In this document: positions 1-64,000 of the stretch, one piece after another
How positions within the stretch are numbered: the stretch's first letter is position 1
How the letters are laid out: the number at the start of each line of letters is the position of its first letter
IMG/VR virus record: IMGVR_UViG_3300032401_001514
Span: 65,629-129,628 of that record
Reading direction: 5' to 3' (one strand)
Source of the DNA: a virus
Length of the DNA: 64,000 bases
Notes under the pieces: model-generated
Databases searched by the model: none
What the model was told of the DNA's origin: nothing
The model's input: only the letters and a program-made list of their open reading frames with translations
Program-made: the position numbers and the translations under genes

Positions 1-1
1 A

Positions 2-409
2 TCCTAAGTATGGATGCCACTCCCAAGATGGATCTGCACCGTAAACCATTCTTGGTATGTTTGAATAATTTACATTATCGAATATTTTATTAGGCAGCAT
101 GGCCCAAGGAGCTGGAAAATATCCATTATGCAAATCTTTCATAGACTCAAAAGCGTCCCTTTTGTCTAAACAAAGCTGTCCATTTGCATTCATTATTTCT
201 CTAAAATCTACACGCGGCCAATCTCTTACCTCAGTAATAGCATCATTAAATTTCAACATATCTAAGTAAGTGTGTTTATCAGCAGAATGATTACAATACC
301 ATATAATCTCTTTACCAGGCCATAATATATCTTTATATTTCAAAACACAAGTACACAACCCAATATCTCCATGTTGTCCATGAACGAAAATTCCAATTTT
401 ATCTGCCAT
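2..409 (-). CDS. Partial CDS running off the left edge; putative GT9-like (heptosyltransferase-type) glycosyltransferase
   Basis: Not in the ORF track; translated by hand. ATG at 409 with SD-like AAGGAG upstream. Reads MADKIGIFVHGQHGDIGLCTCVLKYKDILWPGKEIIWYC... and stays open to position 2. The N-terminal GxxGD resembles GT9. Confidence 0.55.
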   Translation of the reverse strand, partial: MADKIGIFVHGQHGDIGLCTCVLKYKDILWPGKEIIWYCNHSADKHTYLDMLKFNDAITEVRDWPRVDFREIMNANGQLCLDKRDAFESMKDLHNGYFPAPWAMLPNKIFDNVNYSNIPRMVYGADPSWEWHPYLG

Positions 410-418
410 ATACTCTCC

Positions 419-1219
419 TTAAAATCCAGGGCAATCTAAAATAACATTTTTTTCTTGTGCATATTTTTTCACAACTTCTAAAGCGCGCGGCGGAATATGC
501 TCAGTAATTCCACCAATTAAAACATCATGATGCTTCTTACAATGAGCGCAGAAAAATGTATTCAATTTATTTGCTTCACGAAATGATAGGCCGGGCACTG
601 GTTCATCATTTTCCACGTATGATGGAATAGGAACTCCGCCATCATTAAAATAACCATTAACTATTTGTCCTTGGTTATTATATTGAGGGTGACCATAATG
701 AACAATTAAATCATGTGTAATATTTGGGTAAATTTCGTTGGCTAAAAACCCTTGATCATAAGTGTTATCTTTGCTAAATTTTTCTACCATTTCATTCATT
801 TTTGAAAGAATATAATTTCTAACACCCCACATGCCACCCATTATTTTTTGACTATGATAACAATGGTCTCTTATAATATGAAAATTCTTTTTGCCATCAA
901 GCCATTGGTCTACACAAACTTTCTCTCTTGATGATACCCAAGAATCAGCGTCTCTAGATATCATAACGACACCATACTCAGAGGCGGGCAAGAATCTCCA
1001 TAACATAGCTTCGCTGCCACGATGAGTTGGCATAACTACAATTTCTACATGTTCGAATGTTCTAAGAAGTTTTTCTATACACGACGGAATAGTGTCATCA
1101 ATATAAAATCTAGCAATCCAATCAGGATAAATATAAGGGATTAATAAACAATTTATAATTGCGTTAATTGTGTCTTTTGGTCTATTATTGTAAAGTGAGT
1201 AACTTATTATTTTTTTCAT
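419..1219 (-). CDS. Putative glycosyltransferase-like protein (MKKIISYSLY / MLWRF / ISRDAD family)
   Basis: 266 aa with a DAD (DxD) motif after a hydrophobic strand and an IMGGMWG motif; lies inside the GT island. Confidence 0.5.
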   Translation of the reverse strand: MKKIISYSLYNNRPKDTINAIINCLLIPYIYPDWIARFYIDDTIPSCIEKLLRTFEHVEIVVMPTHRGSEAMLWRFLPASEYGVVMISRDADSWVSSREKVCVDQWLDGKKNFHIIRDHCYHSQKIMGGMWGVRNYILSKMNEMVEKFSKDNTYDQGFLANEIYPNITHDLIVHYGHPQYNNQGQIVNGYFNDGGVPIPSYVENDEPVPGLSFREANKLNTFFCAHCKKHHDVLIGGITEHIPPRALEVVKKYAQEKNVILDCPGF

Positions 1220-1229
1220 TAATAACCTC

Positions 1230-1859
1230 TTATAATACGTATGTATCTGCCATTTTCTTTAATGTATCTACTATGTTATCTGGATATAATTTATCTCCAC
1301 ACAGTCTGTGTAATTTGTCCATATTAAAAACAGAGGCATCAACCCACCAATCTTCAAACGGAAGATTTGGTCCCATACCACAACCTAGTGGCACAAGCAC
1401 ATCTGAACATAATAATGAGTAACTATGCCCGCTTAAAATAGCTCTTTCTTCATCTTTAAGTTTATTTCCAAATCTATAAGCGTCATGTTCTATAGTAATA
1501 ACGCTAAATCTATAGTCATTCAATGGTAATATTTTTAATACTTCTGCGCTATTTTCGTCTATATCTATAGATAAATAATCTATTCTTGATGGATATTTTT
1601 CTTTATTTAATATGGTTTTATAATCAATTTTTGTAGCATCATCATTTATAAAATGACAAGTTCTACTTTTATAACCCTCGTTATGATCTAAACTTTTTTC
1701 TACACAAATCCCATGCCATTTTAACTCATCTTCAAAATAATATGAATTACTTGTAGAAATTGCACTAAAACTTCCAATGTCTAAATAATAACCATTACGT
1801 TTAAAATTTAATACATTAGATACAAACTCATCTTGCCACGCCTGTGAATGATATACCAT
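1230..1859 (-). CDS. FkbM-family SAM-dependent methyltransferase
   Basis: Motifs SQAWQDEFV, YYLDIGS, GICVE and IDYLSIDID are typical of FkbM-like methyltransferases. Confidence 0.75.
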   Translation of the reverse strand: MVYHSQAWQDEFVSNVLNFKRNGYYLDIGSFSAISTSNSYYFEDELKWHGICVEKSLDHNEGYKSRTCHFINDDATKIDYKTILNKEKYPSRIDYLSIDIDENSAEVLKILPLNDYRFSVITIEHDAYRFGNKLKDEERAILSGHSYSLLCSDVLVPLGCGMGPNLPFEDWWVDASVFNMDKLHRLCGDKLYPDNIVDTLKKMADTYVL

Positions 1860-1889
1860 TTATTTTCCTTTGTTGTTTATACTAGTTAA

Positions 1890-2666
1890 TTAATAAAAAT
1901 ATTTCAAAAACAAATCCATTCTTTTTTTGTGTCCATCAGCAAATACTGGATTGGCAGCATTCCATTGCGAGCCTGCCATATAATGATAAAACCCTTCGGC
2001 TATCCAGCCAGCACTTAAACCATGTGTTCTGCAAATGTCTAAGTCAGCTTTAAAATACTCAGCGAAAGGCCCTTTGCCTTCTAATGTAGCAAGAAAATAA
2101 GAAGTTTGATGATTAGCCATAAATTTAACTGAATTAGGATTTTTTTCGATAAATGTTTTAGTTTTTCCTCCGGTGTCCAATCCCGTATCTAAACCAAAAT
2201 CTAATTCACGAACATTGTTTAAAAGTTTCATATTAACAATTGTAAAAGCTGGATAAAAATAATTAACGCCCTTGCCATTTAAAATCCTAAACTCGGTAGT
2301 ACTTGCGGCAATGTTGCCAGCTATGATATCCGATATTGATACATCACATATAGGAAACACATCCGAGTGAACAAGAACTATAATCTCACAATTATTATTT
2401 ACAGCATAATTATGTACGGCCCAATTTAATGCTGATGCATAACACTCAGAGGGATTTTGAACAGTATGGATATTTTGAGGTATTCTTACGCAGTTAATAT
2501 TATTATAAGAAGCTATTTCATTAATGTTCTTTTCCATTTTAGAATCAAATGCATCGTTTAATAATACAAAATCAAAATCTTCTTTCATATATTTTTTGAA
2601 CTGTCTATGCATGATATCAAGAGGAAATTTATCATTTACAGCGAAAGAAAGAATAGATATTTTCAT
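1890..2666 (-). CDS. Putative GT-A-fold glycosyltransferase-like protein
   Basis: 258 aa with FVLLND, IIVLVHSDVFP (DxD-like) and FYHYMAGSQW; supported by island context. Confidence 0.45.
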   Translation of the reverse strand: MKISILSFAVNDKFPLDIMHRQFKKYMKEDFDFVLLNDAFDSKMEKNINEIASYNNINCVRIPQNIHTVQNPSECYASALNWAVHNYAVNNNCEIIVLVHSDVFPICDVSISDIIAGNIAASTTEFRILNGKGVNYFYPAFTIVNMKLLNNVRELDFGLDTGLDTGGKTKTFIEKNPNSVKFMANHQTSYFLATLEGKGPFAEYFKADLDICRTHGLSAGWIAEGFYHYMAGSQWNAANPVFADGHKKRMDLFLKYFY

Positions 2667-3559
2667 AAATGCTCCATGTGATTAATAGTATCTATTAAAC
2701 CAGATTCTATTTTTGTAAAAGAAAGGGTTGGCATTATGCCTTTCAAATAATAATTGCTTACGGTTTTTTTAAAGTTTCCATCTTGTTTGCTTGTGTCAAA
2801 TTTAATTTCATTTTTAAATTGTGTTATTTTGCCAATGCATCTTGCTAAATCAGAGATGGTAATTTCCTCATCACTACAACATATGATTGGTTTATCACCA
2901 GAATAATTCATAACTAAATGTTTAATTATTTTAGCTAAATCCATAGAATAAATAAATTGTCTCAAAGGCTTTCCTGTGCCATTAATTACGACATCTGTAT
3001 TTGTTTTATTAGCTTCTTTGAATTTAGAAACCAAACTCGGTATCAATCTGCCAGATTTTATATTATCGTTCGCCCCATAAATATTACAAGGTATAATGCC
3101 AAAATATTTTCTATTATATTGCGCATTGTAATTTTGGCATTGTAACGCAAGCATTCTTTTTGAATAAGCATATCCAGCAAAAGCTCCGGTTAAATTGCTT
3201 TCAAAAATCATAGATTCGTCCATTGGAAATTTTGAAGGCATCTCTGGAAACATATTTACCGACAAACAAAACATTCCATTTTGTATTCCGGCTAAATTTG
3301 AGGCCTCTAATACGTTTTCATTTATTCTAACATTATTCGAAAACGAAGACACTTTGTCAATATTATAAAAACCAGGAACATATGAAGCCAAATGAATAAT
3401 ATAATCTGGACCTATAGTCCTCACCAAATCAATCGTTCGTTCTCTATTAGTTAGATCGCAGTCCTTTCTTTCAATAAAAACCCAATTATCTTCTTCTGAA
3501 CACAAAGACTTTAAAGAACTGCCTACGCATCCGTTGCTGCCTGTAACAAGAATTTTCAT
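2663..3559 (-). CDS. GDP-L-fucose synthase/ColC-like NAD(P)-dependent SDR (GDP-4-keto-sugar reductase)
   Basis: GSNGCVG Rossmann motif, HLAS, catalytic YAYSK, PCNIYG and GTGKPLRQFIYSMDLA; adjacent to colD. Confidence 0.85.
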   Translation of the reverse strand: MKILVTGSNGCVGSSLKSLCSEEDNWVFIERKDCDLTNRERTIDLVRTIGPDYIIHLASYVPGFYNIDKVSSFSNNVRINENVLEASNLAGIQNGMFCLSVNMFPEMPSKFPMDESMIFESNLTGAFAGYAYSKRMLALQCQNYNAQYNRKYFGIIPCNIYGANDNIKSGRLIPSLVSKFKEANKTNTDVVINGTGKPLRQFIYSMDLAKIIKHLVMNYSGDKPIICCSDEEITISDLARCIGKITQFKNEIKFDTSKQDGNFKKTVSNYYLKGIMPTLSFTKIESGLIDTINHMEHL

Positions 3560-4740
3560 GGTTTATAACTCAATAGTATATCGATTAATTCTTCAACTAA
3601 AAAGTCTGGCATCAAGTTACTTGATAGTCCAATAAACAAACCGTGAAAATGACATTGCTCAGCTCCTGGAAAATTTAACGGATTTAAACTTGGATAAAGA
3701 TCCTTAATAACTGGCTGTCTTATAATATTACCAGTAATAATTGGTCTATTTTCAACTCCGTTATTTGTTAGATAAGATAAATAATTTGGTAAAGATACGC
3801 TTTTATCTAAAAACAAAACAATGCCAAACCATATAGCATCGGTGTCCTCGCTTGATTCAGCAAAAGAAAGAAAAGTATTTCTTGGGTCAGTCTCTATTCT
3901 ATATTTAATATAATTGTAATTTATCTTTCTATTATTGTTTTTTTCTTGAAGTTTGTTTAGCTGACTAATGCCCATTGAGGCTTGTATTTCCATCGGTCTT
4001 ACATTATATCCTAAATTAACAAATGTAAATCTAGGATCTAAATCAGGGTATTGTTTTTGTATCTCTTCTTTATTTGTTAGGTTTCTTGACCACCCATGAG
4101 CACGAAGGCACTTCATTAACTCATAACTCTCATCATTATTACATACCACCATGCCTCCCTCCATAGTAGTTAAATGATGAGAATAATAAAATGAATACGT
4201 TCCAATATCTCCAAATGTTCCGAGATATTTAGTTTTGTACTTTGAGCCTAGAGATTCACAAGTATCTTCTATTAAAAGTAAATTATAGCGATTAACAATA
4301 TTCATTAACTTTTCCATGTTAGTAGAGTTTCCTAGAACATGAACAAGCATAATAGCTTTTGTTTTATTCGTAATTTTATTTTCAAGATCTTCTAAATTTA
4401 TATTCAATGTTTTTGAATCTACATCTACAAATATAGGTGTGAGATTTGATTGAATAATTGGGAATACACTAGTAGACCAGCATAAAGCCGGAACCAAAAC
4501 TTCATCGCCAGGCATTAATCTATTAGCACATTTGTAATTAGAAAGAGTAGATAGTGCTATTAAATTAGCTGATGATCCAGAATTTACCATCAGCGCATGT
4601 TTTGCTCCAATATATTCTGCAAATATTTTTTCGAATTCATTTACTTGCTCACCCATAGTAAAATTTTCAGTAAGCAAAGTCTTAACCATCTCTATAATAT
4701 CATTAGAGTCATGAACATTTTGGCCTAATGGAAATTTCAT
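3556..4740 (-). CDS. colD: GDP-4-keto-6-deoxy-D-mannose 3-dehydratase (ColD/WbdK-like, PLP/PMP-dependent DegT family)
   Basis: MVNSGSSAN, EDTCES, LRAHGW, GYNVRP and RPIITGN motifs. SFYYSHHLTTMEGG has His in place of the Schiff-base Lys, the ColD hallmark. Confidence 0.85.
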   Translation of the reverse strand: MKFPLGQNVHDSNDIIEMVKTLLTENFTMGEQVNEFEKIFAEYIGAKHALMVNSGSSANLIALSTLSNYKCANRLMPGDEVLVPALCWSTSVFPIIQSNLTPIFVDVDSKTLNINLEDLENKITNKTKAIMLVHVLGNSTNMEKLMNIVNRYNLLLIEDTCESLGSKYKTKYLGTFGDIGTYSFYYSHHLTTMEGGMVVCNNDESYELMKCLRAHGWSRNLTNKEEIQKQYPDLDPRFTFVNLGYNVRPMEIQASMGISQLNKLQEKNNNRKINYNYIKYRIETDPRNTFLSFAESSEDTDAIWFGIVLFLDKSVSLPNYLSYLTNNGVENRPIITGNIIRQPVIKDLYPSLNPLNFPGAEQCHFHGLFIGLSSNLMPDFLVEELIDILLSYKP

Positions 4741-5804
4741 AATTGGCTCTCAATGCTAGTAAGAATCTGTTTCCAACTTATATAAATTGATTCTTTTCTT
4801 AACACATTATAGTTGGCCATATTATTGCTAATTTCTTTTAAATTTACTGTGTTTAATAGGTGTTGCAAATGAGACTGGGAATCAAAATATTGAACATGTT
4901 TCATGTTTTCTGTATCATAAAAATCACAAGTATCTATCCACATATCTAAAATTTTTGGATTACGTAGACTGTTCGGATTATCTAAATCATCAGGCTCTTT
5001 AACTTTTTCAATTTTATAAAAAGTCAAGTCAGAAAACATTTTATTTTGACAGATAAGTTCTTTGGCATATTGTTTTGAAGGCATAAACAGCGGAACATTT
5101 GCTGTATATTGTTCGAATATAGACATACTGCCATTATGATAAGGCAGATGAATTATACCTTTGTAACTATAAAGATCTTTCCAATCGTATCTCCAAGAAG
5201 CATTTCTAACTGTGCCCAGCCCAACACATAAATTACCGGGCACTGTTATATCTGAGCGATCATGTATAACATATTTATTTTTTGTTCCTGTGTATTTGGC
5301 ATTTGTGTACTCGCATAAATTTGGAATATGCATTCCTAAAATGCCATTCAAATAATGCGAATAATACTGATCTCCTTTGTTATTACAAACATAATATAGT
5401 TTACCTTCATTATGCTTTAGTTTTAAAAAATCATTTAATCTGTCTCTAATTGCTGGAGTAAAAGTATTTGGATGGTCATATCTTACACAATTAACTATTA
5501 TGATTGGCTTATTCCACCTTTCATAAAGCATAGCAAATTCTACTGGATAACACGCAATAAACCCGTCATATTTGCTAAGCTCGTCTTTATTCTGTTCATA
5601 AAACATATCACAGACTTCTTGGGTACAAACCCCTGAACAAGTTAACTGTGTGCCATTGCTAAGCATAATTTGGGACTTTGGTTTGTTCATAACCCAATGA
5701 TGGCCAGATAAAGACCAATCATCAACTTCATGTCCTAAATTTTTGAAAATGTGAGCTATGTCAGAGATGACCGATACATGCTGATCTATATTGAAAAACT
5801 TCAT
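4737..5804 (-). CDS. Hypothetical protein, possibly a GT-B-fold glycosyltransferase
   Basis: 355 aa; the C-terminal YKGIIHLPYHNGSMSIFEQYTANVPLFMP resembles a GT-B nucleotide-sugar-binding segment; island context. Confidence 0.4.
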   Translation of the reverse strand: MKFFNIDQHVSVISDIAHIFKNLGHEVDDWSLSGHHWVMNKPKSQIMLSNGTQLTCSGVCTQEVCDMFYEQNKDELSKYDGFIACYPVEFAMLYERWNKPIIIVNCVRYDHPNTFTPAIRDRLNDFLKLKHNEGKLYYVCNNKGDQYYSHYLNGILGMHIPNLCEYTNAKYTGTKNKYVIHDRSDITVPGNLCVGLGTVRNASWRYDWKDLYSYKGIIHLPYHNGSMSIFEQYTANVPLFMPSKQYAKELICQNKMFSDLTFYKIEKVKEPDDLDNPNSLRNPKILDMWIDTCDFYDTENMKHVQYFDSQSHLQHLLNTVNLKEISNNMANYNVLRKESIYISWKQILTSIESQL

Positions 5805-6460
5805 AACGCTTCTTTTAATGTAATATGTAGTACGCTTTCTTTATCAGTAAAATCATGCCACGTTATTTTTTCTACCTTTGGGTTTGATAGAATAAATTTT
5901 TCTATTTTATCAATAGCATATACATTATGATATAAATCTTCTTCTTCCCAATAGTTAATCTGATCTTCGCCAGCAGCCGTCCATGGCTTTTGTTTTAATG
6001 ATTCTGGTAGTTCGTCATCATATAATGGAATAGAGCCAGGCTTTAAAAACCAAACTATAATTACTTCTTTTTTGCCGATTCTAATAAATTCATTTATTGC
6101 ATTTTCATAATATGACAAATGCTCAACAACTTCCCTACAAAATACACACTCATATGCATTGTCCCCAATTGGCAAAGTGCAATCTAAATCAGCTTCAACC
6201 ATATGAATGCCCTGTGAGGCATTAAAATCTATAAAGTATTTACAGCTGTCAGCCCCAGTATACTTTATATCATAATTGTCATTATACTTATATCCATAAT
6301 ATTCTGTTGCGAAACCGCATCCGCAATCTAAAATGCTTTTATAGTTCTTTTTTATAACATGGTTTCTGCAATAAACTTTATTTGGGTTATTAAAATCTTT
6401 AACCCACCCAAAAAAAGTTTCAAGATTATTTTTTACATTTTTATTCCACCAAGTTGTCAT
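5801..6460 (-). CDS. Class I SAM-dependent methyltransferase
   Basis: Motif I ILDCGCG, acidic motif YTGAD, and CVFCREVVEHL. Confidence 0.8.
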   Translation of the reverse strand: MTTWWNKNVKNNLETFFGWVKDFNNPNKVYCRNHVIKKNYKSILDCGCGFATEYYGYKYNDNYDIKYTGADSCKYFIDFNASQGIHMVEADLDCTLPIGDNAYECVFCREVVEHLSYYENAINEFIRIGKKEVIIVWFLKPGSIPLYDDELPESLKQKPWTAAGEDQINYWEEEDLYHNVYAIDKIEKFILSNPKVEKITWHDFTDKESVLHITLKEAL

Positions 6461-7188
6461 ATTTTATTCCACGTAATAGGAGTTAAATTTTTTGTATTAT
6501 GTTGTAATTTTGGCCCAAACCAATTTTTTGGCGCAATTATTTTTTTATTAGTGTTTTTGTTTAAATACGCCGCCCACCACGAATAACTACTATTAGCTAT
6601 AATATTATTTTCGCACGACGACATTAAAGACATATCAATATGCGGCTCATTGCCTTCTATAAAAACAAATTTATCGCCCTTGAATTTTTCTTTGCACCAA
6701 TTTATATCATCAGAAAACACAAAATAACAATCAGATTTGATAATATTCATTGCTTCTTCATAATAACTTGTATTTGCTAAATCTGTATAATAAGAATTGC
6801 CAAGTTTAGTATAATCACCTCTTCTTATATGCATAGAGGTAACGCCTGTATTTTCAGGAAAACATTGTTTATATTCAAACAATGTTTTTATTTCTTTTTC
6901 ATATTCTTTAAAATATAATTCTGATTGATAATACCCAGATAAATTCAAATTTGGTTGATATGGAATTGTAGCATAATGAAAAAATGGCTCGACATATGTT
7001 TTAGAATATTGTATGGTTTCTTTTGTGAATTTGTCATCGGGGATATTAAAATGCTCTCTGTCTTTCCAATTATCAGGAAAAATATAATCATCATTATTTT
7101 TTAAAGCCGTAGCAATTGTCGCTGCCGCCTGAAAAAGACAATTTCCAGTCCTGCCACAATTTCCAAAATCTAAATATGTAACAACCAT
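6457..7188 (-). CDS. GT11 alpha-1,2-fucosyl/colitosyl-transferase
   Basis: GRTGNCLFQ, LSGYYQSELYF, HIRRGDY, FVFSDD and IIANSSYSWWAAYL are the canonical GT11 motifs. Confidence 0.92.
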   Translation of the reverse strand: MVVTYLDFGNCGRTGNCLFQAAATIATALKNNDDYIFPDNWKDREHFNIPDDKFTKETIQYSKTYVEPFFHYATIPYQPNLNLSGYYQSELYFKEYEKEIKTLFEYKQCFPENTGVTSMHIRRGDYTKLGNSYYTDLANTSYYEEAMNIIKSDCYFVFSDDINWCKEKFKGDKFVFIEGNEPHIDMSLMSSCENNIIANSSYSWWAAYLNKNTNKKIIAPKNWFGPKLQHNTKNLTPITWNKI

Positions 7189-9974
7189 TATGTTCTTATT
7201 TTTTCATGATGTTTTTCTAATAACAATATTATTGGATCGAAATTATCGCTTTTCCATAAATGTTTGAATTTTTCAATGTTTTGCGGGTAATGATAGCTTG
7301 GGCTTAATGATAAAGGAGCGTGATCTAAGAAATATCTATTTATAGCCGTTTCGTCATGCCATAATGGAATTATACCGTTTTTAACATCTTGTTCTATTTT
7401 AGATGCGCACCACTCGGAAAGCTCTAAATATTTATCCTTTCTGCCACCGCTAAACCCGCCTCCATAATAATAAGTATATTTATCAGACGGTGTATATAAA
7501 CAAGAGCTTGTATTTGTTTCAAATGTGCCGCCGCCATGATAATAACCACAATGTCTTACACCAACTAAATCACCAAGAGTCTCACCAGAAACTCTATTTA
7601 TAAACAGGCAGTCAGCATCAATATAGTACAAATAATCCATGTCATTAAATATTTCTTTATTTTCGCTGAAATATTTAAACCTATTCATACTAGCAAAAGG
7701 AAATGGAACATGCTCTATATGAACTTGTTTAACACTTCTTGTTGTTAATATATCTTGAGTTTCGTCAGAAAATACAAAATATGACACCTCTGAGTCGGCA
7801 TTATTGAAAAAATATCTATCGGCTGACGAAATCAACGGGGCAATAAAAGATTGATATTTTGATGTGCCTATAATTATCAATCCAATTTTATGTTTAATTT
7901 CTTGTTTTTTATTTTCAACTGAGGTTTTGTTATATTTAGTTTTTCTTCTTATTAAACCATCCAAGCTAGCTTGTAACTGTTTATTAACTTTATGATCGTT
8001 TATTGGATTTTGAAGATTATAAGTATATAAAGCTTCGCTTATAAATTTCGAATGAATTCCAGACATTTCTAACATTGGATACATAATGGCCAGATCCCAT
8101 GTCATAGCGAAAAACTTTCCATCATTATTAATTAAGTCATTTTTATTTATCTTTTTAAATAACCAGGCATAGAAAGTTCTCAAATGTGAAGAACACCATG
8201 TAAAAGATCTATATGTATTTGATTGTGTAATTTTATCAGGAATTTGTTGTGATACGCCGAGCGCTCCATCTGGATAATTTTGATATTGCCCATAAGTTAA
8301 CCATATGTCTTTGTTTTTATAAACATTATTTAAATAATTCAAGACATTTTCGTTTGATAACCAATCATCTCCATCCAATGTTAAAATTATTTCATCATCA
8401 GCGCAACTATGTATTGCATTATACAAATTTTCTAAAGCGCCAAGACGATTTATATTTTTAACAATAATTGTTTTTATATTGCCTTTATATTTGTCTATAA
8501 TTTCACGGGCTTTAATAAACGTTTTATCAGATGAACAATCGTCAATATATATAATTCTATAGTTTACGTAATTTTGTTGTATTGCAGAACGTAAATTATT
8601 TTCCACCCATTGCTCATTATTATAACTAGGAATAACAATAACAAACTTTTTATCTTTACCAACAGATAAATTAATATTATCACTTAACGGCACGTTACTT
8701 AATGTATTTAATATAATCGGATTCTGTATTATATTATCTGTATTATAATTAAAATTAACTGGTTGATAAAAAAGTGCTGCATTTATTTTTGCTGTCGGTA
8801 CTGCTGCTACCGCCGTTGCTGATGCGTTTTTTATACCATTTATTAATTTAATACGCTCAACAAATAATTCGCCAACTGAATTTGACCCTCTACTTATTTT
8901 TATTTTATAACTAGCTGCTGGACTTCCTGATTTAAGTTTAAAAAATAATTCAGATTTTTTTTGATGTGCTAACAATGTTATAACACTTTTTATATTATTA
9001 TCATCATCAATAATACTAACTTCTAATTTCCCATTCCCGTTTATTTTATTAGCAGTGATAACAACTACATATTCAAAATCAGGCTGTATAGTTGTAATTG
9101 GTATGCAAAAAGAAGAGCCTCTTGGCATAATGATACCATTTGCCACATTAGATAATGATCCAACAACAGACCCGAAGGCGTTTATGTTTAAACCGCTTTG
9201 TGATGAATCGTACATAATAGATGATACAAATATATTGTTTGTTATTACTTGTGAAAATGTCTTATTTTTAATTAATTCATTTGGCGACTTGTTAGAATTA
9301 ATATCATAATTTGTTGTAATCGTTGGCGGAGACTCCATATTACGATACATTGGCTCAGAATGTATTTTATCTAAACTCGACAATTTAATATCAAGTATTT
9401 CACATGGTATCATAAATTTTATAAATCCGTCTTTATTAACAATTACATTAGGAGGCTGGGTAATTATAGATTCAATATTAGATGATTTTAAACTGCCTCC
9501 CTCTGATGCGAATAATTTGTTTTTTACTATCCTTACATTTTTACAAGGCTCACATTGTGCTATAATATTTCGCCAACTCATTGATTTAACCACTTCTTCA
9601 TCTTGCATTATTTCTATATCCTCATTAGTTTCAATAATTATTCCAGATATTAATATCTTTCCAAATGTTCCAGGCTGTCGCATAATTTTAATTTTATCAT
9701 ATGATGTTGGAACTTGTATTGTTTCTTCATGCATTGAAGAAAACTTTGTATTAATATGAGATGATTCAGTTGCTATTATTATAGTGCCATTGCCAGATAA
9801 ACGCCGTCCTTTAAAAGTAATACATTTTGCTATATTATTAAAATCCGAAAAATCAAAACTAACACTACCTGATGGTTCTATTTCAATGGATCCATCAGAT
9901 ATATATCTACAAGAGCGTATAGAAGATACGTATTGTTTTAAATCATTGGCTGCTATTTCATATTTTTTATTCAT
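7188..9974 (-). CDS. Multidomain glycosyltransferase: N-terminal duplicated beta domain + GT2 + GT6 (ABO-type alpha-1,3-GalNAc/Gal transferase)
   Basis: GT2 at about 8655-7950 (IVIPSYN, IDDCSSD, LDGDD). GT6 at about 7890-7190 (IIIGTSKY, YLYYIDAD, YYYGGGFSGG, WHDETAINRYF, LSPSYHYP). Confidence 0.85.
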   Translation of the reverse strand: MNKKYEIAANDLKQYVSSIRSCRYISDGSIEIEPSGSVSFDFSDFNNIAKCITFKGRRLSGNGTIIIATESSHINTKFSSMHEETIQVPTSYDKIKIMRQPGTFGKILISGIIIETNEDIEIMQDEEVVKSMSWRNIIAQCEPCKNVRIVKNKLFASEGGSLKSSNIESIITQPPNVIVNKDGFIKFMIPCEILDIKLSSLDKIHSEPMYRNMESPPTITTNYDINSNKSPNELIKNKTFSQVITNNIFVSSIMYDSSQSGLNINAFGSVVGSLSNVANGIIMPRGSSFCIPITTIQPDFEYVVVITANKINGNGKLEVSIIDDDNNIKSVITLLAHQKKSELFFKLKSGSPAASYKIKISRGSNSVGELFVERIKLINGIKNASATAVAAVPTAKINAALFYQPVNFNYNTDNIIQNPIILNTLSNVPLSDNINLSVGKDKKFVIVIPSYNNEQWVENNLRSAIQQNYVNYRIIYIDDCSSDKTFIKAREIIDKYKGNIKTIIVKNINRLGALENLYNAIHSCADDEIILTLDGDDWLSNENVLNYLNNVYKNKDIWLTYGQYQNYPDGALGVSQQIPDKITQSNTYRSFTWCSSHLRTFYAWLFKKINKNDLINNDGKFFAMTWDLAIMYPMLEMSGIHSKFISEALYTYNLQNPINDHKVNKQLQASLDGLIRRKTKYNKTSVENKKQEIKHKIGLIIIGTSKYQSFIAPLISSADRYFFNNADSEVSYFVFSDETQDILTTRSVKQVHIEHVPFPFASMNRFKYFSENKEIFNDMDYLYYIDADCLFINRVSGETLGDLVGVRHCGYYHGGGTFETNTSSCLYTPSDKYTYYYGGGFSGGRKDKYLELSEWCASKIEQDVKNGIIPLWHDETAINRYFLDHAPLSLSPSYHYPQNIEKFKHLWKSDNFDPIILLLEKHHEKIRT

Positions 9975-10720
9975 TCATCTTTGTATGGAATATATATTGA
10001 TTTCTGTTTAGTCATGTAAAGCCTTGAATTTTCATAAAATTTTGGCAAATTTTCCTTATGATGCTTATTTTTAAACTCTCTGTACTCCCCTATATCATTT
10101 TCGCCTTCGCCAATATGCTTTCCCATCTCTTTTATGTATCCTAGTTGATGCCCTAATACCCTGGCGCGCATGCCAAAATCTGCGTCCTCATGTGCGTAGG
10201 TTTTATATTCAGTATTAAAGAACCCCAGCATCTTATGTAAACTCTTTGGGAAAACCATGCAGGCTGTCCCTAGATTGCCCTGTGGCTTTCTTTGGAATTC
10301 CTTGCCGCCCTCGGACACCAACCCATACGCAGAGCCCTCCATATTGACTCCTATCATCGCGTATTTGGGATTTGCTTTAAGAATAGCTATACATTCGTCA
10401 AGCCATCCATCCGGCACCAGAATATCATTATCAATCGTTGCGTACCAAGAAGTATCTAAATTATCAGCCAATAATAATGCCTGGTTCCTACCAATAGCTA
10501 TTCCTTTATTTTCATTATTATATTGGCATACAATTTTGCCACCATCATATTTATTAACTAATTCGGATAAATATTGTTTGGTATCATCGGTAGAACCATT
10601 ATCAACAATAGCCAGGTTATAAGGTTGTTTTGTATTTATTAATATGTTATTTATTGTTTGTTTGGTAAGCTCTAATCTGTTATATGTTACCATCATTAAT
10701 GTAGCAATATCTTCTTTCAT
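9971..10720 (-). CDS. GT2-family glycosyltransferase
   Basis: MVTYNR, IVDNGSTD, NKGIAIGRN, TIDND and HEDADFGMR motifs. Confidence 0.88.
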   Translation of the reverse strand: MKEDIATLMMVTYNRLELTKQTINNILINTKQPYNLAIVDNGSTDDTKQYLSELVNKYDGGKIVCQYNNENKGIAIGRNQALLLADNLDTSWYATIDNDILVPDGWLDECIAILKANPKYAMIGVNMEGSAYGLVSEGGKEFQRKPQGNLGTACMVFPKSLHKMLGFFNTEYKTYAHEDADFGMRARVLGHQLGYIKEMGKHIGEGENDIGEYREFKNKHHKENLPKFYENSRLYMTKQKSIYIPYKDE

Positions 10721-11691
10721 TTAATCTCCGAAAAAACAGATAATGGAGTTAACATACCTGGCTTAGCAATAAACATTGGCGGACCATTATCGTCTTTAAA
10801 AACAAACTTCTTATTTTTGGTTAAACTAAATTCACCCTCTTGTTTCAAAGCTATTATTTTTGCCTTAGATATCAGGAGTGACATCAGCAATATATCAATC
10901 TCGTTTGCCATTATTGCTTTTGCGAATGGTAATACGTACAAAATATAATCAAGCCTCATTGGTAATAGATGCAGCTTCATTCCATAATATTGAGATTCAT
11001 TTTGCGTGCATATCACAAGCTCAATTCCAGATTGGTGCAACATCGCGGCTAATGATTTGACTTGCTGTGATGTCCATTCTAGACAATTGTTTTTGTGATT
11101 TGACCATCCAGTATGGCTTGGTACAATAAAAACAAATGGCTTATTTAAAAAAAACTTATCACGTTTGGCCCAGTTTTCAAATTCAGATATTGTTATTTTA
11201 TTCCTCATTTTTGGAACGTAATTTGTGTTCCATTCAACTAATGAGTTCTCGAAAATTTGTTTAATAACAGCTCGTTGATCATGATATCCAAATTTGTTAT
11301 AACAAGTAAACACAGATATATAATTATTAAGATAATTAAAAAATACAAATTTGTTTTTATCCATAAATAACGGAGTTGTATATTCTTTTAAAGTTTGTTC
11401 ATTAATATTTGCATTTAATATATTTGCTAAACCATTTGAGCGAACTATATAATTAAAACGATTATCACCTATCCAATGAAGTTTTTTATTTGGACTTAGA
11501 TTGTTTATTGTTTCCAAAATCGTTAAAGACATAAATGATTCGAATAAGCCTCCGAACCCAGCTACTACAACTTCTTTGTTATCTAAAGCTTTGTTCCATG
11601 ATACACCGTCTATTTTTGGAATTATATATCTGCCATTTTTAACGTGCCATGGAACAGATGGAGCAAATGGAAAATACTTAATCGATGACAT
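10717..11691 (-). CDS. Hypothetical protein, possibly a divergent GT9-like protein
   Basis: 324 aa; N-terminal GFGGLFESFMSL and PFVFIVP...W segments loosely resemble GT9; island context. Confidence 0.35.
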   Translation of the reverse strand: MSSIKYFPFAPSVPWHVKNGRYIIPKIDGVSWNKALDNKEVVVAGFGGLFESFMSLTILETINNLSPNKKLHWIGDNRFNYIVRSNGLANILNANINEQTLKEYTTPLFMDKNKFVFFNYLNNYISVFTCYNKFGYHDQRAVIKQIFENSLVEWNTNYVPKMRNKITISEFENWAKRDKFFLNKPFVFIVPSHTGWSNHKNNCLEWTSQQVKSLAAMLHQSGIELVICTQNESQYYGMKLHLLPMRLDYILYVLPFAKAIMANEIDILLMSLLISKAKIIALKQEGEFSLTKNKKFVFKDDNGPPMFIAKPGMLTPLSVFSEIK

Positions 11692-12505
11692 TGTATTTTG
11701 GATTTTTAATATATGAATCGTGATCTATTTGATATAGAGGGCTTCCGTTTTTCCACCAACGCTTTTTAAAACAACCAACGTTATGACTCATAAACATTTT
11801 ATTAACAGGATTTAGTTTTAATGTAGCGCTTTCTTCATGAGTTATTTTTGTTTCGCCAGCGTAAACAATTTTCTCATCCTTACCTATACGTAAACACAGA
11901 TCGATATCTTCAAAAGCCCAGTTTAAATCTTCGCACATGCCGCCAGCTCGTTTAAAACTAGAAACCTTCATTAAACATACAGCGGCAGTTACGGCCTGAA
12001 AATATCTGTCTGCATAAGAAGCTGCATCCGCTTCTTCATGACGCCTATAGTGCCATGGCATTTTACCATACTGATTGCTAAAAATTACTCCGGCATGTTG
12101 TAATTTATTATCATTATCCATAAGTTTAGCACCAACAACAGCTGCATTAGTTTTCTTCATTAAATTCCACATTTTTAATAAAGATACTTCTTCGTTAAAT
12201 ATCACATCATTATTCAAAAGTAAAATTAAATCATCATCATTTGGATCAGCTTGTTTAAATAAATAATTAACACATGTGGCAAAATTATCTCTATTATGAC
12301 CTGCTTCATACAGATTTAATTCGGATTGTTCCCACAAAGGTGTTGATAATATTGCTTTAGTATTATCTTTTGACCCATTATCTCTTACGTGCCATATAAA
12401 ATCCATATCATTTTTAAGTTGGATAAAATTTTGTTTCAATCCATATTGTAACTTTTGTAATTTTTGCTCACCATTCCAAGTTAATGTTAATGCATGTAAT
12501 TTCAT
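11678..12505 (-). CDS. GT2-family glycosyltransferase
   Basis: LTLTWN, VRDNGSKD, LLLNNDV, QHAGV, AVTAAVCL and FEDIDLCLR motifs. Confidence 0.88.
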   Translation of the reverse strand: MKLHALTLTWNGEQKLQKLQYGLKQNFIQLKNDMDFIWHVRDNGSKDNTKAILSTPLWEQSELNLYEAGHNRDNFATCVNYLFKQADPNDDDLILLLNNDVIFNEEVSLLKMWNLMKKTNAAVVGAKLMDNDNKLQHAGVIFSNQYGKMPWHYRRHEEADAASYADRYFQAVTAAVCLMKVSSFKRAGGMCEDLNWAFEDIDLCLRIGKDEKIVYAGETKITHEESATLKLNPVNKMFMSHNVGCFKKRWWKNGSPLYQIDHDSYIKNPKYNVID

Positions 12506-12699
12506 AATAGTTCCAGTAAATTTCTAACAACAAGGAATATAGCTATTGCACACCCAATTATTCCAGAACCAAACATAATATGCAGTCCGTCATAAGTGCT
12601 AATGCTTGGACCTAATGATATCAAAAATCCTATTAATATCCCGTATAACGGATATAGAAAATAGGAAACAGATTTTAAGAAGATGTCTTTGAAAGCCAT
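12502..12699 (-). CDS. Small putative two-TM membrane protein
   Basis: 65 aa with two hydrophobic stretches; its stop overlaps the next start (ATGA-type). Its 5' end overlaps the upstream GT2 by 25 nt. Confidence 0.45.
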   Translation of the reverse strand: MAFKDIFLKSVSYFLYPLYGILIGFLISLGPSISTYDGLHIMFGSGIIGCAIAIFLVVRNLLELL

Positions 12700-13409
12700 T
12701 TGTTTACAAAAATAGTTCGTGCATTTAAATATAGCTCGGATATATTTAATTTTTTACTGGTCATCTTGCCAAAATGAATTACCGGAACTGGAACAATTTG
12801 CGTTGGTATACCGGCGTCCCTGGCCCTGAATCCCAAATCCGTATCTTCAAAATAACAAAAAAATTCTTCGCTAAATATTTCATTATCAGAAATGTCTAGT
12901 TTCTTCCAAGTCTCTTTAGAAGCAGTAATACACCAACCAGACATATAAGAATTGCCATCTAAATTTGTATTTGCTTCTTTAACAAAATTTAAATTATTAT
13001 CTAACTGTCCCATGGTCGGCCCAACAATAGCGCCGTAACCATTAATAATATCATTTTTAGCTGCTGCAATTAATGGCTGTGTCCATGTTTTATAGTTGTC
13101 CTGCACTCTGACATCATTGTTTAAAAACATTGCATACTGGCCTTTTGATGCCTTAAAACCCTTATTGCAAGCTTTACCGAATCCTTCGTTGATTTCGTTT
13201 CTAATATAACGAAATCCACCAGGCAATATTGGTCCGCCAGAACCATCAAAAAACATTGTGGTTAACATCATTTCAGTATCATCAGTGCTGCCATTATCAA
13301 CAATAATCACTTCGTGATCATCAGGTAATTCTGACAAATCTTTTAATGTAGCTTTGGTGAGGTTCCAGTTGTTAAAAACCGGTATTATAATACTTAATTT
13401 AATGGTCAT
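12675..13409 (-). CDS. GT2-family glycosyltransferase
   Basis: SIIIPVFN, IVDNGSTD, GFGKACNKG, MFLNNDV and YFEDTDLGFR motifs. Confidence 0.9.
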   Translation of the reverse strand: MTIKLSIIIPVFNNWNLTKATLKDLSELPDDHEVIIVDNGSTDDTEMMLTTMFFDGSGGPILPGGFRYIRNEINEGFGKACNKGFKASKGQYAMFLNNDVRVQDNYKTWTQPLIAAAKNDIINGYGAIVGPTMGQLDNNLNFVKEANTNLDGNSYMSGWCITASKETWKKLDISDNEIFSEEFFCYFEDTDLGFRARDAGIPTQIVPVPVIHFGKMTSKKLNISELYLNARTIFVNKWLSKTSS

Positions 13410-13891
13410 TTTTGCTCTTTATTTTTAATAATCCATTCTTTCCAGCATTTATCGTTAGCATCTTTACAGAAGCCACTGATGTCATCCGCTATGTGTTTCT
13501 TACAATTCTTACATTTTGCAAACGAGGCGATCTCATTTAACTTTTCCATAATGAGTTTATCTTCTTCTTCAAGAATTGAAGCAGCCCCTGAGCTAGCTGC
13601 CGTTTCTTCATACATGGCATGCCGCTTAGACATTTTAATTCGTCTTGCGGCTCTTAACAACAATAAGCAACAAATTAAATCAAGCTCTTCCTCATGAGTT
13701 GGATAACCAGATGCTATTTTTGTAATGTTTAGATCAGCAAACATTGCAATTCTTTCCTCAATAGAAAGATAAGAATATGTATTACATTCGTCTAATTCAT
13801 CAATTTTCTTTTGTATATATTTATTTAATCTATCACATTCGCTAGCAGCCTCAGCAAGAATGCCAATCTGTACATTTATATCTTCTTTCAT
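13406..13891 (-). CDS. Hypothetical protein with C-terminal CxxC...C (possible Zn-binding)
   Basis: 161 aa; ATGA overlaps with both neighbours. Confidence 0.6.
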   Translation of the reverse strand: MKEDINVQIGILAEAASECDRLNKYIQKKIDELDECNTYSYLSIEERIAMFADLNITKIASGYPTHEEELDLICCLLLLRAARRIKMSKRHAMYEETAASSGAASILEEEDKLIMEKLNEIASFAKCKNCKKHIADDISGFCKDANDKCWKEWIIKNKEQK

Positions 13892-14304
13892 TTGTGTCCT
13901 TTTAATCTTTGATGTAAATCTTCCTCATACTCATGCACGCGCCAACCAAACTTATTAATTCTAGCCTGAGCCTCTTCCATATCAATCGGTCTTAGTCCAT
14001 CAGCATCTCCAATTGATATAAAGTATGGTTTAAATGATTTTGTAAAAGAATCAAATTCGCCGCATGCTTTCCATGCTGGCTTCCAATTTCTTAAACGAAA
14101 ATAATCATCCGTGTATTGTTTAATTGATCCTAATATATTTTCTTTTATTAAAGGCGTGTATGGTTGATTCACGAATTCTTTGCTTATTCTAATTATTCCG
14201 TCAATAAATGTTTCGTTTTCTGGATTAATACCTTTATCAATAGTATTAAATATGCTATCATAAAAATAAGGAGTTTGATATATTATTTTATTACTCATTG
14301 ACAC
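13888..14304 (-). CDS. Hypothetical protein
   Basis: 138 aa, tightly packed in the operon. Confidence 0.6.
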   Translation of the reverse strand: MSMSNKIIYQTPYFYDSIFNTIDKGINPENETFIDGIIRISKEFVNQPYTPLIKENILGSIKQYTDDYFRLRNWKPAWKACGEFDSFTKSFKPYFISIGDADGLRPIDMEEAQARINKFGWRVHEYEEDLHQRLKGHK

Positions 14305-15383
14305 AATCCTATTATTTGATCAACAATCTTATCCCATGTTAAACGCGCTAGTTGCTCTTGCATATTGGGACGGAACTTATTCATTAAATCATCATAGTTG
14401 CCTACTGCAAGCTTTAATTTACTAGCAGCATCCTCAATGCTTGGTTCGAACGTCTTGGCATAAGGAGATGGAACCCAATATTGCATTTTCTTTGGCGCTC
14501 TAACCTCTTTGCCTTCTATAAGCAACGAATTGTTTTCGTTCATATATTCAAGCTGTCCTCCCCAATTAGGAGCTATTACCAAGTTGTTTGTAGCCATACC
14601 CTCTAATCCAGGCAACCAAAAGCACTCTGCGTGAGTAGCTGAGAACACGATATCGCAGGCATTATACAAAGGAACCATGCTATCTAAGAACTTTGTAATA
14701 ATTTCTACCTCAGCATGATCAGGATATTTCTTACAAAATGTATTATAAATATCCCAAAAATCAACAACAAAAGAACGCAGATTATTTGTGGTTTTATTTA
14801 TGCTTATTTTAACTACCAAACAAACATCATCTTTTTTTGTAAAAGCTTTTCCGAATGATTCTAATAAACCATCTATATTTTTTCTAACATGAGGTTGAGC
14901 AATATTGGCAAGTATCTTATATTTCTTTTTTGTATTAAGCTTATATATTTCTTTTGATGAATATTCTTCTGTATTAATTCCGTGTGGCACAACAACCATA
15001 TGTTCTTTCGGAACGCCGTTACTACTATATATAGATTCCATAAATTTAGAGCTTGGCAATAATTTATCGGTTGCTTTATAATATTTAGCAAACCCTGGCG
15101 GCAAAACAGTTGTTTCGTAATTCCAAATACCAAATCTATTTTTTGTTCCATGAGATAAATAACCTGCAAAATTTCTCATAGCCGTATAACTAATTTGCAT
15201 ATCGTAATTATTATCTAATTTTTCATTTATATATGGCTTTAAATCTAATGGAAATAAATCGTAACCATTTGTAGATTTTAAATGAACTTCGTGATTTTTC
15301 TTAATTAAAGCTCTAGCTATATTTTGTCCAACAATTGACCAAGAATGATTCTGAGATAAAAATTGTTCCATACATACTTTCAT
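14295..15383 (-). CDS. GT4-like (GT-B, retaining) glycosyltransferase
   Basis: IWNYETT, VVPHGIN, RKNIDGL, AECFWLPGLEGMA (E-x7-E) and APNWGGQLEY motifs. Confidence 0.88.
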   Translation of the reverse strand: MKVCMEQFLSQNHSWSIVGQNIARALIKKNHEVHLKSTNGYDLFPLDLKPYINEKLDNNYDMQISYTAMRNFAGYLSHGTKNRFGIWNYETTVLPPGFAKYYKATDKLLPSSKFMESIYSSNGVPKEHMVVVPHGINTEEYSSKEIYKLNTKKKYKILANIAQPHVRKNIDGLLESFGKAFTKKDDVCLVVKISINKTTNNLRSFVVDFWDIYNTFCKKYPDHAEVEIITKFLDSMVPLYNACDIVFSATHAECFWLPGLEGMATNNLVIAPNWGGQLEYMNENNSLLIEGKEVRAPKKMQYWVPSPYAKTFEPSIEDAASKLKLAVGNYDDLMNKFRPNMQEQLARLTWDKIVDQIIGLCQ

Positions 15384-15408
15384 AAAATGAATAGTATTAA
15401 AATAATTT

Positions 15409-15422
15409 TTGCTCGAAATATT
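15409..15422 (-). promoter_or_regulatory. Copy of recurrent intergenic motif AATATTTCGAGCAA (candidate late promoter), upstream of the glycan island
   Basis: Similar motifs occur in three other intergenic gaps on the coding strand; this copy is about 26 nt upstream of the GT4 ATG. Confidence 0.4.
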
Positions 15423-18371
15423 TTATGCAGATATAAGGCCAGAAATACTAGTCGATGGCACAACCAGAATTGAATTGTTCCATCCGGCCTTTTTCAAATA
15501 TACTGTAATCTGTATCTTAGATACTAATGTCAAATATATAGGATCAACGCTCAAATCTTTAACGGTCAAGCTAAGGATGCCGTTGTTTTGGTCCATGTAT
15601 ATGCCGATGATGTCATCAACAATAATTCCATAACCATCTGTGTCATAGCCGTCCAAATTTGGAACGAATGATTGCAACGCCACTCCAAAACGAATCTTAT
15701 TCAAAAACAAATCTTCAGCTTGTACTGTTGTGCAATCTGCATATTTACATGCGGGATATCCAGCACTTGTAAATCCGTTCCCTTGATCCGCTACCAATTT
15801 ATGGAATACATCTATGCTTGATTCTTCAAAAGGCATCTGAGGAAGCTCAAGTATTATATGCTGAATTTCTATGTCAGTCTTATACATATCCCCGTTAGGC
15901 CTGATTATATGTCCTGAACCAATGATTAAATTATCTGGCACAAAGAAGTCATTTCTACCAGGATCACACGTTGGACTAATAGTACCCCTATCTTCGCATT
16001 CAAAAGTTAATGGTATAGAACAAGATGCTGGTTTTATCTCGTTTCTATAAGTAAATGTTTGCGGAACTATTCTGGCATGTGAATCAACTCCTAATTGATA
16101 GTCTTGCCAGAATGGCTGAGGTTGAATTTCAAATGTAACTCCTGGGAATGGAACGATATTAAATGTTCCAGGGTCAGCGCCATCTATACTCGGAACCACA
16201 ATATATCCGTCATATATTATTTCAGTCGTGCTTAATGATGACGTGGGAACTACATTGTCAGATTGATAACCATCTAATCTAATATATCCATCGCCACAAT
16301 CATAATAACCATCATAACGACCAATGCTTTGCTGCACTTGCAAACAAAGATGATTAAATGAATATCCAACAGTAAAAGAATTAATTGATCTATCTACGAA
16401 GCTTTGAATCAAATTAACGTCATCAGCAGAAACATATCCGTCACCATCAACATCCGCTCTTAATAATTCTAAAGTGCTAATATAGCCATCTACAATTTTT
16501 TGTTGTGTAGACGATAAAGCTAATCCCTCTCCAATAAGTTCTGCCGCTCTGGTTACATCCAAGTTATTAATTTCGCCGTCTCCATTAACATCTCCGTAAC
16601 CATCTGTACAAAGTGTTGCTCTAAAAATTCTATAATTATATGCTCTGCAATCTACGCTTGGAAATAATTTGCTACCAATTAAATTCAGTGACAAAAGATC
16701 TGCATCAGGATTTACTATACAGTAAGTATCTCCTTTAGCTAAACCTGGAAGGCTTTGAGTCTTAATTAATAATGTATTGTTCTTCGGGTTTGAATCAACA
16801 ACGCAACCTATAACTAGCGGCTCCGAAATTTGCTGCAAATCTTCTAATGAAGCCTCAGTAACGAAACTAAATGAAGGAATCGTTTGTTGACGCGAAAATA
16901 CATTATTGCCAGTTCTCTCATCTTGTACTGTTAAACTTTCTTGGAAAGTGGCCTGTAGCACACCTATATTGTTGACATTCTCGCCAGTTGTAGAAAATGA
17001 GAAGTATCTTTCTTGATTATCAATGGTAGCGCCAGTTGCTGGGTCTACTGTTGTTTTGGCGAAAGATATACCGTTTCCAGCATCATAACCTTGGCCATCA
17101 GCTATTTTGGAGGCGTCTGTCCAAATTTGGAACCACATATCATCTTCTGGAACATCGGTCCAAATGCCAGTGAATATTGTTAATCTAGAATCTGGTGTCC
17201 AGTCATTTCCTGTCTCAGCAAAAATAGAGCCGACACTTGCGTCACCAGAACGTCTAAATGTAACGGTGTAATAATGATCAGGATTTATTCCGCCTGGTTT
17301 TGATATCGAAGTATTATTAAATACAAAATCAACCGGCTGAGCCACGTCATTAAGAACATAGCCAAGGTTTGATAATTCAGTAATGCTAACACTAAATTCT
17401 ACTAACGGGTTTGGCTCAGGCTCAAATTCAATAGTTAGATCGGGGATGATATCAGTTGGGCAATCTACCGTGGTTTGCAACTTATGAATGCTAATAATTA
17501 AATTGCCTGACCAATCAAATCGATGCTCAATAGATGCCGCATCATCTCGTCCGACGCCTAACAACAATGTTATTTTTTGAATATTATTTGTGGTTGTTTT
17601 AAACTTTTGTCCATAACGTGTGACTACATCGCCGGCCTCAATAGAGCGAACTTGTTTTCCAGTTATATTTATATTTAATGCATCAACGCTATATTCCGGC
17701 CCTATTGCATCTTGTAACGTAGCGTATAATTCTGAAATGCCAGGTTGTGAAGGAATTACAATTCCACTAGTTTTGAAATCCCTAAAGAAAATATCAGGCA
17801 TCACATCCTGAGATGTCATAATTACATCGCGTGATAACTGAAAAGAAGCTACTTCGCTAATGTATACTTCGCCGCCTTGATTTCTGGAACAATTATTATT
17901 GCCTTTAAAATCATTAAATAATACAGTTAACAATCTTTTATAATGATTGGCAGTTACTTGCTTTTCATTTTTATGAAACGTCAGACGATCCATAATTAAG
18001 GTGCCATCAAATGACAATCCAATAATAAGAATTTTTACTTGTAATCTACCAAAAACACTAGAGCCTGTTAGCTCAACTTCTAATTGGTTGCCAAGATTGG
18101 TATCACTTGGTTGTGCATGAAAATCTAATCCAGTTCCATCAAAATTATTAGCTGCCAATAACGCCGCTTGTTCCGCTGTTAATTCGGTGGTATCAAAAAG
18201 TACACGTTGTTCTGGGGATTCTAAAAGAACGCCAGAGCCAAAATGATTTTGAATAATGGACGCATCTATTTGATTGTTATTGGTTTGCTCAGTGTCTAGA
18301 TCGGCTTTATCTACACGTTGAGCATCACTCCATTTGTTTTCTATTACTGATACTTGGTTTCGTATGGTCAT
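15423..18371 (-). CDS. Large virion structural protein with a dockerin-like Ca-binding duplicated motif; DGY-rich
   Basis: 982 aa, last gene of the baseplate run. GDVNGDGEINNLD...ADVDGDGYVSADD at about 16595-16395; 9 DGY. Confidence 0.6.
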   Translation of the reverse strand: MTIRNQVSVIENKWSDAQRVDKADLDTEQTNNNQIDASIIQNHFGSGVLLESPEQRVLFDTTELTAEQAALLAANNFDGTGLDFHAQPSDTNLGNQLEVELTGSSVFGRLQVKILIIGLSFDGTLIMDRLTFHKNEKQVTANHYKRLLTVLFNDFKGNNNCSRNQGGEVYISEVASFQLSRDVIMTSQDVMPDIFFRDFKTSGIVIPSQPGISELYATLQDAIGPEYSVDALNINITGKQVRSIEAGDVVTRYGQKFKTTTNNIQKITLLLGVGRDDAASIEHRFDWSGNLIISIHKLQTTVDCPTDIIPDLTIEFEPEPNPLVEFSVSITELSNLGYVLNDVAQPVDFVFNNTSISKPGGINPDHYYTVTFRRSGDASVGSIFAETGNDWTPDSRLTIFTGIWTDVPEDDMWFQIWTDASKIADGQGYDAGNGISFAKTTVDPATGATIDNQERYFSFSTTGENVNNIGVLQATFQESLTVQDERTGNNVFSRQQTIPSFSFVTEASLEDLQQISEPLVIGCVVDSNPKNNTLLIKTQSLPGLAKGDTYCIVNPDADLLSLNLIGSKLFPSVDCRAYNYRIFRATLCTDGYGDVNGDGEINNLDVTRAAELIGEGLALSSTQQKIVDGYISTLELLRADVDGDGYVSADDVNLIQSFVDRSINSFTVGYSFNHLCLQVQQSIGRYDGYYDCGDGYIRLDGYQSDNVVPTSSLSTTEIIYDGYIVVPSIDGADPGTFNIVPFPGVTFEIQPQPFWQDYQLGVDSHARIVPQTFTYRNEIKPASCSIPLTFECEDRGTISPTCDPGRNDFFVPDNLIIGSGHIIRPNGDMYKTDIEIQHIILELPQMPFEESSIDVFHKLVADQGNGFTSAGYPACKYADCTTVQAEDLFLNKIRFGVALQSFVPNLDGYDTDGYGIIVDDIIGIYMDQNNGILSLTVKDLSVDPIYLTLVSKIQITVYLKKAGWNNSILVVPSTSISGLISA

Positions 18372-18375
18372 GCTT

Positions 18376-21300
18376 TCACGGTATTAAATTAATTGTTACT
18401 TTAGATTGAGCAGGTTTAAGCGCGGATATAAGCTCTCTAAGCACTTGTTCTATTTTAGCGTTGCTTAAAACTATGCCAAAAGAGTCTAAGATATTTAGAG
18501 TAAAGTTGAAAATGCCGAATTTATCATCTCTTAATATAGCGAAGTCTGTATTCTTTGTAACAAGCTGGTCAAAATCTAATAGAAATGTAGTAAACGCATC
18601 TGTAATAGCCGGCCTAGCTTGAGAAATATTCGAAGTATAATTAACATCTTTTGGTTGTCCAGCAATAATAACTGGAGAAAGAGCTATATCACTTATTTTT
18701 AAATTATCGAATCTAGCCTGTGCTGGCTGCGCTCCCAGATAATCAGAGCCTATAAAAAATTGATTTATAGGATCTGTAAAGTTCATATCAGCAACAATAC
18801 GGCTTATGCCGCCAGAACGCCCCATTCCGAAAACAGCCCCGCTTCCAAATATTAAACCAGCACCAAACATAACAGTGGCATTTTCTTCTCCATCTACGAA
18901 CATTCTTAATTCGTCTTTATTATCAGATCTATTGAATTTATATGTTACACGAATTCGGTGCCACGTATCTCTTTGCCAGAATATAGATTGGCTAATTTTG
19001 TAATCAATATCTCCGATTCTTACGTCAAAATTTATAAAACCGTTTTTATCTTTAAATATAGTAATTCTGTTTCCAACAAGGCCTGACGTAATATAAATTA
19101 TTTTTACAGGAGTTTGTTGATAAGGGAGAGCAATTCCTAATTTAATAGTTTGAAAGTCATCCTCAATTCTACCACCAGCAAAGTAATTAACGCCAGAATT
19201 ATCAACATCAGTTTGTAATCTAACGGCCAATACTGTTGAAATTCTTCCTGCTGTTTTAACACTGCCGCTGGTTATGCTAGTTACTTTTTCAACTGATGAA
19301 GAGGCTGCGTCAAAATAAACCCTTACATTTGGATCATTGAATGTATCAAATTTTGGACTAACCCAAAATTCAATAGTGCCCTCAGAGGTAGTTGGAAGAT
19401 ATCCGTTGTTATCATATATTAATGGTTTATCCATAATAACAACGCTTTGATTAAAAGTTTCATTAACACTATCACTTGATTGAATAAATTCTTTAGTTGA
19501 GCTAATATAATAATCTGAGTCATTATTAAATGGAAATTCATCAAGGTGCAATAACATTAAAGTTTTACTGTTTTTATCAAATGGTCTTAAAGATGTGAAA
19601 TCACTTGTGATAGAATCTTGCCCTTCCGGTAAAATCTCACCAACGCGCACATCCGTTAACATATTTGATAGAATCCTAACCTCGTCTATAATAGCTTTAG
19701 CTTGTTCTCCACCATTAAAATTAGAACCTACATACGCTGTTAAATCATTTGTTGGAGCAAAAGGAATTTCTAGATGAGCAGAATAATCCAACTCATACAC
19801 TCCTTGCTTTAATGGATAATCAGTATCTACGGATCCTGCCAATTCAAATGTAAAGAATCCATTTTGGAACCCACTTCGTCCCAAACTGATATCAAATATA
19901 TCATAAATGCCATCAGTAAACGCTGAGCCGGGAGCTGGAGATATTGTAAGCGTGTGTTCATCCGGTCTGGAAACTATATTATATGTTCCAACAACAAGTG
20001 CCGGAGATGATATTGCTAATTTATTCCCTATGTCAGAATCTAAAAATAGCCTCTGTGAATCTGTTATAACAGCGCTGCCATCACCCTGCAATGTTATACC
20101 GTGTGCAGTCTTAAAACTGAATCTAACAATAGGGAAATTGTTGTTACCATCAGGCTCGGTAATAGAATAAGCTTCTTTAATTTCTATAGATGCTGAATTT
20201 TTTACTGGATTAAAAACTTCCATTACTGCTGTTGCGGAAGTAATAGTCTTAAATTTCTCAACACCAATTATTGCCCCAGACGCAGTGAATGTAAAGATTT
20301 CAAATACAGCCCCGCTAAAGGTTGTTCCAAATACCGTCACAGTAGCAGGCGTAGAGAAGTTTATATTACCACCAGTCATATAAACAGAAAGTCTGCGGCC
20401 CTCTGTAGAATTTGATGTTTGTGTAGGAGCGAGTCCAGCCGCTGTATATGTATTGCCAAAAATTACTGCATTACCAGGGCCAATTACAACAGAAGGCAAC
20501 AATATAGCGGTTATCTTTGCTTCATCCAAATTGATTGGTGGAGGCAATTGAGATCTAAGGATGCTTGTTGTATCACCCCATACAAATTGTCTGCTTCTGG
20601 CCCTTCTATGATTTAGCCCAAGTGTTCTAATAACAATCTGATCGCCAGCTATTGCGTTGCCCAATAATGTTAAAACGTCTTGATTATAAAGATTTTTCCC
20701 AATTGAATACGAAGGAATATCTGCTCGCAACCCTGGTATTTCTGTTTCGACTAAACCGCTAATAATAGATACAGCAATATTTGAAGATAAATTTATTTCA
20801 CTTGAAACTACTACTGAATATGGATTTACAGAGAATCTTACGTTAGACAATGTGGCAGGCATTGGTAAATTCAAAGTTAATGCATAACCATTAACAGCTG
20901 TTATATTATATGACCCAAATCCTATTTCAATAATATCTATCGTATCTCCTGGTAAAATACCGGAGGTCTGAAAATTAACGCTATCAGAAAATACTATTGA
21001 AGAACCATTTGTTACATTTAAATCTTTGTTTGTTATTGTTGTTAACGGCACAGTTCCAGCAACAATTTCAGCGCTAATAGTTCTAAATCTATCCGTAGAT
21101 GTAGCTATAGGTCTGCCGCCATACCTTAATAAATTCGGAACCTCAAAACCGTCAATAAATAAATGCATTTCATCTCTGCGCTCAACAGAACTTAATCTCC
21201 AAGAAGCCGCAATATGATGTTTTTGTCCAGACTTCCAGTCAGAAATATCAGAGCTTATCTTAAAAGAACTTATTGGATTTTCAGGAATTGTCGGATTCCC

Positions 21301-24300
21301 TTTGCTAAATGTCTGGAAATTTAAATATCCTTTTCCGTCTTTGAATATAGAGAACCTATTTGTAGTATTAGTTTTAGCAAAATCAAAAATATAATGTTTA
21401 TCATCAGACATAAATATAATGCCATCAAATGAGAATCCAGGCACATATCCATCCGTATATCCATCATATCCATCAGCGTAACCATCAGCGTCATTAGAAT
21501 TTAAATTAAAAGTAAATTGAATTTTGTTATTTAAAGTTCTTAATACATCGTCTGGTTCGCCAAGATTTTGTTTAAAACCAACATCATAGAATTCGCCAGA
21601 AGTTAGTATCTCGCCTCTATATGCATATCCGTCTACTATTGGAACATCTTTTGCTAAAATTTCCCAATGTTTTGTATCTGTGTTATAAAAAATGAACACA
21701 CCAGTTTTTGTAAAAATAGCTGATGGCAATCCTAATGGACTTAATTCATCGTTACGATTAATTGAGAAAGAATTATTGCTGTCATAAATTGGATTAAAAC
21801 TTGACGCACCAATAAAAACGCTGCTTGCTGGTAATACATATCCATCCTTTGTTAAGGATATGGTTAATGTAGAGTCATTATCTAAACCGTCCCATTCAGG
21901 AATGACCCATGCTTCCCAAGTGCCTTCTTCAAGTTTAAAATTGCTTGAAATCGGGAACGTAATAGTTTCGTCTGGATTTGCAATCAACGCTCCGTTATCG
22001 AATTTACCAGGCAACAAAGCAATATCACCAGTCCAATCAACGGCATTTTGAAATAGATGACTGATGCCTAAAGACCATATATCAAAAACAGATTCTATAA
22101 TTTCCGGGTCAACATGCGTGATACGTGATACCAACTCTGTAATAGCCGGAATTGTTGGACCTTTTGTGAATGATTGAAGTGCCGCCTGTAAAGCATCACG
22201 ATAATTCTCTCGTGGTAATGATGTATCAAACGTATTTAAAATTGGCAGATCAACTAATGTTCCAAAGTTTTTTAACAATGAATCTCTAACTGCTCCAATA
22301 GTATATGTAACGAAATACTCTTCCCCTTCGTTCAATGCTCCGCTTTCTCTAAAATCTAATACGTTATCACCATGTTCATAACTAACCAATATTTCATCAG
22401 CCAAATATGTATAATTAACGAAATAATCTCCTCTGTTGTAGTCAACAACTGGAGTGGCCGCCCCATTCAATTTCATACGATAAATAACCAATACCGAGTC
22501 CCCTGGAACCGGAGATCCAAGACCAGATAGATTAATTGTGTATCCAGAAAATGTTCCAGAAGAATCCCATAGTTCGACATTATCAGTAGTACGAATAACA
22601 TTGGTAACATCAGAAAGTTCAGCCCCAGTAGAAATAAACGATACAACAATTGATGGACCAGTAATAACTGTATTTAATTCTTTCTTTTCAACTCCAGTAG
22701 AATCCAATGTAATAACGTTGCCAGAAGATGTTGAACCTTCCGCAAAATCGGTTATATCAGCGTGGTTATTTAAATCAAATGCATCGAATATATGACGAAC
22801 ACGTTTGATATCATTCGTAACAGTAATTTGACCATTATCAACTATGTATGGCAAAGAAACGTCATCATTTAAAAAACGCTCATCAGAAATATCAAATTTA
22901 TTTGGCGTGATAATCCCTTCTCCAAACGAAGAGAAATCCATGATCTTGCTAGAGCCGGCTACAGCATTAATACTATAAAACAATTCTGACACACTAATGA
23001 CGTGTGGATTTTCAGGACTAATTGTTGGCTTGGCATAATTTACAGTTCCTACATTTAAAACTTGAGATGAAGTTACGCCAACATAAATTAACCCATTTCT
23101 ATAATCTATTTGATATTGTCCAACGAGCAACCTGTCCGTATTGGTGGCTACATCAAAAATTTGAGCATCATAATATAATTCTTTTTCAAATATATCAATT
23201 CTGCTAAAAGACACACTTGAGTTGAAACTTGATCCTATTGCATCATCTGTGGTTGATATAATTTTATTATTAACAAGCGGTAAACGATATATTCTGGTAC
23301 TAAGAATATTAATAAATTCTAAATCAACTAATAATGTTTCGTTAGATACTTCTGTAAATTTTATAGACTCTTGTAATTTATCAATAATTCTCGGAGATGT
23401 ATTGGCTGTAAAATATACGGTATTATCAGAGAATCTATTTAAGGCATATACCTCACCACTTGTTTCATTAAATATTCTAAATACATTGGTGATTGGAGAG
23501 TTTTTAACTAGAAATGAGGCTGTGCTTGTTAATCTATTTTCTATACGCTCGTCTAATTCTTCTTGATGAATTTGTGATTTAAAATCAACTCCAGGTACCA
23601 ATGTCTGTTCAAAATCAAATGACACTTTAACAGATTGGCTAATCAATTCTCTTAATGGATTAGCAACTAAATCAGAGCCGGTTGATGTAGAATTATGTAT
23701 TGGATCAGTATCTAAATCGAATGTATAATCAATCCTGTTACTAAATGATTTTCTATAATTATATGTAGCTCCAGGAGGAAATACACCAGAACCATCATTT
23801 GTAGTTGCTCCATAAACATATACTTCGCCTTTAGAATAATCAACAGAATAATCCCCAGTAACCCTTGGAAGCCCTTCTAACCTAAATGGTATCTCATGTT
23901 TAAAGGCTGGATGAACGCTAGAGAATGGTGGATTAGCTTGAGGGTCTAAAAATTCAATACCATCAGACGTAGGGATTTGATCAGAGTCTGTCACAACTGG
24001 TGCGTGTTTTAATATAAATCGGTTTAATATTGGAGGAACAGCCTCTCGGGTTGCCTCCAACACCTGTGACACTAATACAGAATTTGGATCAATAATTCTG
24101 CCTAAAGACTTGTATTCATAATCAACAACTAATGTATCTCCAGACTGAGGTACAGGTAAATCGGGATTATCTAAAACCGCCGAATTTAAATTAAATTGAT
24201 TGTCTTGCAACGTAAATAATGCTGATGCAACATTTGTATCATAATTAGGATTTTTAATTTGATACCCAAGAGTAGAAAGGTCATATTCGAAACTGCCACC

Positions 24301-25080
24301 AGATTCAAAATATAAAATTGCTTTATTAAGTTTTGTTACCGGTCCATGTTTAACAGTTAATATTAAATTATCAAATGTGCCAGCAATAGTTCCAGCAAAC
24401 AATTTCTCTTTAATTACATCTGTTCTTAACAAAGTAATAGGGTCTTTAGGAAAGCTGGTATAACTAAAACTTGTACTTAAATTAGTAGCAGTTCTATTTC
24501 TTCCAACGCGATCTACTTGATACGCGCCCTCTTCATTTAATCTATCATACGGTCCCAAACCTCTAGTTTTTTTCTCATCCTGTATTAAAATTTCTAAATA
24601 ATTATCACTTAATGATTGACCAATATCATGTAAAGCTTTGCCGATATATTTAGATTGTAAATTAACAATATCTCTAGCAATGGTATTATTATCAAGACTT
24701 AATATGCTTTGTTTATCTAAATAACTTAATAAAATATCTCTTGTTATATCTGCTGGATCTTCCGGCCCCAATAATAAAGAAACGTTTGTATTGCCGTCTT
24801 CAAGAAGAAATGATTGACCATTTTGTGATTTAAATCTGCTGGTTTGTGAAGATTTGAAAGTAACAAAATATGCAGCGTTCGGCGTCATTGGTCGAACGAT
24901 AACATTCATAATATCATTTGATATTGTTACTTTTAAAACTTCAGCATCAGGAACGCCAGGAACGTTTGATACAACGGTGACATTCGTTGCATTTAACAAC
25001 GAATCTAATGTGCCAGTAAATTGAGCACGAATAAGCTGGCTATCCGATGCTTTTATTCTGACCAATCTTAAGTTAGCCAT
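18376..25080 (-). CDS. Giant baseplate wedge protein (P2 gpI / T4 gp7-like) with LamG-like domains
   Basis: 2234 aa following the J-like gene. gpI-like core NFGTLVDLP...ENYRDAL...GPTIPAI and C-terminal KPAQSKV. LamG-type motifs GTWEAWVIPEW/KHHIAASW and GTIEFWVSP/WHRIRVTY. Confidence 0.7.
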   Translation of the reverse strand: MANLRLVRIKASDSQLIRAQFTGTLDSLLNATNVTVVSNVPGVPDAEVLKVTISNDIMNVIVRPMTPNAAYFVTFKSSQTSRFKSQNGQSFLLEDGNTNVSLLLGPEDPADITRDILLSYLDKQSILSLDNNTIARDIVNLQSKYIGKALHDIGQSLSDNYLEILIQDEKKTRGLGPYDRLNEEGAYQVDRVGRNRTATNLSTSFSYTSFPKDPITLLRTDVIKEKLFAGTIAGTFDNLILTVKHGPVTKLNKAILYFESGGSFEYDLSTLGYQIKNPNYDTNVASALFTLQDNQFNLNSAVLDNPDLPVPQSGDTLVVDYEYKSLGRIIDPNSVLVSQVLEATREAVPPILNRFILKHAPVVTDSDQIPTSDGIEFLDPQANPPFSSVHPAFKHEIPFRLEGLPRVTGDYSVDYSKGEVYVYGATTNDGSGVFPPGATYNYRKSFSNRIDYTFDLDTDPIHNSTSTGSDLVANPLRELISQSVKVSFDFEQTLVPGVDFKSQIHQEELDERIENRLTSTASFLVKNSPITNVFRIFNETSGEVYALNRFSDNTVYFTANTSPRIIDKLQESIKFTEVSNETLLVDLEFINILSTRIYRLPLVNNKIISTTDDAIGSSFNSSVSFSRIDIFEKELYYDAQIFDVATNTDRLLVGQYQIDYRNGLIYVGVTSSQVLNVGTVNYAKPTISPENPHVISVSELFYSINAVAGSSKIMDFSSFGEGIITPNKFDISDERFLNDDVSLPYIVDNGQITVTNDIKRVRHIFDAFDLNNHADITDFAEGSTSSGNVITLDSTGVEKKELNTVITGPSIVVSFISTGAELSDVTNVIRTTDNVELWDSSGTFSGYTINLSGLGSPVPGDSVLVIYRMKLNGAATPVVDYNRGDYFVNYTYLADEILVSYEHGDNVLDFRESGALNEGEEYFVTYTIGAVRDSLLKNFGTLVDLPILNTFDTSLPRENYRDALQAALQSFTKGPTIPAITELVSRITHVDPEIIESVFDIWSLGISHLFQNAVDWTGDIALLPGKFDNGALIANPDETITFPISSNFKLEEGTWEAWVIPEWDGLDNDSTLTISLTKDGYVLPASSVFIGASSFNPIYDSNNSFSINRNDELSPLGLPSAIFTKTGVFIFYNTDTKHWEILAKDVPIVDGYAYRGEILTSGEFYDVGFKQNLGEPDDVLRTLNNKIQFTFNLNSNDADGYADGYDGYTDGYVPGFSFDGIIFMSDDKHYIFDFAKTNTTNRFSIFKDGKGYLNFQTFSKGNPTIPENPISSFKISSDISDWKSGQKHHIAASWRLSSVERRDEMHLFIDGFEVPNLLRYGGRPIATSTDRFRTISAEIVAGTVPLTTITNKDLNVTNGSSIVFSDSVNFQTSGILPGDTIDIIEIGFGSYNITAVNGYALTLNLPMPATLSNVRFSVNPYSVVVSSEINLSSNIAVSIISGLVETEIPGLRADIPSYSIGKNLYNQDVLTLLGNAIAGDQIVIRTLGLNHRRARSRQFVWGDTTSILRSQLPPPINLDEAKITAILLPSVVIGPGNAVIFGNTYTAAGLAPTQTSNSTEGRRLSVYMTGGNINFSTPATVTVFGTTFSGAVFEIFTFTASGAIIGVEKFKTITSATAVMEVFNPVKNSASIEIKEAYSITEPDGNNNFPIVRFSFKTAHGITLQGDGSAVITDSQRLFLDSDIGNKLAISSPALVVGTYNIVSRPDEHTLTISPAPGSAFTDGIYDIFDISLGRSGFQNGFFTFELAGSVDTDYPLKQGVYELDYSAHLEIPFAPTNDLTAYVGSNFNGGEQAKAIIDEVRILSNMLTDVRVGEILPEGQDSITSDFTSLRPFDKNSKTLMLLHLDEFPFNNDSDYYISSTKEFIQSSDSVNETFNQSVVIMDKPLIYDNNGYLPTTSEGTIEFWVSPKFDTFNDPNVRVYFDAASSSVEKVTSITSGSVKTAGRISTVLAVRLQTDVDNSGVNYFAGGRIEDDFQTIKLGIALPYQQTPVKIIYITSGLVGNRITIFKDKNGFINFDVRIGDIDYKISQSIFWQRDTWHRIRVTYKFNRSDNKDELRMFVDGEENATVMFGAGLIFGSGAVFGMGRSGGISRIVADMNFTDPINQFFIGSDYLGAQPAQARFDNLKISDIALSPVIIAGQPKDVNYTSNISQARPAITDAFTTFLLDFDQLVTKNTDFAILRDDKFGIFNFTLNILDSFGIVLSNAKIEQVLRELISALKPAQSKVTINLIP

Positions 25081-25082
25081 TA

Positions 25083-28000
25083 TTAACGCTCTTCAATGTT
25101 TATAGTTACTACATTTGCTGTAATAAATTCGTTATCCTTGGCAGTAATACTTAATACAGAACCTGCCGTATTAGCATAATTAAAATATAGTATTATAGCT
25201 CTATCCACTCCGTTAACTGTATATGCAACATTTATTAAATCCGAAGAATCAATTGTAGTTCCTAAATTCTTAGCATTTAAAGCTGTTGTAACTGCGTCCT
25301 GTACATTTTGTTTAACTGTTGTTGTGTTGTTAATGAATTCTGTTGTAACAACAATATTCATAGTAACATCAATCGGAATTGAAGTTGCTGCTTTAACCAA
25401 AACGTCAGCTGTTATAGGCCTTGAATTTTCAATATTTAATGTTGAATCAGATATTAATTTATTAAAATTATATCTAATTATAATGCGCTCATTTGGTTTA
25501 GGCGCTAGATAATTATATGTCGTAGTATACCTAGCTCCAGTAATCGGTTGATTAGTATTTGTAATTGATAATGTGGCGCTGGATGAAGATCCGGATGTAA
25601 ACCCGCTAGATATGGATACAGTGTCAACAATTGCGAATATTTTATTTGTAAATAATGTTCCTCCACGACTGAAATAAACACTTTCGTTATCACTGTCAAA
25701 TATAATATGAAAAGTCACTCTTATCTTTTGACCAACGGTAGGCAAATTGGCTTCATTGTCAGCGGTGCTTGGCAATATAACTTCAGTATATGTTAATGAA
25801 GAATCTGCTATTGATTCGTCTTTAACAAATGTATTCTCTCTAAGATGATAGCCTTTTATATCATACGTATGATCAACGCTCAATACATCATTGTTAGATG
25901 TAGTAGTTACTCTTTCCATATTTATTATTCTGGCCAATTTCACATTACTTGGAACAGACTGATTGGAATTAAGTCCCAAAAATATTCGTATTGCTGAAGA
26001 CAAATTTAATTTTAATCCTGAATTTGTCACTGAAAATACAATGTCAGAAGCGCGGCTGATTGTTATTCCGGATATTGTTATGATGCCTGGTGAAATTGAG
26101 CCAGCAATACTTAATGCAAGCCTGCTGGGAGCTTGTCGTAAATTTTGAATTACTACGCCTGGAGATGAAAATATATGAGAAGTTGGTTGATTTCCAACAC
26201 CTGTTGCATTGCTAGTATTAAATACATTGCCGGAACGAACTGCTGGTAAATTAGCAAGTGTCGTAGAAGGCAATATAGCACTTACGTTTGCTATGTAATT
26301 TACTTCTACAATTGAACCAGCAGTAGCAATTGTTGATGGAACTATATTTATTATATTTTGATTAAAATTACCTTGGTAACCATCGGCGTTAAAAACATCA
26401 ACGGCATTATATACTACACTTGTTGTGTCACCAAAAACTGCTACAGTGTCAGTTGGCAAGAATATTGTAAGCCCGCTAAATGAACCATCAAATTTGCTTG
26501 TATCATATAATTCTGCGCCATCAGATGTTCTAATTACACTTACAACGTTTGTGACCGGCTGTGTCACAATTACAGACAATCTATTTTGGGTTAATGTTAC
26601 TGAGCTATTATTTGTTGCAAAAACATTAACATCTACTACTGTGCTTATTGGATGTGTAACAGTAACTAATAACGTTGATCCAGAGGCTATTAAAGTGGCA
26701 GTCTCTCTTCTTACATTATTGGAGAACCCCCAATCAACGCTATCTTTTACAGATCTGATATTCCTTCCATTCATTCTATTATCAAAATCAAAGTCCGCAT
26801 TATATTGGAAAACCCATGTGTAATCCACTTGTAAAATATCAGTGGCTGCTGGCAATGAATTTCCACTTATTATTATTCTTCCGGTTGTATTTACTGTTCC
26901 ACTGCCATCAGGGTTTTGACTTGTTACGACATATCGCTCGCCAGTCGTTGAATTAAAAACTCTAGTTACATTCTGTACAGGAGTGTGCGCCAATTGAATT
27001 GATGTGCGATCACTGCGGCTTATTTTGCTGTTTTCATTAACTACATTTATATTTTGAGTAACATTTGATATTTTCAAAACATCTGGGTAACTTAATGCAT
27101 CTTGACCATTAAAAGTTAATTTAGTATTGTTTTCTTGAAGATCAGAAATTTGATTAGAAATAAAATGTAATTTATCAAAGCCCCATGGCGAGCCTGCAAA
27201 CTCTCCAGTATCTCTTATTAATTGGTAATTACCGCTTTCTCTTCCTAATGAATCAACTGTTCTTTCAATAAAATTTGAACCGCTAATAGAGCCGCTAATT
27301 TTAACAAGGTTATTGACTGGCTGTTCTGGCAAAATATCAGTTTTAAGATCATCTATACGTTTGCGTGTTACTGTTTTTCCGGCATCAGCATCAATTTGGC
27401 CCAATACAAAATCATTAAGATAGTTCGTAGGGTCGCCAGTATTGCTTAAATCTCTATAAATAAAGCTATCTACTGTTTCTAATAATCTGGTGCCGAAAAT
27501 ATAAATATCTACTTTGCCACCAGTTCCTTCGGAAATAATTATTTCGTTACCATTTTCATCAGTAATAACCTGAGTGCCATCACGAGTCATTAAAATATCG
27601 CCAGGTTCAATTACAATGGCATCTAAAACAGCAGGATCTATGTTTACAGCATTTCTGTAACCCAAAGATGTACCAGTATTAGCTCCGCTGAATATTCCTA
27701 AAATACGACCTCTAAAAGAGGCGTCATCTTCAGATTGACCTCCTCCTCCGAACGGCTGTACGTTTGTAATATTCGAGACTCCTTGAATTTGTGTTCCGGA
27801 TAATGAATATTTTGAGATGTTACCTTGCACTCCAGCCGCAGATGATTCTACCAATACTGATACTGCATATTGATCTGAAATACCGACAAAATCTAAATCG
27901 GACCTATTTTGAGCAGCGATAGCTCTATACGAGTTAGCAAATACTGGATTAACCACGGTACCTGTTGAAACAACGAATGAGGCTCCATTTCTAGCCGTCA

Positions 28001-28322
28001 CTATACTTCCTTGATTAATTGGGATATCAGCCTCTAAAGAGGCAAATGTCAATAATGCTGGACCGCTGGATTTTGTTCCACGTTGTCTGATTGCCCCGAA
28101 GTTAGAACCCAATCTATCTAAATCAATACCAATGGCTAATCGCAAAGATTGTTTGCTAGAAACGCGCGCAAGCTCTTCATAAAGACGGCTTAATTGAATT
28201 GATGGACCATCAATAACCAAATCTCTTGAAACTGTTCCAGGCTTAGTATCTAGATTCGGTTGAGCCGTTCTTAAATACTCAAGAAGGCTTAATACTATCT
28301 CGTTATGAGTGCGAATACGCAT
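25083..28322 (-). CDS. Enlarged baseplate J-like (T4 gp6-like) wedge protein
   Basis: 1079 aa with J motifs LDTKPGTVSRDL, LDRLGSNFG..RQ, GVQGN, VSNITN, GGGQSEDDASFR and C-terminal SDLINVAYTVNGVD. Confidence 0.88.
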   Translation of the reverse strand: MRIRTHNEIVLSLLEYLRTAQPNLDTKPGTVSRDLVIDGPSIQLSRLYEELARVSSKQSLRLAIGIDLDRLGSNFGAIRQRGTKSSGPALLTFASLEADIPINQGSIVTARNGASFVVSTGTVVNPVFANSYRAIAAQNRSDLDFVGISDQYAVSVLVESSAAGVQGNISKYSLSGTQIQGVSNITNVQPFGGGGQSEDDASFRGRILGIFSGANTGTSLGYRNAVNIDPAVLDAIVIEPGDILMTRDGTQVITDENGNEIIISEGTGGKVDIYIFGTRLLETVDSFIYRDLSNTGDPTNYLNDFVLGQIDADAGKTVTRKRIDDLKTDILPEQPVNNLVKISGSISGSNFIERTVDSLGRESGNYQLIRDTGEFAGSPWGFDKLHFISNQISDLQENNTKLTFNGQDALSYPDVLKISNVTQNINVVNENSKISRSDRTSIQLAHTPVQNVTRVFNSTTGERYVVTSQNPDGSGTVNTTGRIIISGNSLPAATDILQVDYTWVFQYNADFDFDNRMNGRNIRSVKDSVDWGFSNNVRRETATLIASGSTLLVTVTHPISTVVDVNVFATNNSSVTLTQNRLSVIVTQPVTNVVSVIRTSDGAELYDTSKFDGSFSGLTIFLPTDTVAVFGDTTSVVYNAVDVFNADGYQGNFNQNIINIVPSTIATAGSIVEVNYIANVSAILPSTTLANLPAVRSGNVFNTSNATGVGNQPTSHIFSSPGVVIQNLRQAPSRLALSIAGSISPGIITISGITISRASDIVFSVTNSGLKLNLSSAIRIFLGLNSNQSVPSNVKLARIINMERVTTTSNNDVLSVDHTYDIKGYHLRENTFVKDESIADSSLTYTEVILPSTADNEANLPTVGQKIRVTFHIIFDSDNESVYFSRGGTLFTNKIFAIVDTVSISSGFTSGSSSSATLSITNTNQPITGARYTTTYNYLAPKPNERIIIRYNFNKLISDSTLNIENSRPITADVLVKAATSIPIDVTMNIVVTTEFINNTTTVKQNVQDAVTTALNAKNLGTTIDSSDLINVAYTVNGVDRAIILYFNYANTAGSVLSITAKDNEFITANVVTINIEER

Positions 28323-28332
28323 TTATTTATAC

Positions 28333-28791
28333 CTATAAATTATTTACCGAAAATGAAGTTCTTACAGTTGATAAGCCTTTTGTTAATACTGCCACAAAAA
28401 CAGAAAACATTGTTGGATCTACCGGGTTTCTATTTACATCAACGCTTCTGATTGCTGCCAACAATTCATTTGGAGTAACTTTTTGAACTGCTGTTTGGGC
28501 CTTTTGAAGATTTTGCATTGTTTCTAACGCGCTATTTATTTGACTACTAGCTATTTTTATTAAAAATTCCTCTTCAAATACATTACCAACCAACGTGTTA
28601 GAAATTAATGATCCGTACCAAGTATGAAAAGGATTGCCGCCAAGTGGTGTTAATAAAATTTTAAGAACATCTTGAATTAATTTATCGGTATCTTCCACGC
28701 GATCAAAATCTGCATCGGAGCCTATTGCTAAATCGCCTTGTGATATTCTTAAATCAAATGACATGTTATCCCTGAGTTCCGTCGCCACCAT
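28333..28791 (-). CDS. gp25/GPW-like baseplate sheath-initiator protein
   Basis: 152 aa (real start probably MSFDL); KLIQDVLKILLTPLGGNPFHTWYGS motif; immediately upstream of J. Confidence 0.8.
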   Translation of the reverse strand: MVATELRDNMSFDLRISQGDLAIGSDADFDRVEDTDKLIQDVLKILLTPLGGNPFHTWYGSLISNTLVGNVFEEEFLIKIASSQINSALETMQNLQKAQTAVQKVTPNELLAAIRSVDVNRNPVDPTMFSVFVAVLTKGLSTVRTSFSVNNL

Positions 28792-30454
28792 CTGCTTGTG
28801 TAGGAGAATTCCTTTTTTGTGTCATAATCTTATCAGCAAATGATAGGATATTAAACAATTTATCTTGAAATTTTTGCAAAACCAATATGCCGTTTAATTT
28901 TTCACCGTTATTTCTACTTTCTACATCGGTGGTTCTAAGATCTGTATTAAAATCATATAAACGATTAAACGCTGAATCATCCAAAAAACCTATCAAAGTC
29001 TTTATATCTATGGCCCATAATGCAGTGTATATAGCCAAAACATCAATTAAACCAAGGCCACTAATTTCCCCTGTAATTTTTTCTATATCAGCTAAAATCT
29101 CTAACATTTTACTAGAATGAGAATCTCTGTCATTTTCTAATCTTTGTATTTCGGTATTATAATCTCTTTCAGCCGATGCTATTACAGGCACGGCAAATAA
29201 TGAGCTTATGTCTGTATTGCCTCCGCCAATTGTTTGCGCAGTAACTTTATTTTTATATAATTGTAATTGTTGTTGTAATTTTAATCTAGCTATTTTTGTA
29301 TTTAATAAAGAATTTTTCTGAACTGAATTTTCTTGACTTGAAAATGTTCTTATATACGCAGCTGTTTTTCCTGTTCCTAAAAATTCAGGACCTTCTATAC
29401 TTGGTACCGGTTCCAAATCATATTCAGAATAAATCTTATTAAATTCTACAATATCTTCATCAAGTTTTTCAACAACAGCTTTTATAGTTTTTACTAATGT
29501 TGTTAACATTACGGTTTGTGTAGTAGTAAATCCCTGAATGGTTTGTAAAACAACATTGTCATTAACATCATTTTGACCTACTAATGCTGATACGGTATCA
29601 CGAATGGTTGTTGCTGACTCTGATTTAGTTGACGGATTTTTGTTAGATAATATATGTTGTGCTTCTTTTAAAAATTCGGAATCAATAGTAGTATCTGCCA
29701 ATCTAATACGACAAATAAATTCAATAGCCGGTCGTTTTAATAATTTATCTTTTGATAAACTTGCGTCTTCCATAGTTGGTAAAAATGGAACAGCAATCAT
29801 ATATTCGGCAGGATATATCGTATCATTAATCATCGGATCAACTATAAATGGTTTCAAAATATGATTGCCTTCAGAAAACTTATTAGCAATAGGGTTATTA
29901 AATGCTGTTTTTCTATCAGATATTTCGAAATTTTGAGGATCTATATCTAAAGGACCAAGGTTGAGATCCATTACCATAAAAGGTTTAATAAATCTTAACG
30001 CTAATGCATAAACAGAAGAAGGAAAGTCTTGGTTAGCAAATACTAAACGCCGTTCCTCAACGATAGCTTCTCGTAACATCAATGCGGTTTGTAGTGGTGA
30101 CAAAATTATATTGCTTTTTATATATATTTGCATTGTGCTTTCATTGTCTGGGTCAAATCCAGAATTGAAAAAATTTCCAGTTTCATCCATAATTGGAAAT
30201 CCTAACGTTCTTAAAAAAGCACTTATTCTGCTTTCTATTGCTCTATTTGTGTTTATATCAATTCCTGCAAAATTATATTTTTTCTTTGAACCATCATTGC
30301 GAGTAACTTCAGTAGCAGCAATTGATGCTGGTTTAGACCTGCTACGAACAGCATCAATCGGTGTTAAATACTTACTAGCAAGATTGTTAATATCGGCATT
30401 AATACCATTGATATCATCAATATTGCTTTCAATAACAGTTTTTAATTTAACCAT
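28766..30454 (-). CDS. Hypothetical, largely helical virion/baseplate-associated protein
   Basis: 562 aa between the spike region and gp25-like gene; coiled-coil C-terminal half. Confidence 0.5.
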   Translation of the reverse strand: MVKLKTVIESNIDDINGINADINNLASKYLTPIDAVRSRSKPASIAATEVTRNDGSKKKYNFAGIDINTNRAIESRISAFLRTLGFPIMDETGNFFNSGFDPDNESTMQIYIKSNIILSPLQTALMLREAIVEERRLVFANQDFPSSVYALALRFIKPFMVMDLNLGPLDIDPQNFEISDRKTAFNNPIANKFSEGNHILKPFIVDPMINDTIYPAEYMIAVPFLPTMEDASLSKDKLLKRPAIEFICRIRLADTTIDSEFLKEAQHILSNKNPSTKSESATTIRDTVSALVGQNDVNDNVVLQTIQGFTTTQTVMLTTLVKTIKAVVEKLDEDIVEFNKIYSEYDLEPVPSIEGPEFLGTGKTAAYIRTFSSQENSVQKNSLLNTKIARLKLQQQLQLYKNKVTAQTIGGGNTDISSLFAVPVIASAERDYNTEIQRLENDRDSHSSKMLEILADIEKITGEISGLGLIDVLAIYTALWAIDIKTLIGFLDDSAFNRLYDFNTDLRTTDVESRNNGEKLNGILVLQKFQDKLFNILSFADKIMTQKRNSPTQADGGDGTQG

Positions 30455-30462
30455 AATTAACT

Positions 30463-32571
30463 TTAATCTCTTGAAGCGTCAGAAGAATCACGACGCGGCA
30501 TAGCTTCCTGTGTAGAATCAGCTCCAACACCAGTGCCAATAAATGTAAATGGAATTTTAACTTCTTCAATTACAGAAGGAGTTGTATCACTACTTAGATT
30601 TAATACAGTGTTAAATGTATTATTATTAAAAGATACAGTTAAATATCCATCACCAGGAGCGCTGCTTGTAATATCTGCATTAAAAACAGTATAACCATCA
30701 TATACAAAATTAGTAATATCACCCAATGTAACACTGCCTTGTATCTGGGCCGCCACTACATCAGAAACAACATTTGGTAAATTAGTACAAATGTTTGTTC
30801 CGCCAGCATCTTTCAACATTACTGTAGCTTTTATTTTTCTGGTAATGAATTGAATGCTTGGATCAATTGTTGCCGTACTTGTAAACACACTGGCGCCGCT
30901 CTGAATTAATTTGGCAACATATGTTTGGGCGTCTTGTTGATATTTGCTTAAGCAACTTGTGATTGCTAGTTGTGCTAATGCTACGTTTTGAGCAGACACA
31001 TTAGTTCTAAGTTGAGCCATTGCTTTAGCTGCGCAATCTTGAGCAACAGTTATATTTGGAGTTGGGCCGACCTGAGTAATAACAGAATCAATTATGCCAG
31101 CTCGCGTATTTACTATTAATCTTTCAATAGCTAATGATGGTATACAGCCTAATGTTATTAATCCAAAATTCATTAATATTGGATGATTAATATTCAAATC
31201 AAATTGTATATCTGATTTATAATAACCGTCATTAGAAATAGATGATGCTATAATAACAGGATCTGAATGAATAAACGTTTCTAATGTTGCCTGAACACCA
31301 TTTACTAAATATGCTGTGGCTCCATCAGCTTCGTATACTTTTCCGCCAGATATTGGTAAAGTTCCGGTGTCATTAAATGATGTATTAATTTGATTATCAT
31401 AATCATAAATACCAACAAACGGTCTATTAACAATCATATTTTTGATTATAAATGTTCTGGCTCCACCTGTATCTAAAGGCTGAAATACTTTCGGGTCAAA
31501 ATTATTAATTGTAATTGTTAGTGAATAAGGAATTTTAGATACATTCGCTGTACTCTCATAAAATTGTCCATCTGGAAAAAATGTGTTTTCAGTCGGTGGG
31601 TTCACTCCATTATCAATAACAACATCAATAATTTCTTTAAATTTATATTGTTGATTACTAGCTTGATTTACAAACTGCCATTTTTCTTCTCTGGTTGGAT
31701 TGAGCGATGAACTTGGAAAACCTGGGAAGCCACTAGTATCTGGTAATATAGCTTTGAAATAAACTAACTCTCCGCTCACACCAATCAAACTTTCATTGTT
31801 AGAAATGAAAGCTGGACAGACAGCAGAGTCACAACAGCCTACATCGTCACCAGAACTACTACCAGTGTCACCACATATAGTTCTTCCTCCAATTCCAGCA
31901 AGAGCTTCAAACACAGATAATATTGCTGCTACCGCTACTAAGACAGCTAACAAATTATCAATTAAACACAATAACTGAGCAATTTTTTGTGCAGCCGCAA
32001 TCGTAGCATCTTCATTTTGTAAATTAAGTCCTTCGCCAACAACAAGTAAATTTTTAATTATTTCTTTAAAAAACGCAATTAAACGATTAATAATATATTC
32101 TATAAGAGCCAAAATTAATAAAAACAACGCTATCAACATTGCTAATAAAGCTAACCAAGGAAATAGATTTAAAAAGTCCGGCAAGCAACGTTTAAACAAC
32201 CTTGTCATTGCCCTTACTAATCTAAAAGGATTTGGCAGAGTGCATAATACTTCTATAATGCAAAGTATTATATTTAAAGCTGCTTGAAAAAATTTATATA
32301 AACCAATAAATGGCGCTATTTGACTTAGCACGCTAGAAATAGCTTTAAGAATACTGTTTGTTAAATCATCTAGATTTGGTGTAAAATCAATAGATGGAAA
32401 TAACGCAGTAAATTTATTTAATAAATCTAATATGTTTTCTGGGAATCCTGTTGGAAAGGTAAAATCCGGCAACGGAACTGACAGAGGGCTAAAAGGGATC
32501 CCGAATCCAGGGATTGGAATACCTGGAATAAACGCTGGGTTTAGGCTGTTGTCATTTGGTGAACATGGCAC
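30463..32571 (-). CDS. Putative virion protein with long hydrophobic helical N-terminus and C-terminal Ig-like (Big-1/invasin-like) domain
   Basis: 702 aa, GTG start. Hydrophobic stretches WLALLAMLIALFLLILALIEYII and LLAVLVAVAAILSVF. C-terminal TVMLKDAGG...ADITSSAPGDGYLTVSFN. Confidence 0.55.
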   Translation of the reverse strand: MPCSPNDNSLNPAFIPGIPIPGFGIPFSPLSVPLPDFTFPTGFPENILDLLNKFTALFPSIDFTPNLDDLTNSILKAISSVLSQIAPFIGLYKFFQAALNIILCIIEVLCTLPNPFRLVRAMTRLFKRCLPDFLNLFPWLALLAMLIALFLLILALIEYIINRLIAFFKEIIKNLLVVGEGLNLQNEDATIAAAQKIAQLLCLIDNLLAVLVAVAAILSVFEALAGIGGRTICGDTGSSSGDDVGCCDSAVCPAFISNNESLIGVSGELVYFKAILPDTSGFPGFPSSSLNPTREEKWQFVNQASNQQYKFKEIIDVVIDNGVNPPTENTFFPDGQFYESTANVSKIPYSLTITINNFDPKVFQPLDTGGARTFIIKNMIVNRPFVGIYDYDNQINTSFNDTGTLPISGGKVYEADGATAYLVNGVQATLETFIHSDPVIIASSISNDGYYKSDIQFDLNINHPILMNFGLITLGCIPSLAIERLIVNTRAGIIDSVITQVGPTPNITVAQDCAAKAMAQLRTNVSAQNVALAQLAITSCLSKYQQDAQTYVAKLIQSGASVFTSTATIDPSIQFITRKIKATVMLKDAGGTNICTNLPNVVSDVVAAQIQGSVTLGDITNFVYDGYTVFNADITSSAPGDGYLTVSFNNNTFNTVLNLSSDTTPSVIEEVKIPFTFIGTGVGADSTQEAMPRRDSSDASRD

Positions 32572-32653
32572 GATTTATTTATCTCTTTTTAGTAAGTTTG
32601 CTTTTGAATAAATTTTGGTTTCAATACTCATCTCATCACACTATATATCCTAA

Positions 32654-34762
32654 TTAAATTTCTTTACCATTCCTTAAGAAACGACGTTGATTGTCAGATG
32701 TAGAAAACATTATGGCTTCTTCACAATCAAAATGTATTGCTCCGTTTGCTCTAAAAACCATATCTTGAGCTGATACAATTTCAACACGGCCATAACTAGC
32801 AATCTTTAATCCATCACCATCTATTCTAATTACAAATAATTGACCGCCGTTGCTGCCTTGTGATGAACCCTGAACAACACGCATATCAAATACTCCCTGT
32901 CTATAAGCATCATTTTGATTAGCGAATCGGCTATCTGTTCCATTTCCTATTGTAGAACCGCCTATTTGAATAAGTATATCTCCGTCGTAATTTCCAACAT
33001 AACTTCTTCCTCGTAAATCCCTGCCTATATTAGAAACTATGCCTCCTGCATAATCTAGCCATAAAGATTGACGGTCTATTGTATTAGCTCCTATATTTAC
33101 CGATAAAAATCCGTCAAGGTTAATGGAACCGCTTCGACCTCCAGCATTGGCATTATCTCCAGAATTCATTATGATATCAGTAACTATAGTGTCTATTGGC
33201 GGGAGAGCATTTAAACTAGATCTGCTCGTCGGAGAAGACCCACTAGAACCAGGATTAATAAGAGTTCCTGTATCTCTGTTTTGAAACTGAAGACAAGTAT
33301 TCAATATATTATGAAAAGCCGTTCCATATTTAATTGGAGCATCCTCTCTTAATCTATCAAAAGGAACAGAGCCTTGGCCCGCCGGATCTGTAAGAAAAAT
33401 AGAGGCGTCATTTGAAAAATCATCATGAAAAATATCTTGTTTACTTATTTCGCCATCAACTTCTATTCTGCCAAATAAATTAGGATCTGCAATATCGCCT
33501 TGCGCAAATAAAATACTGGAACCAGTTTCATATCTTGTTAATAATGGAACGTTACCAGTTTCGCTGGATGAAGGGATATTAATTTTAAATTGCCCCTCTT
33601 TGTCAATGTCAATAAAAAACCTACTTCTATCTCTGCCGTAATCAGGAGCGTGACCAGTTATATTTGAAACAGCAAGAACGTCGGGTGGCACAAAGATATC
33701 ATCATTACCAGATCTTTTTCTGGCATTGATTTCAAAATGATATGCTATTGCTTTTCTATGAAGCGCCCGAATTCTTCTGAAAGCATCAACGTTCCCTTCT
33801 TTATTTCTATTAAAAGAAAAGTCATCTTCTTTTCCAATCGGAATAACACTTCTATTAAGATCAAGAATGTTTCCTAATGAATCAACAGCTGTTCCTTTAA
33901 TAATCTCCATTAAATGATTGGGATAATTTAAATTAAGATTAAAAACGTCAGAACGACTATCGGTTCTCATTACCCCAATTTGTTTTTGAGGCGTTTTGTT
34001 ATCGCTATATAATGTTGATTCTTGAATATCATTCGTAAAATTATGTCCATTACTATTTGCAAATTCATATACAATCTCATGATCTTCAACTAAAGGCAAA
34101 TTACGAACCTGCGAACTTGTAGTTACAAAGGCCGGTTTAATTGAACTGTCCATGCTGACATCAAACATTGTGTCGCTATATTCGTGAGAAGTTAATATAG
34201 AAGATGTAGTGTCTCTCAATTCATTTTGTGATAAATCCCTCTCTATTCTGCCTTTAATCACACGATGAGCTTCTGTGAAAGACATTTCTGTACCATATTT
34301 ATGACTAACAATATCACGAATAGGATCAAATTGAGAATTCTTACTTGTAGATCCGATATTGGTTCCATCAATAGGGTCTACATATAATCTGTTTCTAACT
34401 CCTTTTGTAGCAGCCGTTTGAAGCAAAATACGGCCAGCAGAAAATTCGGACATTATATTTCTGCTGGAACCGCTAGTTCCTCCAGCATTTAAATTTCTAA
34501 ATATATTATCAGAGCGTATATAAGATAAAATAAACCATTCGCCTCCATGACCACGTTGTATAATTACTGGGGCTCCTGTTGGTGGAAATCCTGCTATAAT
34601 CTCACCATTAGGACCTGACCAAGATAACGGCACATGAGCGTCATATTCTAATTTGTTTTCACCAATGCGTCTTTCATCAACGGCAACACGCACTGAGCCA
34701 TTGCCATTATAAAAACGGATGGTTGCGCGGCGAATTTGTGGGACGTTAAATACTTCTACCAT
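32654..34762 (-). CDS. Baseplate central spike (gp5/gpV/VgrG-like)
   Basis: 702 aa; N-terminal OB-fold-like AGFPPTGAPVII; C-terminal beta-strand repeats IRIDGDGLKIASYGRVEIVSAQDMVF; follows the hub. Confidence 0.65.
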   Translation of the reverse strand: MVEVFNVPQIRRATIRFYNGNGSVRVAVDERRIGENKLEYDAHVPLSWSGPNGEIIAGFPPTGAPVIIQRGHGGEWFILSYIRSDNIFRNLNAGGTSGSSRNIMSEFSAGRILLQTAATKGVRNRLYVDPIDGTNIGSTSKNSQFDPIRDIVSHKYGTEMSFTEAHRVIKGRIERDLSQNELRDTTSSILTSHEYSDTMFDVSMDSSIKPAFVTTSSQVRNLPLVEDHEIVYEFANSNGHNFTNDIQESTLYSDNKTPQKQIGVMRTDSRSDVFNLNLNYPNHLMEIIKGTAVDSLGNILDLNRSVIPIGKEDDFSFNRNKEGNVDAFRRIRALHRKAIAYHFEINARKRSGNDDIFVPPDVLAVSNITGHAPDYGRDRSRFFIDIDKEGQFKINIPSSSETGNVPLLTRYETGSSILFAQGDIADPNLFGRIEVDGEISKQDIFHDDFSNDASIFLTDPAGQGSVPFDRLREDAPIKYGTAFHNILNTCLQFQNRDTGTLINPGSSGSSPTSRSSLNALPPIDTIVTDIIMNSGDNANAGGRSGSINLDGFLSVNIGANTIDRQSLWLDYAGGIVSNIGRDLRGRSYVGNYDGDILIQIGGSTIGNGTDSRFANQNDAYRQGVFDMRVVQGSSQGSNGGQLFVIRIDGDGLKIASYGRVEIVSAQDMVFRANGAIHFDCEEAIMFSTSDNQRRFLRNGKEI

Positions 34763-34766
34763 TTGA

Positions 34767-37700
34767 TTACTTGAAATTATTTTTTACAATATCAACTGAC
34801 TGTTGTGCAGCTTGATCTGTAATTGCAGTCTGGTTTTTGTTTGTAGAATTTGTTTTTGGTGTTTGTTTAAATGTAATCCAAATATCAATTATATTTTGGA
34901 ATAATACTTCATCTTCCAGAGATACATCTTTATTATTAATTTTCGCTCCTTGACTAAAATCAACGTCGTTTGAAACTAAATATCTTACAGCTCCCCACGC
35001 TTTGGATGAAGCTGATTCTGTATTTTTTGGATATGGATCAATAATTCTGGACTCAATATTAAGGCTTTGTCTTATTTCATCAGGTAAATTGTTATCTGGT
35101 AATAAATTATTAATATCTTGACTTGAACGAATAGTCGGTGTTTTTAACCAATTTATTATAGCGCCTTTTATTTTCTCTAATATAGGACTTTCGGCAAATC
35201 CCAAATCGTTATTTCTATAAGAACGAAGCTCTATTGTTGGATTTTTATTAGAATTTGGAGCAGTTATATTTCCCAAAGCAACAACCATATCGGCCAAACT
35301 TTTAATATTACGAGAAGCAAATCTGCCTCTTAATAAAGCTGTTAAAGGGTCATTGTCTGTTATAGATTGCATTACACTGCTGTCAATAGCTACTACAGTA
35401 AGTGAAATGTCACCACTAGCGTTTCCATGACGATTATGTTTTATCAGATTAGCCTGATTGCTTTTTGAATATAATCCCTTTCCTATAATATCTAAAATTG
35501 TTGGAATATATTCTCCAGGATTATGACCATATGTTAATTTCATACTTGTTGTAAAGCCACTATAATTAAAAGAATGAGTTACTGACTCTACATAAAATAA
35601 CAAATCTTTACTTTCAATATAAACCACCTCTCCTGGTTGCATATATTCATTGCCAACAATAGTTAAGTCGGCATGAAAAATACCTTTTCTAGCTAAGTTT
35701 AATAAATAAACAGCGAATGGGGCACATTGAGCTTGTGCGTCTGATAAAAATGGAGCCATTTGCGTCGGCGCTTTTCTAAATCCATACATACGCCACATGT
35801 CATAATCAACAGCAAATGCAGCGGTTACAGCATTTCCTCCTCCTCCAAAATCACTTACGGCCAAGCTGGCTGGTGGTGGAGTATATCCTTCTCCAAACAA
35901 TCCACTAACTTCTATAGCAGTAAATGCTGGCGGACTTTCAGTAATGCTCATATTTGTAATTTGATTTTCTTTAATAATATACCTGCCACCAGAGCCTGGG
36001 CCAAGATCATCATTGTCTTCATATTCAATCATATGCTCTATGATTGCAGGTATAGTTCTTTTGCTATCAAGATTTGGAAATAATTGTTTTCTAGGAAGGC
36101 CGGTATCATATTCTATAACAATATCATCTTCTAAATTTTTAATTGAAGCAGACATTTGTTTTAATAAATTTTGACGCGAACTAACCAATAAAGACAAATT
36201 ATTAATAATTTGTAATACATCAGATTGTAATGGGCCAGAAACTGGATTTACATTTAAAATTGGATTTGGCGGAGTTACTTGAGTGGCCTCTTGTAATCTA
36301 TTTGTTATTTGCTGGACTCTTATACTGGCATTACTGTTTGATATACTTTCAAATATTTGATTATTATTTAATATAGCAATTCTAGAATCAGTATCAAAGA
36401 AAGATGTCGCATTTAACTGACCTGTAATTTGCGAATTAAAAGAACTAAGAGACTTTTGCTTTAATTCAAAATTTTCTGGATTTACTTGAGATATTAAATT
36501 TCGAATATCTTTGATACCAAGTTTTCCATTTTCATTTGTGACAAACCCGAAATTAGAAGCAACAACAGTATCCATATTTGTAGGCTTACTTAATAAAGAT
36601 TCTATGCTAAGATCAGTAGTTTTGCCTAACGCAGCTGCCTGCAATCTTATATTATCTTCAGTTATTTCTATTTGTTGTTTTAACCCCTCAACTTGATCAA
36701 CAAATAATGATTCTAATAATTTAGGAAATACTCTTATTCCTGTTTTAGATCTATCACGTAACATTCTTTCAAATACAGAACTTGGAACTTTATTGTAAGC
36801 TGGAGGCCTGGCTTGTATATGTCCCTGCGAATCTGAAAAAACTTCTAATCCTAATATGCTTTTTACCTTATCAATGCTACTGGCAATAGACGAGTATTCA
36901 TTCTTAAATAATTGCTGTAAATTATTTAACCCTTTTTCGAATGACTGTATATCATAATTTTTATCATATTGATCATCAACTATGAAAAGATTTTGATCAT
37001 CATTAGATTTGACTTTCCAAAATCTTCGTTGAGTTAATGTATGTAATTTTTTTCTAAAATCAATACGTTGCTGTTGTAATTGTTCTTGAGTAACGTTGGT
37101 GCTATCGCCCGAAACAGTTGGGTCAAAAGATACGTCGTTTCCAAAAATACGAATCCCTCCAGCATCACCAAGGTTGGAATTTGCTATTTTTTGCCTTAAT
37201 GCATTCTGTTGCTCTGCTATTTGAGGATCCAATTCGGCAATTTTCATTCGTACTTGTTGAGCGTTATTGCTAGATAAATCAGCTCCACCAGTAGATTTAT
37301 TTGCCAATGATGATGGTATCGATTGTCCTTGCGCATTTATATTAAAAAGTTGTGGGTTTTTTGCGAATACTTGTCCCTCTGGCGTTTGCACCAATGTGTC
37401 AAAAAGCCTTGTTCGTTGCTCTATTAATTCGTTAATCTTTTGATTAGATTGTGAAATATCAAATTGCCCACTAGCCAAAAAGGCATATGCTCCCTCAGAA
37501 ACAACTAGTTTTTTAAATGGAATGAAATTTCCCCATACTGAGTTTTGCTCAGTTAGCTCTGACAACAATCCTTGATAAAATGATTTTGATCCTTGGCCAT
37601 TAGTTAAATCATCTCTGTTAATAGAACCTGACTCAACAGCTGCTTTCATAAATGTATTATAATTATAAGGCTGTGATGTTACTAATAATGATAATACGTT

Positions 37701-39803
37701 CATTACATCTTGGCCAGCAAATGGATCTTTCGTTAATTTTGGTGAAGAATCTTCTTCTAATGATGAGGTCGGATGTGGCTCTCCAAAAACGACTTGAGAG
37801 CCAATGCCAGTCTTCCAACGATATACGAATCCATCAGGATCATTTTTAATTTCTCTAAAATCAAATGGAGAATTAGCTACGGAAAACTCTCCGTCTTTAG
37901 CCATATATAAAGCCGGAGAAACTTGAATGCCTCTAAATCTGCCGTTTTTGAATTTCACGTTTGGTGAATTTAGCATTCTTTGATTTTCAGGTAATAACTG
38001 AGACTCTTTACCTATCATAATGCCAGATGACGCATCAAAATCTGTTTTAAACGGAGTAAGCGGATCATAAATCACACTATTAAATACGTCAGGTGATGGG
38101 TTTAAATTAATTTGGCTAAGCTCAAAATAATGAGAATTATCAGCGATTGATACACTAACTGTATACTTTCCACTAGATGCATCATACTTACTTGTCGTTT
38201 CTTTTACTGGGCCAACAAAAGTACTTACTCCTGCCGCTTGTTTTGTAAAATCATTTCGCAATAATATCCAAAGCCACATTGGAAAATCAGAACCAACAAT
38301 TGCGTTTTTCTCTACTTCCACAGCCGAATCTTTTGCGCCGCCCCCAAAAAAACTTTTCATGTCATTAAAAGAAGTTTGCATTTTATTAATTACACTGCTA
38401 ATTCCTTTTATAATATCTCCACCAGTAAAACTTGGCTCAAATAACCCAGTAACTTTATTGTCAACTATTGTTTTTGATTGCATAAATACATAAACTATAT
38501 CCATTGGCTGAATAATAGTTTTGTTGGCATAATGCAAACGCATTTTTTCACGAGCATAATGTATATCTATTCCTAATTCTGTACCCAAATCATTGAAATT
38601 TTTAATTGCAGATTTAGTGGAATCACGCAAACTAAGTAATTGAAATGTGTTTCTAATTATATCTTTTAATAATTCTTCTTCACTTTTGCTGCTTTCTAAA
38701 CGTTCAGCAACAGCAATATTTGCCCTTGTTCTGCTTAATCCATTAGGACCTTCATAAACGCTTGCATCTAATTCTACCGACGCCCCAATTCCAAGAAGCC
38801 CGGCATCATGATTAAAAATGATATCTTTACCCTCTTCATCAATAATCGCGCGAACACGCTTAAATAAAAGAGTTGACGAATTTACTAAGAATGTAATAGC
38901 AGATACATTCCTTGCCGCTCTCAATTGATTAAGTTGTTGCTTAAACTCATTCGTAATTTTATCCAATTCTGACTCGGTAACTGTGAAAAAACTATTTTGT
39001 TTAAAGAAATTTGCAGCATCACTAATTGCTTTATTAATATCTTCATTAGTAATAGTCATTAAATTATAAGGATCTTCAATTTCCAAACTTGCGCTTCCAC
39101 CTTTGAAATTTACACTAGTTGTTGTATTTACACTCGCAACAGTGGTTAATTCAAATACGCCAGTTCCTTCACCAGTATCACTTGCAAAAGCCGTAGTTCT
39201 ATCAACTATCCACGATGTAAATTCATTTGGTTCTGAAAGCAATGTAAGCTTTCTAATCGTGTCTAATGTAGCCCTGGTTTTAGGATCTATGATATCCACA
39301 CCCAAAGCATCTAGCGAATCTACTCCTGCTAAAATTGCAGGAACCATATATTCGTCTAATGCGCCTTTGTTTTTAATAACCCTCTCTATTTTACTTAATT
39401 TTTCATAAGTTGAAATAGCATTGCATTTATTTTGAAATAATTTTTTAGACGCCCTGAAAAATAACTTATCTCCAGTATCCATTAAATCAAATCTATAATT
39501 ATCAATCAAAGAAGAAAATATTCTTTTTTTAATAGCTATTGTTATATTTGGTTCTTGAAGAAGAATCTCATAAAAATTAGGTTTAACGTTTCTAATATAA
39601 CCGGATTCAACATACGAACGTTGAGCAGATTGATCAACACGCTTTGCAAAATCACCCAATGCTCCAAAATTAATCACACGATCTGGATCATCCGGATCTA
39701 TCGTATCTAATGATCTAATAGTATTTTCTGATGAAAGCGTTTGTTCATTTAAAGAGGCTAGAAATTCTCCGCCAACTTTTCCTATATTTGATAAAAAACT
39801 CAT
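34767..39803 (-). CDS. Very large baseplate hub (gp27/GPD-like)
   Basis: 1678 aa; FSDSQGHIQARPP and C-terminal ADLTIVGNEYMQPGEVVYI...FYVESVTHSF...FTTSMKLTYG. Confidence 0.72.
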   Translation of the reverse strand: MSFLSNIGKVGGEFLASLNEQTLSSENTIRSLDTIDPDDPDRVINFGALGDFAKRVDQSAQRSYVESGYIRNVKPNFYEILLQEPNITIAIKKRIFSSLIDNYRFDLMDTGDKLFFRASKKLFQNKCNAISTYEKLSKIERVIKNKGALDEYMVPAILAGVDSLDALGVDIIDPKTRATLDTIRKLTLLSEPNEFTSWIVDRTTAFASDTGEGTGVFELTTVASVNTTTSVNFKGGSASLEIEDPYNLMTITNEDINKAISDAANFFKQNSFFTVTESELDKITNEFKQQLNQLRAARNVSAITFLVNSSTLLFKRVRAIIDEEGKDIIFNHDAGLLGIGASVELDASVYEGPNGLSRTRANIAVAERLESSKSEEELLKDIIRNTFQLLSLRDSTKSAIKNFNDLGTELGIDIHYAREKMRLHYANKTIIQPMDIVYVFMQSKTIVDNKVTGLFEPSFTGGDIIKGISSVINKMQTSFNDMKSFFGGGAKDSAVEVEKNAIVGSDFPMWLWILLRNDFTKQAAGVSTFVGPVKETTSKYDASSGKYTVSVSIADNSHYFELSQINLNPSPDVFNSVIYDPLTPFKTDFDASSGIMIGKESQLLPENQRMLNSPNVKFKNGRFRGIQVSPALYMAKDGEFSVANSPFDFREIKNDPDGFVYRWKTGIGSQVVFGEPHPTSSLEEDSSPKLTKDPFAGQDVMNVLSLLVTSQPYNYNTFMKAAVESGSINRDDLTNGQGSKSFYQGLLSELTEQNSVWGNFIPFKKLVVSEGAYAFLASGQFDISQSNQKINELIEQRTRLFDTLVQTPEGQVFAKNPQLFNINAQGQSIPSSLANKSTGGADLSSNNAQQVRMKIAELDPQIAEQQNALRQKIANSNLGDAGGIRIFGNDVSFDPTVSGDSTNVTQEQLQQQRIDFRKKLHTLTQRRFWKVKSNDDQNLFIVDDQYDKNYDIQSFEKGLNNLQQLFKNEYSSIASSIDKVKSILGLEVFSDSQGHIQARPPAYNKVPSSVFERMLRDRSKTGIRVFPKLLESLFVDQVEGLKQQIEITEDNIRLQAAALGKTTDLSIESLLSKPTNMDTVVASNFGFVTNENGKLGIKDIRNLISQVNPENFELKQKSLSSFNSQITGQLNATSFFDTDSRIAILNNNQIFESISNSNASIRVQQITNRLQEATQVTPPNPILNVNPVSGPLQSDVLQIINNLSLLVSSRQNLLKQMSASIKNLEDDIVIEYDTGLPRKQLFPNLDSKRTIPAIIEHMIEYEDNDDLGPGSGGRYIIKENQITNMSITESPPAFTAIEVSGLFGEGYTPPPASLAVSDFGGGGNAVTAAFAVDYDMWRMYGFRKAPTQMAPFLSDAQAQCAPFAVYLLNLARKGIFHADLTIVGNEYMQPGEVVYIESKDLLFYVESVTHSFNYSGFTTSMKLTYGHNPGEYIPTILDIIGKGLYSKSNQANLIKHNRHGNASGDISLTVVAIDSSVMQSITDNDPLTALLRGRFASRNIKSLADMVVALGNITAPNSNKNPTIELRSYRNNDLGFAESPILEKIKGAIINWLKTPTIRSSQDINNLLPDNNLPDEIRQSLNIESRIIDPYPKNTESASSKAWGAVRYLVSNDVDFSQGAKINNKDVSLEDEVLFQNIIDIWITFKQTPKTNSTNKNQTAITDQAAQQSVDIVKNNFK

Positions 39804-39816
39804 ATCTTCTTACTCT

Positions 39817-40788
39817 TTAAAATATTCCAAAAGCATCTATAATATCTGGTGTTTTAGTTTTACCGGCGGCTCCGTTCCCAAGGCTAGGATATGTTGAGTC
39901 AAGACTTGGCTGATCAACCCTGTTACGTGGCGCTGTAATAACCGGGCTTGTATTTCCTGCAAAACTATAAGGCGCTCCAACTCTGGGATCGCTGTTGCTT
40001 GGACCTGATGTCGCGCTTTTATGCCATGCAAGGAAGTTATTACGAAATCCGCGTTTTTGTGTAACTGTAAATGTCATAGAATAATCAAATAATCCAAGTT
40101 TGTCTGCACTTTCAGTAACACTAAAATTCTCGAAAAACCCTCTCCATACTTCTCCTGACCAATAAAGCTCCACTGTGAAAGCTATAGAAGCAAGAGTTGG
40201 TTTGGCTCTAGATACATTTGATATACCACCGTCTTTTGCATTTGTTAATATTTTTCCTACTTGACCAAATAATGAACTGCCAAACCCAGTTAAACTATCT
40301 TCTTCCGCCCTGTCACGATCCGCTTGTAAAAATAAAGCGAATGGATCAATCATTAATTGTTCGTTCCTATATACATCATTTAAAACATTTATTCCTTCAA
40401 TCCCAGATGTTCCTGTTGTTCCGCTAATACTTAATGAAGTTAATTCTTCTCCCCAATATTGTAATACATATCCGCCTTTTGTACGAACTTTAGATATCTG
40501 TTTCTTATAATCAACCTTAAAGTTTTGAGGATTAACATACATTTGTATTATAGGCTGTTCAGGAACTAACCATCGCATCATATGACGCGCTTCGGAAGCC
40601 GGCCTATTATTTGGAACTCTGCTTTGCCTTGTTCCGAAGCCGCTTGTACTAGGCGCCACGTTCGACTCAAAACCTCCAGAATTTATACCTCCCGTTAATT
40701 TATTAATGCTATTTGTAGCCGTTCCTGATAGACCAGCGCGACCTAATGCATCAAATTGATCATTTGTAAGTATTGGTGGTATTGGCAT
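39817..40788 (-). CDS. Tail tube initiator / baseplate-tube junction protein (gp48/gp54-like)
   Basis: 323 aa; MYVNPQNFKVDY...GGYVLQYWGEELTSLSISGTTG...FSVTESA...FDYSMTFTV; follows the tape measure gene. Confidence 0.7.
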   Translation of the reverse strand: MPIPPILTNDQFDALGRAGLSGTATNSINKLTGGINSGGFESNVAPSTSGFGTRQSRVPNNRPASEARHMMRWLVPEQPIIQMYVNPQNFKVDYKKQISKVRTKGGYVLQYWGEELTSLSISGTTGTSGIEGINVLNDVYRNEQLMIDPFALFLQADRDRAEEDSLTGFGSSLFGQVGKILTNAKDGGISNVSRAKPTLASIAFTVELYWSGEVWRGFFENFSVTESADKLGLFDYSMTFTVTQKRGFRNNFLAWHKSATSGPSNSDPRVGAPYSFAGNTSPVITAPRNRVDQPSLDSTYPSLGNGAAGKTKTPDIIDAFGIF

Positions 40789-40816
40789 AATTATTCCTTA
40801 ATTATTAACAGAGTCA

Positions 40817-42970
40817 TTAAGAGAGTGCAGGGAGGCCACTTGCTCTACTTTCAATATTCACATGTCCTTTTTTAACAACAGCTGTAGCTACATTGTGTAT
40901 ATGTTTATTACCAGCTAACAAATCAGTTAAATTAATATTAATATAATAATCTTGAGCAGTAGATTTAATAGCTTGATTTTTGTCAGCCTCAGCTGTTGCA
41001 CCAGCTGCTTGTGCCGAACGTAATAACTTTCCTACTCCAGCCTGTGGCGGAGCGGTAGCCGAAGTTCGTTCTATTAAATCTCTAGGACCTCTATCTGGTT
41101 CCATAGGAATTTGATATTGTGTTGGCAAAACAATTTCTTTGGCTCTTTTTGCAACCTCTGCTACATTTAGAAATTCTGTTTTTAAAGCACCAGAGGGTTT
41201 TTGACCAGCCGTAGTTGTTCCACCAACGCCAGCCTCTCCACGTTTTCTAATAGCTTCAGCCTCAACTACTCTTGTTGTATCAAAAGCAGCAGTTTTCTTT
41301 CCTTCTGTCATTAATTGATTAATAATCTTTGGCCCACTAATTGTAGTATATTCTCTCGCTGTTTTTGCAGAAGCGTTTGTCATTATTATACCAATACGTT
41401 CGACCCAATTTGCTATACCTGTGATTATTGGAGTTTGCTTATCTTGAACAGCTTCGCCGGCTTTCATTGCTTTTTGAGTTGTTTCTTCCGGTGTTGTTAT
41501 TGCTTCTTTTCCAAAACCGGTTTTCATAGAATCTAATAATTTATAAGCTTCCGCATTGCTTTTGGCTAGTTGCCCAAATGGGCCTTGCCTTAAAAACGCC
41601 ACTTCTTTTGTTAATTGTGCTGCGGCACCAGAACTTTTGCTTCCTTCCTCAAGACCAATAATTGGACCACCACCAAATTGTTTCTTCAAAGCACCCTGCA
41701 CCATATCAAAAACTTGATCTGATTTGCCTTGTTGTTTTAATAATTCAATTTGATATCCTCCCTGAAGTCCTCCAGGGCCGCCAGATTGACTAGAAATAAA
41801 AGCTTCTTGAGCAACATCTAACTCTGCAATTCCTTTGACCATACCACCAACTATTTCAGCAATACCTTCTGGTCCAACTCCAGATTTACTTAATGCCGGT
41901 CCCATCCTCTCCATAATAGTTAATGCAGCTTGAGAATTATCACCAAAAAATTTAAAAGCGGAACTAGTGTTATTTATAAACCCTCTCATTATATCAAGTG
42001 GAATTCCAAGGCCTGATACAGACGCTTGCATTCTAGAAATTATTTTTAATGAATCCTCTCCACTAGTATTAAATAATCTCATTTGATTATTCATGACTCC
42101 AAACACAGTGTCTAAATCACGAACACTGCCTCTATTTATTTTTAAAGCCGCAGTTAAAACATCCGTTGAATTACCAGCTCCATCAATATTTTTAATAGTT
42201 TCAGTCATAATGCCAGGGATTTTTTGAAGCTGTAATCCAAATTTTTGCACTTCATTCGAACTCATACCAACCGCTGTACCAGTTGATTCCATACGTTTTC
42301 CCCAATTATCCATCATTAAATCAATACCACTCAAATCACTACCAAAACTGGTAAACATGTCTCCTAAATTACCAGCTTGTGCTTGTAATGTTATTAATGC
42401 ATTTTCTGCATTTCTTGATACTTCAAATTGTCCAGCAACTGCTTGAAAACCCTTAAGCGCTTCATTAACGTCACCACGCAATGCTTTTGGAAGTAAATTA
42501 ACTGCTTGTGTAGCTTTTTCAAAATCACTAGATACACTTCCTAATACGTCACCAGATACTTGACTAAGACTTTTTAATGATTCTGGAATAGGAAAAGCCG
42601 CTCTAAATTTCTCACTTTGTTGCAAAGCCATAATTGTAAAACCAGCTATATCTTCCCCACTTTCTCTGAACATTTCTTTTACTTTTTGTGAGCTAATGCC
42701 TAATGCATCTTCTACTGCTTTAATAGCATCTTTGCTACCATTTGAAATTTTTTGAAACAAATTAGAGGCTACATTACCAAATGCTGAATATTGTCCAAGA
42801 GTGCTGGTTGCAGCCGTGCTCATTTTATGCCATATCTCTATTGTTTTAGCCATTGCTTCAGTTACATGGCCATGTCCTTCCGATATTGCTTTTAAAAGAG
42901 CTGGAGTATCACTAAGCCCTTCTGCCATGGCTTTTAATTCTTCAACTTGAAAATCTTTTATATCAGCCAT
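40817..42970 (-). CDS. Tape measure protein
   Basis: 717 aa, Ala/Gly/Ser/Gln-rich and helical; canonical position after the tube and G/GT chaperones. Confidence 0.8.
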   Translation of the reverse strand: MADIKDFQVEELKAMAEGLSDTPALLKAISEGHGHVTEAMAKTIEIWHKMSTAATSTLGQYSAFGNVASNLFQKISNGSKDAIKAVEDALGISSQKVKEMFRESGEDIAGFTIMALQQSEKFRAAFPIPESLKSLSQVSGDVLGSVSSDFEKATQAVNLLPKALRGDVNEALKGFQAVAGQFEVSRNAENALITLQAQAGNLGDMFTSFGSDLSGIDLMMDNWGKRMESTGTAVGMSSNEVQKFGLQLQKIPGIMTETIKNIDGAGNSTDVLTAALKINRGSVRDLDTVFGVMNNQMRLFNTSGEDSLKIISRMQASVSGLGIPLDIMRGFINNTSSAFKFFGDNSQAALTIMERMGPALSKSGVGPEGIAEIVGGMVKGIAELDVAQEAFISSQSGGPGGLQGGYQIELLKQQGKSDQVFDMVQGALKKQFGGGPIIGLEEGSKSSGAAAQLTKEVAFLRQGPFGQLAKSNAEAYKLLDSMKTGFGKEAITTPEETTQKAMKAGEAVQDKQTPIITGIANWVERIGIIMTNASAKTAREYTTISGPKIINQLMTEGKKTAAFDTTRVVEAEAIRKRGEAGVGGTTTAGQKPSGALKTEFLNVAEVAKRAKEIVLPTQYQIPMEPDRGPRDLIERTSATAPPQAGVGKLLRSAQAAGATAEADKNQAIKSTAQDYYININLTDLLAGNKHIHNVATAVVKKGHVNIESRASGLPALS

Positions 42971-42976
42971 TTATAC

Positions 42977-43354
42977 CTATTTGCTATCTTTGTTTATCAC
43001 TTTTCTAATTTGTCTTCTACGTCTTCTGTGCCCTGACTGCATCTCTTTGTCTAACTTATCTTCATCTAATACCATTTGTGTTGACTTTTCATATTCTTCG
43101 TCCGTTGAAATAATACTTGGATTTTCTGCTTGCATCATTTGCTTAGCTGCATCTGGATTGTGAAATGAACCGCCCAAAATTGTATAATCTTTCATAAACT
43201 TGTGTTTATCTTCTAAATCTGCAATCCAACTTTCATACAACCAAAGTCGAATTATAGGATCCATTTCTTCAAAAAATAAATCATCAGGGAGCCTTCCGAA
43301 CGTATTAACTAAATGCGACAAAAACTTGTGATCTGGCTCCCTTGTTATTTTTTT
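42977..43354 (-). CDS. Tail assembly chaperone T segment (C-terminal part of the -1 frameshift GT product)
   Basis: The -1 frame is open from the slippery site (KKITREPDHKFLSHLVNTFGRLPDD...) to the stop at 42977. The annotated TTG start at 43321 has no clear SD. Confidence 0.75.
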   Translation of the reverse strand, partial: KKITREPDHKFLSHLVNTFGRLPDDLFFEEMDPIIRLWLYESWIADLEDKHKFMKDYTILGGSFHNPDAAKQMMQAENPSIISTDEEYEKSTQMVLDEDKLDKEMQSGHRRRRRQIRKVINKDSK

Positions 43355-44019
43355 ATTTCTTCAACCACCTCCTGAATTCCCTCAGGTGAATTAATATTAA
43401 ATTTGGACTTGTTTTCAGCAACAAGTTTATTATATGAGTCATATAAATACGAAACTACAGCCTCATCTAAATTTTGTACAAAATCAATTTTATCATCTAA
43501 TTCAGAGGATCCTAATACCATTTCAATAGACTGAGAATCAATAGCAAAAATAGATCTTGATAATGTTTGAGCCCTCATTTCATAAGCTTGCTCTATAGCC
43601 AACTCTGATAATGCTACCGCTTTTATCGCATCTTTCCATTCATAATTTTTCAATGTTCTAAGAGAAAATATTATGCCTTCAACATCAACATCTTTTACCC
43701 CTCTTCCAAGTCCTAATAATATTTCTGTTCTTTTCTTTGCTCCAGATTCCATTCTTTCATCAACCCTGGAGCGATGAGCTTCCTCTGCTAAAACTCTAGC
43801 ATCTGCCGCAACACGTTCCTCACGCGCTTGGGCTTGGGCATAAGCTCTGCGTCTATCTGCCACTGATGATTCCTGTACATACTGTCCTTCCGGAGATACA
43901 GGGTCTGTTGGATCGTCTACACTAATCATTGGTCGTTTCTGGCCGGACGATGATATATTAACTCGGCCTAACGGACTCTCAATACTTCCACGAGAACTTC
44001 GGCCTTTTTGCTCTTCCAT
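43345..44019 (-). CDS. Tail assembly chaperone G
   Basis: 224 aa with SD AGGAG, directly after the tube gene; ends GAA ATA AAA AAA TAA. Confidence 0.78.
   Translation of the reverse strand: MEEQKGRSSRGSIESPLGRVNISSSGQKRPMISVDDPTDPVSPEGQYVQESSVADRRRAYAQAQAREERVAADARVLAEEAHRSRVDERMESGAKKRTEILLGLGRGVKDVDVEGIIFSLRTLKNYEWKDAIKAVALSELAIEQAYEMRAQTLSRSIFAIDSQSIEMVLGSSELDDKIDFVQNLDEAVVSYLYDSYNKLVAENKSKFNINSPEGIQEVVEEIKK
43348..43354 (-). other. -1 programmed ribosomal frameshift slippery heptamer A-AAA-AAA
   Basis: XXXYYYZ heptamer in the correct phase just before the G stop; the -1 frame joins the T ORF (G codons start at positions 0 mod 3, T at 1 mod 3). Confidence 0.75.
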
Positions 44020-44109
44020 CTTACTCTCCTATTTGTTAAACTTATGCCATGCACTTCTGCTTTAATTGGCAGTAGCGCAATTACCTCCTATATATATAAC
44101 GCCGAATTA

Positions 44110-44121
44110 TTGCTGAATATT
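44110..44121 (-). promoter_or_regulatory. Copy of recurrent motif AATATTCAGCAA (candidate late promoter)
   Basis: Directly after the tube stop, upstream of the chaperone G gene. Confidence 0.4.
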
Positions 44122-44123
44122 AA

Positions 44124-44741
44124 TTAAAGAGTGCCGTTTACAACAGCGTTAATTAGACCCGCGCCATCAAGAGCGCCACGATAAGTGCCAAAATCGGCCG
44201 AAGCTTCAAATGGATTAATTATATTTGGCGCACTATTTCCAGCATGACTAATTCCAACTACGTTCTGCTGATTACCAAGATGGCTATCAATTGATTCTGC
44301 TTGCCAATTCATGTTTTCTACAATAACAAAATCTTCTGCGCTATAAGTAACCTCTATTCTTTCAATCCAAACATTTCGTATAGTAGTGATAATTTTGCTG
44401 TCATCATCGCTGCCTTGGAAATTATCTTGAATTACAATTTCAAATGGAACACGTTGTGCCGCAACATGCACGAAACCTCTGTCAAAAGCTTCGGCAATGC
44501 GCGTTCTATTAAATCGTGTACGTGAGCAGCTGCCAGAAACATCAGTTGATTTGTTAGGCGCACTATCGATATGGCCATCTGAGCCTATTTCATTTATCAT
44601 TGATATGCCGCGAGATTCTGTAATTGCTAATGTCTTTACGGCAGCAATAGCGCGATTATTTACCAAAAGTATAATATTGGTAGATAAATGTGTTCCGGTT
44701 CTGTTCTGATATAAAGGCGTAGATTGGTCCCTAAGTGGCAT
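44124..44741 (-). CDS. Tail tube protein
   Basis: 205 aa directly downstream of the sheath; IILLVNNRAIAAVKTLAITESRG...INEIG and PFEIVIQD...NVWI; SD AAAGGA. Confidence 0.85.
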   Translation of the reverse strand: MPLRDQSTPLYQNRTGTHLSTNIILLVNNRAIAAVKTLAITESRGISMINEIGSDGHIDSAPNKSTDVSGSCSRTRFNRTRIAEAFDRGFVHVAAQRVPFEIVIQDNFQGSDDDSKIITTIRNVWIERIEVTYSAEDFVIVENMNWQAESIDSHLGNQQNVVGISHAGNSAPNIINPFEASADFGTYRGALDGAGLINAVVNGTL

Positions 44742-44755
44742 TTGTTTCCTTTAAG

Positions 44756-47215
44756 TTATAATAATCCAATAGAAACTTCAATGTAAATGTAGTTAACTGG
44801 ATATACTGGTTGAACCGCTACGGAAATATTCCATTGTGTTGGATCAACTTGATCGCGAGCAATTTTTAAATCGGCAAATTGTGTTATTAATCCCTGACTA
44901 ATTAATCCATTAAGAATACCTACTGCTCTTGAACTCAATGAACCTTGCAATGTGGATGACTCAGCTTGTCCAATGAAAGCCTGGAAAGCCGCGCGCATTG
45001 TCTTTGCAATTCTGTCACGAATAAATACGATGCTTACTTCTTGTTCTTCAACGAAACCACTCTGGGTTGTAGTGCGACCATGAATAACTCTTCCGCCACC
45101 TATGGTTGGTTGCAATACACAAATACCCGCAACAGTCAAATTCTCAAGAATGATTGGCCTAAAAACCTTGTTTCTTAGAATTGTAAAGCCGCTCAATACT
45201 TTATTCGTCAATGGAATTGCTACGTTTGGCACACCAGATAGATATCCAGCAGCGGCAGCAGCAATAAAGAATCCATCAATAATTGTTCTGTCAGCTCCAA
45301 TCTGGACTACGATTTGATCCGGGTAAAAATATACAACGCGGAATGTATCTCCGAATGAATTTGGCACACCGTAATCAGCTAGATCCTCAGTATCACCAGC
45401 TAATATTTCTGAAGTGTCATCTCCTTGAATACCTTCAAGAACTCCAATATCTTCAACCGCAGCTGGCTCAGTTCCAATTACATTCTCAGGTAGCAATCCG
45501 TTGATGGCCCCAGTGAACAATACACGCTCACGACGATTCTTGATATTGCTCATCGTTTCGCAATGAATACGTGCGTTCTGCAAAATTTGACTAATTGTTT
45601 GAGACGGAAGAGGGACTACAATGTCAACCTCAATTTTTTCCAATTCTTCGAATGCCGTAACCCAACCAACATCAAAGAAGTCAGCATCCTTAATATCTAC
45701 TATTGTAGCCCTAACTTGAGCACCAGCTAGAATTGGAATGTCATCCGTAAATAGTATTTCAGCGGTTTGTGACGCAGAATCTACTATCTCAAATCGAACC
45801 GAGCTTTCAGTAGAGAATACTCCAACGCCTCGTGAGATGCTTAATACACCATCAGTTACATCAGTTATTGTAAATGAACCATCATTTAATCCACCAGTAG
45901 AATCAAATATTCTTAAACTCCTGGTTAAACTTTCATCATCAAGTCCAAACGCTATTGATGTGCTACTGAACGTTGCTGTAGTCGCTGTTAGTGCAGTCAA
46001 GGTACCATCGTGACCTTCTTTCTGCACTGAGTCTTCCAAAACAACAGTGTATGAATATGTGTATCCAGCGCCGAATATAAAACTTGAAGTGCTGGCAGTA
46101 ATGGTAGGATCATAAAAAGCTGTTTTATTAGGAATTACTTGGCTTTCAATTCCAGTGGCCGGATCTGTAATAAAGATATTAATATTACTATCCGTATCTG
46201 GAATGACTCCTACTGGCAACGGGAATGTGAAATCATCAACTGAACTTCCACCAGCAGCATCGCTCTCAAGAATATAAGATACTCTGCGAGGAATGCCTGG
46301 AGCAGTTTGACATGTGAAAACACCAGGAGGACCATTAGAAAAAGCTAACTGAGCCCCAAGTGAAATTCTATTTGTTAAACTTGAAGATCCGTGTTTAGTT
46401 GTCAATAAACCAATATCGGTAAAAAACTCAATATCATTAATATCTGTCTCGGCAATATACGTTGCTGATAAATTATCACCAGCTATTAATGCTCCGCCTT
46501 TAACTTTGATTGTGAATCTATCACCTTCTGTAAATGGCGTTGAGCCTTCTGTGATTCCAAAACTTAAAATTGTATTACTAACAACAACTCCATTTGATTG
46601 CCATGTAATTTGATTTCCATAGCCGTCTAAAATGTTGCCACTAATTGAGCCTTGAACAACGAATTTAGCATAACCATCAATCGGCACTCCATAACCGTCT
46701 CTGCGAACGGAAGTGACTCTTGCTGTCCATGTCTCAGTTGGCGCGTTTACATCCACTAATTGTAAACTGGTGACAGTTCCATCGCCAACGTTTAGTGAAC
46801 TGACAGAGAAGTATGAGCCGCCTTGATCTACTAAATGAGCCTGTTGTAACTCGATAGCGCCGTTACTTATATCAATTCTGGCATCGTATCTTGCATCAAA
46901 AGTAGCAGTGCCGGAATCATCCTCAAGTAACGCTAATGGAATACCGTTTTTGAAAACAGTAGTCCTGTTGCTGATTACCGGAGCATAACTAAGTCGAAAA
47001 TGCCGACCGTCACGTCCTACAGTAGTCGTATAAGTTGGGTCTAATCCGTCATTGCCATCACCAGTAGCTCCAACAATAAGGTCTTCGATACGGCTTCCTT
47101 CTCCCATGAGAACCGCAAGACGAACTCCTCCAGGAATGGATACACCTCTGGATAACGTAACAACGCGAGAAAAAACTCCTGGCAAAGCATTGGATGATCC
47201 GGGAAATGAGGGCAT
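44756..47215 (-). CDS. Contractile tail sheath protein
   Basis: 819 aa; N-terminal PGVFSRV, C-terminal LTNKVLSGF, RVIHGRTT, EVSIVFIRD, PVYPVNYIYI; SD GAGGA. Confidence 0.92.
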   Translation of the reverse strand: MPSFPGSSNALPGVFSRVVTLSRGVSIPGGVRLAVLMGEGSRIEDLIVGATGDGNDGLDPTYTTTVGRDGRHFRLSYAPVISNRTTVFKNGIPLALLEDDSGTATFDARYDARIDISNGAIELQQAHLVDQGGSYFSVSSLNVGDGTVTSLQLVDVNAPTETWTARVTSVRRDGYGVPIDGYAKFVVQGSISGNILDGYGNQITWQSNGVVVSNTILSFGITEGSTPFTEGDRFTIKVKGGALIAGDNLSATYIAETDINDIEFFTDIGLLTTKHGSSSLTNRISLGAQLAFSNGPPGVFTCQTAPGIPRRVSYILESDAAGGSSVDDFTFPLPVGVIPDTDSNINIFITDPATGIESQVIPNKTAFYDPTITASTSSFIFGAGYTYSYTVVLEDSVQKEGHDGTLTALTATTATFSSTSIAFGLDDESLTRSLRIFDSTGGLNDGSFTITDVTDGVLSISRGVGVFSTESSVRFEIVDSASQTAEILFTDDIPILAGAQVRATIVDIKDADFFDVGWVTAFEELEKIEVDIVVPLPSQTISQILQNARIHCETMSNIKNRRERVLFTGAINGLLPENVIGTEPAAVEDIGVLEGIQGDDTSEILAGDTEDLADYGVPNSFGDTFRVVYFYPDQIVVQIGADRTIIDGFFIAAAAAGYLSGVPNVAIPLTNKVLSGFTILRNKVFRPIILENLTVAGICVLQPTIGGGRVIHGRTTTQSGFVEEQEVSIVFIRDRIAKTMRAAFQAFIGQAESSTLQGSLSSRAVGILNGLISQGLITQFADLKIARDQVDPTQWNISVAVQPVYPVNYIYIEVSIGLL

Positions 47216-47334
47216 GTTAAAATCCTCTTGTCAAAATTAAAGTCATGTTAATAAAATGTTGAATTATTACCTAAAGTCCGCTTAATTCTGCCAACTATAT
47301 CTTATCAATTTTGTTAGCCGCTATAATTAATCAA

Positions 47335-48129
47335 TTAAAGCCCTTGTAATGCGTCTAAAAGCTCCAATGACGTAACAATACTTAAATTTGGAGCAATAGT
47401 TGGTGGAGCAGTTTGTAAATTACCAATGTCCACACAAATATTAATAATATCAAGTATATTATCCACCGGAATCTCTCTGCTCCATTCAGTTCTAATGTCC
47501 AAATTTATGGTCTGTTTGAACAATTTATCGTTTCTATCTTCACCTTCAGATGGTGATCCAACACTAACATTCGGCTTTATTGATACACCGGCTTTATACA
47601 TTTCATCCCAGCGTATATCTACAAATAATAATTGAACCAATTCTACCAAATCGTCTCTATCACGAAGACCACGAGTTAATACATCAATAGTAATCGATCC
47701 TTCCCATGCGCCAGATAATAACAAATGAGAAGGTGTACTGAATACCTTTTCGTTACCATATCCATCAACGAACTTTGTGACAGTATTTATTACAACACCT
47801 TTGTTTCTACTCATAGAAATTGGCACATAACGAAAAGCTCCACCACGAACAACAAGCGCGGGATAATAAATTCCATCATAACGAAAAGCTTCACCTATCC
47901 ATAACCTTGTTGTTGCATCATCATTTAATCCGGCATTCGGATCCAAATCAGTATGATCAGTAGTTTTCGCAAATCCCCACTCATCTCTTACATAATGATA
48001 ATAACTATCATCTGCAAAAAACTCCTTTAGTGTAGCAATTACCATATCTTTAGAATATCGCAACATACTATTCTGGACTATATTGTGAATAGCATATAAA
48101 TCAGTAGTTTGATTAAATCCTACGGCCAT
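47335..48129 (-). CDS. Tail terminator/completion protein (gp15-like)
   Basis: 264 aa upstream of the sheath; YPALVVRGG and WEGSITIDVLTRGLRDRDDLVE. Confidence 0.65.
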   Translation of the reverse strand: MAVGFNQTTDLYAIHNIVQNSMLRYSKDMVIATLKEFFADDSYYHYVRDEWGFAKTTDHTDLDPNAGLNDDATTRLWIGEAFRYDGIYYPALVVRGGAFRYVPISMSRNKGVVINTVTKFVDGYGNEKVFSTPSHLLLSGAWEGSITIDVLTRGLRDRDDLVELVQLLFVDIRWDEMYKAGVSIKPNVSVGSPSEGEDRNDKLFKQTINLDIRTEWSREIPVDNILDIINICVDIGNLQTAPPTIAPNLSIVTSLELLDALQGL

Positions 48130-48135
48130 ATGTAT

Positions 48136-48148
48136 TTGCTGAAATATT
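48136..48148 (-). promoter_or_regulatory. Copy of recurrent motif AATATTTCAGCAA (candidate late promoter; possibly leaderless transcript)
   Basis: Ends 6 nt upstream of the ATG at 48129; there is no SD in the gap. Confidence 0.4.
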
Positions 48149-48149
48149 A

Positions 48150-49073
48150 CTATCTAACTCTATGAGCCCCATCTAATATGTTTTGTTTAGCCGATAGTGG
48201 TCTAAGATTTTTTAATGCCCAACATTCAATAAATTCAGAGTCTTTCATGCTTGAATAATTGAATTTTGATACAGATTTTATATGATCAATGTTCCACGCC
48301 CAAGTTAATACATCATTATCGTCCCATGTTTTTGAGTTATATTTACCCCAATTACTCCAATTCATCCATGGTTCAAACTGACATTCTATGTGTTGTTTTA
48401 AATCTTTCATTGAATAGCCGATATATTTTAGCATTGATTTACCACGTTTTGGATTGCCGCTATTTTTTAAAATAATCCTTATATATTGGCTAATATTTTT
48501 ATGCAATTTATATGACGGATCTTTAGCTAATCTATCTTTTCTATATTTCCTCAGAACCTCTTTTCTGTGCTTTCTGAAGCTTTCATCATATTGCAATCTT
48601 ATTTTATTTCGTTGCCACGCCTTTTTTGCTCGCGCTTTTCGCATTTCTGGGTGTGTGACCATATAATCATGACCATAATTATTTTCACATTCTCTGCATG
48701 GTCCGTACCAATATTTTCTTTCTAATTCATTAATAATTTTTATGTTTTGTATTCTATAAAACTCTTCATTCAATAATTTGTCAATTTTGCATTTACTACA
48801 TTTTTTATGTGTTCTATTAACTATAGATAATAGTTTTTCATATTTTATATACCCTCTTTCATTTTTAGTTCTTTCCATTTTCTTGATATGACGATTCTTT
48901 TGATAGTTCTTAATTTTATTTGTGTTCTTAAGATAGTATTGTTTCTTAGACTCTATTACGCATGCGTTACATTGTGTTCTGAATTTTTTAGAATCATTTC
49001 TGAAGTAAAAGTTGTCGATGTTCAAAATCTTTAATTCATCACATTTTATGCATTTTTGTATTTCCACGCTCAT
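48150..49073 (-). mobile_element. Free-standing HNH homing endonuclease gene
   Basis: 307 aa; two CxxC...CxxC Zn-ribbon repeats, a basic linker, and C-terminal WNIDHIK...CWALKNLRPL...QN. Confidence 0.8.
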
Positions 49074-49185
49074 ATTATAACGCCGACTTAACGATAGTTT
49101 CTGAAGAGAATTTGCCTATGATGAAATTTTCGCATGTAGCATAAACCTGCGGATATCGGCGCTAAAATATCTTACTTGAGAGGGG

Positions 49186-49213
49186 TTGACTTTAAGGTTT
49201 GAGGCATTACAAT
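49186..49213 (+). promoter_or_regulatory. Sigma70-type promoter TTGACT-N16-TACAAT driving the lipoprotein gene
   Basis: -35 at 49186-49191, -10 at 49208-49213, SD AAGGAG at 49222-49227. Confidence 0.6.
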
Positions 49214-49232
49214 GTAAATAGAAGGAGACTGT

Positions 49233-49904
49233 GTGACCATGAAAAACTCATTGCTATCAATACTCACTCTTGTTACCGTAAGTTGTGGCGGGGCAGATTC
49301 AACCCAACTTGGCAATTCATTTAACGATGGAAGCGGAGGCGAGGCTGATTCCGGCCAAGCTGCTGGGGGCTCAACTACTGTTGGTACTGGGGGCTCTACC
49401 GGAGGCTCCGTTTCTATCGGAGGCTCCGTTTCTACCGGAGGCTCTGTTTCTACCGGAGGTACAAACGTTGGAGGAATTGGAACGGGAGGCTCAACAAACG
49501 TTGAAACTGGAGGGACTACCGGAAATGGAGGTAGCGGGCCTTGTGTTCCCAAGACATGTGTTACGCTAAGTGTTGAGAAGGGCTGGCCTGTCTGCGGGGT
49601 GATTTCTGATGGATGCTCAAATTACATTGATTGCAGTGGCTGTTCCGATCCTATGGAAACATGCGGCGGAGCAATGCCTGTAGAAAACCCGCCTCGTTCA
49701 GCAAAATTTGAAGATGGCATGGGCGTTTCGAATAAATGTGGAGGTGGTTGCATAAATCTATTTCAACAAGGAACTTGCATTAGAACATTAATAGTTTGCA
49801 CCAACTCAGTAGTTCCTGTTAATACCACTTGCCAAAATATAGATTCACTTCAGAGCCATTCTGGATTCGAAAAGTTTTCTGGATTCGGCTGGTGCTGCTT
49901 TTGA
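49233..49904 (+). CDS. Predicted lipoprotein moron with Gly/Ser/Thr-rich linker and Cys-rich domain (myxobacterial type)
   Basis: Signal peptide MKNSLLSILTLVTVS-C, TGGS repeats, and CVPKTC...CGVISDGCSNYIDCSGC; opposite strand to its neighbours. Confidence 0.75.
   Translation: MTMKNSLLSILTLVTVSCGGADSTQLGNSFNDGSGGEADSGQAAGGSTTVGTGGSTGGSVSIGGSVSTGGSVSTGGTNVGGIGTGGSTNVETGGTTGNGGSGPCVPKTCVTLSVEKGWPVCGVISDGCSNYIDCSGCSDPMETCGGAMPVENPPRSAKFEDGMGVSNKCGGGCINLFQQGTCIRTLIVCTNSVVPVNTTCQNIDSLQSHSGFEKFSGFGWCCF
49395..49459 (+). repeat. 18-bp tandem repeat, about 3.6 copies (TCTACCGGAGGCTCCGTT) encoding STGGSV
   Basis: Units at 49395, 49413, 49431 and a partial unit at 49449, with one mismatch each in units 2 and 3. 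Confidence 0.9.
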
Positions 49905-52900
49905 TTACCAACGATATGTAATTTTAGCGCCACCATGTGAAGCCAAAGCGGTATTAACGGCAGTGAGCACTTGAGCCCCGCTCGTTGAATGAATGTTGCC
50001 TATTAAAATATATCGCATATTTAATCCGGTTCCTGTTCGGAATCCTAGTCCACTAGTATTTGCTGTCGTAAGGACTGGATTATTTGGTGTGTAAGCTCCA
50101 CTAAAATCAATAACTGGAGTTCCTAATACTGCTCCATTTCCATAACCTGGGCCAACAACAATACTTATTAAACTTGATGAACTGGTAATCGCTGAACAAA
50201 ACGCCGTCAATTCGGATGAAATAACTTCTACGCCAGATGGTAATATTTCCTCTAAAGATACGTCCCAAACATATTCTCTATTAGCCGCACCAGCATCAGT
50301 GGTATTATAATAAATAATAAATGACTCTGTATAACCAATGGTATTTAAAATTATCAGGCCTGTATAATGAATAACCAAAGCGCCTATATCACCAGCCAAA
50401 AACCCATTCGTTAATTCACCAACTGAAAAAATACCATTTGATGGATTAAGAATAATCGTTCCAGTTTGATTCTTGTTACGCTCAATTATTACTCCATGTG
50501 CCCCACTAAAAATAACACTTGTATTATTAACGTCATCCGTAGTAAAATTATCAAGCGCATTATCAACAATTAAACCAGTACTATTAGAAGCGTTCGGACT
50601 AACAATATAATAAAATACTTTATTGCTTCCTCTTTCAAGTCTGTTATCAGTAATTATTGTACGAAGACCATGAGCGTATATTATAATACTTTCGCCAACC
50701 GCATCTTTTATACCTTTGAAAGTATTAGATTTTACAATTGAAGACATTTCTGTTCGGCAACACATTGTATAAGAATATTTAACAGATGCAAATATTCCAA
50801 AATCAGTAGTATTATTTATTATTCTGCATTCCGTATTACCTACATCTGCTGTGGCTCCTGGTTGAACAGATATAGCATAATTAAATGCTACCGTATAAAG
50901 ATTCGCTCCAAAAATAATTAAATAATTTTCGTCATAAGCTCTTATTTTATTTCCATCAATAAGTAATGTTCCAGCTGACAATATACCGTAGTTAGTTGTT
51001 ACGCTTGTGCAATGTATCCAATTGCATGAATTATTTTTAATAATAACATTCCCCATATTATGAGAAATTGTTCCAAGCGCTGTTCCGTTAGCATATTGAT
51101 AATTACCCAAGCTATTTAAATTAGCAATGTACTTACAACTGTTATTTTCTATTGTTATAGATTGAGATCCGTATCCATCATCAATTGCACTTATTATTTG
51201 CCCTATATTGCCACATGTATTATTTCTTATAAAAGTATTAGATGCTGTAATGCCTGGTGAAATAATATTATTTGAAATAGGAACTGTGGTTATAACAATA
51301 TTTTGATCTGAATCACAAATATTATTTTCTATAAAACAGTTAGACAATTTTGCTGGATCTAAAGAAGCTCCAGTATTAGAATGTATTATAGCTATAGCTG
51401 ATTTTTTTCCATTTCCGCTATCCTGGAATAAATTCTCGCAAATATAAATGTTGTCTATTTCGTCGCCTTTTGTTGTATTAAAAATAACAAATGGCGCACG
51501 AACTGCCAAAGTACTAATAAAAGTACATTTTTCAATTCTTACATTTGATATGACTCCACTTGCATATAAACATCCAGCTCCGCCTGCAACATTGGCATTA
51601 ACATAATCTACAACTACCGTGTTATCCACAGGACGTAATGGAGGAGTAATATAAGTGACTCCAGTTGGTAAATATGCGAATTCTATATTTTTAAAGGATA
51701 TGTTAGATCCTAAAATAATTCCTATTTTAGTAGTGACAACAAAACCGGCCTGCCCAACTCCTTCAAACACAACAGGATAAACAAAATCTGAAAAATCAAA
51801 AGTGGAATCTATTACTTGTCCGCCTTTTATTTTAACAATATTATCAAAAGCTCCATATTGTTGTATCCATGTTTTTAAAGCAGCAAGTGTATGGAAGTGT
51901 CCAGATATATTCACTTCTGGTGCGCCTAATGATGTTTTCCTATTCGGCGCAGGAACCCAAGTAAATGGAATATTTAAAGTTTCGTCTGTTACGAAACGTC
52001 TAGCGTCTTTCACTGCACCAATTGTAATTGACGCTATTATTACTTGTACAGTAGCAATAAGAGTTAAATCTTTTCTTGTATTGATTAATTCAAAAAATGT
52101 TACCGAAGGTACATAATATTTATTTCCGCTTATATTATCTTGCGCAAAAAATTGAACGCCAGAAATTATTATAGGAACAAAATGACCAGACTTATCAACA
52201 CATATTGCCCAAACAACTATATCAGGTTTTGAATGGGATGTATTAAATATTACCGGTATAGTAACGCCTCCAGGGTTAACCACAACCGTTGCTCCGTCTA
52301 CTAACGCAACACCGCCATTGAAAAACAATACTCTTGTATCCGTTGCGCTTTTAACCCTGAACCCAAGGTCACGAATAACTCCATTGCCATGTAAATGCCT
52401 GTCTCCAGATTGAATAAAATCTTTTGCTGACTGAGTAAACTCAAGCTCGCTAATACTTCCTTGCTGACGACGATCTTTGACATATTCAATATTATCAGTT
52501 CCAGTTTGTGGCGACCAATTAACTTCACATGTTGCTAATTTTAATACTTCGTCATCCAAAGATAATGTCGGGAATATTTCTATATCAATAGCTCTTTGTG
52601 AACCATTAGACATAACCGCATTGCCTTCGATTGGAGATCCGGCAGGGGAAGTTTCTTCGTCTCTAAATATTAATTCAATATAATCAGCACCACTATCATC
52701 ATAAAATCTAACAGGAACATTCTTTTTTCCAGTAACTAATATTCCTGGAAAATCTACTACTGGGTTAATAGCATTTGGGTTTCCAATATATCCATCAAAT
52801 TCACCAGTATCAACTGCGTAATTTACAATCGCCAATCTGATATATTTTCGCAATGTAACAGTGTTTACAAAACCTCGCAACTTTGGTGATACATCTAGAA

Positions 52901-55244
52901 TGTGCCACTTATTAGTTGCTAATAATGAAGAGCTTTCTCCTTGTAATGGCATGCGCGCTCTTTCATGACTAAATGTTTTGCCTTTATCCGTTACATAAAT
53001 TTCATGCAATCTATGATAATCAGTAGCAGTTGCTGTCGGATCTTTTACGTTAGTTAAATTGATTCCTACTGAGTCTTCAGAGAAATAAAGATTGACTGAT
53101 ATTTCTGGGCTAGTAGAAAAACTTGTTGGAAGCCCTGTTGCATGAATACCATTAATTACTATTATTAATGTGTTTCCTAATCCCGGATCACAAGACTCAA
53201 ACGTAACTTCCTTAATAATAAAACGCCCATAATCAACATCATTATATTTCGGATCAGTAAATGGCAAAGCGTTCTGAACTACAATGGTTTTGCCAGGCTT
53301 TAATCCCGCTGGTTGAAGTTCAAGATTTACACGATATGTAACCTCAACTGTGGTAACTCCAATTGGCGTTCTGTTGATAAGGGTAGCTGGCCAATAACCA
53401 TCTCTGTTTTGATCCAACGTGGCCAAATACGTTGGAGCAAATCCTTCTTTGCGAAGGCCGTTAACAACATAACTTCTATTTTTAAGAGGAACAATTACTT
53501 TTGTTGGTAATTGAGCAGCGGTTGCATCAATATATGTTATTTGATATATCGGGCTGGCCAAATCAGCACGATTAAAACCAAGTCCTAAGGCATCAAGATT
53601 CGACGTTATTGCATTACCAACAACGTTGTTAACGAATATTCCTGTGACTAAAGTACCACTGCTATTATTTCCATTAACTATTGAGAATGAAGCTCCGCTA
53701 ATTGCGTCAGCTAACATTATGCCAAAGTTGCCAGAAATATGTTCAAATGCAATAAATCTATAGTTATACCCAATTGTTCTTAAACTATCATTGGTAGCTT
53801 TAACAATTCTTTCAAGGGTATATTGACCAACGGTTGCTCCAACATTTCCTGTTACGTCAATACCAGGCAATGAAATAATCCTGTCTTGTGGATTGCCAGT
53901 TGGGTATAATTGTAAATATAAAAGATAATGTGTAGCATCTAGTTGATTAGGATCGAAGCCATTTCCTAAAGCTACTGCTCCGCTAGGATGGCCAACAATA
54001 ACGCTTCCTAATAGCCCAGAGAATAAAGATTGAGGGATAGCATTGGCAGCTGCAACAGCCATAATACCATATGTGTTGGTGTCAAATAATGGACGATCAA
54101 TACGAACATATCCATCCATATATCCATCGGTACTATCTGTATCAACAAGATTGGTATTAGCTATTCTTAATATCCATTCGCTACCAGGAGTATATTTTAT
54201 TGATTCTACTATTGATGATGCCTCCAAACCGTTTCTATAATTTATTCTTGCGATATCACCAACGCGAACTTGATTAAATTGTGAATCGAATATAAAATTA
54301 GAATTGTCTGGATGGAATGAAATTATTTCATCACCGTTATTGGTATCATCAACTGGGGCCGTACCAGGCGGTTTATGAGCCACATGTAAAGCTGCTGAAG
54401 TTGAAGGCACAACTGTCTGACCATATCCGTCTGGGTTAACGAAGGATTGCGATCTTGAGTCCTGAGGAATTCCATTCGAATGCATTGTGGCACGATGAAT
54501 GCCCATAACAGCTTTTTCAACGGCATCCAAAGCTTCTAACGCTTCCTGAACATCATTAATAGCAGTGGATATTTCTGTAAAGTTAGTTCCATCTACAGAT
54601 ATTGCCGAAGCTGGATGAGCCCCAGGACTATTAACCTGCGTGATATTCTGGTGGTAAACAAGTTCTGTGCTTATTTGATCTAATGCTTCTGCTACGGTTG
54701 TGGCAGTACGAGGAACATTGTCTTTATCAAATAGCCCGCCCCATACATAACTTAAATCACGTATATCATTTGGAACTGCATTTAAATCAATATGACTGCC
54801 TACGTGACGCAAATTACTATCTGGGCCACCACCAATATGGCTGTTTAGTTTTGTTTCTGTAGCATTAGTGAAAGCTACCAAGCTAGTTAATAATAACTGA
54901 TTTGCTATAATTAATGTATGTAAGTCAGATGTGGAATAATCTAAAGAAAGCTTATATTCTTTTATTCCTGCGCCATCGGCAACTTGATTATCAACAATTG
55001 GTAATGTAGCCAAGCCTACGCTAGTTAATGCTGAAGCTTTTATTGTACCATTTGTATTGAATGACACAGAGAGAAATTGAGCTAAAGAATCAAGTGTTCC
55101 TGCTGGATTGACGCCTAATTCGGCCTCAATGTTGAAAACCGCATCTCTTAAACTATTTATAGCTTCGCCGCCTAGTTCAGTAATATTGTCATTAATTCGC
55201 GGCAACTCATTGTCACTATCTATATCAAAGGGATAAACGCTCAT
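49905..55244 (-). CDS. Very large tail fibre/receptor-binding protein with C-terminal parallel beta-helix
   Basis: 1779 aa; N-terminal YPFDID...INSLRDAVFNIEAELG, HPASAI...VQEALEAL motifs, and Asn-rich beta-helix repeats (ISNVRIEKCTF, NCFIENN, NVIIKNNSC); 6 DGY. Confidence 0.68.
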   Translation of the reverse strand: MSVYPFDIDSDNELPRINDNITELGGEAINSLRDAVFNIEAELGVNPAGTLDSLAQFLSVSFNTNGTIKASALTSVGLATLPIVDNQVADGAGIKEYKLSLDYSTSDLHTLIIANQLLLTSLVAFTNATETKLNSHIGGGPDSNLRHVGSHIDLNAVPNDIRDLSYVWGGLFDKDNVPRTATTVAEALDQISTELVYHQNITQVNSPGAHPASAISVDGTNFTEISTAINDVQEALEALDAVEKAVMGIHRATMHSNGIPQDSRSQSFVNPDGYGQTVVPSTSAALHVAHKPPGTAPVDDTNNGDEIISFHPDNSNFIFDSQFNQVRVGDIARINYRNGLEASSIVESIKYTPGSEWILRIANTNLVDTDSTDGYMDGYVRIDRPLFDTNTYGIMAVAAANAIPQSLFSGLLGSVIVGHPSGAVALGNGFDPNQLDATHYLLYLQLYPTGNPQDRIISLPGIDVTGNVGATVGQYTLERIVKATNDSLRTIGYNYRFIAFEHISGNFGIMLADAISGASFSIVNGNNSSGTLVTGIFVNNVVGNAITSNLDALGLGFNRADLASPIYQITYIDATAAQLPTKVIVPLKNRSYVVNGLRKEGFAPTYLATLDQNRDGYWPATLINRTPIGVTTVEVTYRVNLELQPAGLKPGKTIVVQNALPFTDPKYNDVDYGRFIIKEVTFESCDPGLGNTLIIVINGIHATGLPTSFSTSPEISVNLYFSEDSVGINLTNVKDPTATATDYHRLHEIYVTDKGKTFSHERARMPLQGESSSLLATNKWHILDVSPKLRGFVNTVTLRKYIRLAIVNYAVDTGEFDGYIGNPNAINPVVDFPGILVTGKKNVPVRFYDDSGADYIELIFRDEETSPAGSPIEGNAVMSNGSQRAIDIEIFPTLSLDDEVLKLATCEVNWSPQTGTDNIEYVKDRRQQGSISELEFTQSAKDFIQSGDRHLHGNGVIRDLGFRVKSATDTRVLFFNGGVALVDGATVVVNPGGVTIPVIFNTSHSKPDIVVWAICVDKSGHFVPIIISGVQFFAQDNISGNKYYVPSVTFFELINTRKDLTLIATVQVIIASITIGAVKDARRFVTDETLNIPFTWVPAPNRKTSLGAPEVNISGHFHTLAALKTWIQQYGAFDNIVKIKGGQVIDSTFDFSDFVYPVVFEGVGQAGFVVTTKIGIILGSNISFKNIEFAYLPTGVTYITPPLRPVDNTVVVDYVNANVAGGAGCLYASGVISNVRIEKCTFISTLAVRAPFVIFNTTKGDEIDNIYICENLFQDSGNGKKSAIAIIHSNTGASLDPAKLSNCFIENNICDSDQNIVITTVPISNNIISPGITASNTFIRNNTCGNIGQIISAIDDGYGSQSITIENNSCKYIANLNSLGNYQYANGTALGTISHNMGNVIIKNNSCNWIHCTSVTTNYGILSAGTLLIDGNKIRAYDENYLIIFGANLYTVAFNYAISVQPGATADVGNTECRIINNTTDFGIFASVKYSYTMCCRTEMSSIVKSNTFKGIKDAVGESIIIYAHGLRTIITDNRLERGSNKVFYYIVSPNASNSTGLIVDNALDNFTTDDVNNTSVIFSGAHGVIIERNKNQTGTIILNPSNGIFSVGELTNGFLAGDIGALVIHYTGLIILNTIGYTESFIIYYNTTDAGAANREYVWDVSLEEILPSGVEVISSELTAFCSAITSSSSLISIVVGPGYGNGAVLGTPVIDFSGAYTPNNPVLTTANTSGLGFRTGTGLNMRYILIGNIHSTSGAQVLTAVNTALASHGGAKITYRW

Positions 55245-55297
55245 TATATCGCTCTCTTATTAAGCTATTCAGTTAGTAATCATATTAATGGAATTTT

Positions 55298-55660
55298 TTA
55301 TTTGTCGGTTAATATATCTTTATCATTATCCACTATGCCAGCCGCTTCTTCTTTCTTTTTAATATACCCGTTTATAATTTTATATACATGAGCTGATAAT
55401 AAACCGAGGGTCATACCAAAACACACTCTTGGCCAAAATGTTTGAAAATCTGTAGGCCACGTATAATTTTTCATCAAAGCAGCCATGATTCCGCCTGAGC
55501 CGATTGGACCCAAAGGCAATAAAATTTCTTTATAAACACGACTTTTTGCCATTTTCTTGAAATATAAAGAAATCACTTTGTTCTGAATGAAAACTAATAC
55601 GACAACAACGAAGCAAAAAACTGCGTTTGATAAATTTAAAATTTGGTCCAAGATGTCCAT
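55298..55660 (-). CDS. Small multi-TM membrane protein, holin candidate
   Basis: 120 aa with about 3 hydrophobic segments and a charged C-terminal tail. No endolysin was recognised in the window. Confidence 0.45.
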   Translation of the reverse strand: MDILDQILNLSNAVFCFVVVVLVFIQNKVISLYFKKMAKSRVYKEILLPLGPIGSGGIMAALMKNYTWPTDFQTFWPRVCFGMTLGLLSAHVYKIINGYIKKKEEAAGIVDNDKDILTDK

Positions 55661-55740
55661 GATGCTCCTAAAAATAGTTAGCGCTATTTAAATGTAGAAT
55701 TATGCGGGAGATTATACTATGAATATAGCAGAATAGTAAT

Positions 55741-56793
55741 ATGGCTCATCAGCTTAAAAGCTTAATTAACGATATTGCTCTATGTTCTGAGCACTTTGTT
55801 AAAACAGCCGGTATTCACCAAGGCCCTCCTGAATTATACAAAGATATTGCTCAGCTTATTACAAAAGTTTATGCCAATCATGTTCTTGGACTAATAAACG
55901 AAAATTCCATACGTTCAACTTCACAAGATTTAATTGAGCTTAAAAAAGAAGTTAGTAAATACGCAGATAAGCCAAAAGCTTACAGAAGCAAGATGTCTAC
56001 AGAAATACCAATAAATCTTGATAATTGGAGTCCTTATGAACAACTTTCAAAGAAACGCAAGCTATATGGCTGGAAAACCTTAAAAATAATAATTGATTTT
56101 CAAGGCCATTCTTTAAGATCTGGTTTAGCTAGGGCCGGAGAAATAGAAGTTGATATGACTCTTGTGCCACAAACAGCAAAAGGATTTCATCAATCTTTGG
56201 ACAAATTAAAATTAATAGCTAGACATGAAGTAGCTCATATCGGCCAATATATAATAAACAATATGTTAGGAAAACGTGAAGGCGGCCAACCTTCTCAAAA
56301 AATTCGCACAGATGATGAGAAGTTTAAAAACCTTGATAGGTCACAAAGAGCAAGATTAAAGAATGTTGAGTTTTATACTTATCTTGGTGACGCCGTAGAT
56401 GAATTTAAATCAAAAAGCAAAAATTTATCTCCAGAACAACGCAATGATTTGGCCAAGTATTTAGTAGCTCTTAAAGCATTTAGTCCAATAAAAACTACAA
56501 CAGATGCTCAAATATACTTTCAAACACTCAGAAAATATGCGCCAGATAAATGGAAGAAAGCCGTCAAAGAATTCTTTAAAGCCATTGAGCCAGAGCTAAA
56601 AGAATATCAGGAAAAACGTAAAGGCGAAATCCCAGGCGAACGCACTGAGCCAATCTGGTCTATCGGTAAAATGATGAAATCCGTTCAGGATTATAATAAG
56701 CTTCTTTCAAAAGATCCTAACTCAAAGGAAGCTAAAGATCTTCTAAAGGCTCTTGAATATCAGGAATCTCTTCGACAACGGCTGGTTCGATAG
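55741..56793 (+). CDS. Hypothetical protein with HExxH zincin-like motif
   Basis: 350 aa; IARHEVAHIGQ with a downstream NVEFY. Confidence 0.55.
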   Translation: MAHQLKSLINDIALCSEHFVKTAGIHQGPPELYKDIAQLITKVYANHVLGLINENSIRSTSQDLIELKKEVSKYADKPKAYRSKMSTEIPINLDNWSPYEQLSKKRKLYGWKTLKIIIDFQGHSLRSGLARAGEIEVDMTLVPQTAKGFHQSLDKLKLIARHEVAHIGQYIINNMLGKREGGQPSQKIRTDDEKFKNLDRSQRARLKNVEFYTYLGDAVDEFKSKSKNLSPEQRNDLAKYLVALKAFSPIKTTTDAQIYFQTLRKYAPDKWKKAVKEFFKAIEPELKEYQEKRKGEIPGERTEPIWSIGKMMKSVQDYNKLLSKDPNSKEAKDLLKALEYQESLRQRLVR

Positions 56794-57298
56794 GCTGTTC
56801 TTTGCTTAATTGATTCAAACTATATTTCAATCCAAAATGCAAATTGCCGGGCATACTATCTGCCGTAAACCATTTTGCTTCATCATTTTCCCAGTTCAAT
56901 TTAATTGATGGCGTCCAATGTAATTTCTCTTTCAAAGTTATATTGAATACATACGTTTTATAAGTAAATGAGCCGTCTGTAAACATTGTGGTATTTACTA
57001 ACTTATCAGTCCATGGTAAAGATCCAAGTTCTTCTTCAGCCTCCCTTTGCGCTGATTCTAAAAATACTTTATTTGGAGGATCCTTTTCTCCGTGGACATT
57101 AGCATGAAATCCTTCTCCAACTGCCCCTCCCGCAATGCCCCATGTCCCAGGCTGTTCAACAGATCTAGAACGCTTCAAAAGTAACATTGTATTATCTTCT
57201 GCACAAACAAAAAGAATACCAGATGCTTTTTTGCCCCAATACTGAGTTGCAGCAGACAAAAATAACTCTGCACACTTGATTAAAATATCTACAATCAT
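56732..57298 (-). CDS. NUDIX hydrolase
   Basis: Nudix box with a short insertion (GTWGIAGGAVGEG...LESAQREAEEELG). The ATG at 57298 is preferred over the 57403 start in the track. Confidence 0.85.
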   Translation of the reverse strand: MIVDILIKCAELFLSAATQYWGKKASGILFVCAEDNTMLLLKRSRSVEQPGTWGIAGGAVGEGFHANVHGEKDPPNKVFLESAQREAEEELGSLPWTDKLVNTTMFTDGSFTYKTYVFNITLKEKLHWTPSIKLNWENDEAKWFTADSMPGNLHFGLKYSLNQLSKEQPIEPAVVEEIPDIQEPLEDL

Positions 57299-57341
57299 AT
57301 TTTTAATATCGAAAAAGTAGCTGATATATGCTAGGTCAGTT

Positions 57342-57557
57342 ATGAGCAGAAAATTTCTTACAATTGAAAATATGCACGAAATTGCAAAAATCAAAAATGG
57401 CAAATGTTTATCAACTGAATATACAAATTATGATACTAAACTTCAATTCGAATGTAAAAATAAACATGTTTGGGAGGCCTCATTCGATTCATTAAAAAGC
57501 GGACGGTGGTGCCCAAAATGTAGAGACGTTTATATTAATGCAGGGTTGATGTTGTGA
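57342..57557 (+). CDS. Small zinc-ribbon protein, possibly a truncated endonuclease remnant
   Basis: 71 aa; GKCLSTEY...FECKNKHVW...GRWCPKC. The 3' end overlaps the neck gene antisense by 28 nt. Confidence 0.55.
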   Translation: MSRKFLTIENMHEIAKIKNGKCLSTEYTNYDTKLQFECKNKHVWEASFDSLKSGRWCPKCRDVYINAGLML

Positions 57558-59161
57558 GAATGCCCTAAAACAGTCTGTATTACCCCATTTACAATAGGAT
57601 GATTGTGGGCGCCCTGTCCAACTGGTGGATTAACACTGGTGGTTTGATTTATTTGAACTAACGAAAGAATGTTTTCGTTAACAACTAAATTATGTGTATG
57701 TGGGGCTATTCCTCCAGGACCAGGCACAAACCCAATGTCAGTAGTAATAACACGAGGTATTGTTGAAGTATCACGAATCGCACGCCATTGACAAATAGGA
57801 TCTAATTTACGAATACGTTGTGCTGTAAATTTTTGTCCGCCAGAATCGCTGAACATTAATTTGTTACGAGTGACTCCTAGAATTTCGTATCTAAACTCTT
57901 CTGTTCCGTCAAGATTAAATCTGATGATGAAGTCGCGATTCTTCACAGCGGGTATAACTAATGTCCAACAATCCGGTATCAACTCGGATTCCAACCCAAC
58001 ATCCTGCATTTTCAGATCTTCTTTGGTTGGGCCGAATCTAACCATAATCCTACCATCACTTCTACGAGGATTAAAATATTGATCATAACCGGTAACAAAA
58101 CCTGTGCCAAAGCATACTGGGCAACGCGGCTCAGGATGCTCTCTATTAATTTCATAGCAGCTACAAACAACACCTTTCCAAAGTCTACGAACCAAAACGA
58201 CAGGTTCACCAGTAAGGTCAAGTAACATCTCTTCTCGTCTATCGCTTTGTTGTGCCAGGCTCATATTTCTAATTTGATTTCCGACGCCTTCATAACCATC
58301 GGCACAGAAGTTCTCTCCGCCAATATATGAATCCAAACACATCCCATTGAATAAATCAGCAGGATTTGTTCTGTGCCATCCTACATAATCATACGCCGGA
58401 AAATCCACTCTGTCTGCGTCACTAGCTTCTAAATTAGTGGTTAATAAATCTTGTAATCTTTCTTTATATCCATCAGCATTTGTTCTAGCAAAATTAGGAT
58501 CATTAAATGTGCTCTGTTCCTGATTAACAAAATTGTTTCCATCCTCGAACCCAATAAAGAAATGAGCCAATGGATTATCATAATATTTTATTCCGTCATA
58601 TCCATCAACCGTATGTAATCGAGGCACAGTTCCTAAAAACCCTCTTTCTCCAACAATTAAATTATTGGCAGGAATGTCTTTAGAAATATACCTAATTAAT
58701 TCGCTTCCAATAACTACAACTCCGTATGCTGGAAATATATTAATATCATCTATTGGAACTAACATATCTGAGTCAGTAATATCACTAAGAAGCATGCTTT
58801 CTGGATAAATTTTTAAACCAGTATTATAACCATCACCATCTTGAAGCAGATTTGGATTAAACCATAATAAATCATATTCCATTGCTCTTACGGCGAAATA
58901 GAACATATCACCAGGAGTAAAATCTTGTATATAAGCAGATCTTCCAGTTATATTTAATGAAACAAACTTTGGGCCTTCTGCAAATATAGACTCTCTTCTT
59001 GTGGAGAAATAAATATTGTAAGCTATTTGTAAATTGTTATTATCAGGAAATGCTTGTTCCCAAAATATAGACATAGTATAACCGTCACCCAATGAATTGA
59101 CGGTATTAAGCCCTCGTTTCACTGAAGGTAAATATTGTGGAATATACTGTACACAAACCAT
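57530..59161 (-). CDS. Neck/head-closure protein with N-terminal FN3-like extension and C-terminal HxH repeats
   Basis: 543 aa; core GEPVVLVRR...CSC...CPVCFGTGFVTGY...RDFII...RYEI; N-terminal WEQAFP...YNIYF...YFAVRA; 5 DGY. Confidence 0.65.
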   Translation of the reverse strand: MVCVQYIPQYLPSVKRGLNTVNSLGDGYTMSIFWEQAFPDNNNLQIAYNIYFSTRRESIFAEGPKFVSLNITGRSAYIQDFTPGDMFYFAVRAMEYDLLWFNPNLLQDGDGYNTGLKIYPESMLLSDITDSDMLVPIDDINIFPAYGVVVIGSELIRYISKDIPANNLIVGERGFLGTVPRLHTVDGYDGIKYYDNPLAHFFIGFEDGNNFVNQEQSTFNDPNFARTNADGYKERLQDLLTTNLEASDADRVDFPAYDYVGWHRTNPADLFNGMCLDSYIGGENFCADGYEGVGNQIRNMSLAQQSDRREEMLLDLTGEPVVLVRRLWKGVVCSCYEINREHPEPRCPVCFGTGFVTGYDQYFNPRRSDGRIMVRFGPTKEDLKMQDVGLESELIPDCWTLVIPAVKNRDFIIRFNLDGTEEFRYEILGVTRNKLMFSDSGGQKFTAQRIRKLDPICQWRAIRDTSTIPRVITTDIGFVPGPGGIAPHTHNLVVNENILSLVQINQTTSVNPPVGQGAHNHPIVNGVIQTVLGHSHNINPALI

Positions 59162-59685
59162 TAAAGCCTACGCATTGCTAAATGTAAAAGGTCTTTCCTT
59201 TTCTTCATTCGTTCTTTTGGATCTTCTACTTCATGATGATCTAAAACCTTATCAATATATTTCTCTGCCGACTCATCCCCTCTTGTTTGAGAAAGATATT
59301 CAGTTTGATTTTGAAACCCTTCTTGTTCAAATTTATTGTCTAAATACTGTCCATCAGATGCTCCCTTCGTAGGTTTTGTGCCCGTAGTTTGTTGAAGGAA
59401 ATGAACAAGTTCATGAACAAAATAATGATCGTTTTTATCAAGATCACCATCTTCTAACAATTTATAATTTAAAAAAATTGATCCATGATCAGTATTGGCT
59501 GAAACATCGATATTAGCAAAAGCAATTGGAACCAAATCTAATTCATCAATATCAACGCCATATTCTTCAAACATATCCGTGACAACCTCATTATCGCGTA
59601 TCTTATTCTTTAGTTTATTAATCATTTCAAGCAATTTAGATTTTGGTATCTTATCAATTTCTTCTGAAGATAATTTTTTTGACAT
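59161..59685 (-). CDS. Small HExxH zincin-like protein
   Basis: 174 aa; YFVHELVHFLQQ with a downstream EQEGF. Confidence 0.6.
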   Translation of the reverse strand: MSKKLSSEEIDKIPKSKLLEMINKLKNKIRDNEVVTDMFEEYGVDIDELDLVPIAFANIDVSANTDHGSIFLNYKLLEDGDLDKNDHYFVHELVHFLQQTTGTKPTKGASDGQYLDNKFEQEGFQNQTEYLSQTRGDESAEKYIDKVLDHHEVEDPKERMKKRKDLLHLAMRRL

Positions 59686-59724
59686 ATTAAACCTATTATA
59701 AATGTGTAAATATTCAATATATTT

Positions 59725-59949
59725 CTATTTCTTTACTATCCATTCTTTAAAAACTGAGCATCCACGGCATATATAATCAATTCTAGGAAGTTCATAATTG
59801 TTTATGGCCGAGCAAACTTTACATGTAAGATACCCAGTTTCTTCAGTTGGTTGCTTCTTTTCTTGTACGACTTCTTCGCTTTTATCATCAACATTATAAG
59901 CGTCATCGTTCTCAAATAATTCTAATTGAAACGGTACAAGCCACGGCAT
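59725..59949 (-). CDS. Small Zn-finger protein
   Basis: 74 aa; CKVC...CRGC. Confidence 0.55.
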   Translation of the reverse strand: MPWLVPFQLELFENDDAYNVDDKSEEVVQEKKQPTEETGYLTCKVCSAINNYELPRIDYICRGCSVFKEWIVKK

Positions 59950-59974
59950 AATATAATACAGTTTTATTAGCGCA

Positions 59975-60322
59975 TTACGGTTTTGGATTAGGACATGGAG
60001 CAGGATTTAATTTAAACAACTGATAATGATTACCACATCTTTTGCAATTACCAGCCATGGGCGCATAAGAACCTCTTAGTGTAGATCCTACTCTTGCTTT
60101 TGTAGAAAATTCTCCATCGGCTGACCATTCATGAGTCTGACTATACTGTGATATTAATATGAGCTTATTGTGCTTTTCTAATTTTTGAAGCCGTTTATAT
60201 TCAAACTGCTCAGTAATAGTCATTTTGTTATAATCTTTCTTTATTACCATTGGTGCCGCAGCTTCTTTCGGTTTGATTTCATCTTCCAAACCATCAATAG
60301 CTGAACCAGATAATATATTCAT
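59975..60322 (-). CDS. Hypothetical protein with C-terminal Cys/His cluster
   Basis: 115 aa; HEW...CKRCG...CP. Confidence 0.55.
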   Translation of the reverse strand: MNILSGSAIDGLEDEIKPKEAAAPMVIKKDYNKMTITEQFEYKRLQKLEKHNKLILISQYSQTHEWSADGEFSTKARVGSTLRGSYAPMAGNCKRCGNHYQLFKLNPAPCPNPKP

Positions 60323-60588
60323 TATAATCTTGACTGAATTAAATCTGCTATATGCCTAAAAGCGTCTAATTCTTCTGGAGCAAAATCATCTAAAGATCTA
60401 TTCGGCATTATTTTTACATACGAATGATCTCTATCATAATTAACATAAACATTGCATTTGTTAATATTTGCTCCATGCTTGAGAAGCAAAGTCTCTGTAT
60501 CATTTCTTAAAATTTCCTCTGGAATATATTCATTCCACGAAAACTTAATTAACGCATCATAAACCATTTTAGGTGGTTCTTGTTTCAT
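60322..60588 (-). CDS. Hypothetical protein
   Basis: 88 aa with SD AGGA. Confidence 0.55.
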   Translation of the reverse strand: MKQEPPKMVYDALIKFSWNEYIPEEILRNDTETLLLKHGANINKCNVYVNYDRDHSYVKIMPNRSLDDFAPEELDAFRHIADLIQSRL

Positions 60589-60596
60589 ATTTCTTC

Positions 60597-60803
60597 CTAT
60601 TTATAAAGTTTTAATATAACCGCTTCTTCTGCACTAAGAGGCATGCCAGTCTTACGCATACATATAACCTCATCACATGTATATTTAGTAAAAATTAGCT
60701 CATAATAATCGGGGCCATACGGAAAATGATAATTAAGATAGTTTATAACCAAATCAAGATTATTATGCAAATCTTCACATAATTGTTTGTTATTAATTAA
60801 CAT
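60597..60803 (-). CDS. Hypothetical protein
   Basis: 68 aa, tightly packed. Confidence 0.45.
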   Translation of the reverse strand: MLINNKQLCEDLHNNLDLVINYLNYHFPYGPDYYELIFTKYTCDEVICMRKTGMPLSAEEAVILKLYK

Positions 60804-60808
60804 TTAAT

Positions 60809-62692
60809 TTACAAAGAAAGATTAAGAACGTGCCATTGAAGACCGTCACCGTCATCAGCATCAAAATAACATAATTTAGCATAATTTAAATTTGCAGGTA
60901 TAGCAGTCTCAAGAACAATAATTGGAACCGCATCTGGTCTTAATAACGTAATTGAATATGTCATGGATAAATTAATACACTCAATTATTGATCCAAGAGC
61001 CGCCCCAGTATTACTTATTGTATAATTACGCGGAGTTGTAATTGTTAAGTCACGAGCAATAAGTATATCAGTTGTTGTTATTAAATAAGTCGAATTCGTA
61101 TTTGTTCCGTATGTAACTCTATATTTTATTCTGCCAGCTGATGAAAGAATAACTTGAGAAGAAACGCTAATATCACCAGCAGGAGCGGCAATAGAGATAT
61201 CACCTGATGTACTTTGGATATCAACATCATTAACACCTGCTGTAATAGAAATTCCACTACCATATATTTGCGCAAGATCAGTGTCGCTAGAAAGAAGCAA
61301 ACTATTTTCGGAGCTAACGCTCATGATATTATCTGATCTAATAAAGAAAAAATCATTGCCTGTAATAGAAATGTCATCACCGGCAGATACAGTTATATCA
61401 TTTGATGATGATATGACGGCACTATTAGCTCCCAACAATAATTGACCTGTAGATCCATTTAAAACTATAAGTCCGGAATTATTGCTCTGTATTCCAACAG
61501 CATTATTACCAGCACTAATTGTCAAATCACTTTTGTTATTAAATAAATTATTATTTGTACTTTCTTCCCATATGCCAGATCCGTTATTATTAACAAGCTG
61601 CTCGAATACTGATGGAACCCTTATTGTTCCAGTGTTGTTTGCGATTGAAATAATTGGCGTTCCAGCAGTAAATGTAACAAGAGCGAATATATAACTATTT
61701 CCGTCAGTTCCTATTAAATTATTACCTTTAATAGAAACTGTCATTGTTCCAGTTATAAGTACAAAACAATTCTTGGTTGCGTTCGTACTGTCTGCCAACG
61801 CTTCCGTTCCAAATGCCCGCCCATTACATCCATTTATTATCAATTTATCATTTATATTTGCCGGATCATATTTGACAATAGACGTAAATCCATCAAATGT
61901 ACAATTTTCAAATATTAACGTTGATTCATTAGCGGTAGTATTGGTAAACCCAGCAGCATACAAAGTTTTTGTTCTTCCAAAACCGGGACCAGCACCAAGT
62001 GTTCCCATTTTGCCCAAAAAAGCAGTATGAGTACAAATTACATATGATCCGGTTTGACATCTAATCATTGGTACAGTTGTCATGCACGCAGCGCCAGAAT
62101 TAACATATCCGTCTAAATTATCCGCAAGAACAATATTAAAAAACTGGCTCTTATCCAACGGGTATTTTGCCAAAATGCCATCAGAACTTATTTGCGGCCT
62201 ATCTGTGGCGCTATTCATTATGAACATCGGCTGCTCAATTACTTCGCCCTGAAGAATAGTGCCTCCCATTTCGCCCATAATAACAAACCCTGACGGAACA
62301 GTAACCGTTGTTTTTAAACGATAGGTTCCTGCCTTTACTAAAATCACTCCGCCATTCGCTAATCTAGGATGAATAAATGCATCATTAAAAGCACTTGATA
62401 CGTCTTCCCCACTTCCAACAACGAAATCAGCATGCTGGGTATCATACCCATCACCAATTGTTATAAATCCTTGGCCCGTTGTATTTAAGAATGTGGTAAT
62501 TTTTTCTAAAGTTGCCTGAACTGTTGCAGCATTGAATATACCGTTATCAATACTTATAGCCGGATTCATGTCCGTTTGATCGGAAGTGTGCCGCCACCCA
62601 TTTCCTTGTGCGTGAGCTTTAAAATCTTGTAAATGAGTGGCTGCGAAACCACCTTCACGAAGCCTTCCTGATCCTTTAAATGGTACGCTCAT
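60809..62692 (-). CDS. Fibre/tailspike-like protein with pectin-lyase-type beta-helix
   Basis: 627 aa; AFNDAF...GGVILVKAGTYRL beta-helix cap, VQATLEKI fibre motif, repetitive C-terminal ISITAG strands; 2 DGY. Confidence 0.68.
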   Translation of the reverse strand: MSVPFKGSGRLREGGFAATHLQDFKAHAQGNGWRHTSDQTDMNPAISIDNGIFNAATVQATLEKITTFLNTTGQGFITIGDGYDTQHADFVVGSGEDVSSAFNDAFIHPRLANGGVILVKAGTYRLKTTVTVPSGFVIMGEMGGTILQGEVIEQPMFIMNSATDRPQISSDGILAKYPLDKSQFFNIVLADNLDGYVNSGAACMTTVPMIRCQTGSYVICTHTAFLGKMGTLGAGPGFGRTKTLYAAGFTNTTANESTLIFENCTFDGFTSIVKYDPANINDKLIINGCNGRAFGTEALADSTNATKNCFVLITGTMTVSIKGNNLIGTDGNSYIFALVTFTAGTPIISIANNTGTIRVPSVFEQLVNNNGSGIWEESTNNNLFNNKSDLTISAGNNAVGIQSNNSGLIVLNGSTGQLLLGANSAVISSSNDITVSAGDDISITGNDFFFIRSDNIMSVSSENSLLLSSDTDLAQIYGSGISITAGVNDVDIQSTSGDISIAAPAGDISVSSQVILSSAGRIKYRVTYGTNTNSTYLITTTDILIARDLTITTPRNYTISNTGAALGSIIECINLSMTYSITLLRPDAVPIIVLETAIPANLNYAKLCYFDADDGDGLQWHVLNLSL

Positions 62693-63555
62693 GTAATATC
62701 CATAAATTGTTTTGCTATTTTGTATTTTCTGTTTAAATACAAACCATTATCTTCAATAATAATATCTTTATATAACCATTTAATTATTTGTTCAGATATA
62801 TTATTTCCATTAAATTGAAGCCTGTGAGCGCCAGAATCAAAACTTATTTTTTTATTATTTGATACTAATGGGCAATTTTCGGCCATTATATACAAATATT
62901 TTTCAAGAAAATCTTTAGATCCCCTAATATTAAAAGTTGTTTGCCCATTGCTATGTGAAAACCCACCATCTCCATCAAAATACCCTCGGCAAAACACATT
63001 AAGAACATCATCATTTATTTGCGTCGGAAAAATTTCTCTCTGAGATTTTCTTTCTGTTAAACCTATTAATTTAACTGCTTCAACTAATTTTACAGAAGAA
63101 ATGTGCATGTAATATACAACTGAATCATTCCATTTTAAATTTCTTTTGCTGTTTTTAACTATTCTTTTATATATAGGCAATGTAGGCCCAATAACATTTT
63201 TAAGCTTTTCTAAATGATCAAAATCTTTAATATCTAGCCCTATATAGCCATTTTTATTTAAATATCCATCTGCTAATAAAAACCCAAACCAATAAGCAGC
63301 TTCAGGAGAGGATAGATCATTAAAAAACTCTTCATTTAAAATGTATTTTCTATACGCCTTTCTATGTCCATAATTACCTATTTTGATGCTATTTTCTTTT
63401 AAAATTAATCTTATACTGGTCTCATTAGTGTGATATAATCTGGCAAGTTTTCTAATGGTTATAACCTTTTTATAATTTGTTTTTAGCTCTTCGATGGCAT
63501 CTTTGTTAGTGATTGTATTTAGCAGCTTTTGTTTTAATTCTAAATATTTCGTCAT
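62689..63555 (-). mobile_element. Free-standing double-motif LAGLIDADG homing endonuclease gene
   Basis: 288 aa; AAYWFGFLLADGY and VFCRGYFDGDG; N-terminal HTH-like segment; ATGA overlap with the fibre gene. Confidence 0.88.
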
Positions 63556-63573
63556 TTATACTGTTGATCAAAC

Positions 63574-63593
63574 GGGCCTTCACGAAGACGCCC
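63574..63593 (-). promoter_or_regulatory. GC-rich hairpin upstream of the LAGLIDADG gene (translational control or weak terminator)
   Basis: Minus strand GGGC-GT-CTT-CGTG-AAG-GCCC followed by GTTTG, ending about 18 nt before the ATG. Confidence 0.35.
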
Positions 63594-63625
63594 ACTACCT
63601 GTAAAACGAGATGTCATATTAAAAA

Positions 63626-63638
63626 ATGCTCAAATATC
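63626..63638 (-). promoter_or_regulatory. Variant of recurrent motif GATATTTGAGCAT (candidate late promoter)
   Basis: Intergenic, on the coding strand, upstream of the LAGLIDADG/fibre operon. Confidence 0.3.
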
Positions 63639-63693
63639 GATAGATATTATTCGTTTTACTATTTCACATTTGTGCTTAAATAAAGACTGTACT

Positions 63694-63999
63694 TTACGGG
63701 GTTCTCCATAAAACTTCTGGAGCAATATCTGGAACAACCGTGAGGCTAAGCGTCCCCGCAACAGGGGTTGTATACACGTTTCCAGTATTGCCGGGCATAG
63801 CCATCCCAGCTATTTCCGTAGGGGCACACGCAAAGTATTTACCAGCAGCTATAGCTCCCACACGAGGATGGTTGTACGCAGTTGCATCGTTGCCGTTAGA
63901 GTCGTCTCTTACCGCTGAAGAGCTTACCGTGCCGGTGCCGTTCATGCGTGCCACCTTGAGCTGGTGGCGACCCGGATCTGTTCCAACGAGCTGTGTACC
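63694..63999 (-). CDS. Partial CDS entering from the right edge; probable abundant structural protein
   Basis: The frame is open to the window end (GTQLVGTDPGRHQLKVARMNGTG...); 61% GC over the last 100 nt. Confidence 0.55.
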   Translation of the reverse strand, partial: GTQLVGTDPGRHQLKVARMNGTGTVSSSAVRDDSNGNDATAYNHPRVGAIAAGKYFACAPTEIAGMAMPGNTGNVYTTPVAGTLSLTVVPDIAPEVLWRTP

Positions 64000-64000
64000 G

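Follow-up and report, generated by a model that had tools for sequence, protein, structure and literature searches.

The island of glycan-building genes at the start of the window (the whole 64-kb stretch of DNA that was analysed) is best explained as a two-layered locus of a widespread clade of huge phages, in which a fixed four-gene core between a tail gene and tubulin is combined with an exchanged cassette. Glycosylation of the phage's own virion is the best reading of its function, and is given about an even chance of being correct, with the acceptor as the predicted part. Glycosyltransferase-rich regions beside fibre genes have already been published, and it is the separable four-gene core and the mobile cassette that mark the difference here.

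Results

Extent and layout of the island

The window contains 18 co-oriented minus-strand ORFs running from 15383 down to 2 (Table 1). Their junctions overlap by 1-25 nt in 14 of 17 cases, the other three being gaps of 9, 10 and 30 nt, in agreement with the about 18 co-oriented and mostly overlapping genes after a 39-nt gap described in the first-pass annotation. The island of at least 15 kb proposed there is real and its true size is bigger, since it extends 6.5 kb past the left window edge with seven additional genes, giving 25 tightly packed minus-strand genes over 21.9 kb. The island is flanked by the last tail gene on one side and by a tubulin/replication module on the other, and because the latter follows directly on the same strand, tail adjacency and orientation are weak evidence. 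The phage is uncultured and has a genome of roughly 430 kb, of which the contig (129.6 kb) covers about 30%, a level of completeness that is a caveat on the virion reading.

Table 1. Genes and borders of the island with their window positions.
Feature	Position	Strand	Description	Evidence
tail982	15423..18371	-	last tail/baseplate-side gene, upstream border, 982 aa	dockerin-like Ca-binding repeats; Pfam Dockerin_1 E 2.4e-07
gap tail982/g01	15384..15422	-	exactly 39 nt	TCGAG(C) 33 nt upstream of g01 start codon
g01	14295..15383	-	GT-B, GT4/GT1-like glycosyltransferase, core gene	phrog_2170 E 3e-31
g02	13888..14304	-	138 aa, function not assigned	no Pfam or PHROG match
g03	13406..13891	-	161 aa, function not assigned	no Pfam or PHROG match
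g04	12675..13409	-	GT2 glycosyltransferase, core gene	PF00535 E 7.6e-23
g05	12502..12699	-	65 aa, two TM-like segments	hydropathy scan; no family match
g06	11678..12505	-	GT2 glycosyltransferase, core gene	PF00535 E 1.6e-06
g07	10717..11691	-	324 aa, conserved in expanded-island subclade	faint GT9 hint, PF01075 E 0.033
g08	9971..10720	-	GT2 glycosyltransferase	PF00535 E 2.3e-19
g09	7188..9974	-	928-aa fusion, three N-terminal beta-sandwich (CBM-like) domains + GT2 + GT6	Pfam GT2 E 1.7e-16, GT6 E 1.9e-33
g10	6457..7188	-	GT11 (alpha-1,2-fucosyltransferase family)	PF01531 E 1.5e-23
g11	5801..6460	-	class I SAM methyltransferase	PF08241 (Methyltransf_11) E 8.7e-09
g12	4737..5804	-	355 aa, Pfam-less GT-B fold glycosyltransferase	AF2 pLDDT 91.9 + Foldseek
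g13	3556..4740	-	ColD-type GDP-4-keto-6-deoxy-D-mannose 3-dehydratase	PDB 2GMS E 7.5e-82
g14	2663..3559	-	Fcl/ColC-like reductase, non-epimerising Fcl paralogue	alignment to human GDP-fucose synthase 4B8W, E 2.2e-56
g15	1890..2666	-	258 aa, conserved cassette gene	no family match; orthologues 61-70% identity in L011, L037, L038
g16	1230..1859	-	FkbM-family methyltransferase	PF05050 E 1.4e-05
g17	419..1219	-	266 aa, conserved cassette gene	no family match; orthologues 61-78% identity
g18	2..409	-	N-terminal 136 aa of 298-aa conserved cassette gene	runs on left of window, L005:13141-14037
g19-g25	left of window		in order g19 sugar C-methyltransferase, g20, g21 DUF4254, g22 Gmd, g23 Fcl, g24, g25 RmlB-like; then tubulin

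A conserved core and a mobile cassette

Of 23 related huge-phage contigs, 22 share the order tail2234, tail982, g01, ..., g25, tubulin, UvsW, and in them the core of g01 (GT4-like), g04 and g06 (GT2) and g25 (RmlB-like) occupies the same slot. Orthologues of tail982 also precede the island in the relatives, with 2-85 nt between the tail gene and g01. As the core adjoins the last tail gene in these contigs, the join near 15400 is genuine and not chimeric. The content of the slot ranges from 5 to 34 genes and from 4.7 to 26.8 kb, and roughly 18 genes, the greater part of the present island, form an accessory cassette. Two members of the clade, G013 and G014, carry the cassette far from the tail genes, and the counterpart at this unlinked site is 65-78% identical to the present one, whereas backbone genes reach 37-46%, which indicates that the cassette has been exchanged horizontally. 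Linkage to structural genes in related phages thus applies to the core and not to the cassette; the unlinked position was counted against the virion reading.

The most enriched intergenic word of the genome is TCGAG, which 9 oriented intergenic gaps contain where 0.74 would be expected. It is absent from all 11 gaps of the virion block and elsewhere precedes non-structural genes only, so that the island is probably more than the last part of the late operon. The copy in the 39-nt gap, also counted against the virion reading, is a candidate for a promoter or regulatory word that belongs to the class of non-structural genes. Virion glycosylation would not be refuted by a finding of early expression.

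Glycosyltransferases and sugar-donor enzymes

Seven glycosyltransferases with eight catalytic domains are supported in the window, including the fold-detected g12. The GT11, GT6, four GT2 domains and GT4-type enzyme listed in the first-pass annotation were all recovered, but its total of about 10 was too high and its GT9-like member (g07) found no match in a profile search against the PDB. The g01 protein falls under the Pfam threshold, which an orthologue in one relative passes, and its family comprises 23 IMG/VR loci and >1000 homologue clusters, the largest contig measuring 486 kb, with no Mycobacterium phage homologue at E<=1e-5. It is regarded as a hallmark core gene of the huge-phage clade and a candidate initiating transferase. 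Orthologues of g04 are found in most relatives at 35-55% identity and those of g06 at 36-51%. The GT6 domain of g09 is closest in the PDB to BoGT6a (4AYJ, E 5.5e-35), and residue alignment to this enzyme shows a DxD motif (DAD), WHDE and a small-residue donor loop. The beta-sandwich domains ahead of GT2-GT6, detected by AF2 model and Foldseek in residues 1-440, were counted for the virion reading. No sequence match to g10 was found in the PDB. GT-B transferases made up all top 50 Foldseek matches of the g12 model, which identifies g12 as a GT-B fold enzyme at the level of the predicted structure; its strongly conserved and virus-dominated family has 334 homologues with up to 85% identity. Fused proteins of the g11-g12 type also occur, for example P0121.

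Besides the glycosyltransferases, the island encodes three methyltransferases, Gmd, Fcl, ColD with a non-epimerising Fcl paralogue, and an RmlB-like dehydratase. The two methyltransferases and two nucleotide-sugar enzymes reported earlier within the window correspond to g16 and g11, and to the DegT-family g13 and the epimerase-family g14. Aligned to 2GMS, g13 keeps the active-site His of the S-H-H motif, and g14 retains Ser/Tyr/Lys with the epimerase Cys changed to Asn and the epimerase His to Arg. A sugar-nucleotidyltransferase is absent from the contig fragment and from the closest complete relative, so that the pathway starts with host GDP-mannose, NDP-glucose and UDP-sugars, and the earlier claim of a self-contained pathway is not supported. 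Counterparts of g02 (by BLAST), g03 and g05 were not found among relatives.

Absence of export and membrane machinery

Profiles for Bac_transf, WecA-type, Wzx, Wzy_C, ABC2_membrane, GtrA and PMT_2 proteins (PF02397, PF00953, PF01943, PF04932, PF01061, PF04138 and PF13231), positive in control genomes, gave no match in three to four relatives that are 92-100% complete. Near-complete relatives thus have neither an initiating phosphotransferase nor Wzx, Wzy, an ABC exporter, GtrA or a GT-C enzyme, and the earlier remark that Wzx, Wzy, exporter and Gtr genes are lacking holds in these relatives. By hydropathy scan no protein across the 129.6-kb contig has more than 5 TM-like segments, g05 is the only ORF in the window part of the island with two of them, and no island glycosyltransferase has a clear TM segment, as had been noted for the recognisable ones. 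The enzymes being all soluble, with neither export nor periplasmic machinery, the proposal of a large and complex cytoplasmic glycan pathway stands. In O-antigen and capsule loci, homologues of GT11, GT6, GT2 and GT4 type usually work on acceptors linked to undecaprenyl and are likewise free of TM anchors, so solubility alone does not discriminate between a virion and an envelope target.

Discussion

The results above establish gene content, residues, synteny, absent export genes and cassette mobility, whereas the sugar identities, the sequence of the steps and especially the acceptor are inferred. The whole assembly line would be phage-encoded and operate in the cytoplasm only, soluble enzymes turning host nucleotide sugars into rare donors: Gmd and Fcl would give GDP-L-fucose, Gmd with ColD and the non-epimerising reductase a GDP-3,6-dideoxyhexose, and the RmlB-like dehydratase with the C-methyltransferase branched or 6-deoxy sugars. 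A heteroglycan would be built by at least seven soluble glycosyltransferases with 8 catalytic domains and decorated by three methyltransferases, and the adjacent GT11 and DxD-type GT6 would probably add a terminal Fuc-alpha-1,2 / GalNAc-alpha-1,3 motif that is blood group A-like. As the near-complete clade members have no enzyme to start a glycan on a lipid carrier and no flippase, polymerase, ligase, exporter or periplasmic transferase, the glycan is most likely joined in the infected cell, before lysis, to tail, baseplate or fibre proteins of the phage itself, with g01 as the likely first, protein-directed transferase. The tripeptide DGY occurs 15-18 times above expectation in the tail proteins adjoining the island, both here and in 22 relatives, with 9 copies in tail982 and no enrichment in neighbouring non-tail proteins. 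The tripeptide is a possible acceptor tag, and could also be a turn that serves structure or the binding of Ca; the positions of some DGY columns are shared by up to 18 of 21 orthologues.

Remodelling of the host envelope is a less likely but viable alternative, in which the phage enzymes would act at the inner membrane face on the undecaprenyl-linked repeat of the host O-antigen or capsule, lengthening or replacing it, and the host initiating transferase, flippase and ligase would display the altered glycan. In the course of a long infection this would block superinfection by competing phages, or keep progeny from adsorbing again. The nearest relatives of GT6 (BoGT6a), GT11, ColD (E. coli O55 WbdK), Gmd and Fcl are indeed bacterial surface-polysaccharide enzymes, the locus is O-antigen-like in its conserved ends, variable middle and slightly lower GC (31.8% against 35.6%), the TCGAG word is common to the island and non-structural genes, and in G013 and G014 the cassette operates at a position unlinked to the tail genes. 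It is also the published reading for the host recognition clusters (HRCs) of pelagimyophages and cyanomyophages (Zaragoza-Solas et al. 2020, PMC7029224) and the 'capsular polysaccharide modification' clusters of jumbo cyanophages (Iyer et al. 2021, PMC7824862), where a change of the host O-chain was proposed. Yet none of the near-complete clade members supplies any membrane step, glycans of such variability would each need acceptance by the host Wzx, Wzy and ligase, and the core is fixed beside the tail genes. Seroconverting phages use GtrABC, acetyltransferases or Wzy variants instead, and none is known to us with a large soluble-only cluster.

The missing export genes would also be consistent with a product that accumulates until lysis, namely a free oligo- or polysaccharide, or a small molecule or host protein carrying sugars, that acts in the cell or is freed at lysis, for example as receptor decoy or osmolyte. 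In its GT-B fold g12 is as close to natural-product glycosyltransferases as to GT4 enzymes, but aglycone-biosynthesis genes were not found in the island, and such a product, which we consider improbable, leaves the core position near tail genes and the clade-wide DGY tag without explanation. Far less probable still is hypermodification of a genome base with sugars for restriction evasion, even though phage clusters adding mono- to trisaccharides to 5hmC exist, sometimes near structural genes (bioRxiv 10.1101/2023.12.21.572611). A thymidylate-synthase-family hydroxymethylase was not found in the fragment or the closest complete relative; a Tet/JBP search was without match, as was its positive control. 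GT11 and GT6 use glycan acceptors, no DNA glycan is known that would come near to needing eight transferase domains, three methyltransferases and four deoxy-sugar routes, and TCGAG is under-represented and not protected (50 copies genome-wide against an estimate of roughly 140 expected from base composition, and 0 against 6.6 in one relative).

For virion glycosylation the Megavirinae (Mimivirus, Moumouvirus, Megavirus, Tupanvirus) offer a parallel: their glycosylation genes, 6-33 to a cluster, keep to a conserved slot (Notaro et al. 2022, PMC10117803). Viral nucleotide-sugar pathways, many glycosyltransferases and methyl or pyruvyl transferases are likewise placed between conserved genes with clade-dependent content, make rare bacterial-type deoxy and amino sugars and leave the cellular export route unused. 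These Nucleocytoviricota, however, infect eukaryotes, have chemically solved fibril glycans and share no sequence-level orthology with the island of this tailed phage, which is known from genes alone. Virion glycosylation of the mycobacteriophages Che8, Corndog and Myrna has been demonstrated according to summaries of Freeman et al. 2023 (PMC12363180, PMC12619734); there too, phage-encoded soluble transferases would act on virion proteins in the cytoplasm, but as summarised few transferases and host sugars are used, against 25 genes with their own rare-sugar routes here.

As in the synthesis of blood-group-like antigens by E. coli O86 and Bacteroides ovatus (WbnK-type GT11 with the GT6 WbnI or BoGT6a), Gmd, Fcl, GT11 and GT6 are found together in the island, and the island GT6 shares the conserved WHDE, but it has DxD where BoGT6a has NxN and is fused to GT2 and three beta-sandwich domains. 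The ColD of the island resembles WbdK of the E. coli O55 GDP-colitose pathway (Gmd, ColD, ColC) with the catalytic His kept, whereas its ColC-like partner lacks both epimerase residues, and unlike all these systems the island has no Wzx/Wzy or initiating transferase. The clusters of PMC7029224 and PMC7824862 are similar in being hypervariable regions by tail-fibre genes of large myophages, with many glycosyltransferases and deoxy-sugar enzymes and with an acceptor that, as here, is a proposed one. They belong to another phage lineage than the tubulin-bearing huge phages with their separable core and cassette. GT6 is also present in the cyanophages P-SSM2 and ACG-2014f.

Extent and setting of the glycan island

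The source is a single IMG/VR virus contig of 129,628 bp, of which the window forms the right half, and its completeness of about 30% (CheckV) implies a genome of some 430 kb, that of a huge phage; among complete relatives the closest measures 458,729 bp. Every gene of the flagged stretch is carried on the minus strand. Transcriptionally upstream lie tail sheath, a baseplate wedge protein (phrog_6, E 3e-32) and two tail proteins of 2234 and 982 aa (tail2234 and tail982). The 39-nt spacer that the first-pass annotation placed between the end of the tail982 gene and g01, the first island gene, was recovered, as were its 18 co-oriented ORFs from window position 15383 downwards, with 14 junctions overlapping by 1-25 nt and the other gaps being 9, 10 and 30 nt. 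Left of the window edge, which cuts g18, seven further same-strand genes follow, overlapping or no more than 24 nt apart, and the island thus comprises 25 genes (g01-g25 in transcription order) over 21.9 kb. It is followed by a tubulin/TubZ-like gene, UvsW helicase, DnaB, a sigma factor and ribonucleotide reductase. The island genes have a GC3 of 0.14-0.34, around the tail-block mean of 0.24, which rules out their recent acquisition from a high-GC host.

Gene content

Sugar-nucleotide synthesis genes and several glycosyltransferases share one locus, as in O-antigen and capsule clusters. The earlier gene list is essentially right, except that its count of about 10 transferases shrinks to seven proteins with eight domains that are secure by Pfam, PHROG or fold. 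The contig holds four GT2 matches only, in g04, g06, g08 and g09. In Foldseek, residues 1-380 of g09 fall closest to CBM51, CBM22 and Cry/Vip-type modules, with a model pLDDT of 66 and low TM-scores, and the beta-sandwich assignment of this modelled region is one of fold class only; no other contig protein resembles it, and its Atlas search matches were within the noise range. On its predicted structure g12 represents a new GT-B family, with 334 homologues at identities of up to 85%, some of them joined to a methyltransferase. Profile-versus-PDB searches with g07, g12 and the A7 family gave no match, and loose Pfam (E up to 5), PHROG and NCBIfam searches gave nothing usable for g02, g03, g05, g07, g15, g17, g18, g20 and g24.

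Features of the island and its surroundings. Plain numbers are window positions; L and G codes are contigs or loci, G000:C1 being the source contig and L005 the left continuation of the window.
Feature	Location	Description	Evidence
Island	-6529 to 15383	g01-g25	
g01		GT4/GT1-like GT-B transferase	phrog_2170, E 3e-31; orthologue exceeds Pfam threshold
g04, g06, g08		GT2	Pfam
g09		928-aa fusion: three beta-sandwich domains (residues 1-380), then GT2, then GT6	
g10		GT11	Pfam
g11		SAM methyltransferase	
g12		GT-B fold, without Pfam family	AF2 pLDDT 91.9; 50 of 50 top Foldseek matches are GT-B glycosyltransferases
g13		ColD-type 3-dehydratase	2GMS, E 7.5e-82; catalytic His kept
g14		Fcl-like reductase	Ser/Tyr/Lys kept; epimerase Cys to Asn, epimerase His to Arg
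ColD-type 3-dehydratase and adjoining Fcl paralogue	2663-4740	Paralogue without epimerase residues	Reductase triad intact
g16		FkbM methyltransferase	
g19		Sugar C-methyltransferase	PF08484, E 4e-45
g21		DUF4254	
g22		Gmd	TIGR01472, 425 bits vs NCBIfam equivalog cut-off 415
g23		Fcl	All five catalytic residues present
g25		RmlB-like NDP-glucose 4,6-dehydratase	328 bits
Spacer before g01	15384-15422	39 nt, with TCGAG	
Tail-block proteins with DGY excess	15423-62692; tail orthologues in L007-L029		
Dockerin_1 Ca-binding repeats	16400-16600	Residues ~590-660 of tail982	Pfam, E 2.4e-07
Tubulin/TubZ/PhuZ-like gene	L005:5732-7135 (G000:C1:57732-59135)	Directly after island; position kept across clade	50-62% identity
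~330-aa gene of minimal islands	L006:15047-16033; G001:C1:191432-192394	Orthologues in L014, L016, L017, L018, L023, L025, L026, L029	
TCGAG sites, examples	G000:C1 6755, 8222, 9042, 17979, 25186, 29330, 46286, 56180		

Conserved core, mobile cassette

In 50,697 phage records megablast found nothing matching the island, and a single-protein IMG/VR search with the tubulin gave no locus. The 982-aa protein as IMG/VR query retrieved one relative, whose bordering genes share 48-53% identity with ours and whose slot holds only a GT4-like gene, a GT2, an unknown gene, a GT2 and an RmlB-like gene before tubulin and UvsW. With an alignment of two g01 proteins as query, 23 loci were obtained on contigs of up to 458 kb, and the order tail2234, tail982, at times extra genes, and then g01 was held in 22 of them. 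Wherever the relative's contig extends far enough, g01 is followed by g25, tubulin and UvsW, at g01-to-tubulin distances of 4.7 kb to 26.8 kb. Since the same junction is carried by 22 independent assemblies, the chimeric join near 15400 that had been considered at the outset is excluded.

Two more clade members were found with g12, namely G013 and G014, the latter 100% complete at 428,320 bp with terminal repeats. Both carry a core locus of minimal size next to their tail genes and have the cassette from g09 onward about 160-170 kb away, extending in G014 as far as g23. Most cassette genes share 65-78% identity with ours (g09 and g10 46-57%), compared with 37-59% for the backbone of g01, g04, g06, g25, tubulin and tail982 (37-46% in G014). 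As cassette identity exceeds backbone identity, the island is read as a four-gene core (g01, g04, g06 and g25) with an inserted, horizontally mobile accessory cassette. The linkage to structural genes noted in the first-pass annotation accordingly holds across relatives for the core and fails for the cassette, unlinked in both G014 and G013. The otherwise collinear cassette of another relative, L011, is without ColD and g14, which indicates that sub-cassettes are mobile too. Clusters of g01 homologues number more than 1000, and the separation of a core from a mobile cassette in this very widespread huge-phage clade is documented here for the first time.

Further methyltransferases, aminotransferases and pyruvyl transferases are found among the variable genes of four relatives, together with a formyltransferase, a GT29 sialyltransferase-family protein and a route of KDO/sialic type (DAHP-synthase-like, CTP_transf_3, DHDPS). 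Among 46 variable island genes in loci L030-L035 are two polysaccharide pyruvyl transferases, GT29, CTP_transf_3 and DAHP-synthase-like and DHDPS-like enzymes. From this enzyme set, KDO- or sialic-type acids are probably added by some clade members.

The g25 match in L018 and L019 is a 699-aa ORF of about twice the usual length, presumably a fusion with a second sugar-modifying domain. Minimal islands contain a conserved protein of about 330 aa whose N-terminal TM helix and coiled coil are combined with a C-terminal part rich in beta structure; it has no Pfam or PDB match and is not homologous to g07 (hhalign probability 0.2). It was dropped as a candidate acceptor because in expanded-island genomes its gene sits elsewhere, making it merely a clade gene that lies within minimal islands.

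Predicted sugars

The GT6 domain of g09 passes its family profile (PF03414, 116 bits against a cut-off of 25), with Bacteroides ovatus BoGT6a as the nearest match (E 5.5e-35) and the human ABO transferases next (about 1e-26). It has DAD aligned to the NAN of BoGT6a and keeps the catalytic WHDE segment. Its donor-specificity loop consists of small residues only, which we take, from established knowledge of GTA, GTB and BoGT6a, to be as in GalNAc-transferring members. From the loop and the adjacent GT11, a Fuc-alpha-1,2-Gal acceptor and UDP-GalNAc or UDP-Gal as donor are inferred. Gmd, a complete Fcl and a GT11 adjoining GT6 point most economically to a terminus that is fucosylated and A-antigen-like, which is only a prediction. 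Cyanophages P-SSM2, P-SSM5 and ACG-2014f already carry annotated GT6 proteins, and GT2 is fused to GT6 in uncultured phages of 630-640 kb as well; new here is a DxD GT6 joined to GT2 and beta-sandwich domains.

The GDP-L-colitose pathway is matched in part, by Gmd and a ColD with His replacing the PLP lysine, but differs in that the Cys/His epimerase pair of the ColC/Fcl type is replaced by Asn/Arg in g14, whereas the separate Fcl, g23, keeps both. Lying beside ColD without epimerase residues, g14 suggests that the product would be a GDP-3,6-dideoxy-D-hexose rather than L-colitose.

Export, carrier and base-modification genes

Profile searches covered the source fragment (about 30% complete) and relatives of 92-100% completeness, and the positive-control genomes were matched. 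In this set an initiating polyprenyl-phosphate transferase (PF02397 Bac_transf; PF00953, WecA/MraY type), Wzx (PF01943), Wzy_C/O-antigen ligase/PglL (PF04932), ABC-2 permease (PF01061), GtrA (PF04138) and a PMT_2 GT-C enzyme (PF13231) were all absent, which bears out the initial remark that Wzx/Wzy, exporter and GtrABC genes are missing. By hydropathy scan no protein of the contig has more than five TM-like segments, and none of the GT2 proteins has any. The island therefore differs from Wzx/Wzy- or ABC-dependent O-antigen and capsule clusters, which have an initiating transferase and either flippase plus polymerase/ligase or an ABC-2 exporter, and from GtrABC seroconversion with its GtrA flippase, membrane-bound GtrB and GT-C type GtrC. 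The clade-wide absence of export genes is a new finding. A sugar-nucleotidyltransferase is present in some clade members and was found neither here nor in the closest complete relative, so that the pathway would begin from host-activated sugars and the earlier description as self-contained is too strong.

A putative regulatory word ahead of the island

Scans for sigma-70 promoters and intrinsic terminators gave no excess over shuffles. The most enriched intergenic word is TCGAG, oriented with the downstream gene in 9 gaps against 0.74 expected (k-mer test) and estimated to be rarer than expected genome-wide; GTCGAG/TCGAGC is about 20-fold enriched in intergenic DNA, often after an A/T-rich run. 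Its copies sit 16-79 nt ahead of start codons, in the genome section with the tRNA, metabolic and replication genes. None of 11 virion-block gaps, which carry ATATAG-like words instead, contains TCGAG, yet it is found in the 39-nt gap before g01. In the relative L006 there are no copies in 23 kb against 6.6 expected, and the gap between tail gene and g01 is 2-85 nt among relatives; the motif thus appears lineage-specific. TCGAG is a candidate promoter for one temporal class of phage genes, and besides possible read-through from the tail gene a separate signal, of the non-structural class, probably serves the island. This putative regulatory word ahead of the island is described here for the first time.

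Destination of the glycan

Other viruses are known to glycosylate their virions, and variable regions rich in glycosyltransferases have already been described next to the fibre genes of large phages. That the island product decorates the virion has about an even chance, considering that no membrane step is encoded across the clade, the core is fixed behind the last tail gene, glycans are extremely diverse among related phages and CBM-like modules are fused to g09. Mycobacteriophages are reportedly a precedent, with the difference that g01 has no Mycobacterium phage homologue (tblastn against 50,697 phage records matched 110 Streptomyces phages and one Microcystis phage at about 24% identity, and the neighbourhood of the Streptomyces-phage homologue was uninformative) and that a virion glycan of the present clade is a prediction. 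A stronger precedent are the Megavirinae, with clusters of 6-33 genes in a conserved slot and content varying by clade (PMC10117803); the likeness, variable sugar-pathway and transferase genes in a conserved slot, is an analogy of organisation and not homology. A glycan on the particle would mean that tailed phages, like giant viruses, run an autonomous, rapidly swappable system of O-antigen-like complexity, with bearing on host recognition, resistance to proteases and predators, and the lectin or immune view of phage particles.

Remodelling of the host envelope is a possibility to be held tentatively. Several points weigh against the virion reading: homologous bacterial enzymes, likewise soluble, use acceptors linked to lipid, the cassette also functions at sites apart from the tail genes, tubulin and replication genes lie directly behind the island, and comparable phage regions have been read as host O-chain modification (PMC7029224; PMC7824862). 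The TCGAG word speaks against a purely late operon; early or middle expression is compatible with virion and host-envelope targets alike. If the envelope is the target, this would be the largest known lytic-phage system re-dressing a cell. A soluble or other product is highly unlikely, and modification of DNA is barely credible, with a small share of the probability left unassigned. Sugar-hypermodification clusters for phage DNA pair their transferases with a hydroxymethyl-pyrimidine source, either a ThyA-family hydroxymethylase or a C5-methyltransferase plus Tet/JBP dioxygenase. A ThyA-family enzyme (PF00303) is absent from the fragment, itself about 30% complete, and from the closest complete relative, and Tet/JBP (PF12851) gave no match, though its control was also silent. 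For either leading target, the core-plus-mobile-cassette organisation, the hallmark g01 and the identified enzymes define a minimal four-gene set to reconstitute. The DxD GT6-GT2-CBM-like fusion, the Pfam-less GT-B family of g12 and the pair of ColD and a non-epimerising reductase would offer enzymes with predictable substrates.

The DGY tripeptide and the tail proteins

DGY is the most over-represented tripeptide of the phage's own tail block (29 observed, 2.0 expected). The copies cluster, without extended or flanking consensus, and at times form runs, as at residues ~1199-1212 of the 2234-aa protein. In the island-adjoining tail orthologues of 22 relatives DGY was counted 270 times against 15.1 expected, compared with 15 against 9.8 in neighbouring non-tail proteins, and the excess in tail-block proteins is 15-18 times. 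The tail982 orthologues hold 134 copies in 26 alignment columns, some common to 18 of 21 sequences. The DGY tag is thus real and partly position-conserved; its connection with glycosylation is conjecture. The full reading, that tail, baseplate and fibre proteins across this clade are coated with a strain-variable, methylated deoxy-sugar glycan with a blood-group-A mimic end, built in the cytoplasm by the phage alone and started by g01 on the DGY tyrosine, is unlikely to hold in all its parts. Were it true, bacteriophages would have their own equivalent of the fibril glycosylation of giant viruses, and DGY would be a new sequon for protein glycosylation.

Within tail982, repeats of the dockerin type were also detected, which could bind a cohesin-like host surface protein or be merely EF-hand-like loops.

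Follow-up and report, generated by a model that had tools for sequence, protein, structure and literature searches.

Asp-Gly-Tyr as a surface tag of virion proteins in a clade of huge phages, and its candidacy as a tyrosine glycosylation sequon

Short motifs specify the modified sites in several protein glycosylation systems, among them the N-X-S/T sequon, the bacterial D/E-X-N-X-S/T sequon and the Bacteroidota O-motif D-(S/T)-(A/I/L/V/M/T), while the known cytoplasmic protein glycosyltransferases of the GT-B type include GtfA/GtfB of the serine-rich-repeat adhesins, HMW1C, EarP and TibC. To our knowledge, a D-G-Y sequon is used by no known protein glycosyltransferase. Tyrosine O-glycosylation is known from the S-layer proteins of Paenibacillus alvei, Thermoanaerobacter and Thermoanaerobacterium, where long and variable glycans are attached via beta-Glc-Tyr and beta-Gal-Tyr linkages at two to four sites per protein without any sequence consensus; assembly of these glycans takes place on a lipid carrier and is followed by export, after which a membrane oligosaccharyltransferase transfers them en bloc outside the cytoplasm (PMC2943079). 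Among phages, virion glycosylation by phage-encoded glycosyltransferases is attributed to mycobacteriophages (Freeman et al., 2023, as cited in PMC12619734).

The DNA analysed here, a stretch of 64,000 nucleotides referred to as the window, belongs to a 130-kb fragment from a relative of phage G with a genome of about 400-460 kb, and carries a glycosyltransferase island next to a module of tail, baseplate, fibre and neck genes (Table 1). Asp-Gly-Tyr (DGY) is a real, undescribed surface tag of the virion proteins of this clade, occurring 8 to 40 times above chance in tail, baseplate, fibre and neck proteins of the window and its relatives. In the window ORFs from position 15423 onward, 37 DGY were observed, whereas 2.35 are expected from composition, close to the roughly two estimated in an earlier sequence-only reading, and 5.9 under a first-order model (Poisson p of 4e-31 and 8e-18, respectively); within-protein shuffles (n = 5000) gave a mean of 2.34 and a maximum of 10. 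Translation of the ORFs reproduced all nine per-protein counts of that reading, which totalled 36, and added one that it had missed, in a LAGLIDADG endonuclease.

Table 1. Features of the window, with coordinates, strand and DGY sites
Feature	Coordinates	Strand	DGY sites and remarks
Variable outer glycan island	2..11691	(-)	Extends upstream beyond the window
GT2-type glycosyltransferase, 275 aa	11678-12505	(-)	Clade-conserved alongside the GT4-like gene
GT2-type glycosyltransferase, 244 aa	12675-13409	(-)	Clade-conserved alongside the GT4-like gene
GT4-like (GT-B) glycosyltransferase, 362 aa	14295..15383	(-)	First gene after the baseplate genes; candidate DGY reader
982-aa baseplate-distal protein, dockerin-type module	15423..18371	(-)	9 DGY: residues 590 (nt 16596-16604), 628 (16482-16490), 644 (16434-16442), 687 (16305-16313), 694 (16284-16292), 700 (16266-16274), 721 (16203-16211), 907 (15645-15653), 912 (15630-15638); Pfam Dockerin_1 match at residues 592-656
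2234-aa giant protein, baseplate/wedge-type	18376..25080	(-)	6 DGY: residues 1079, 1150, 1199, 1203, 1206, 1210; the last four lie in a tandem array of GATGGATAT-like repeats (nt 21445-21486); Laminin_G_3 match at residues 2003-2090
Baseplate J-like protein, 1079 aa	25083..28322	(-)	1 DGY: residue 647
702-aa baseplate-region protein	30463..32571	(-)	3 DGY: residues 448, 625, 641
Tail sheath, 819 aa	44756..47215	(-)	3 DGY: residues 173, 180, 197
264-aa protein adjoining the sheath gene, terminator-type by position	47335..48129	(-)	1 DGY: residue 122
1779-aa fibre-type protein	49905..55244	(-)	6 DGY: residues 272, 373, 377, 615, 817, 1356
543-aa neck-region virion protein	57530..59161	(-)	5 DGY: residues 26, 110, 186, 230, 288
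627-aa protein, DUF2345 (spike/VgrG-type) region	60809..62692	(-)	2 DGY: residues 81, 194
288-aa LAGLIDADG endonuclease	62689-63555		1 DGY, part of the LAGLIDADG family's own motif

The enrichment is specific to this word and to its order. Among all tripeptides in the ORFs from 15423 onward DGY ranked first, with the runner-up at p ~1e-4, and the proposed control words stayed at background (observed/expected: DGF 5/3.7, DGW 0/0.55, NGY 4/2.4, EGY 1/1.7). The reversed order YGD was found once against 2.35 expected in the window ORFs, and all five other orderings of the three residues are about at background once overlaps within tandem DGYDGY are allowed for. Tyrosine follows the DG dipeptide in 35% of cases, compared with 3.1% of residues overall. 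At the DNA level, 43 of the 49 occurrences of GAYGGNTAY lie in frame 0, three in frame 2, none in frame 1 and three on the antisense strand, and the codons at DGY sites match genome-wide usage; as the word is confined so largely to the coding frame, selection acts on the protein, as had been supposed, and not on the DNA. DGY is thereby a short, fixed and order-dependent motif that includes a candidate acceptor residue, the features by which a sequon is recognised.

The motif is unevenly distributed among the proteins. No DGY was found in the gp25-like, 562-aa, second 702-aa, 1678-aa, 323-aa, 717-aa, 114-aa, 224-aa and 205-aa proteins (4677 aa), nor in the 17 ORFs of the glycan island (5059 aa; 0.85 expected), in agreement with the absence previously noted for the tube, tape-measure-type, hub and similar proteins (about 4,700 aa) and for the island enzymes (about 5,000 aa). 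Across 63 related loci, 496 DGY were counted against 62 expected, and the excess persists over a GC range of 30-46%. In G006, a complete 459-kb relative, the structural modules contain 69 DGY against 6.2 expected, the island two against 1.4, and the remaining genome 13 against 16, so that DGY is not significantly avoided outside the virion proteins. Because the major capsid protein of G006 carries no DGY, the earlier statement that the motif marks outer virion proteins only goes too far; the endonuclease hit and background singles in non-virion proteins likewise speak against exclusivity. Outside the clade the excess is not seen: the tail module of phage G has three DGY against 3.6 expected, five uncultured phage-G-like loci have five against 5.3 (six against 6.6 with the phage G locus included), and the distant outgroups Tunturi_5, Rctr197k and LR745208 have 17 against 11.7, 5 against 5.6 and 24 against 18.5, respectively.

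Comparison of orthologues revealed how the sites evolve. An alignment of 82 sheaths contains 24 DGY columns, for which the tree implies at least 52 gains or losses, while 81 of the 82 sequences carry between one and five DGY. All columns are confined to reference positions 59-479, which comprise the insertion domains, and the core at 480-819 has none, bearing out the earlier suggestion that the sites lie in accessory rather than core domains. Where sheath columns are polymorphic, the alternatives are DAN, AGT, NNL, NGT and DGV, but not DGF or NGY, and the three residues are gained or lost as a unit. Lineage-specific gains also appear in the orthologue alignments of seven other proteins. The 1779-aa protein has 2-11 DGY in each of 34 near-full-length orthologues, most positions being unshared; the tandem array of the 2234-aa protein varies in length; the single site of the J-like protein lies outside its Baseplate_J domain and is absent from orthologues; and the three sites of the 702-aa protein are found in four of five (448), three of five (625) and no other orthologues (641). 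Other sites are stable, as residue 122 of the 264-aa protein is kept in six of six orthologues, with one DGY in 64 of 71, and the 120 homologues of the 982-aa protein have 5-12 DGY apiece (mean 8.8 against 0.22 expected), ten positions being retained in 61-119 of 121 sequences. The 543-aa neck-region protein is a distant relative of phage G gp175.

Two AlphaFold models were used for structural mapping, with exposure judged by secondary structure and domain position. In the model of the 819-aa protein (AF2, pLDDT 84.3), whose sheath fold was confirmed, the three sites of the window are located in a beta-sandwich insertion domain, and all nine DGY residues are in coil. In the model of the 982-aa protein (AF2, pLDDT 82.4), which weakly resembles phi812 baseplate chains in its fold, eight of the nine sites fall in loops or at the end of a helix or strand, and one is within a short turn. 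On the evidence as a whole, DGY is most likely a short linear motif that selection maintains on probably exposed loops, both in the sheath insertion domains and in proteins of the baseplate periphery, fibres and neck.

The glycosyltransferase island was confirmed to adjoin the baseplate genes, beginning 39 nt past the last of them; it is at least 22 kb in size and its products are all soluble. In the clade genomes that cover the region, the GT4-like gene and the two GT2 genes close the baseplate operon. The outer part encodes a GT11 enzyme, a GT2+GT6 fusion, a further GT2, a DegT-type aminotransferase, an epimerase, two methyltransferases and several unknown proteins, and is variable, with window positions 419-6460 nearly without orthologues in relatives. 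Phage-encoded glycosyltransferases of the GT4-like, GT2, GT6 and GT11 types are hence linked to the structural genes, the arrangement looked for in virion glycosylation. The 362-aa enzyme shows the GT-B fold and EX7E pair of the GT4 family, E253 being invariant and E261 nearly so among 73 sequences. Its own Pfam scores are slightly below cut-off, while PF00534, PF13439 and PF13692 are listed in precomputed annotations of its homologues; there are 929 of these, the best 120 of which are 54-85% identical (own protein excepted), and similarity to solved GT4 structures is weak (7mi0 at E 1e-5).

The GT4-like gene was found in five of five complete clade genomes, in G001, G003, G004 and L216, and in 19 of 29 further contigs; its absence from G021 reflects the contig end, and the nine other negatives are fragments of 35-62 kb. 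It is absent from four outgroup genomes and four phage-G-like contigs, and ten outgroup genomes or contigs, including phage G, five uncultured relatives and three distant phages, have neither this gene nor DGY enrichment; the screen for other glycosyltransferases among the outgroups covered phage G. Enrichment in relatives lacking the island, which would have counted against a link between the two, was therefore not encountered as far as the GT4-like gene is concerned. However, the co-occurrence corresponds to a single phylogenetic split, and it is weak evidence because one evolutionary event could be a coincidence of ancestry.

No polytopic membrane protein is encoded in the island. PF02397, the Bac_transf phosphoglycosyltransferase family, was found in none of five complete genomes, and searches of the same genomes for PF04932, the Wzy_C-type ligase family, gave nothing above cut-off. 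These results rule out an S-layer-type route via lipid carrier and en bloc transfer, and imply that the glycan would have to be built on a soluble cytoplasmic acceptor.

We tentatively propose, as the most likely of the readings considered, that DGY is a sequon read by the phage's own cytoplasmic glycosylation system, with tyrosine as the candidate acceptor. The conserved, retaining GT4-like enzyme, perhaps together with the two GT2 enzymes, would recognise Asp-Gly-Tyr in a turn and attach a first sugar to its tyrosine hydroxyl; enzymes of the variable outer island (GT11, GT6 and GT2 domains, aminotransferase, methyltransferases) would then extend this to a strain-specific glycan, so that the tail exterior would become coated with sugar, and the sites would drift between lineages like the glycan-shield sequons of enveloped viruses. 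A variable outer island beside a conserved GT4-like gene is the pattern expected if differing glycans are carried on one conserved linkage. Three parts of the proposal are inferred: the action of the island on virion proteins, its recognition of DGY, and tyrosine as the acceptor. A little more guardedly, we suggest that this may be a cytoplasmic tyrosine O-glycosyltransferase system of an unknown type, in which the GT4-like enzyme starts strain-variable glycans and GT11 and GT6 might add a histo-blood-group-like Fuc/GalNAc cap. The earlier idea of a sequon for the adjacent island thus gains from the enrichment, its specificity and the adjacency of the genes, and loses from the single split and from a capsid and tube without DGY, the role of tyrosine being that of a candidate. 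The acceptor of the island could instead be DNA or another soluble molecule, as DNA-hypermodifying phage glycosyltransferases exist (cited in PMC12619734).

A possible but somewhat unlikely alternative is docking or adhesion through unmodified DGY. The partner could be a protein that decorates or cements the particle, a factor in assembly, or a surface glycan or polymer of the host, and the many copies on a tail would give multivalent, weak binding. The signatures of a linear motif (order, specificity, all-or-none swaps, turnover at constant number, and loops) apply equally to such a motif, which would need no new enzymology, and Asp with an aromatic residue is a frequent pair in sugar-binding sites. 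Nevertheless, a tripeptide alone is seldom a binding site, the flanks of DGY show no common extension, and no candidate partner was identified; docking also leaves unexplained why the clade boundary of the motif coincides with the gain of the conserved glycosyltransferase.

We consider it improbable that DGY is a purely structural turn of beta-rich accessory domains, in which tyrosine caps or latches the next strand without any reader. Phe and Trp should be tolerated in such a position, yet DGF and DGW are at background and tyrosine is replaced by Thr, Asn, Val, Ala or Glu; related phages of similar GC, whose beta-rich tail proteins are homologous, are not enriched; and recurrent gains at new positions, the tandem array and insertions are hard to fit with fold constraints. 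On the other side, the sites mostly sit where a loop passes into a strand or helix, a structural role could likewise account for the ten almost invariant positions of the 982-aa family, and T4 has a mild excess, with six DGY in virion proteins and about 2.8 expected over all of the 49-kb region scanned. Besides, many column alternatives retain D/N-G (DGT, DGV, NGT), so that the turn predates the tyrosine.

Rather more doubtful is another covalent change at DGY, be it tyrosine phosphorylation, sulfation, nucleotidylation, oxidation or cross-linking, or isoaspartate formation at Asp-Gly, catalysed by an unrecognised enzyme of phage or host. The strict need for both tyrosine and Asp-Gly would suit chemistry on either residue, and most genes in these 400-kb genomes are without known function, but it is glycosyltransferases that are linked to the structural operon, with no other candidate enzyme. 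Neither a conserved sulfotransferase nor a conserved Fic enzyme was found in the five complete genomes, which is a weak argument as only these two families were tested.

It is highly improbable that DGY is a degenerate turn for calcium binding of the DxDxDG, EF-hand or dockerin type. In the 982-aa protein the sites at 590 and 644 do fall within the Pfam dockerin match, the latter as D-V-D-G-D-G-Y, and Asp is mildly enriched at -4, -7 and +4 to +7; however, these are two of 37 sites, Asp occurs at -2 and -4 in only a handful of the 37, and calcium loops do not require a tyrosine after the glycine. Over 183 sites there is no notable Asp excess at -2 and a mild one at -4 (19 against 11), and thus no DxDxDG pattern. 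At G+1 of an EF-hand-type loop calcium is usually bound via the backbone and the side chain is free, and the two sites of the 982-aa protein are at G+1 of such dockerin-type (EF-hand-like) loops, a placement that counts in favour of the proposed sequon.

Chance, composition, a DNA-level signal or repeated paralogous domains deserve almost no credence. What speaks for them is phage G, in whose fibre proteins an apparent sixfold excess stems from a repeated domain with a longer shared motif ending in DGYWYVRG. Here, in contrast, there is no extended flank motif, the DNA word is frame-specific, the shuffle maximum is 10 against 37 observed, and the excess spans GC contents of 30-46% in 63 loci.

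If the proposal of a glycosylation sequon is true, DGY would be the first defined Tyr O-glycosylation sequon, its reader the first soluble protein-tyrosine glycosyltransferase besides glycogenin, and the system the first evidence of sugar-coated tails in huge phages. In a clade of 400-kb phages that is abundant and found worldwide, such tails would have consequences for adsorption, stability and escape from recognition by hosts or grazers, and a three-residue tag could be used for site-specific glycoengineering. Even without a glycosyltransferase as its reader, the most enriched virion tripeptide in hundreds of uncultured megaphages demands an explanation.

Set against known systems, the candidate sequon resembles established ones in that a site would be set by a motif of three to five residues, and its turnover is the same as that of HIV gp120 sequons, whose positions shift between lineages while their number is kept; it differs in having tyrosine, rather than Asn, Ser or Thr, as candidate acceptor, and in a setting of soluble glycosyltransferases in the cytoplasm. 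With GtfA/GtfB, HMW1C, EarP and TibC it would share a soluble GT-B enzyme acting before export or assembly, with others extending the glycan, although the acceptors there are Ser/Thr, Asn or Arg. The S-layer systems would have in common with it a Tyr O-link (a candidate here) on surface proteins in the prokaryotic case, but the five phage genomes are without a Wzy_C ligase or phosphoglycosyltransferase, the island proteins are soluble and the tripeptide is strict. As in mycobacteriophages, the glycosyltransferases are phage-encoded; there, according to the account in PMC12619734, they decorate the phage's own virion proteins and are thought to shield the particle, with the glycans at the C-termini of capsid and tail-tube subunits and few glycosyltransferases involved. 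Here, in contrast, the capsid (of the relative G006) and the tube are without DGY, so that glycosylation, if any, targets other proteins, and the candidate sites lie in internal loops of proteins from the sheath, baseplate, fibres and neck, with tyrosine as the candidate acceptor and an island of at least 22 kb.

Every per-protein count of the tripeptide Asp-Gly-Tyr (DGY) made in the sequence-only reading proved exact. The open reading frames from position 15423 onward contain 37 DGY, whereas composition predicts 2.35 and a first-order model 5.9. Ranked by p-value, DGY came first among tripeptides by 25 orders of magnitude, and it never exceeded 10 occurrences in 5000 within-protein shuffles. 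One of the 37 lies within a LAGLIDADG endonuclease and is part of that family's own motif. The proposed controls DGF, DGW, NGY and EGY were all at background level, as were DGH, SGY, DAY and YGD, and the remaining five permutations of D, G and Y were at background after allowing for overlaps in tandem DGYDGY. The claim that selection acts on protein and not on DNA also held, since 43 of the 49 occurrences of the word GAYGGNTAY fall in frame 0 and codon choice tracks that of the genome; a DNA-level signal as the cause of the excess is ruled out by this frame specificity. The flanking sequence has no extended consensus; the sole signals are that Gly is about twofold over-represented at +1 and that hydrophobic residues are favoured at -1. 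Two other tripeptides are strongly enriched when the contig is taken in full, chiefly in the part that precedes the window (TSG, 45 versus 13.4 expected; GHS, 21 versus 4.1), and GTH and GHT are enriched in relatives; these may reflect His-containing fibre repeats.

The window makes up the latter half of a virus contig of 129,628 bp and carries nearly every gene on the minus strand. Most DGY proteins stayed unnamed after searches against PHROGs and Pfam, and no cultured phage was found to be close. IMG/VR contains a large clade of relatives with sheaths 44-67% identical, and one complete relative has a major capsid protein that shares 52% identity with its Bacillus phage G counterpart. Because of this capsid identity and of clade contigs reaching 459 kb, the window is taken to be a piece of a phage-G-related megaphage. 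In one relative (G002, L033-L035), the major capsid gene appears in two pieces, 38704-39492 and 40662-40889, with about 1.2 kb between them, which may reflect an intron or a homing-endonuclease insertion.

Features of the window and their positions
Feature	Position	Content or remark
Glycan-building island	2-15383	GT11, GT2+GT6 fusion, further GT2 domains, GT4-like enzyme, epimerase, DegT-type aminotransferase, two methyltransferases
Mid-island	419-6460	almost no orthologues in four relatives
GT4-like enzyme	14295-15383 (-)	362 aa
982-aa protein	15423-18371 (-)	baseplate-distal
Contractile-tail module	above island	baseplate J, gp25-like protein, giant wedge and fibre proteins, tape-measure-type proteins, tube, sheath
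Tandem DGY array	21445-21486	four copies in 15 residues
Sheath	44756-47215 (-)	819 aa
Homing-endonuclease-type gene	48150-49073	HNH/EndoVII-like, inserted amid tail/neck genes
Homing-endonuclease-type gene	62689-63555	LAGLIDADG, inserted amid tail/neck genes
Neck-region genes and homing endonucleases	high-coordinate end	

Across 63 related loci, each comprising the sheath gene and 10 kb on either side (GC 30-46%), 496 DGY were counted versus 62 expected, and in most loci DGY led all other tripeptides. NGY stood at 55 versus 77. Pooled DGF reached 182 versus 83 (2.2-fold), but this co-enrichment was discounted, as 97 of the 182 cases are one invariant sheath-core column. In a complete genome of the clade (G006, 458,729 bp), the structural modules contain 69 DGY versus 6.2 expected, the 26-kb glycan island 2 versus 1.4, and the other 112,000 residues 13 versus 16, a difference that is not significant and gives no case for avoidance of DGY by non-virion proteins. 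The major capsid protein of this genome has no DGY, so the earlier assignment of the motif to outer virion proteins in general was too sweeping. DGY is carried by the insertion domains of the sheath and a sheath-proximal protein, by neck-region proteins and fibres, by the periphery of the baseplate and by a few small proteins of the head region. A second DGY-rich module of giant proteins with 17-19% Gly was seen in G004 (a relative, L026-L032; 6 DGY) and at 358229-367685 of G006 (10 DGY), with repeats running from a G-rich loop through DGY to IIFE; GGG occurs 109 times versus 21 in G004. The same architecture as in the window, namely a giant protein, a 1073-aa protein and the GT4-like gene, was encountered in JAIXLO010000160.1 (L216, 383 kb), where 14 DGY were counted versus 1.3 expected. 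This sequence, deposited in a Chitinophagales MAG, is a megaphage contig, and the bin to which it was assigned may point to the host or reflect contamination.

The counts in the outgroups and comparison phages are listed below. A composition or GC effect was rejected, as the excess persists at GC 30-46% and is missing in low-GC phage G relatives. Paralogous repeat domains account for the fibre excess in phage G, but not for that in this clade, whose DGY flanks share nothing. The giant phage G proteins gp420 and gp423-427 (NC_023719, 316783-347675, L161) share repeated domains, one with the motif NGRHTDGYWYVRG in six copies and another with LVDGYLVK; the most enriched tripeptides of the phage G genome are CPI and PIC (37 versus 3).

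DGY counts in outgroup and comparison sequences
Sequence	Observed	Expected	Remark
Phage G, whole genome	35	21.9	
Phage G, tail module	3	3.6	
Phage G, fibres	14	2.2	excess is one repeated paralogous domain
Five uncultured phage-G-like loci	5	5.3	
Tunturi_5	17	11.7	
Rctr197k	5	5.6	
LR745208	24	18.5	
T4, structural region	10	2.8	three of ten in Seg endonucleases
Eggerthella phage LE2-3	2	3.0	

In 82 aligned sheaths, DGY occupies 24 columns, all at reference positions 59-479, and the conserved core (480-819) has none. A maximum-likelihood tree requires at least 52 gains or losses of sheath DGY, exceeding every control tripeptide, and 81 of the 82 sheaths carry one to five sites. The alternatives at polymorphic columns are DAN, AGT, NNL, NGT and DGV, not DGF or NGY, and the three residues are gained and lost together as a unit. 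Other orthologue sets likewise mix conserved and lineage-specific sites. The tandem array is encoded by near-identical GATGGATAT units and varies in length, with 0-3 copies in orthologues, which suggests expansion by slippage. The 982-aa protein adjoining the island is the extreme: its 120 homologues carry 5-12 DGY each (mean 8.8 versus 0.22 expected), and ten positions are kept in 61-119 of 121 sequences. The dependence on order, the requirement for Tyr and not Phe and for Asp and not Asn or Glu, the all-or-none replacement and the number kept through turnover establish DGY as a short linear motif that would be read stereospecifically by something.

The first gene past the baseplate genes encodes the GT4-like enzyme, whose EX7E pair is conserved; the best 120 of its 929 homologues are 54-85% identical, which equals or exceeds sheath conservation. 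This gene and two GT2 genes are common to all long relatives, and the baseplate-nearest island genes are conserved, whereas the mid-island is peculiar to this phage. In this division into a constant core and a variable periphery, the layout resembles that of an O-antigen locus. The GT4-like gene was found in five of five complete clade genomes and 19 of 29 further contigs in addition to L216. No loss within the clade was found, the ten contigs lacking a match all being fragments (one, G021, ends before the region; nine are 35-62 kb and of uncertain reach). It is absent from every outgroup searched (phage G, phage-G-like loci, Tunturi_5, Rctr197k and LR745208), and no GT2 scored above the cut-off in phage G. 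The association between DGY and the GT4-like gene is one phylogenetic event. None of the cellular homologues (22-30% identity, various phyla) lies beside DGY-rich genes, and PDB and NCBIfam searches with the three conserved glycosyltransferases returned generic glycosyltransferase matches only. As the island proteins are soluble and neither a Wzy_C-type ligase nor a Bac_transf enzyme was found above threshold in the complete genomes, the predicted glycan must be built on a soluble acceptor. We tentatively regard the conserved glycosyltransferase core as the best candidate reader: it would recognize DGY, the tyrosine would accept the sugar, and the variable part of the island would supply the outer glycan. 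The island might also serve another acceptor, e.g., DNA.

In the AF2 model of the sheath (pLDDT 84.3, sheath fold), the DGY at 173, 180 and 197 occupy coil segments between the strands of a beta-sandwich insertion domain, and insertion domains of this kind face outward in contractile sheaths. In the model of the 982-aa protein (pLDDT 82.4), eight of nine sites are in loops or at helix or strand ends, two of these in a low-confidence loop, and the ninth, at residue 700, is within a short turn. Residues 592-656 of the 982-aa protein form a dockerin-type double calcium-binding module, unusual for a phage tail protein, with two DGY inside its calcium loops at G+1, a position usually taken in EF-hand-type loops as a backbone calcium ligand with a free side chain.

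Among the alternatives, an unmodified docking or adhesion motif is unlikely, though it deserves consideration. That DGY forms a purely structural turn seems to us quite improbable. Another covalent modification is slightly more doubtful still; conserved sulfotransferase and Fic enzymes were searched for in five complete genomes and none was found. A calcium loop fits the dockerin sites only and is a most improbable general explanation.

None of the papers covered by a literature search mentions a "DGY motif". With regard to the tentative glycosyltransferase reading, two known systems invite comparison. In mycobacteriophages, phage glycosyltransferases glycosylate virions at the C-termini of capsid and tube proteins (as described in PMC12619734), and in Firmicutes S-layers, Tyr O-glycosylation proceeds by a lipid-linked en bloc route without a consensus sequence (PMC2943079). 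Neither matches the DGY pattern.
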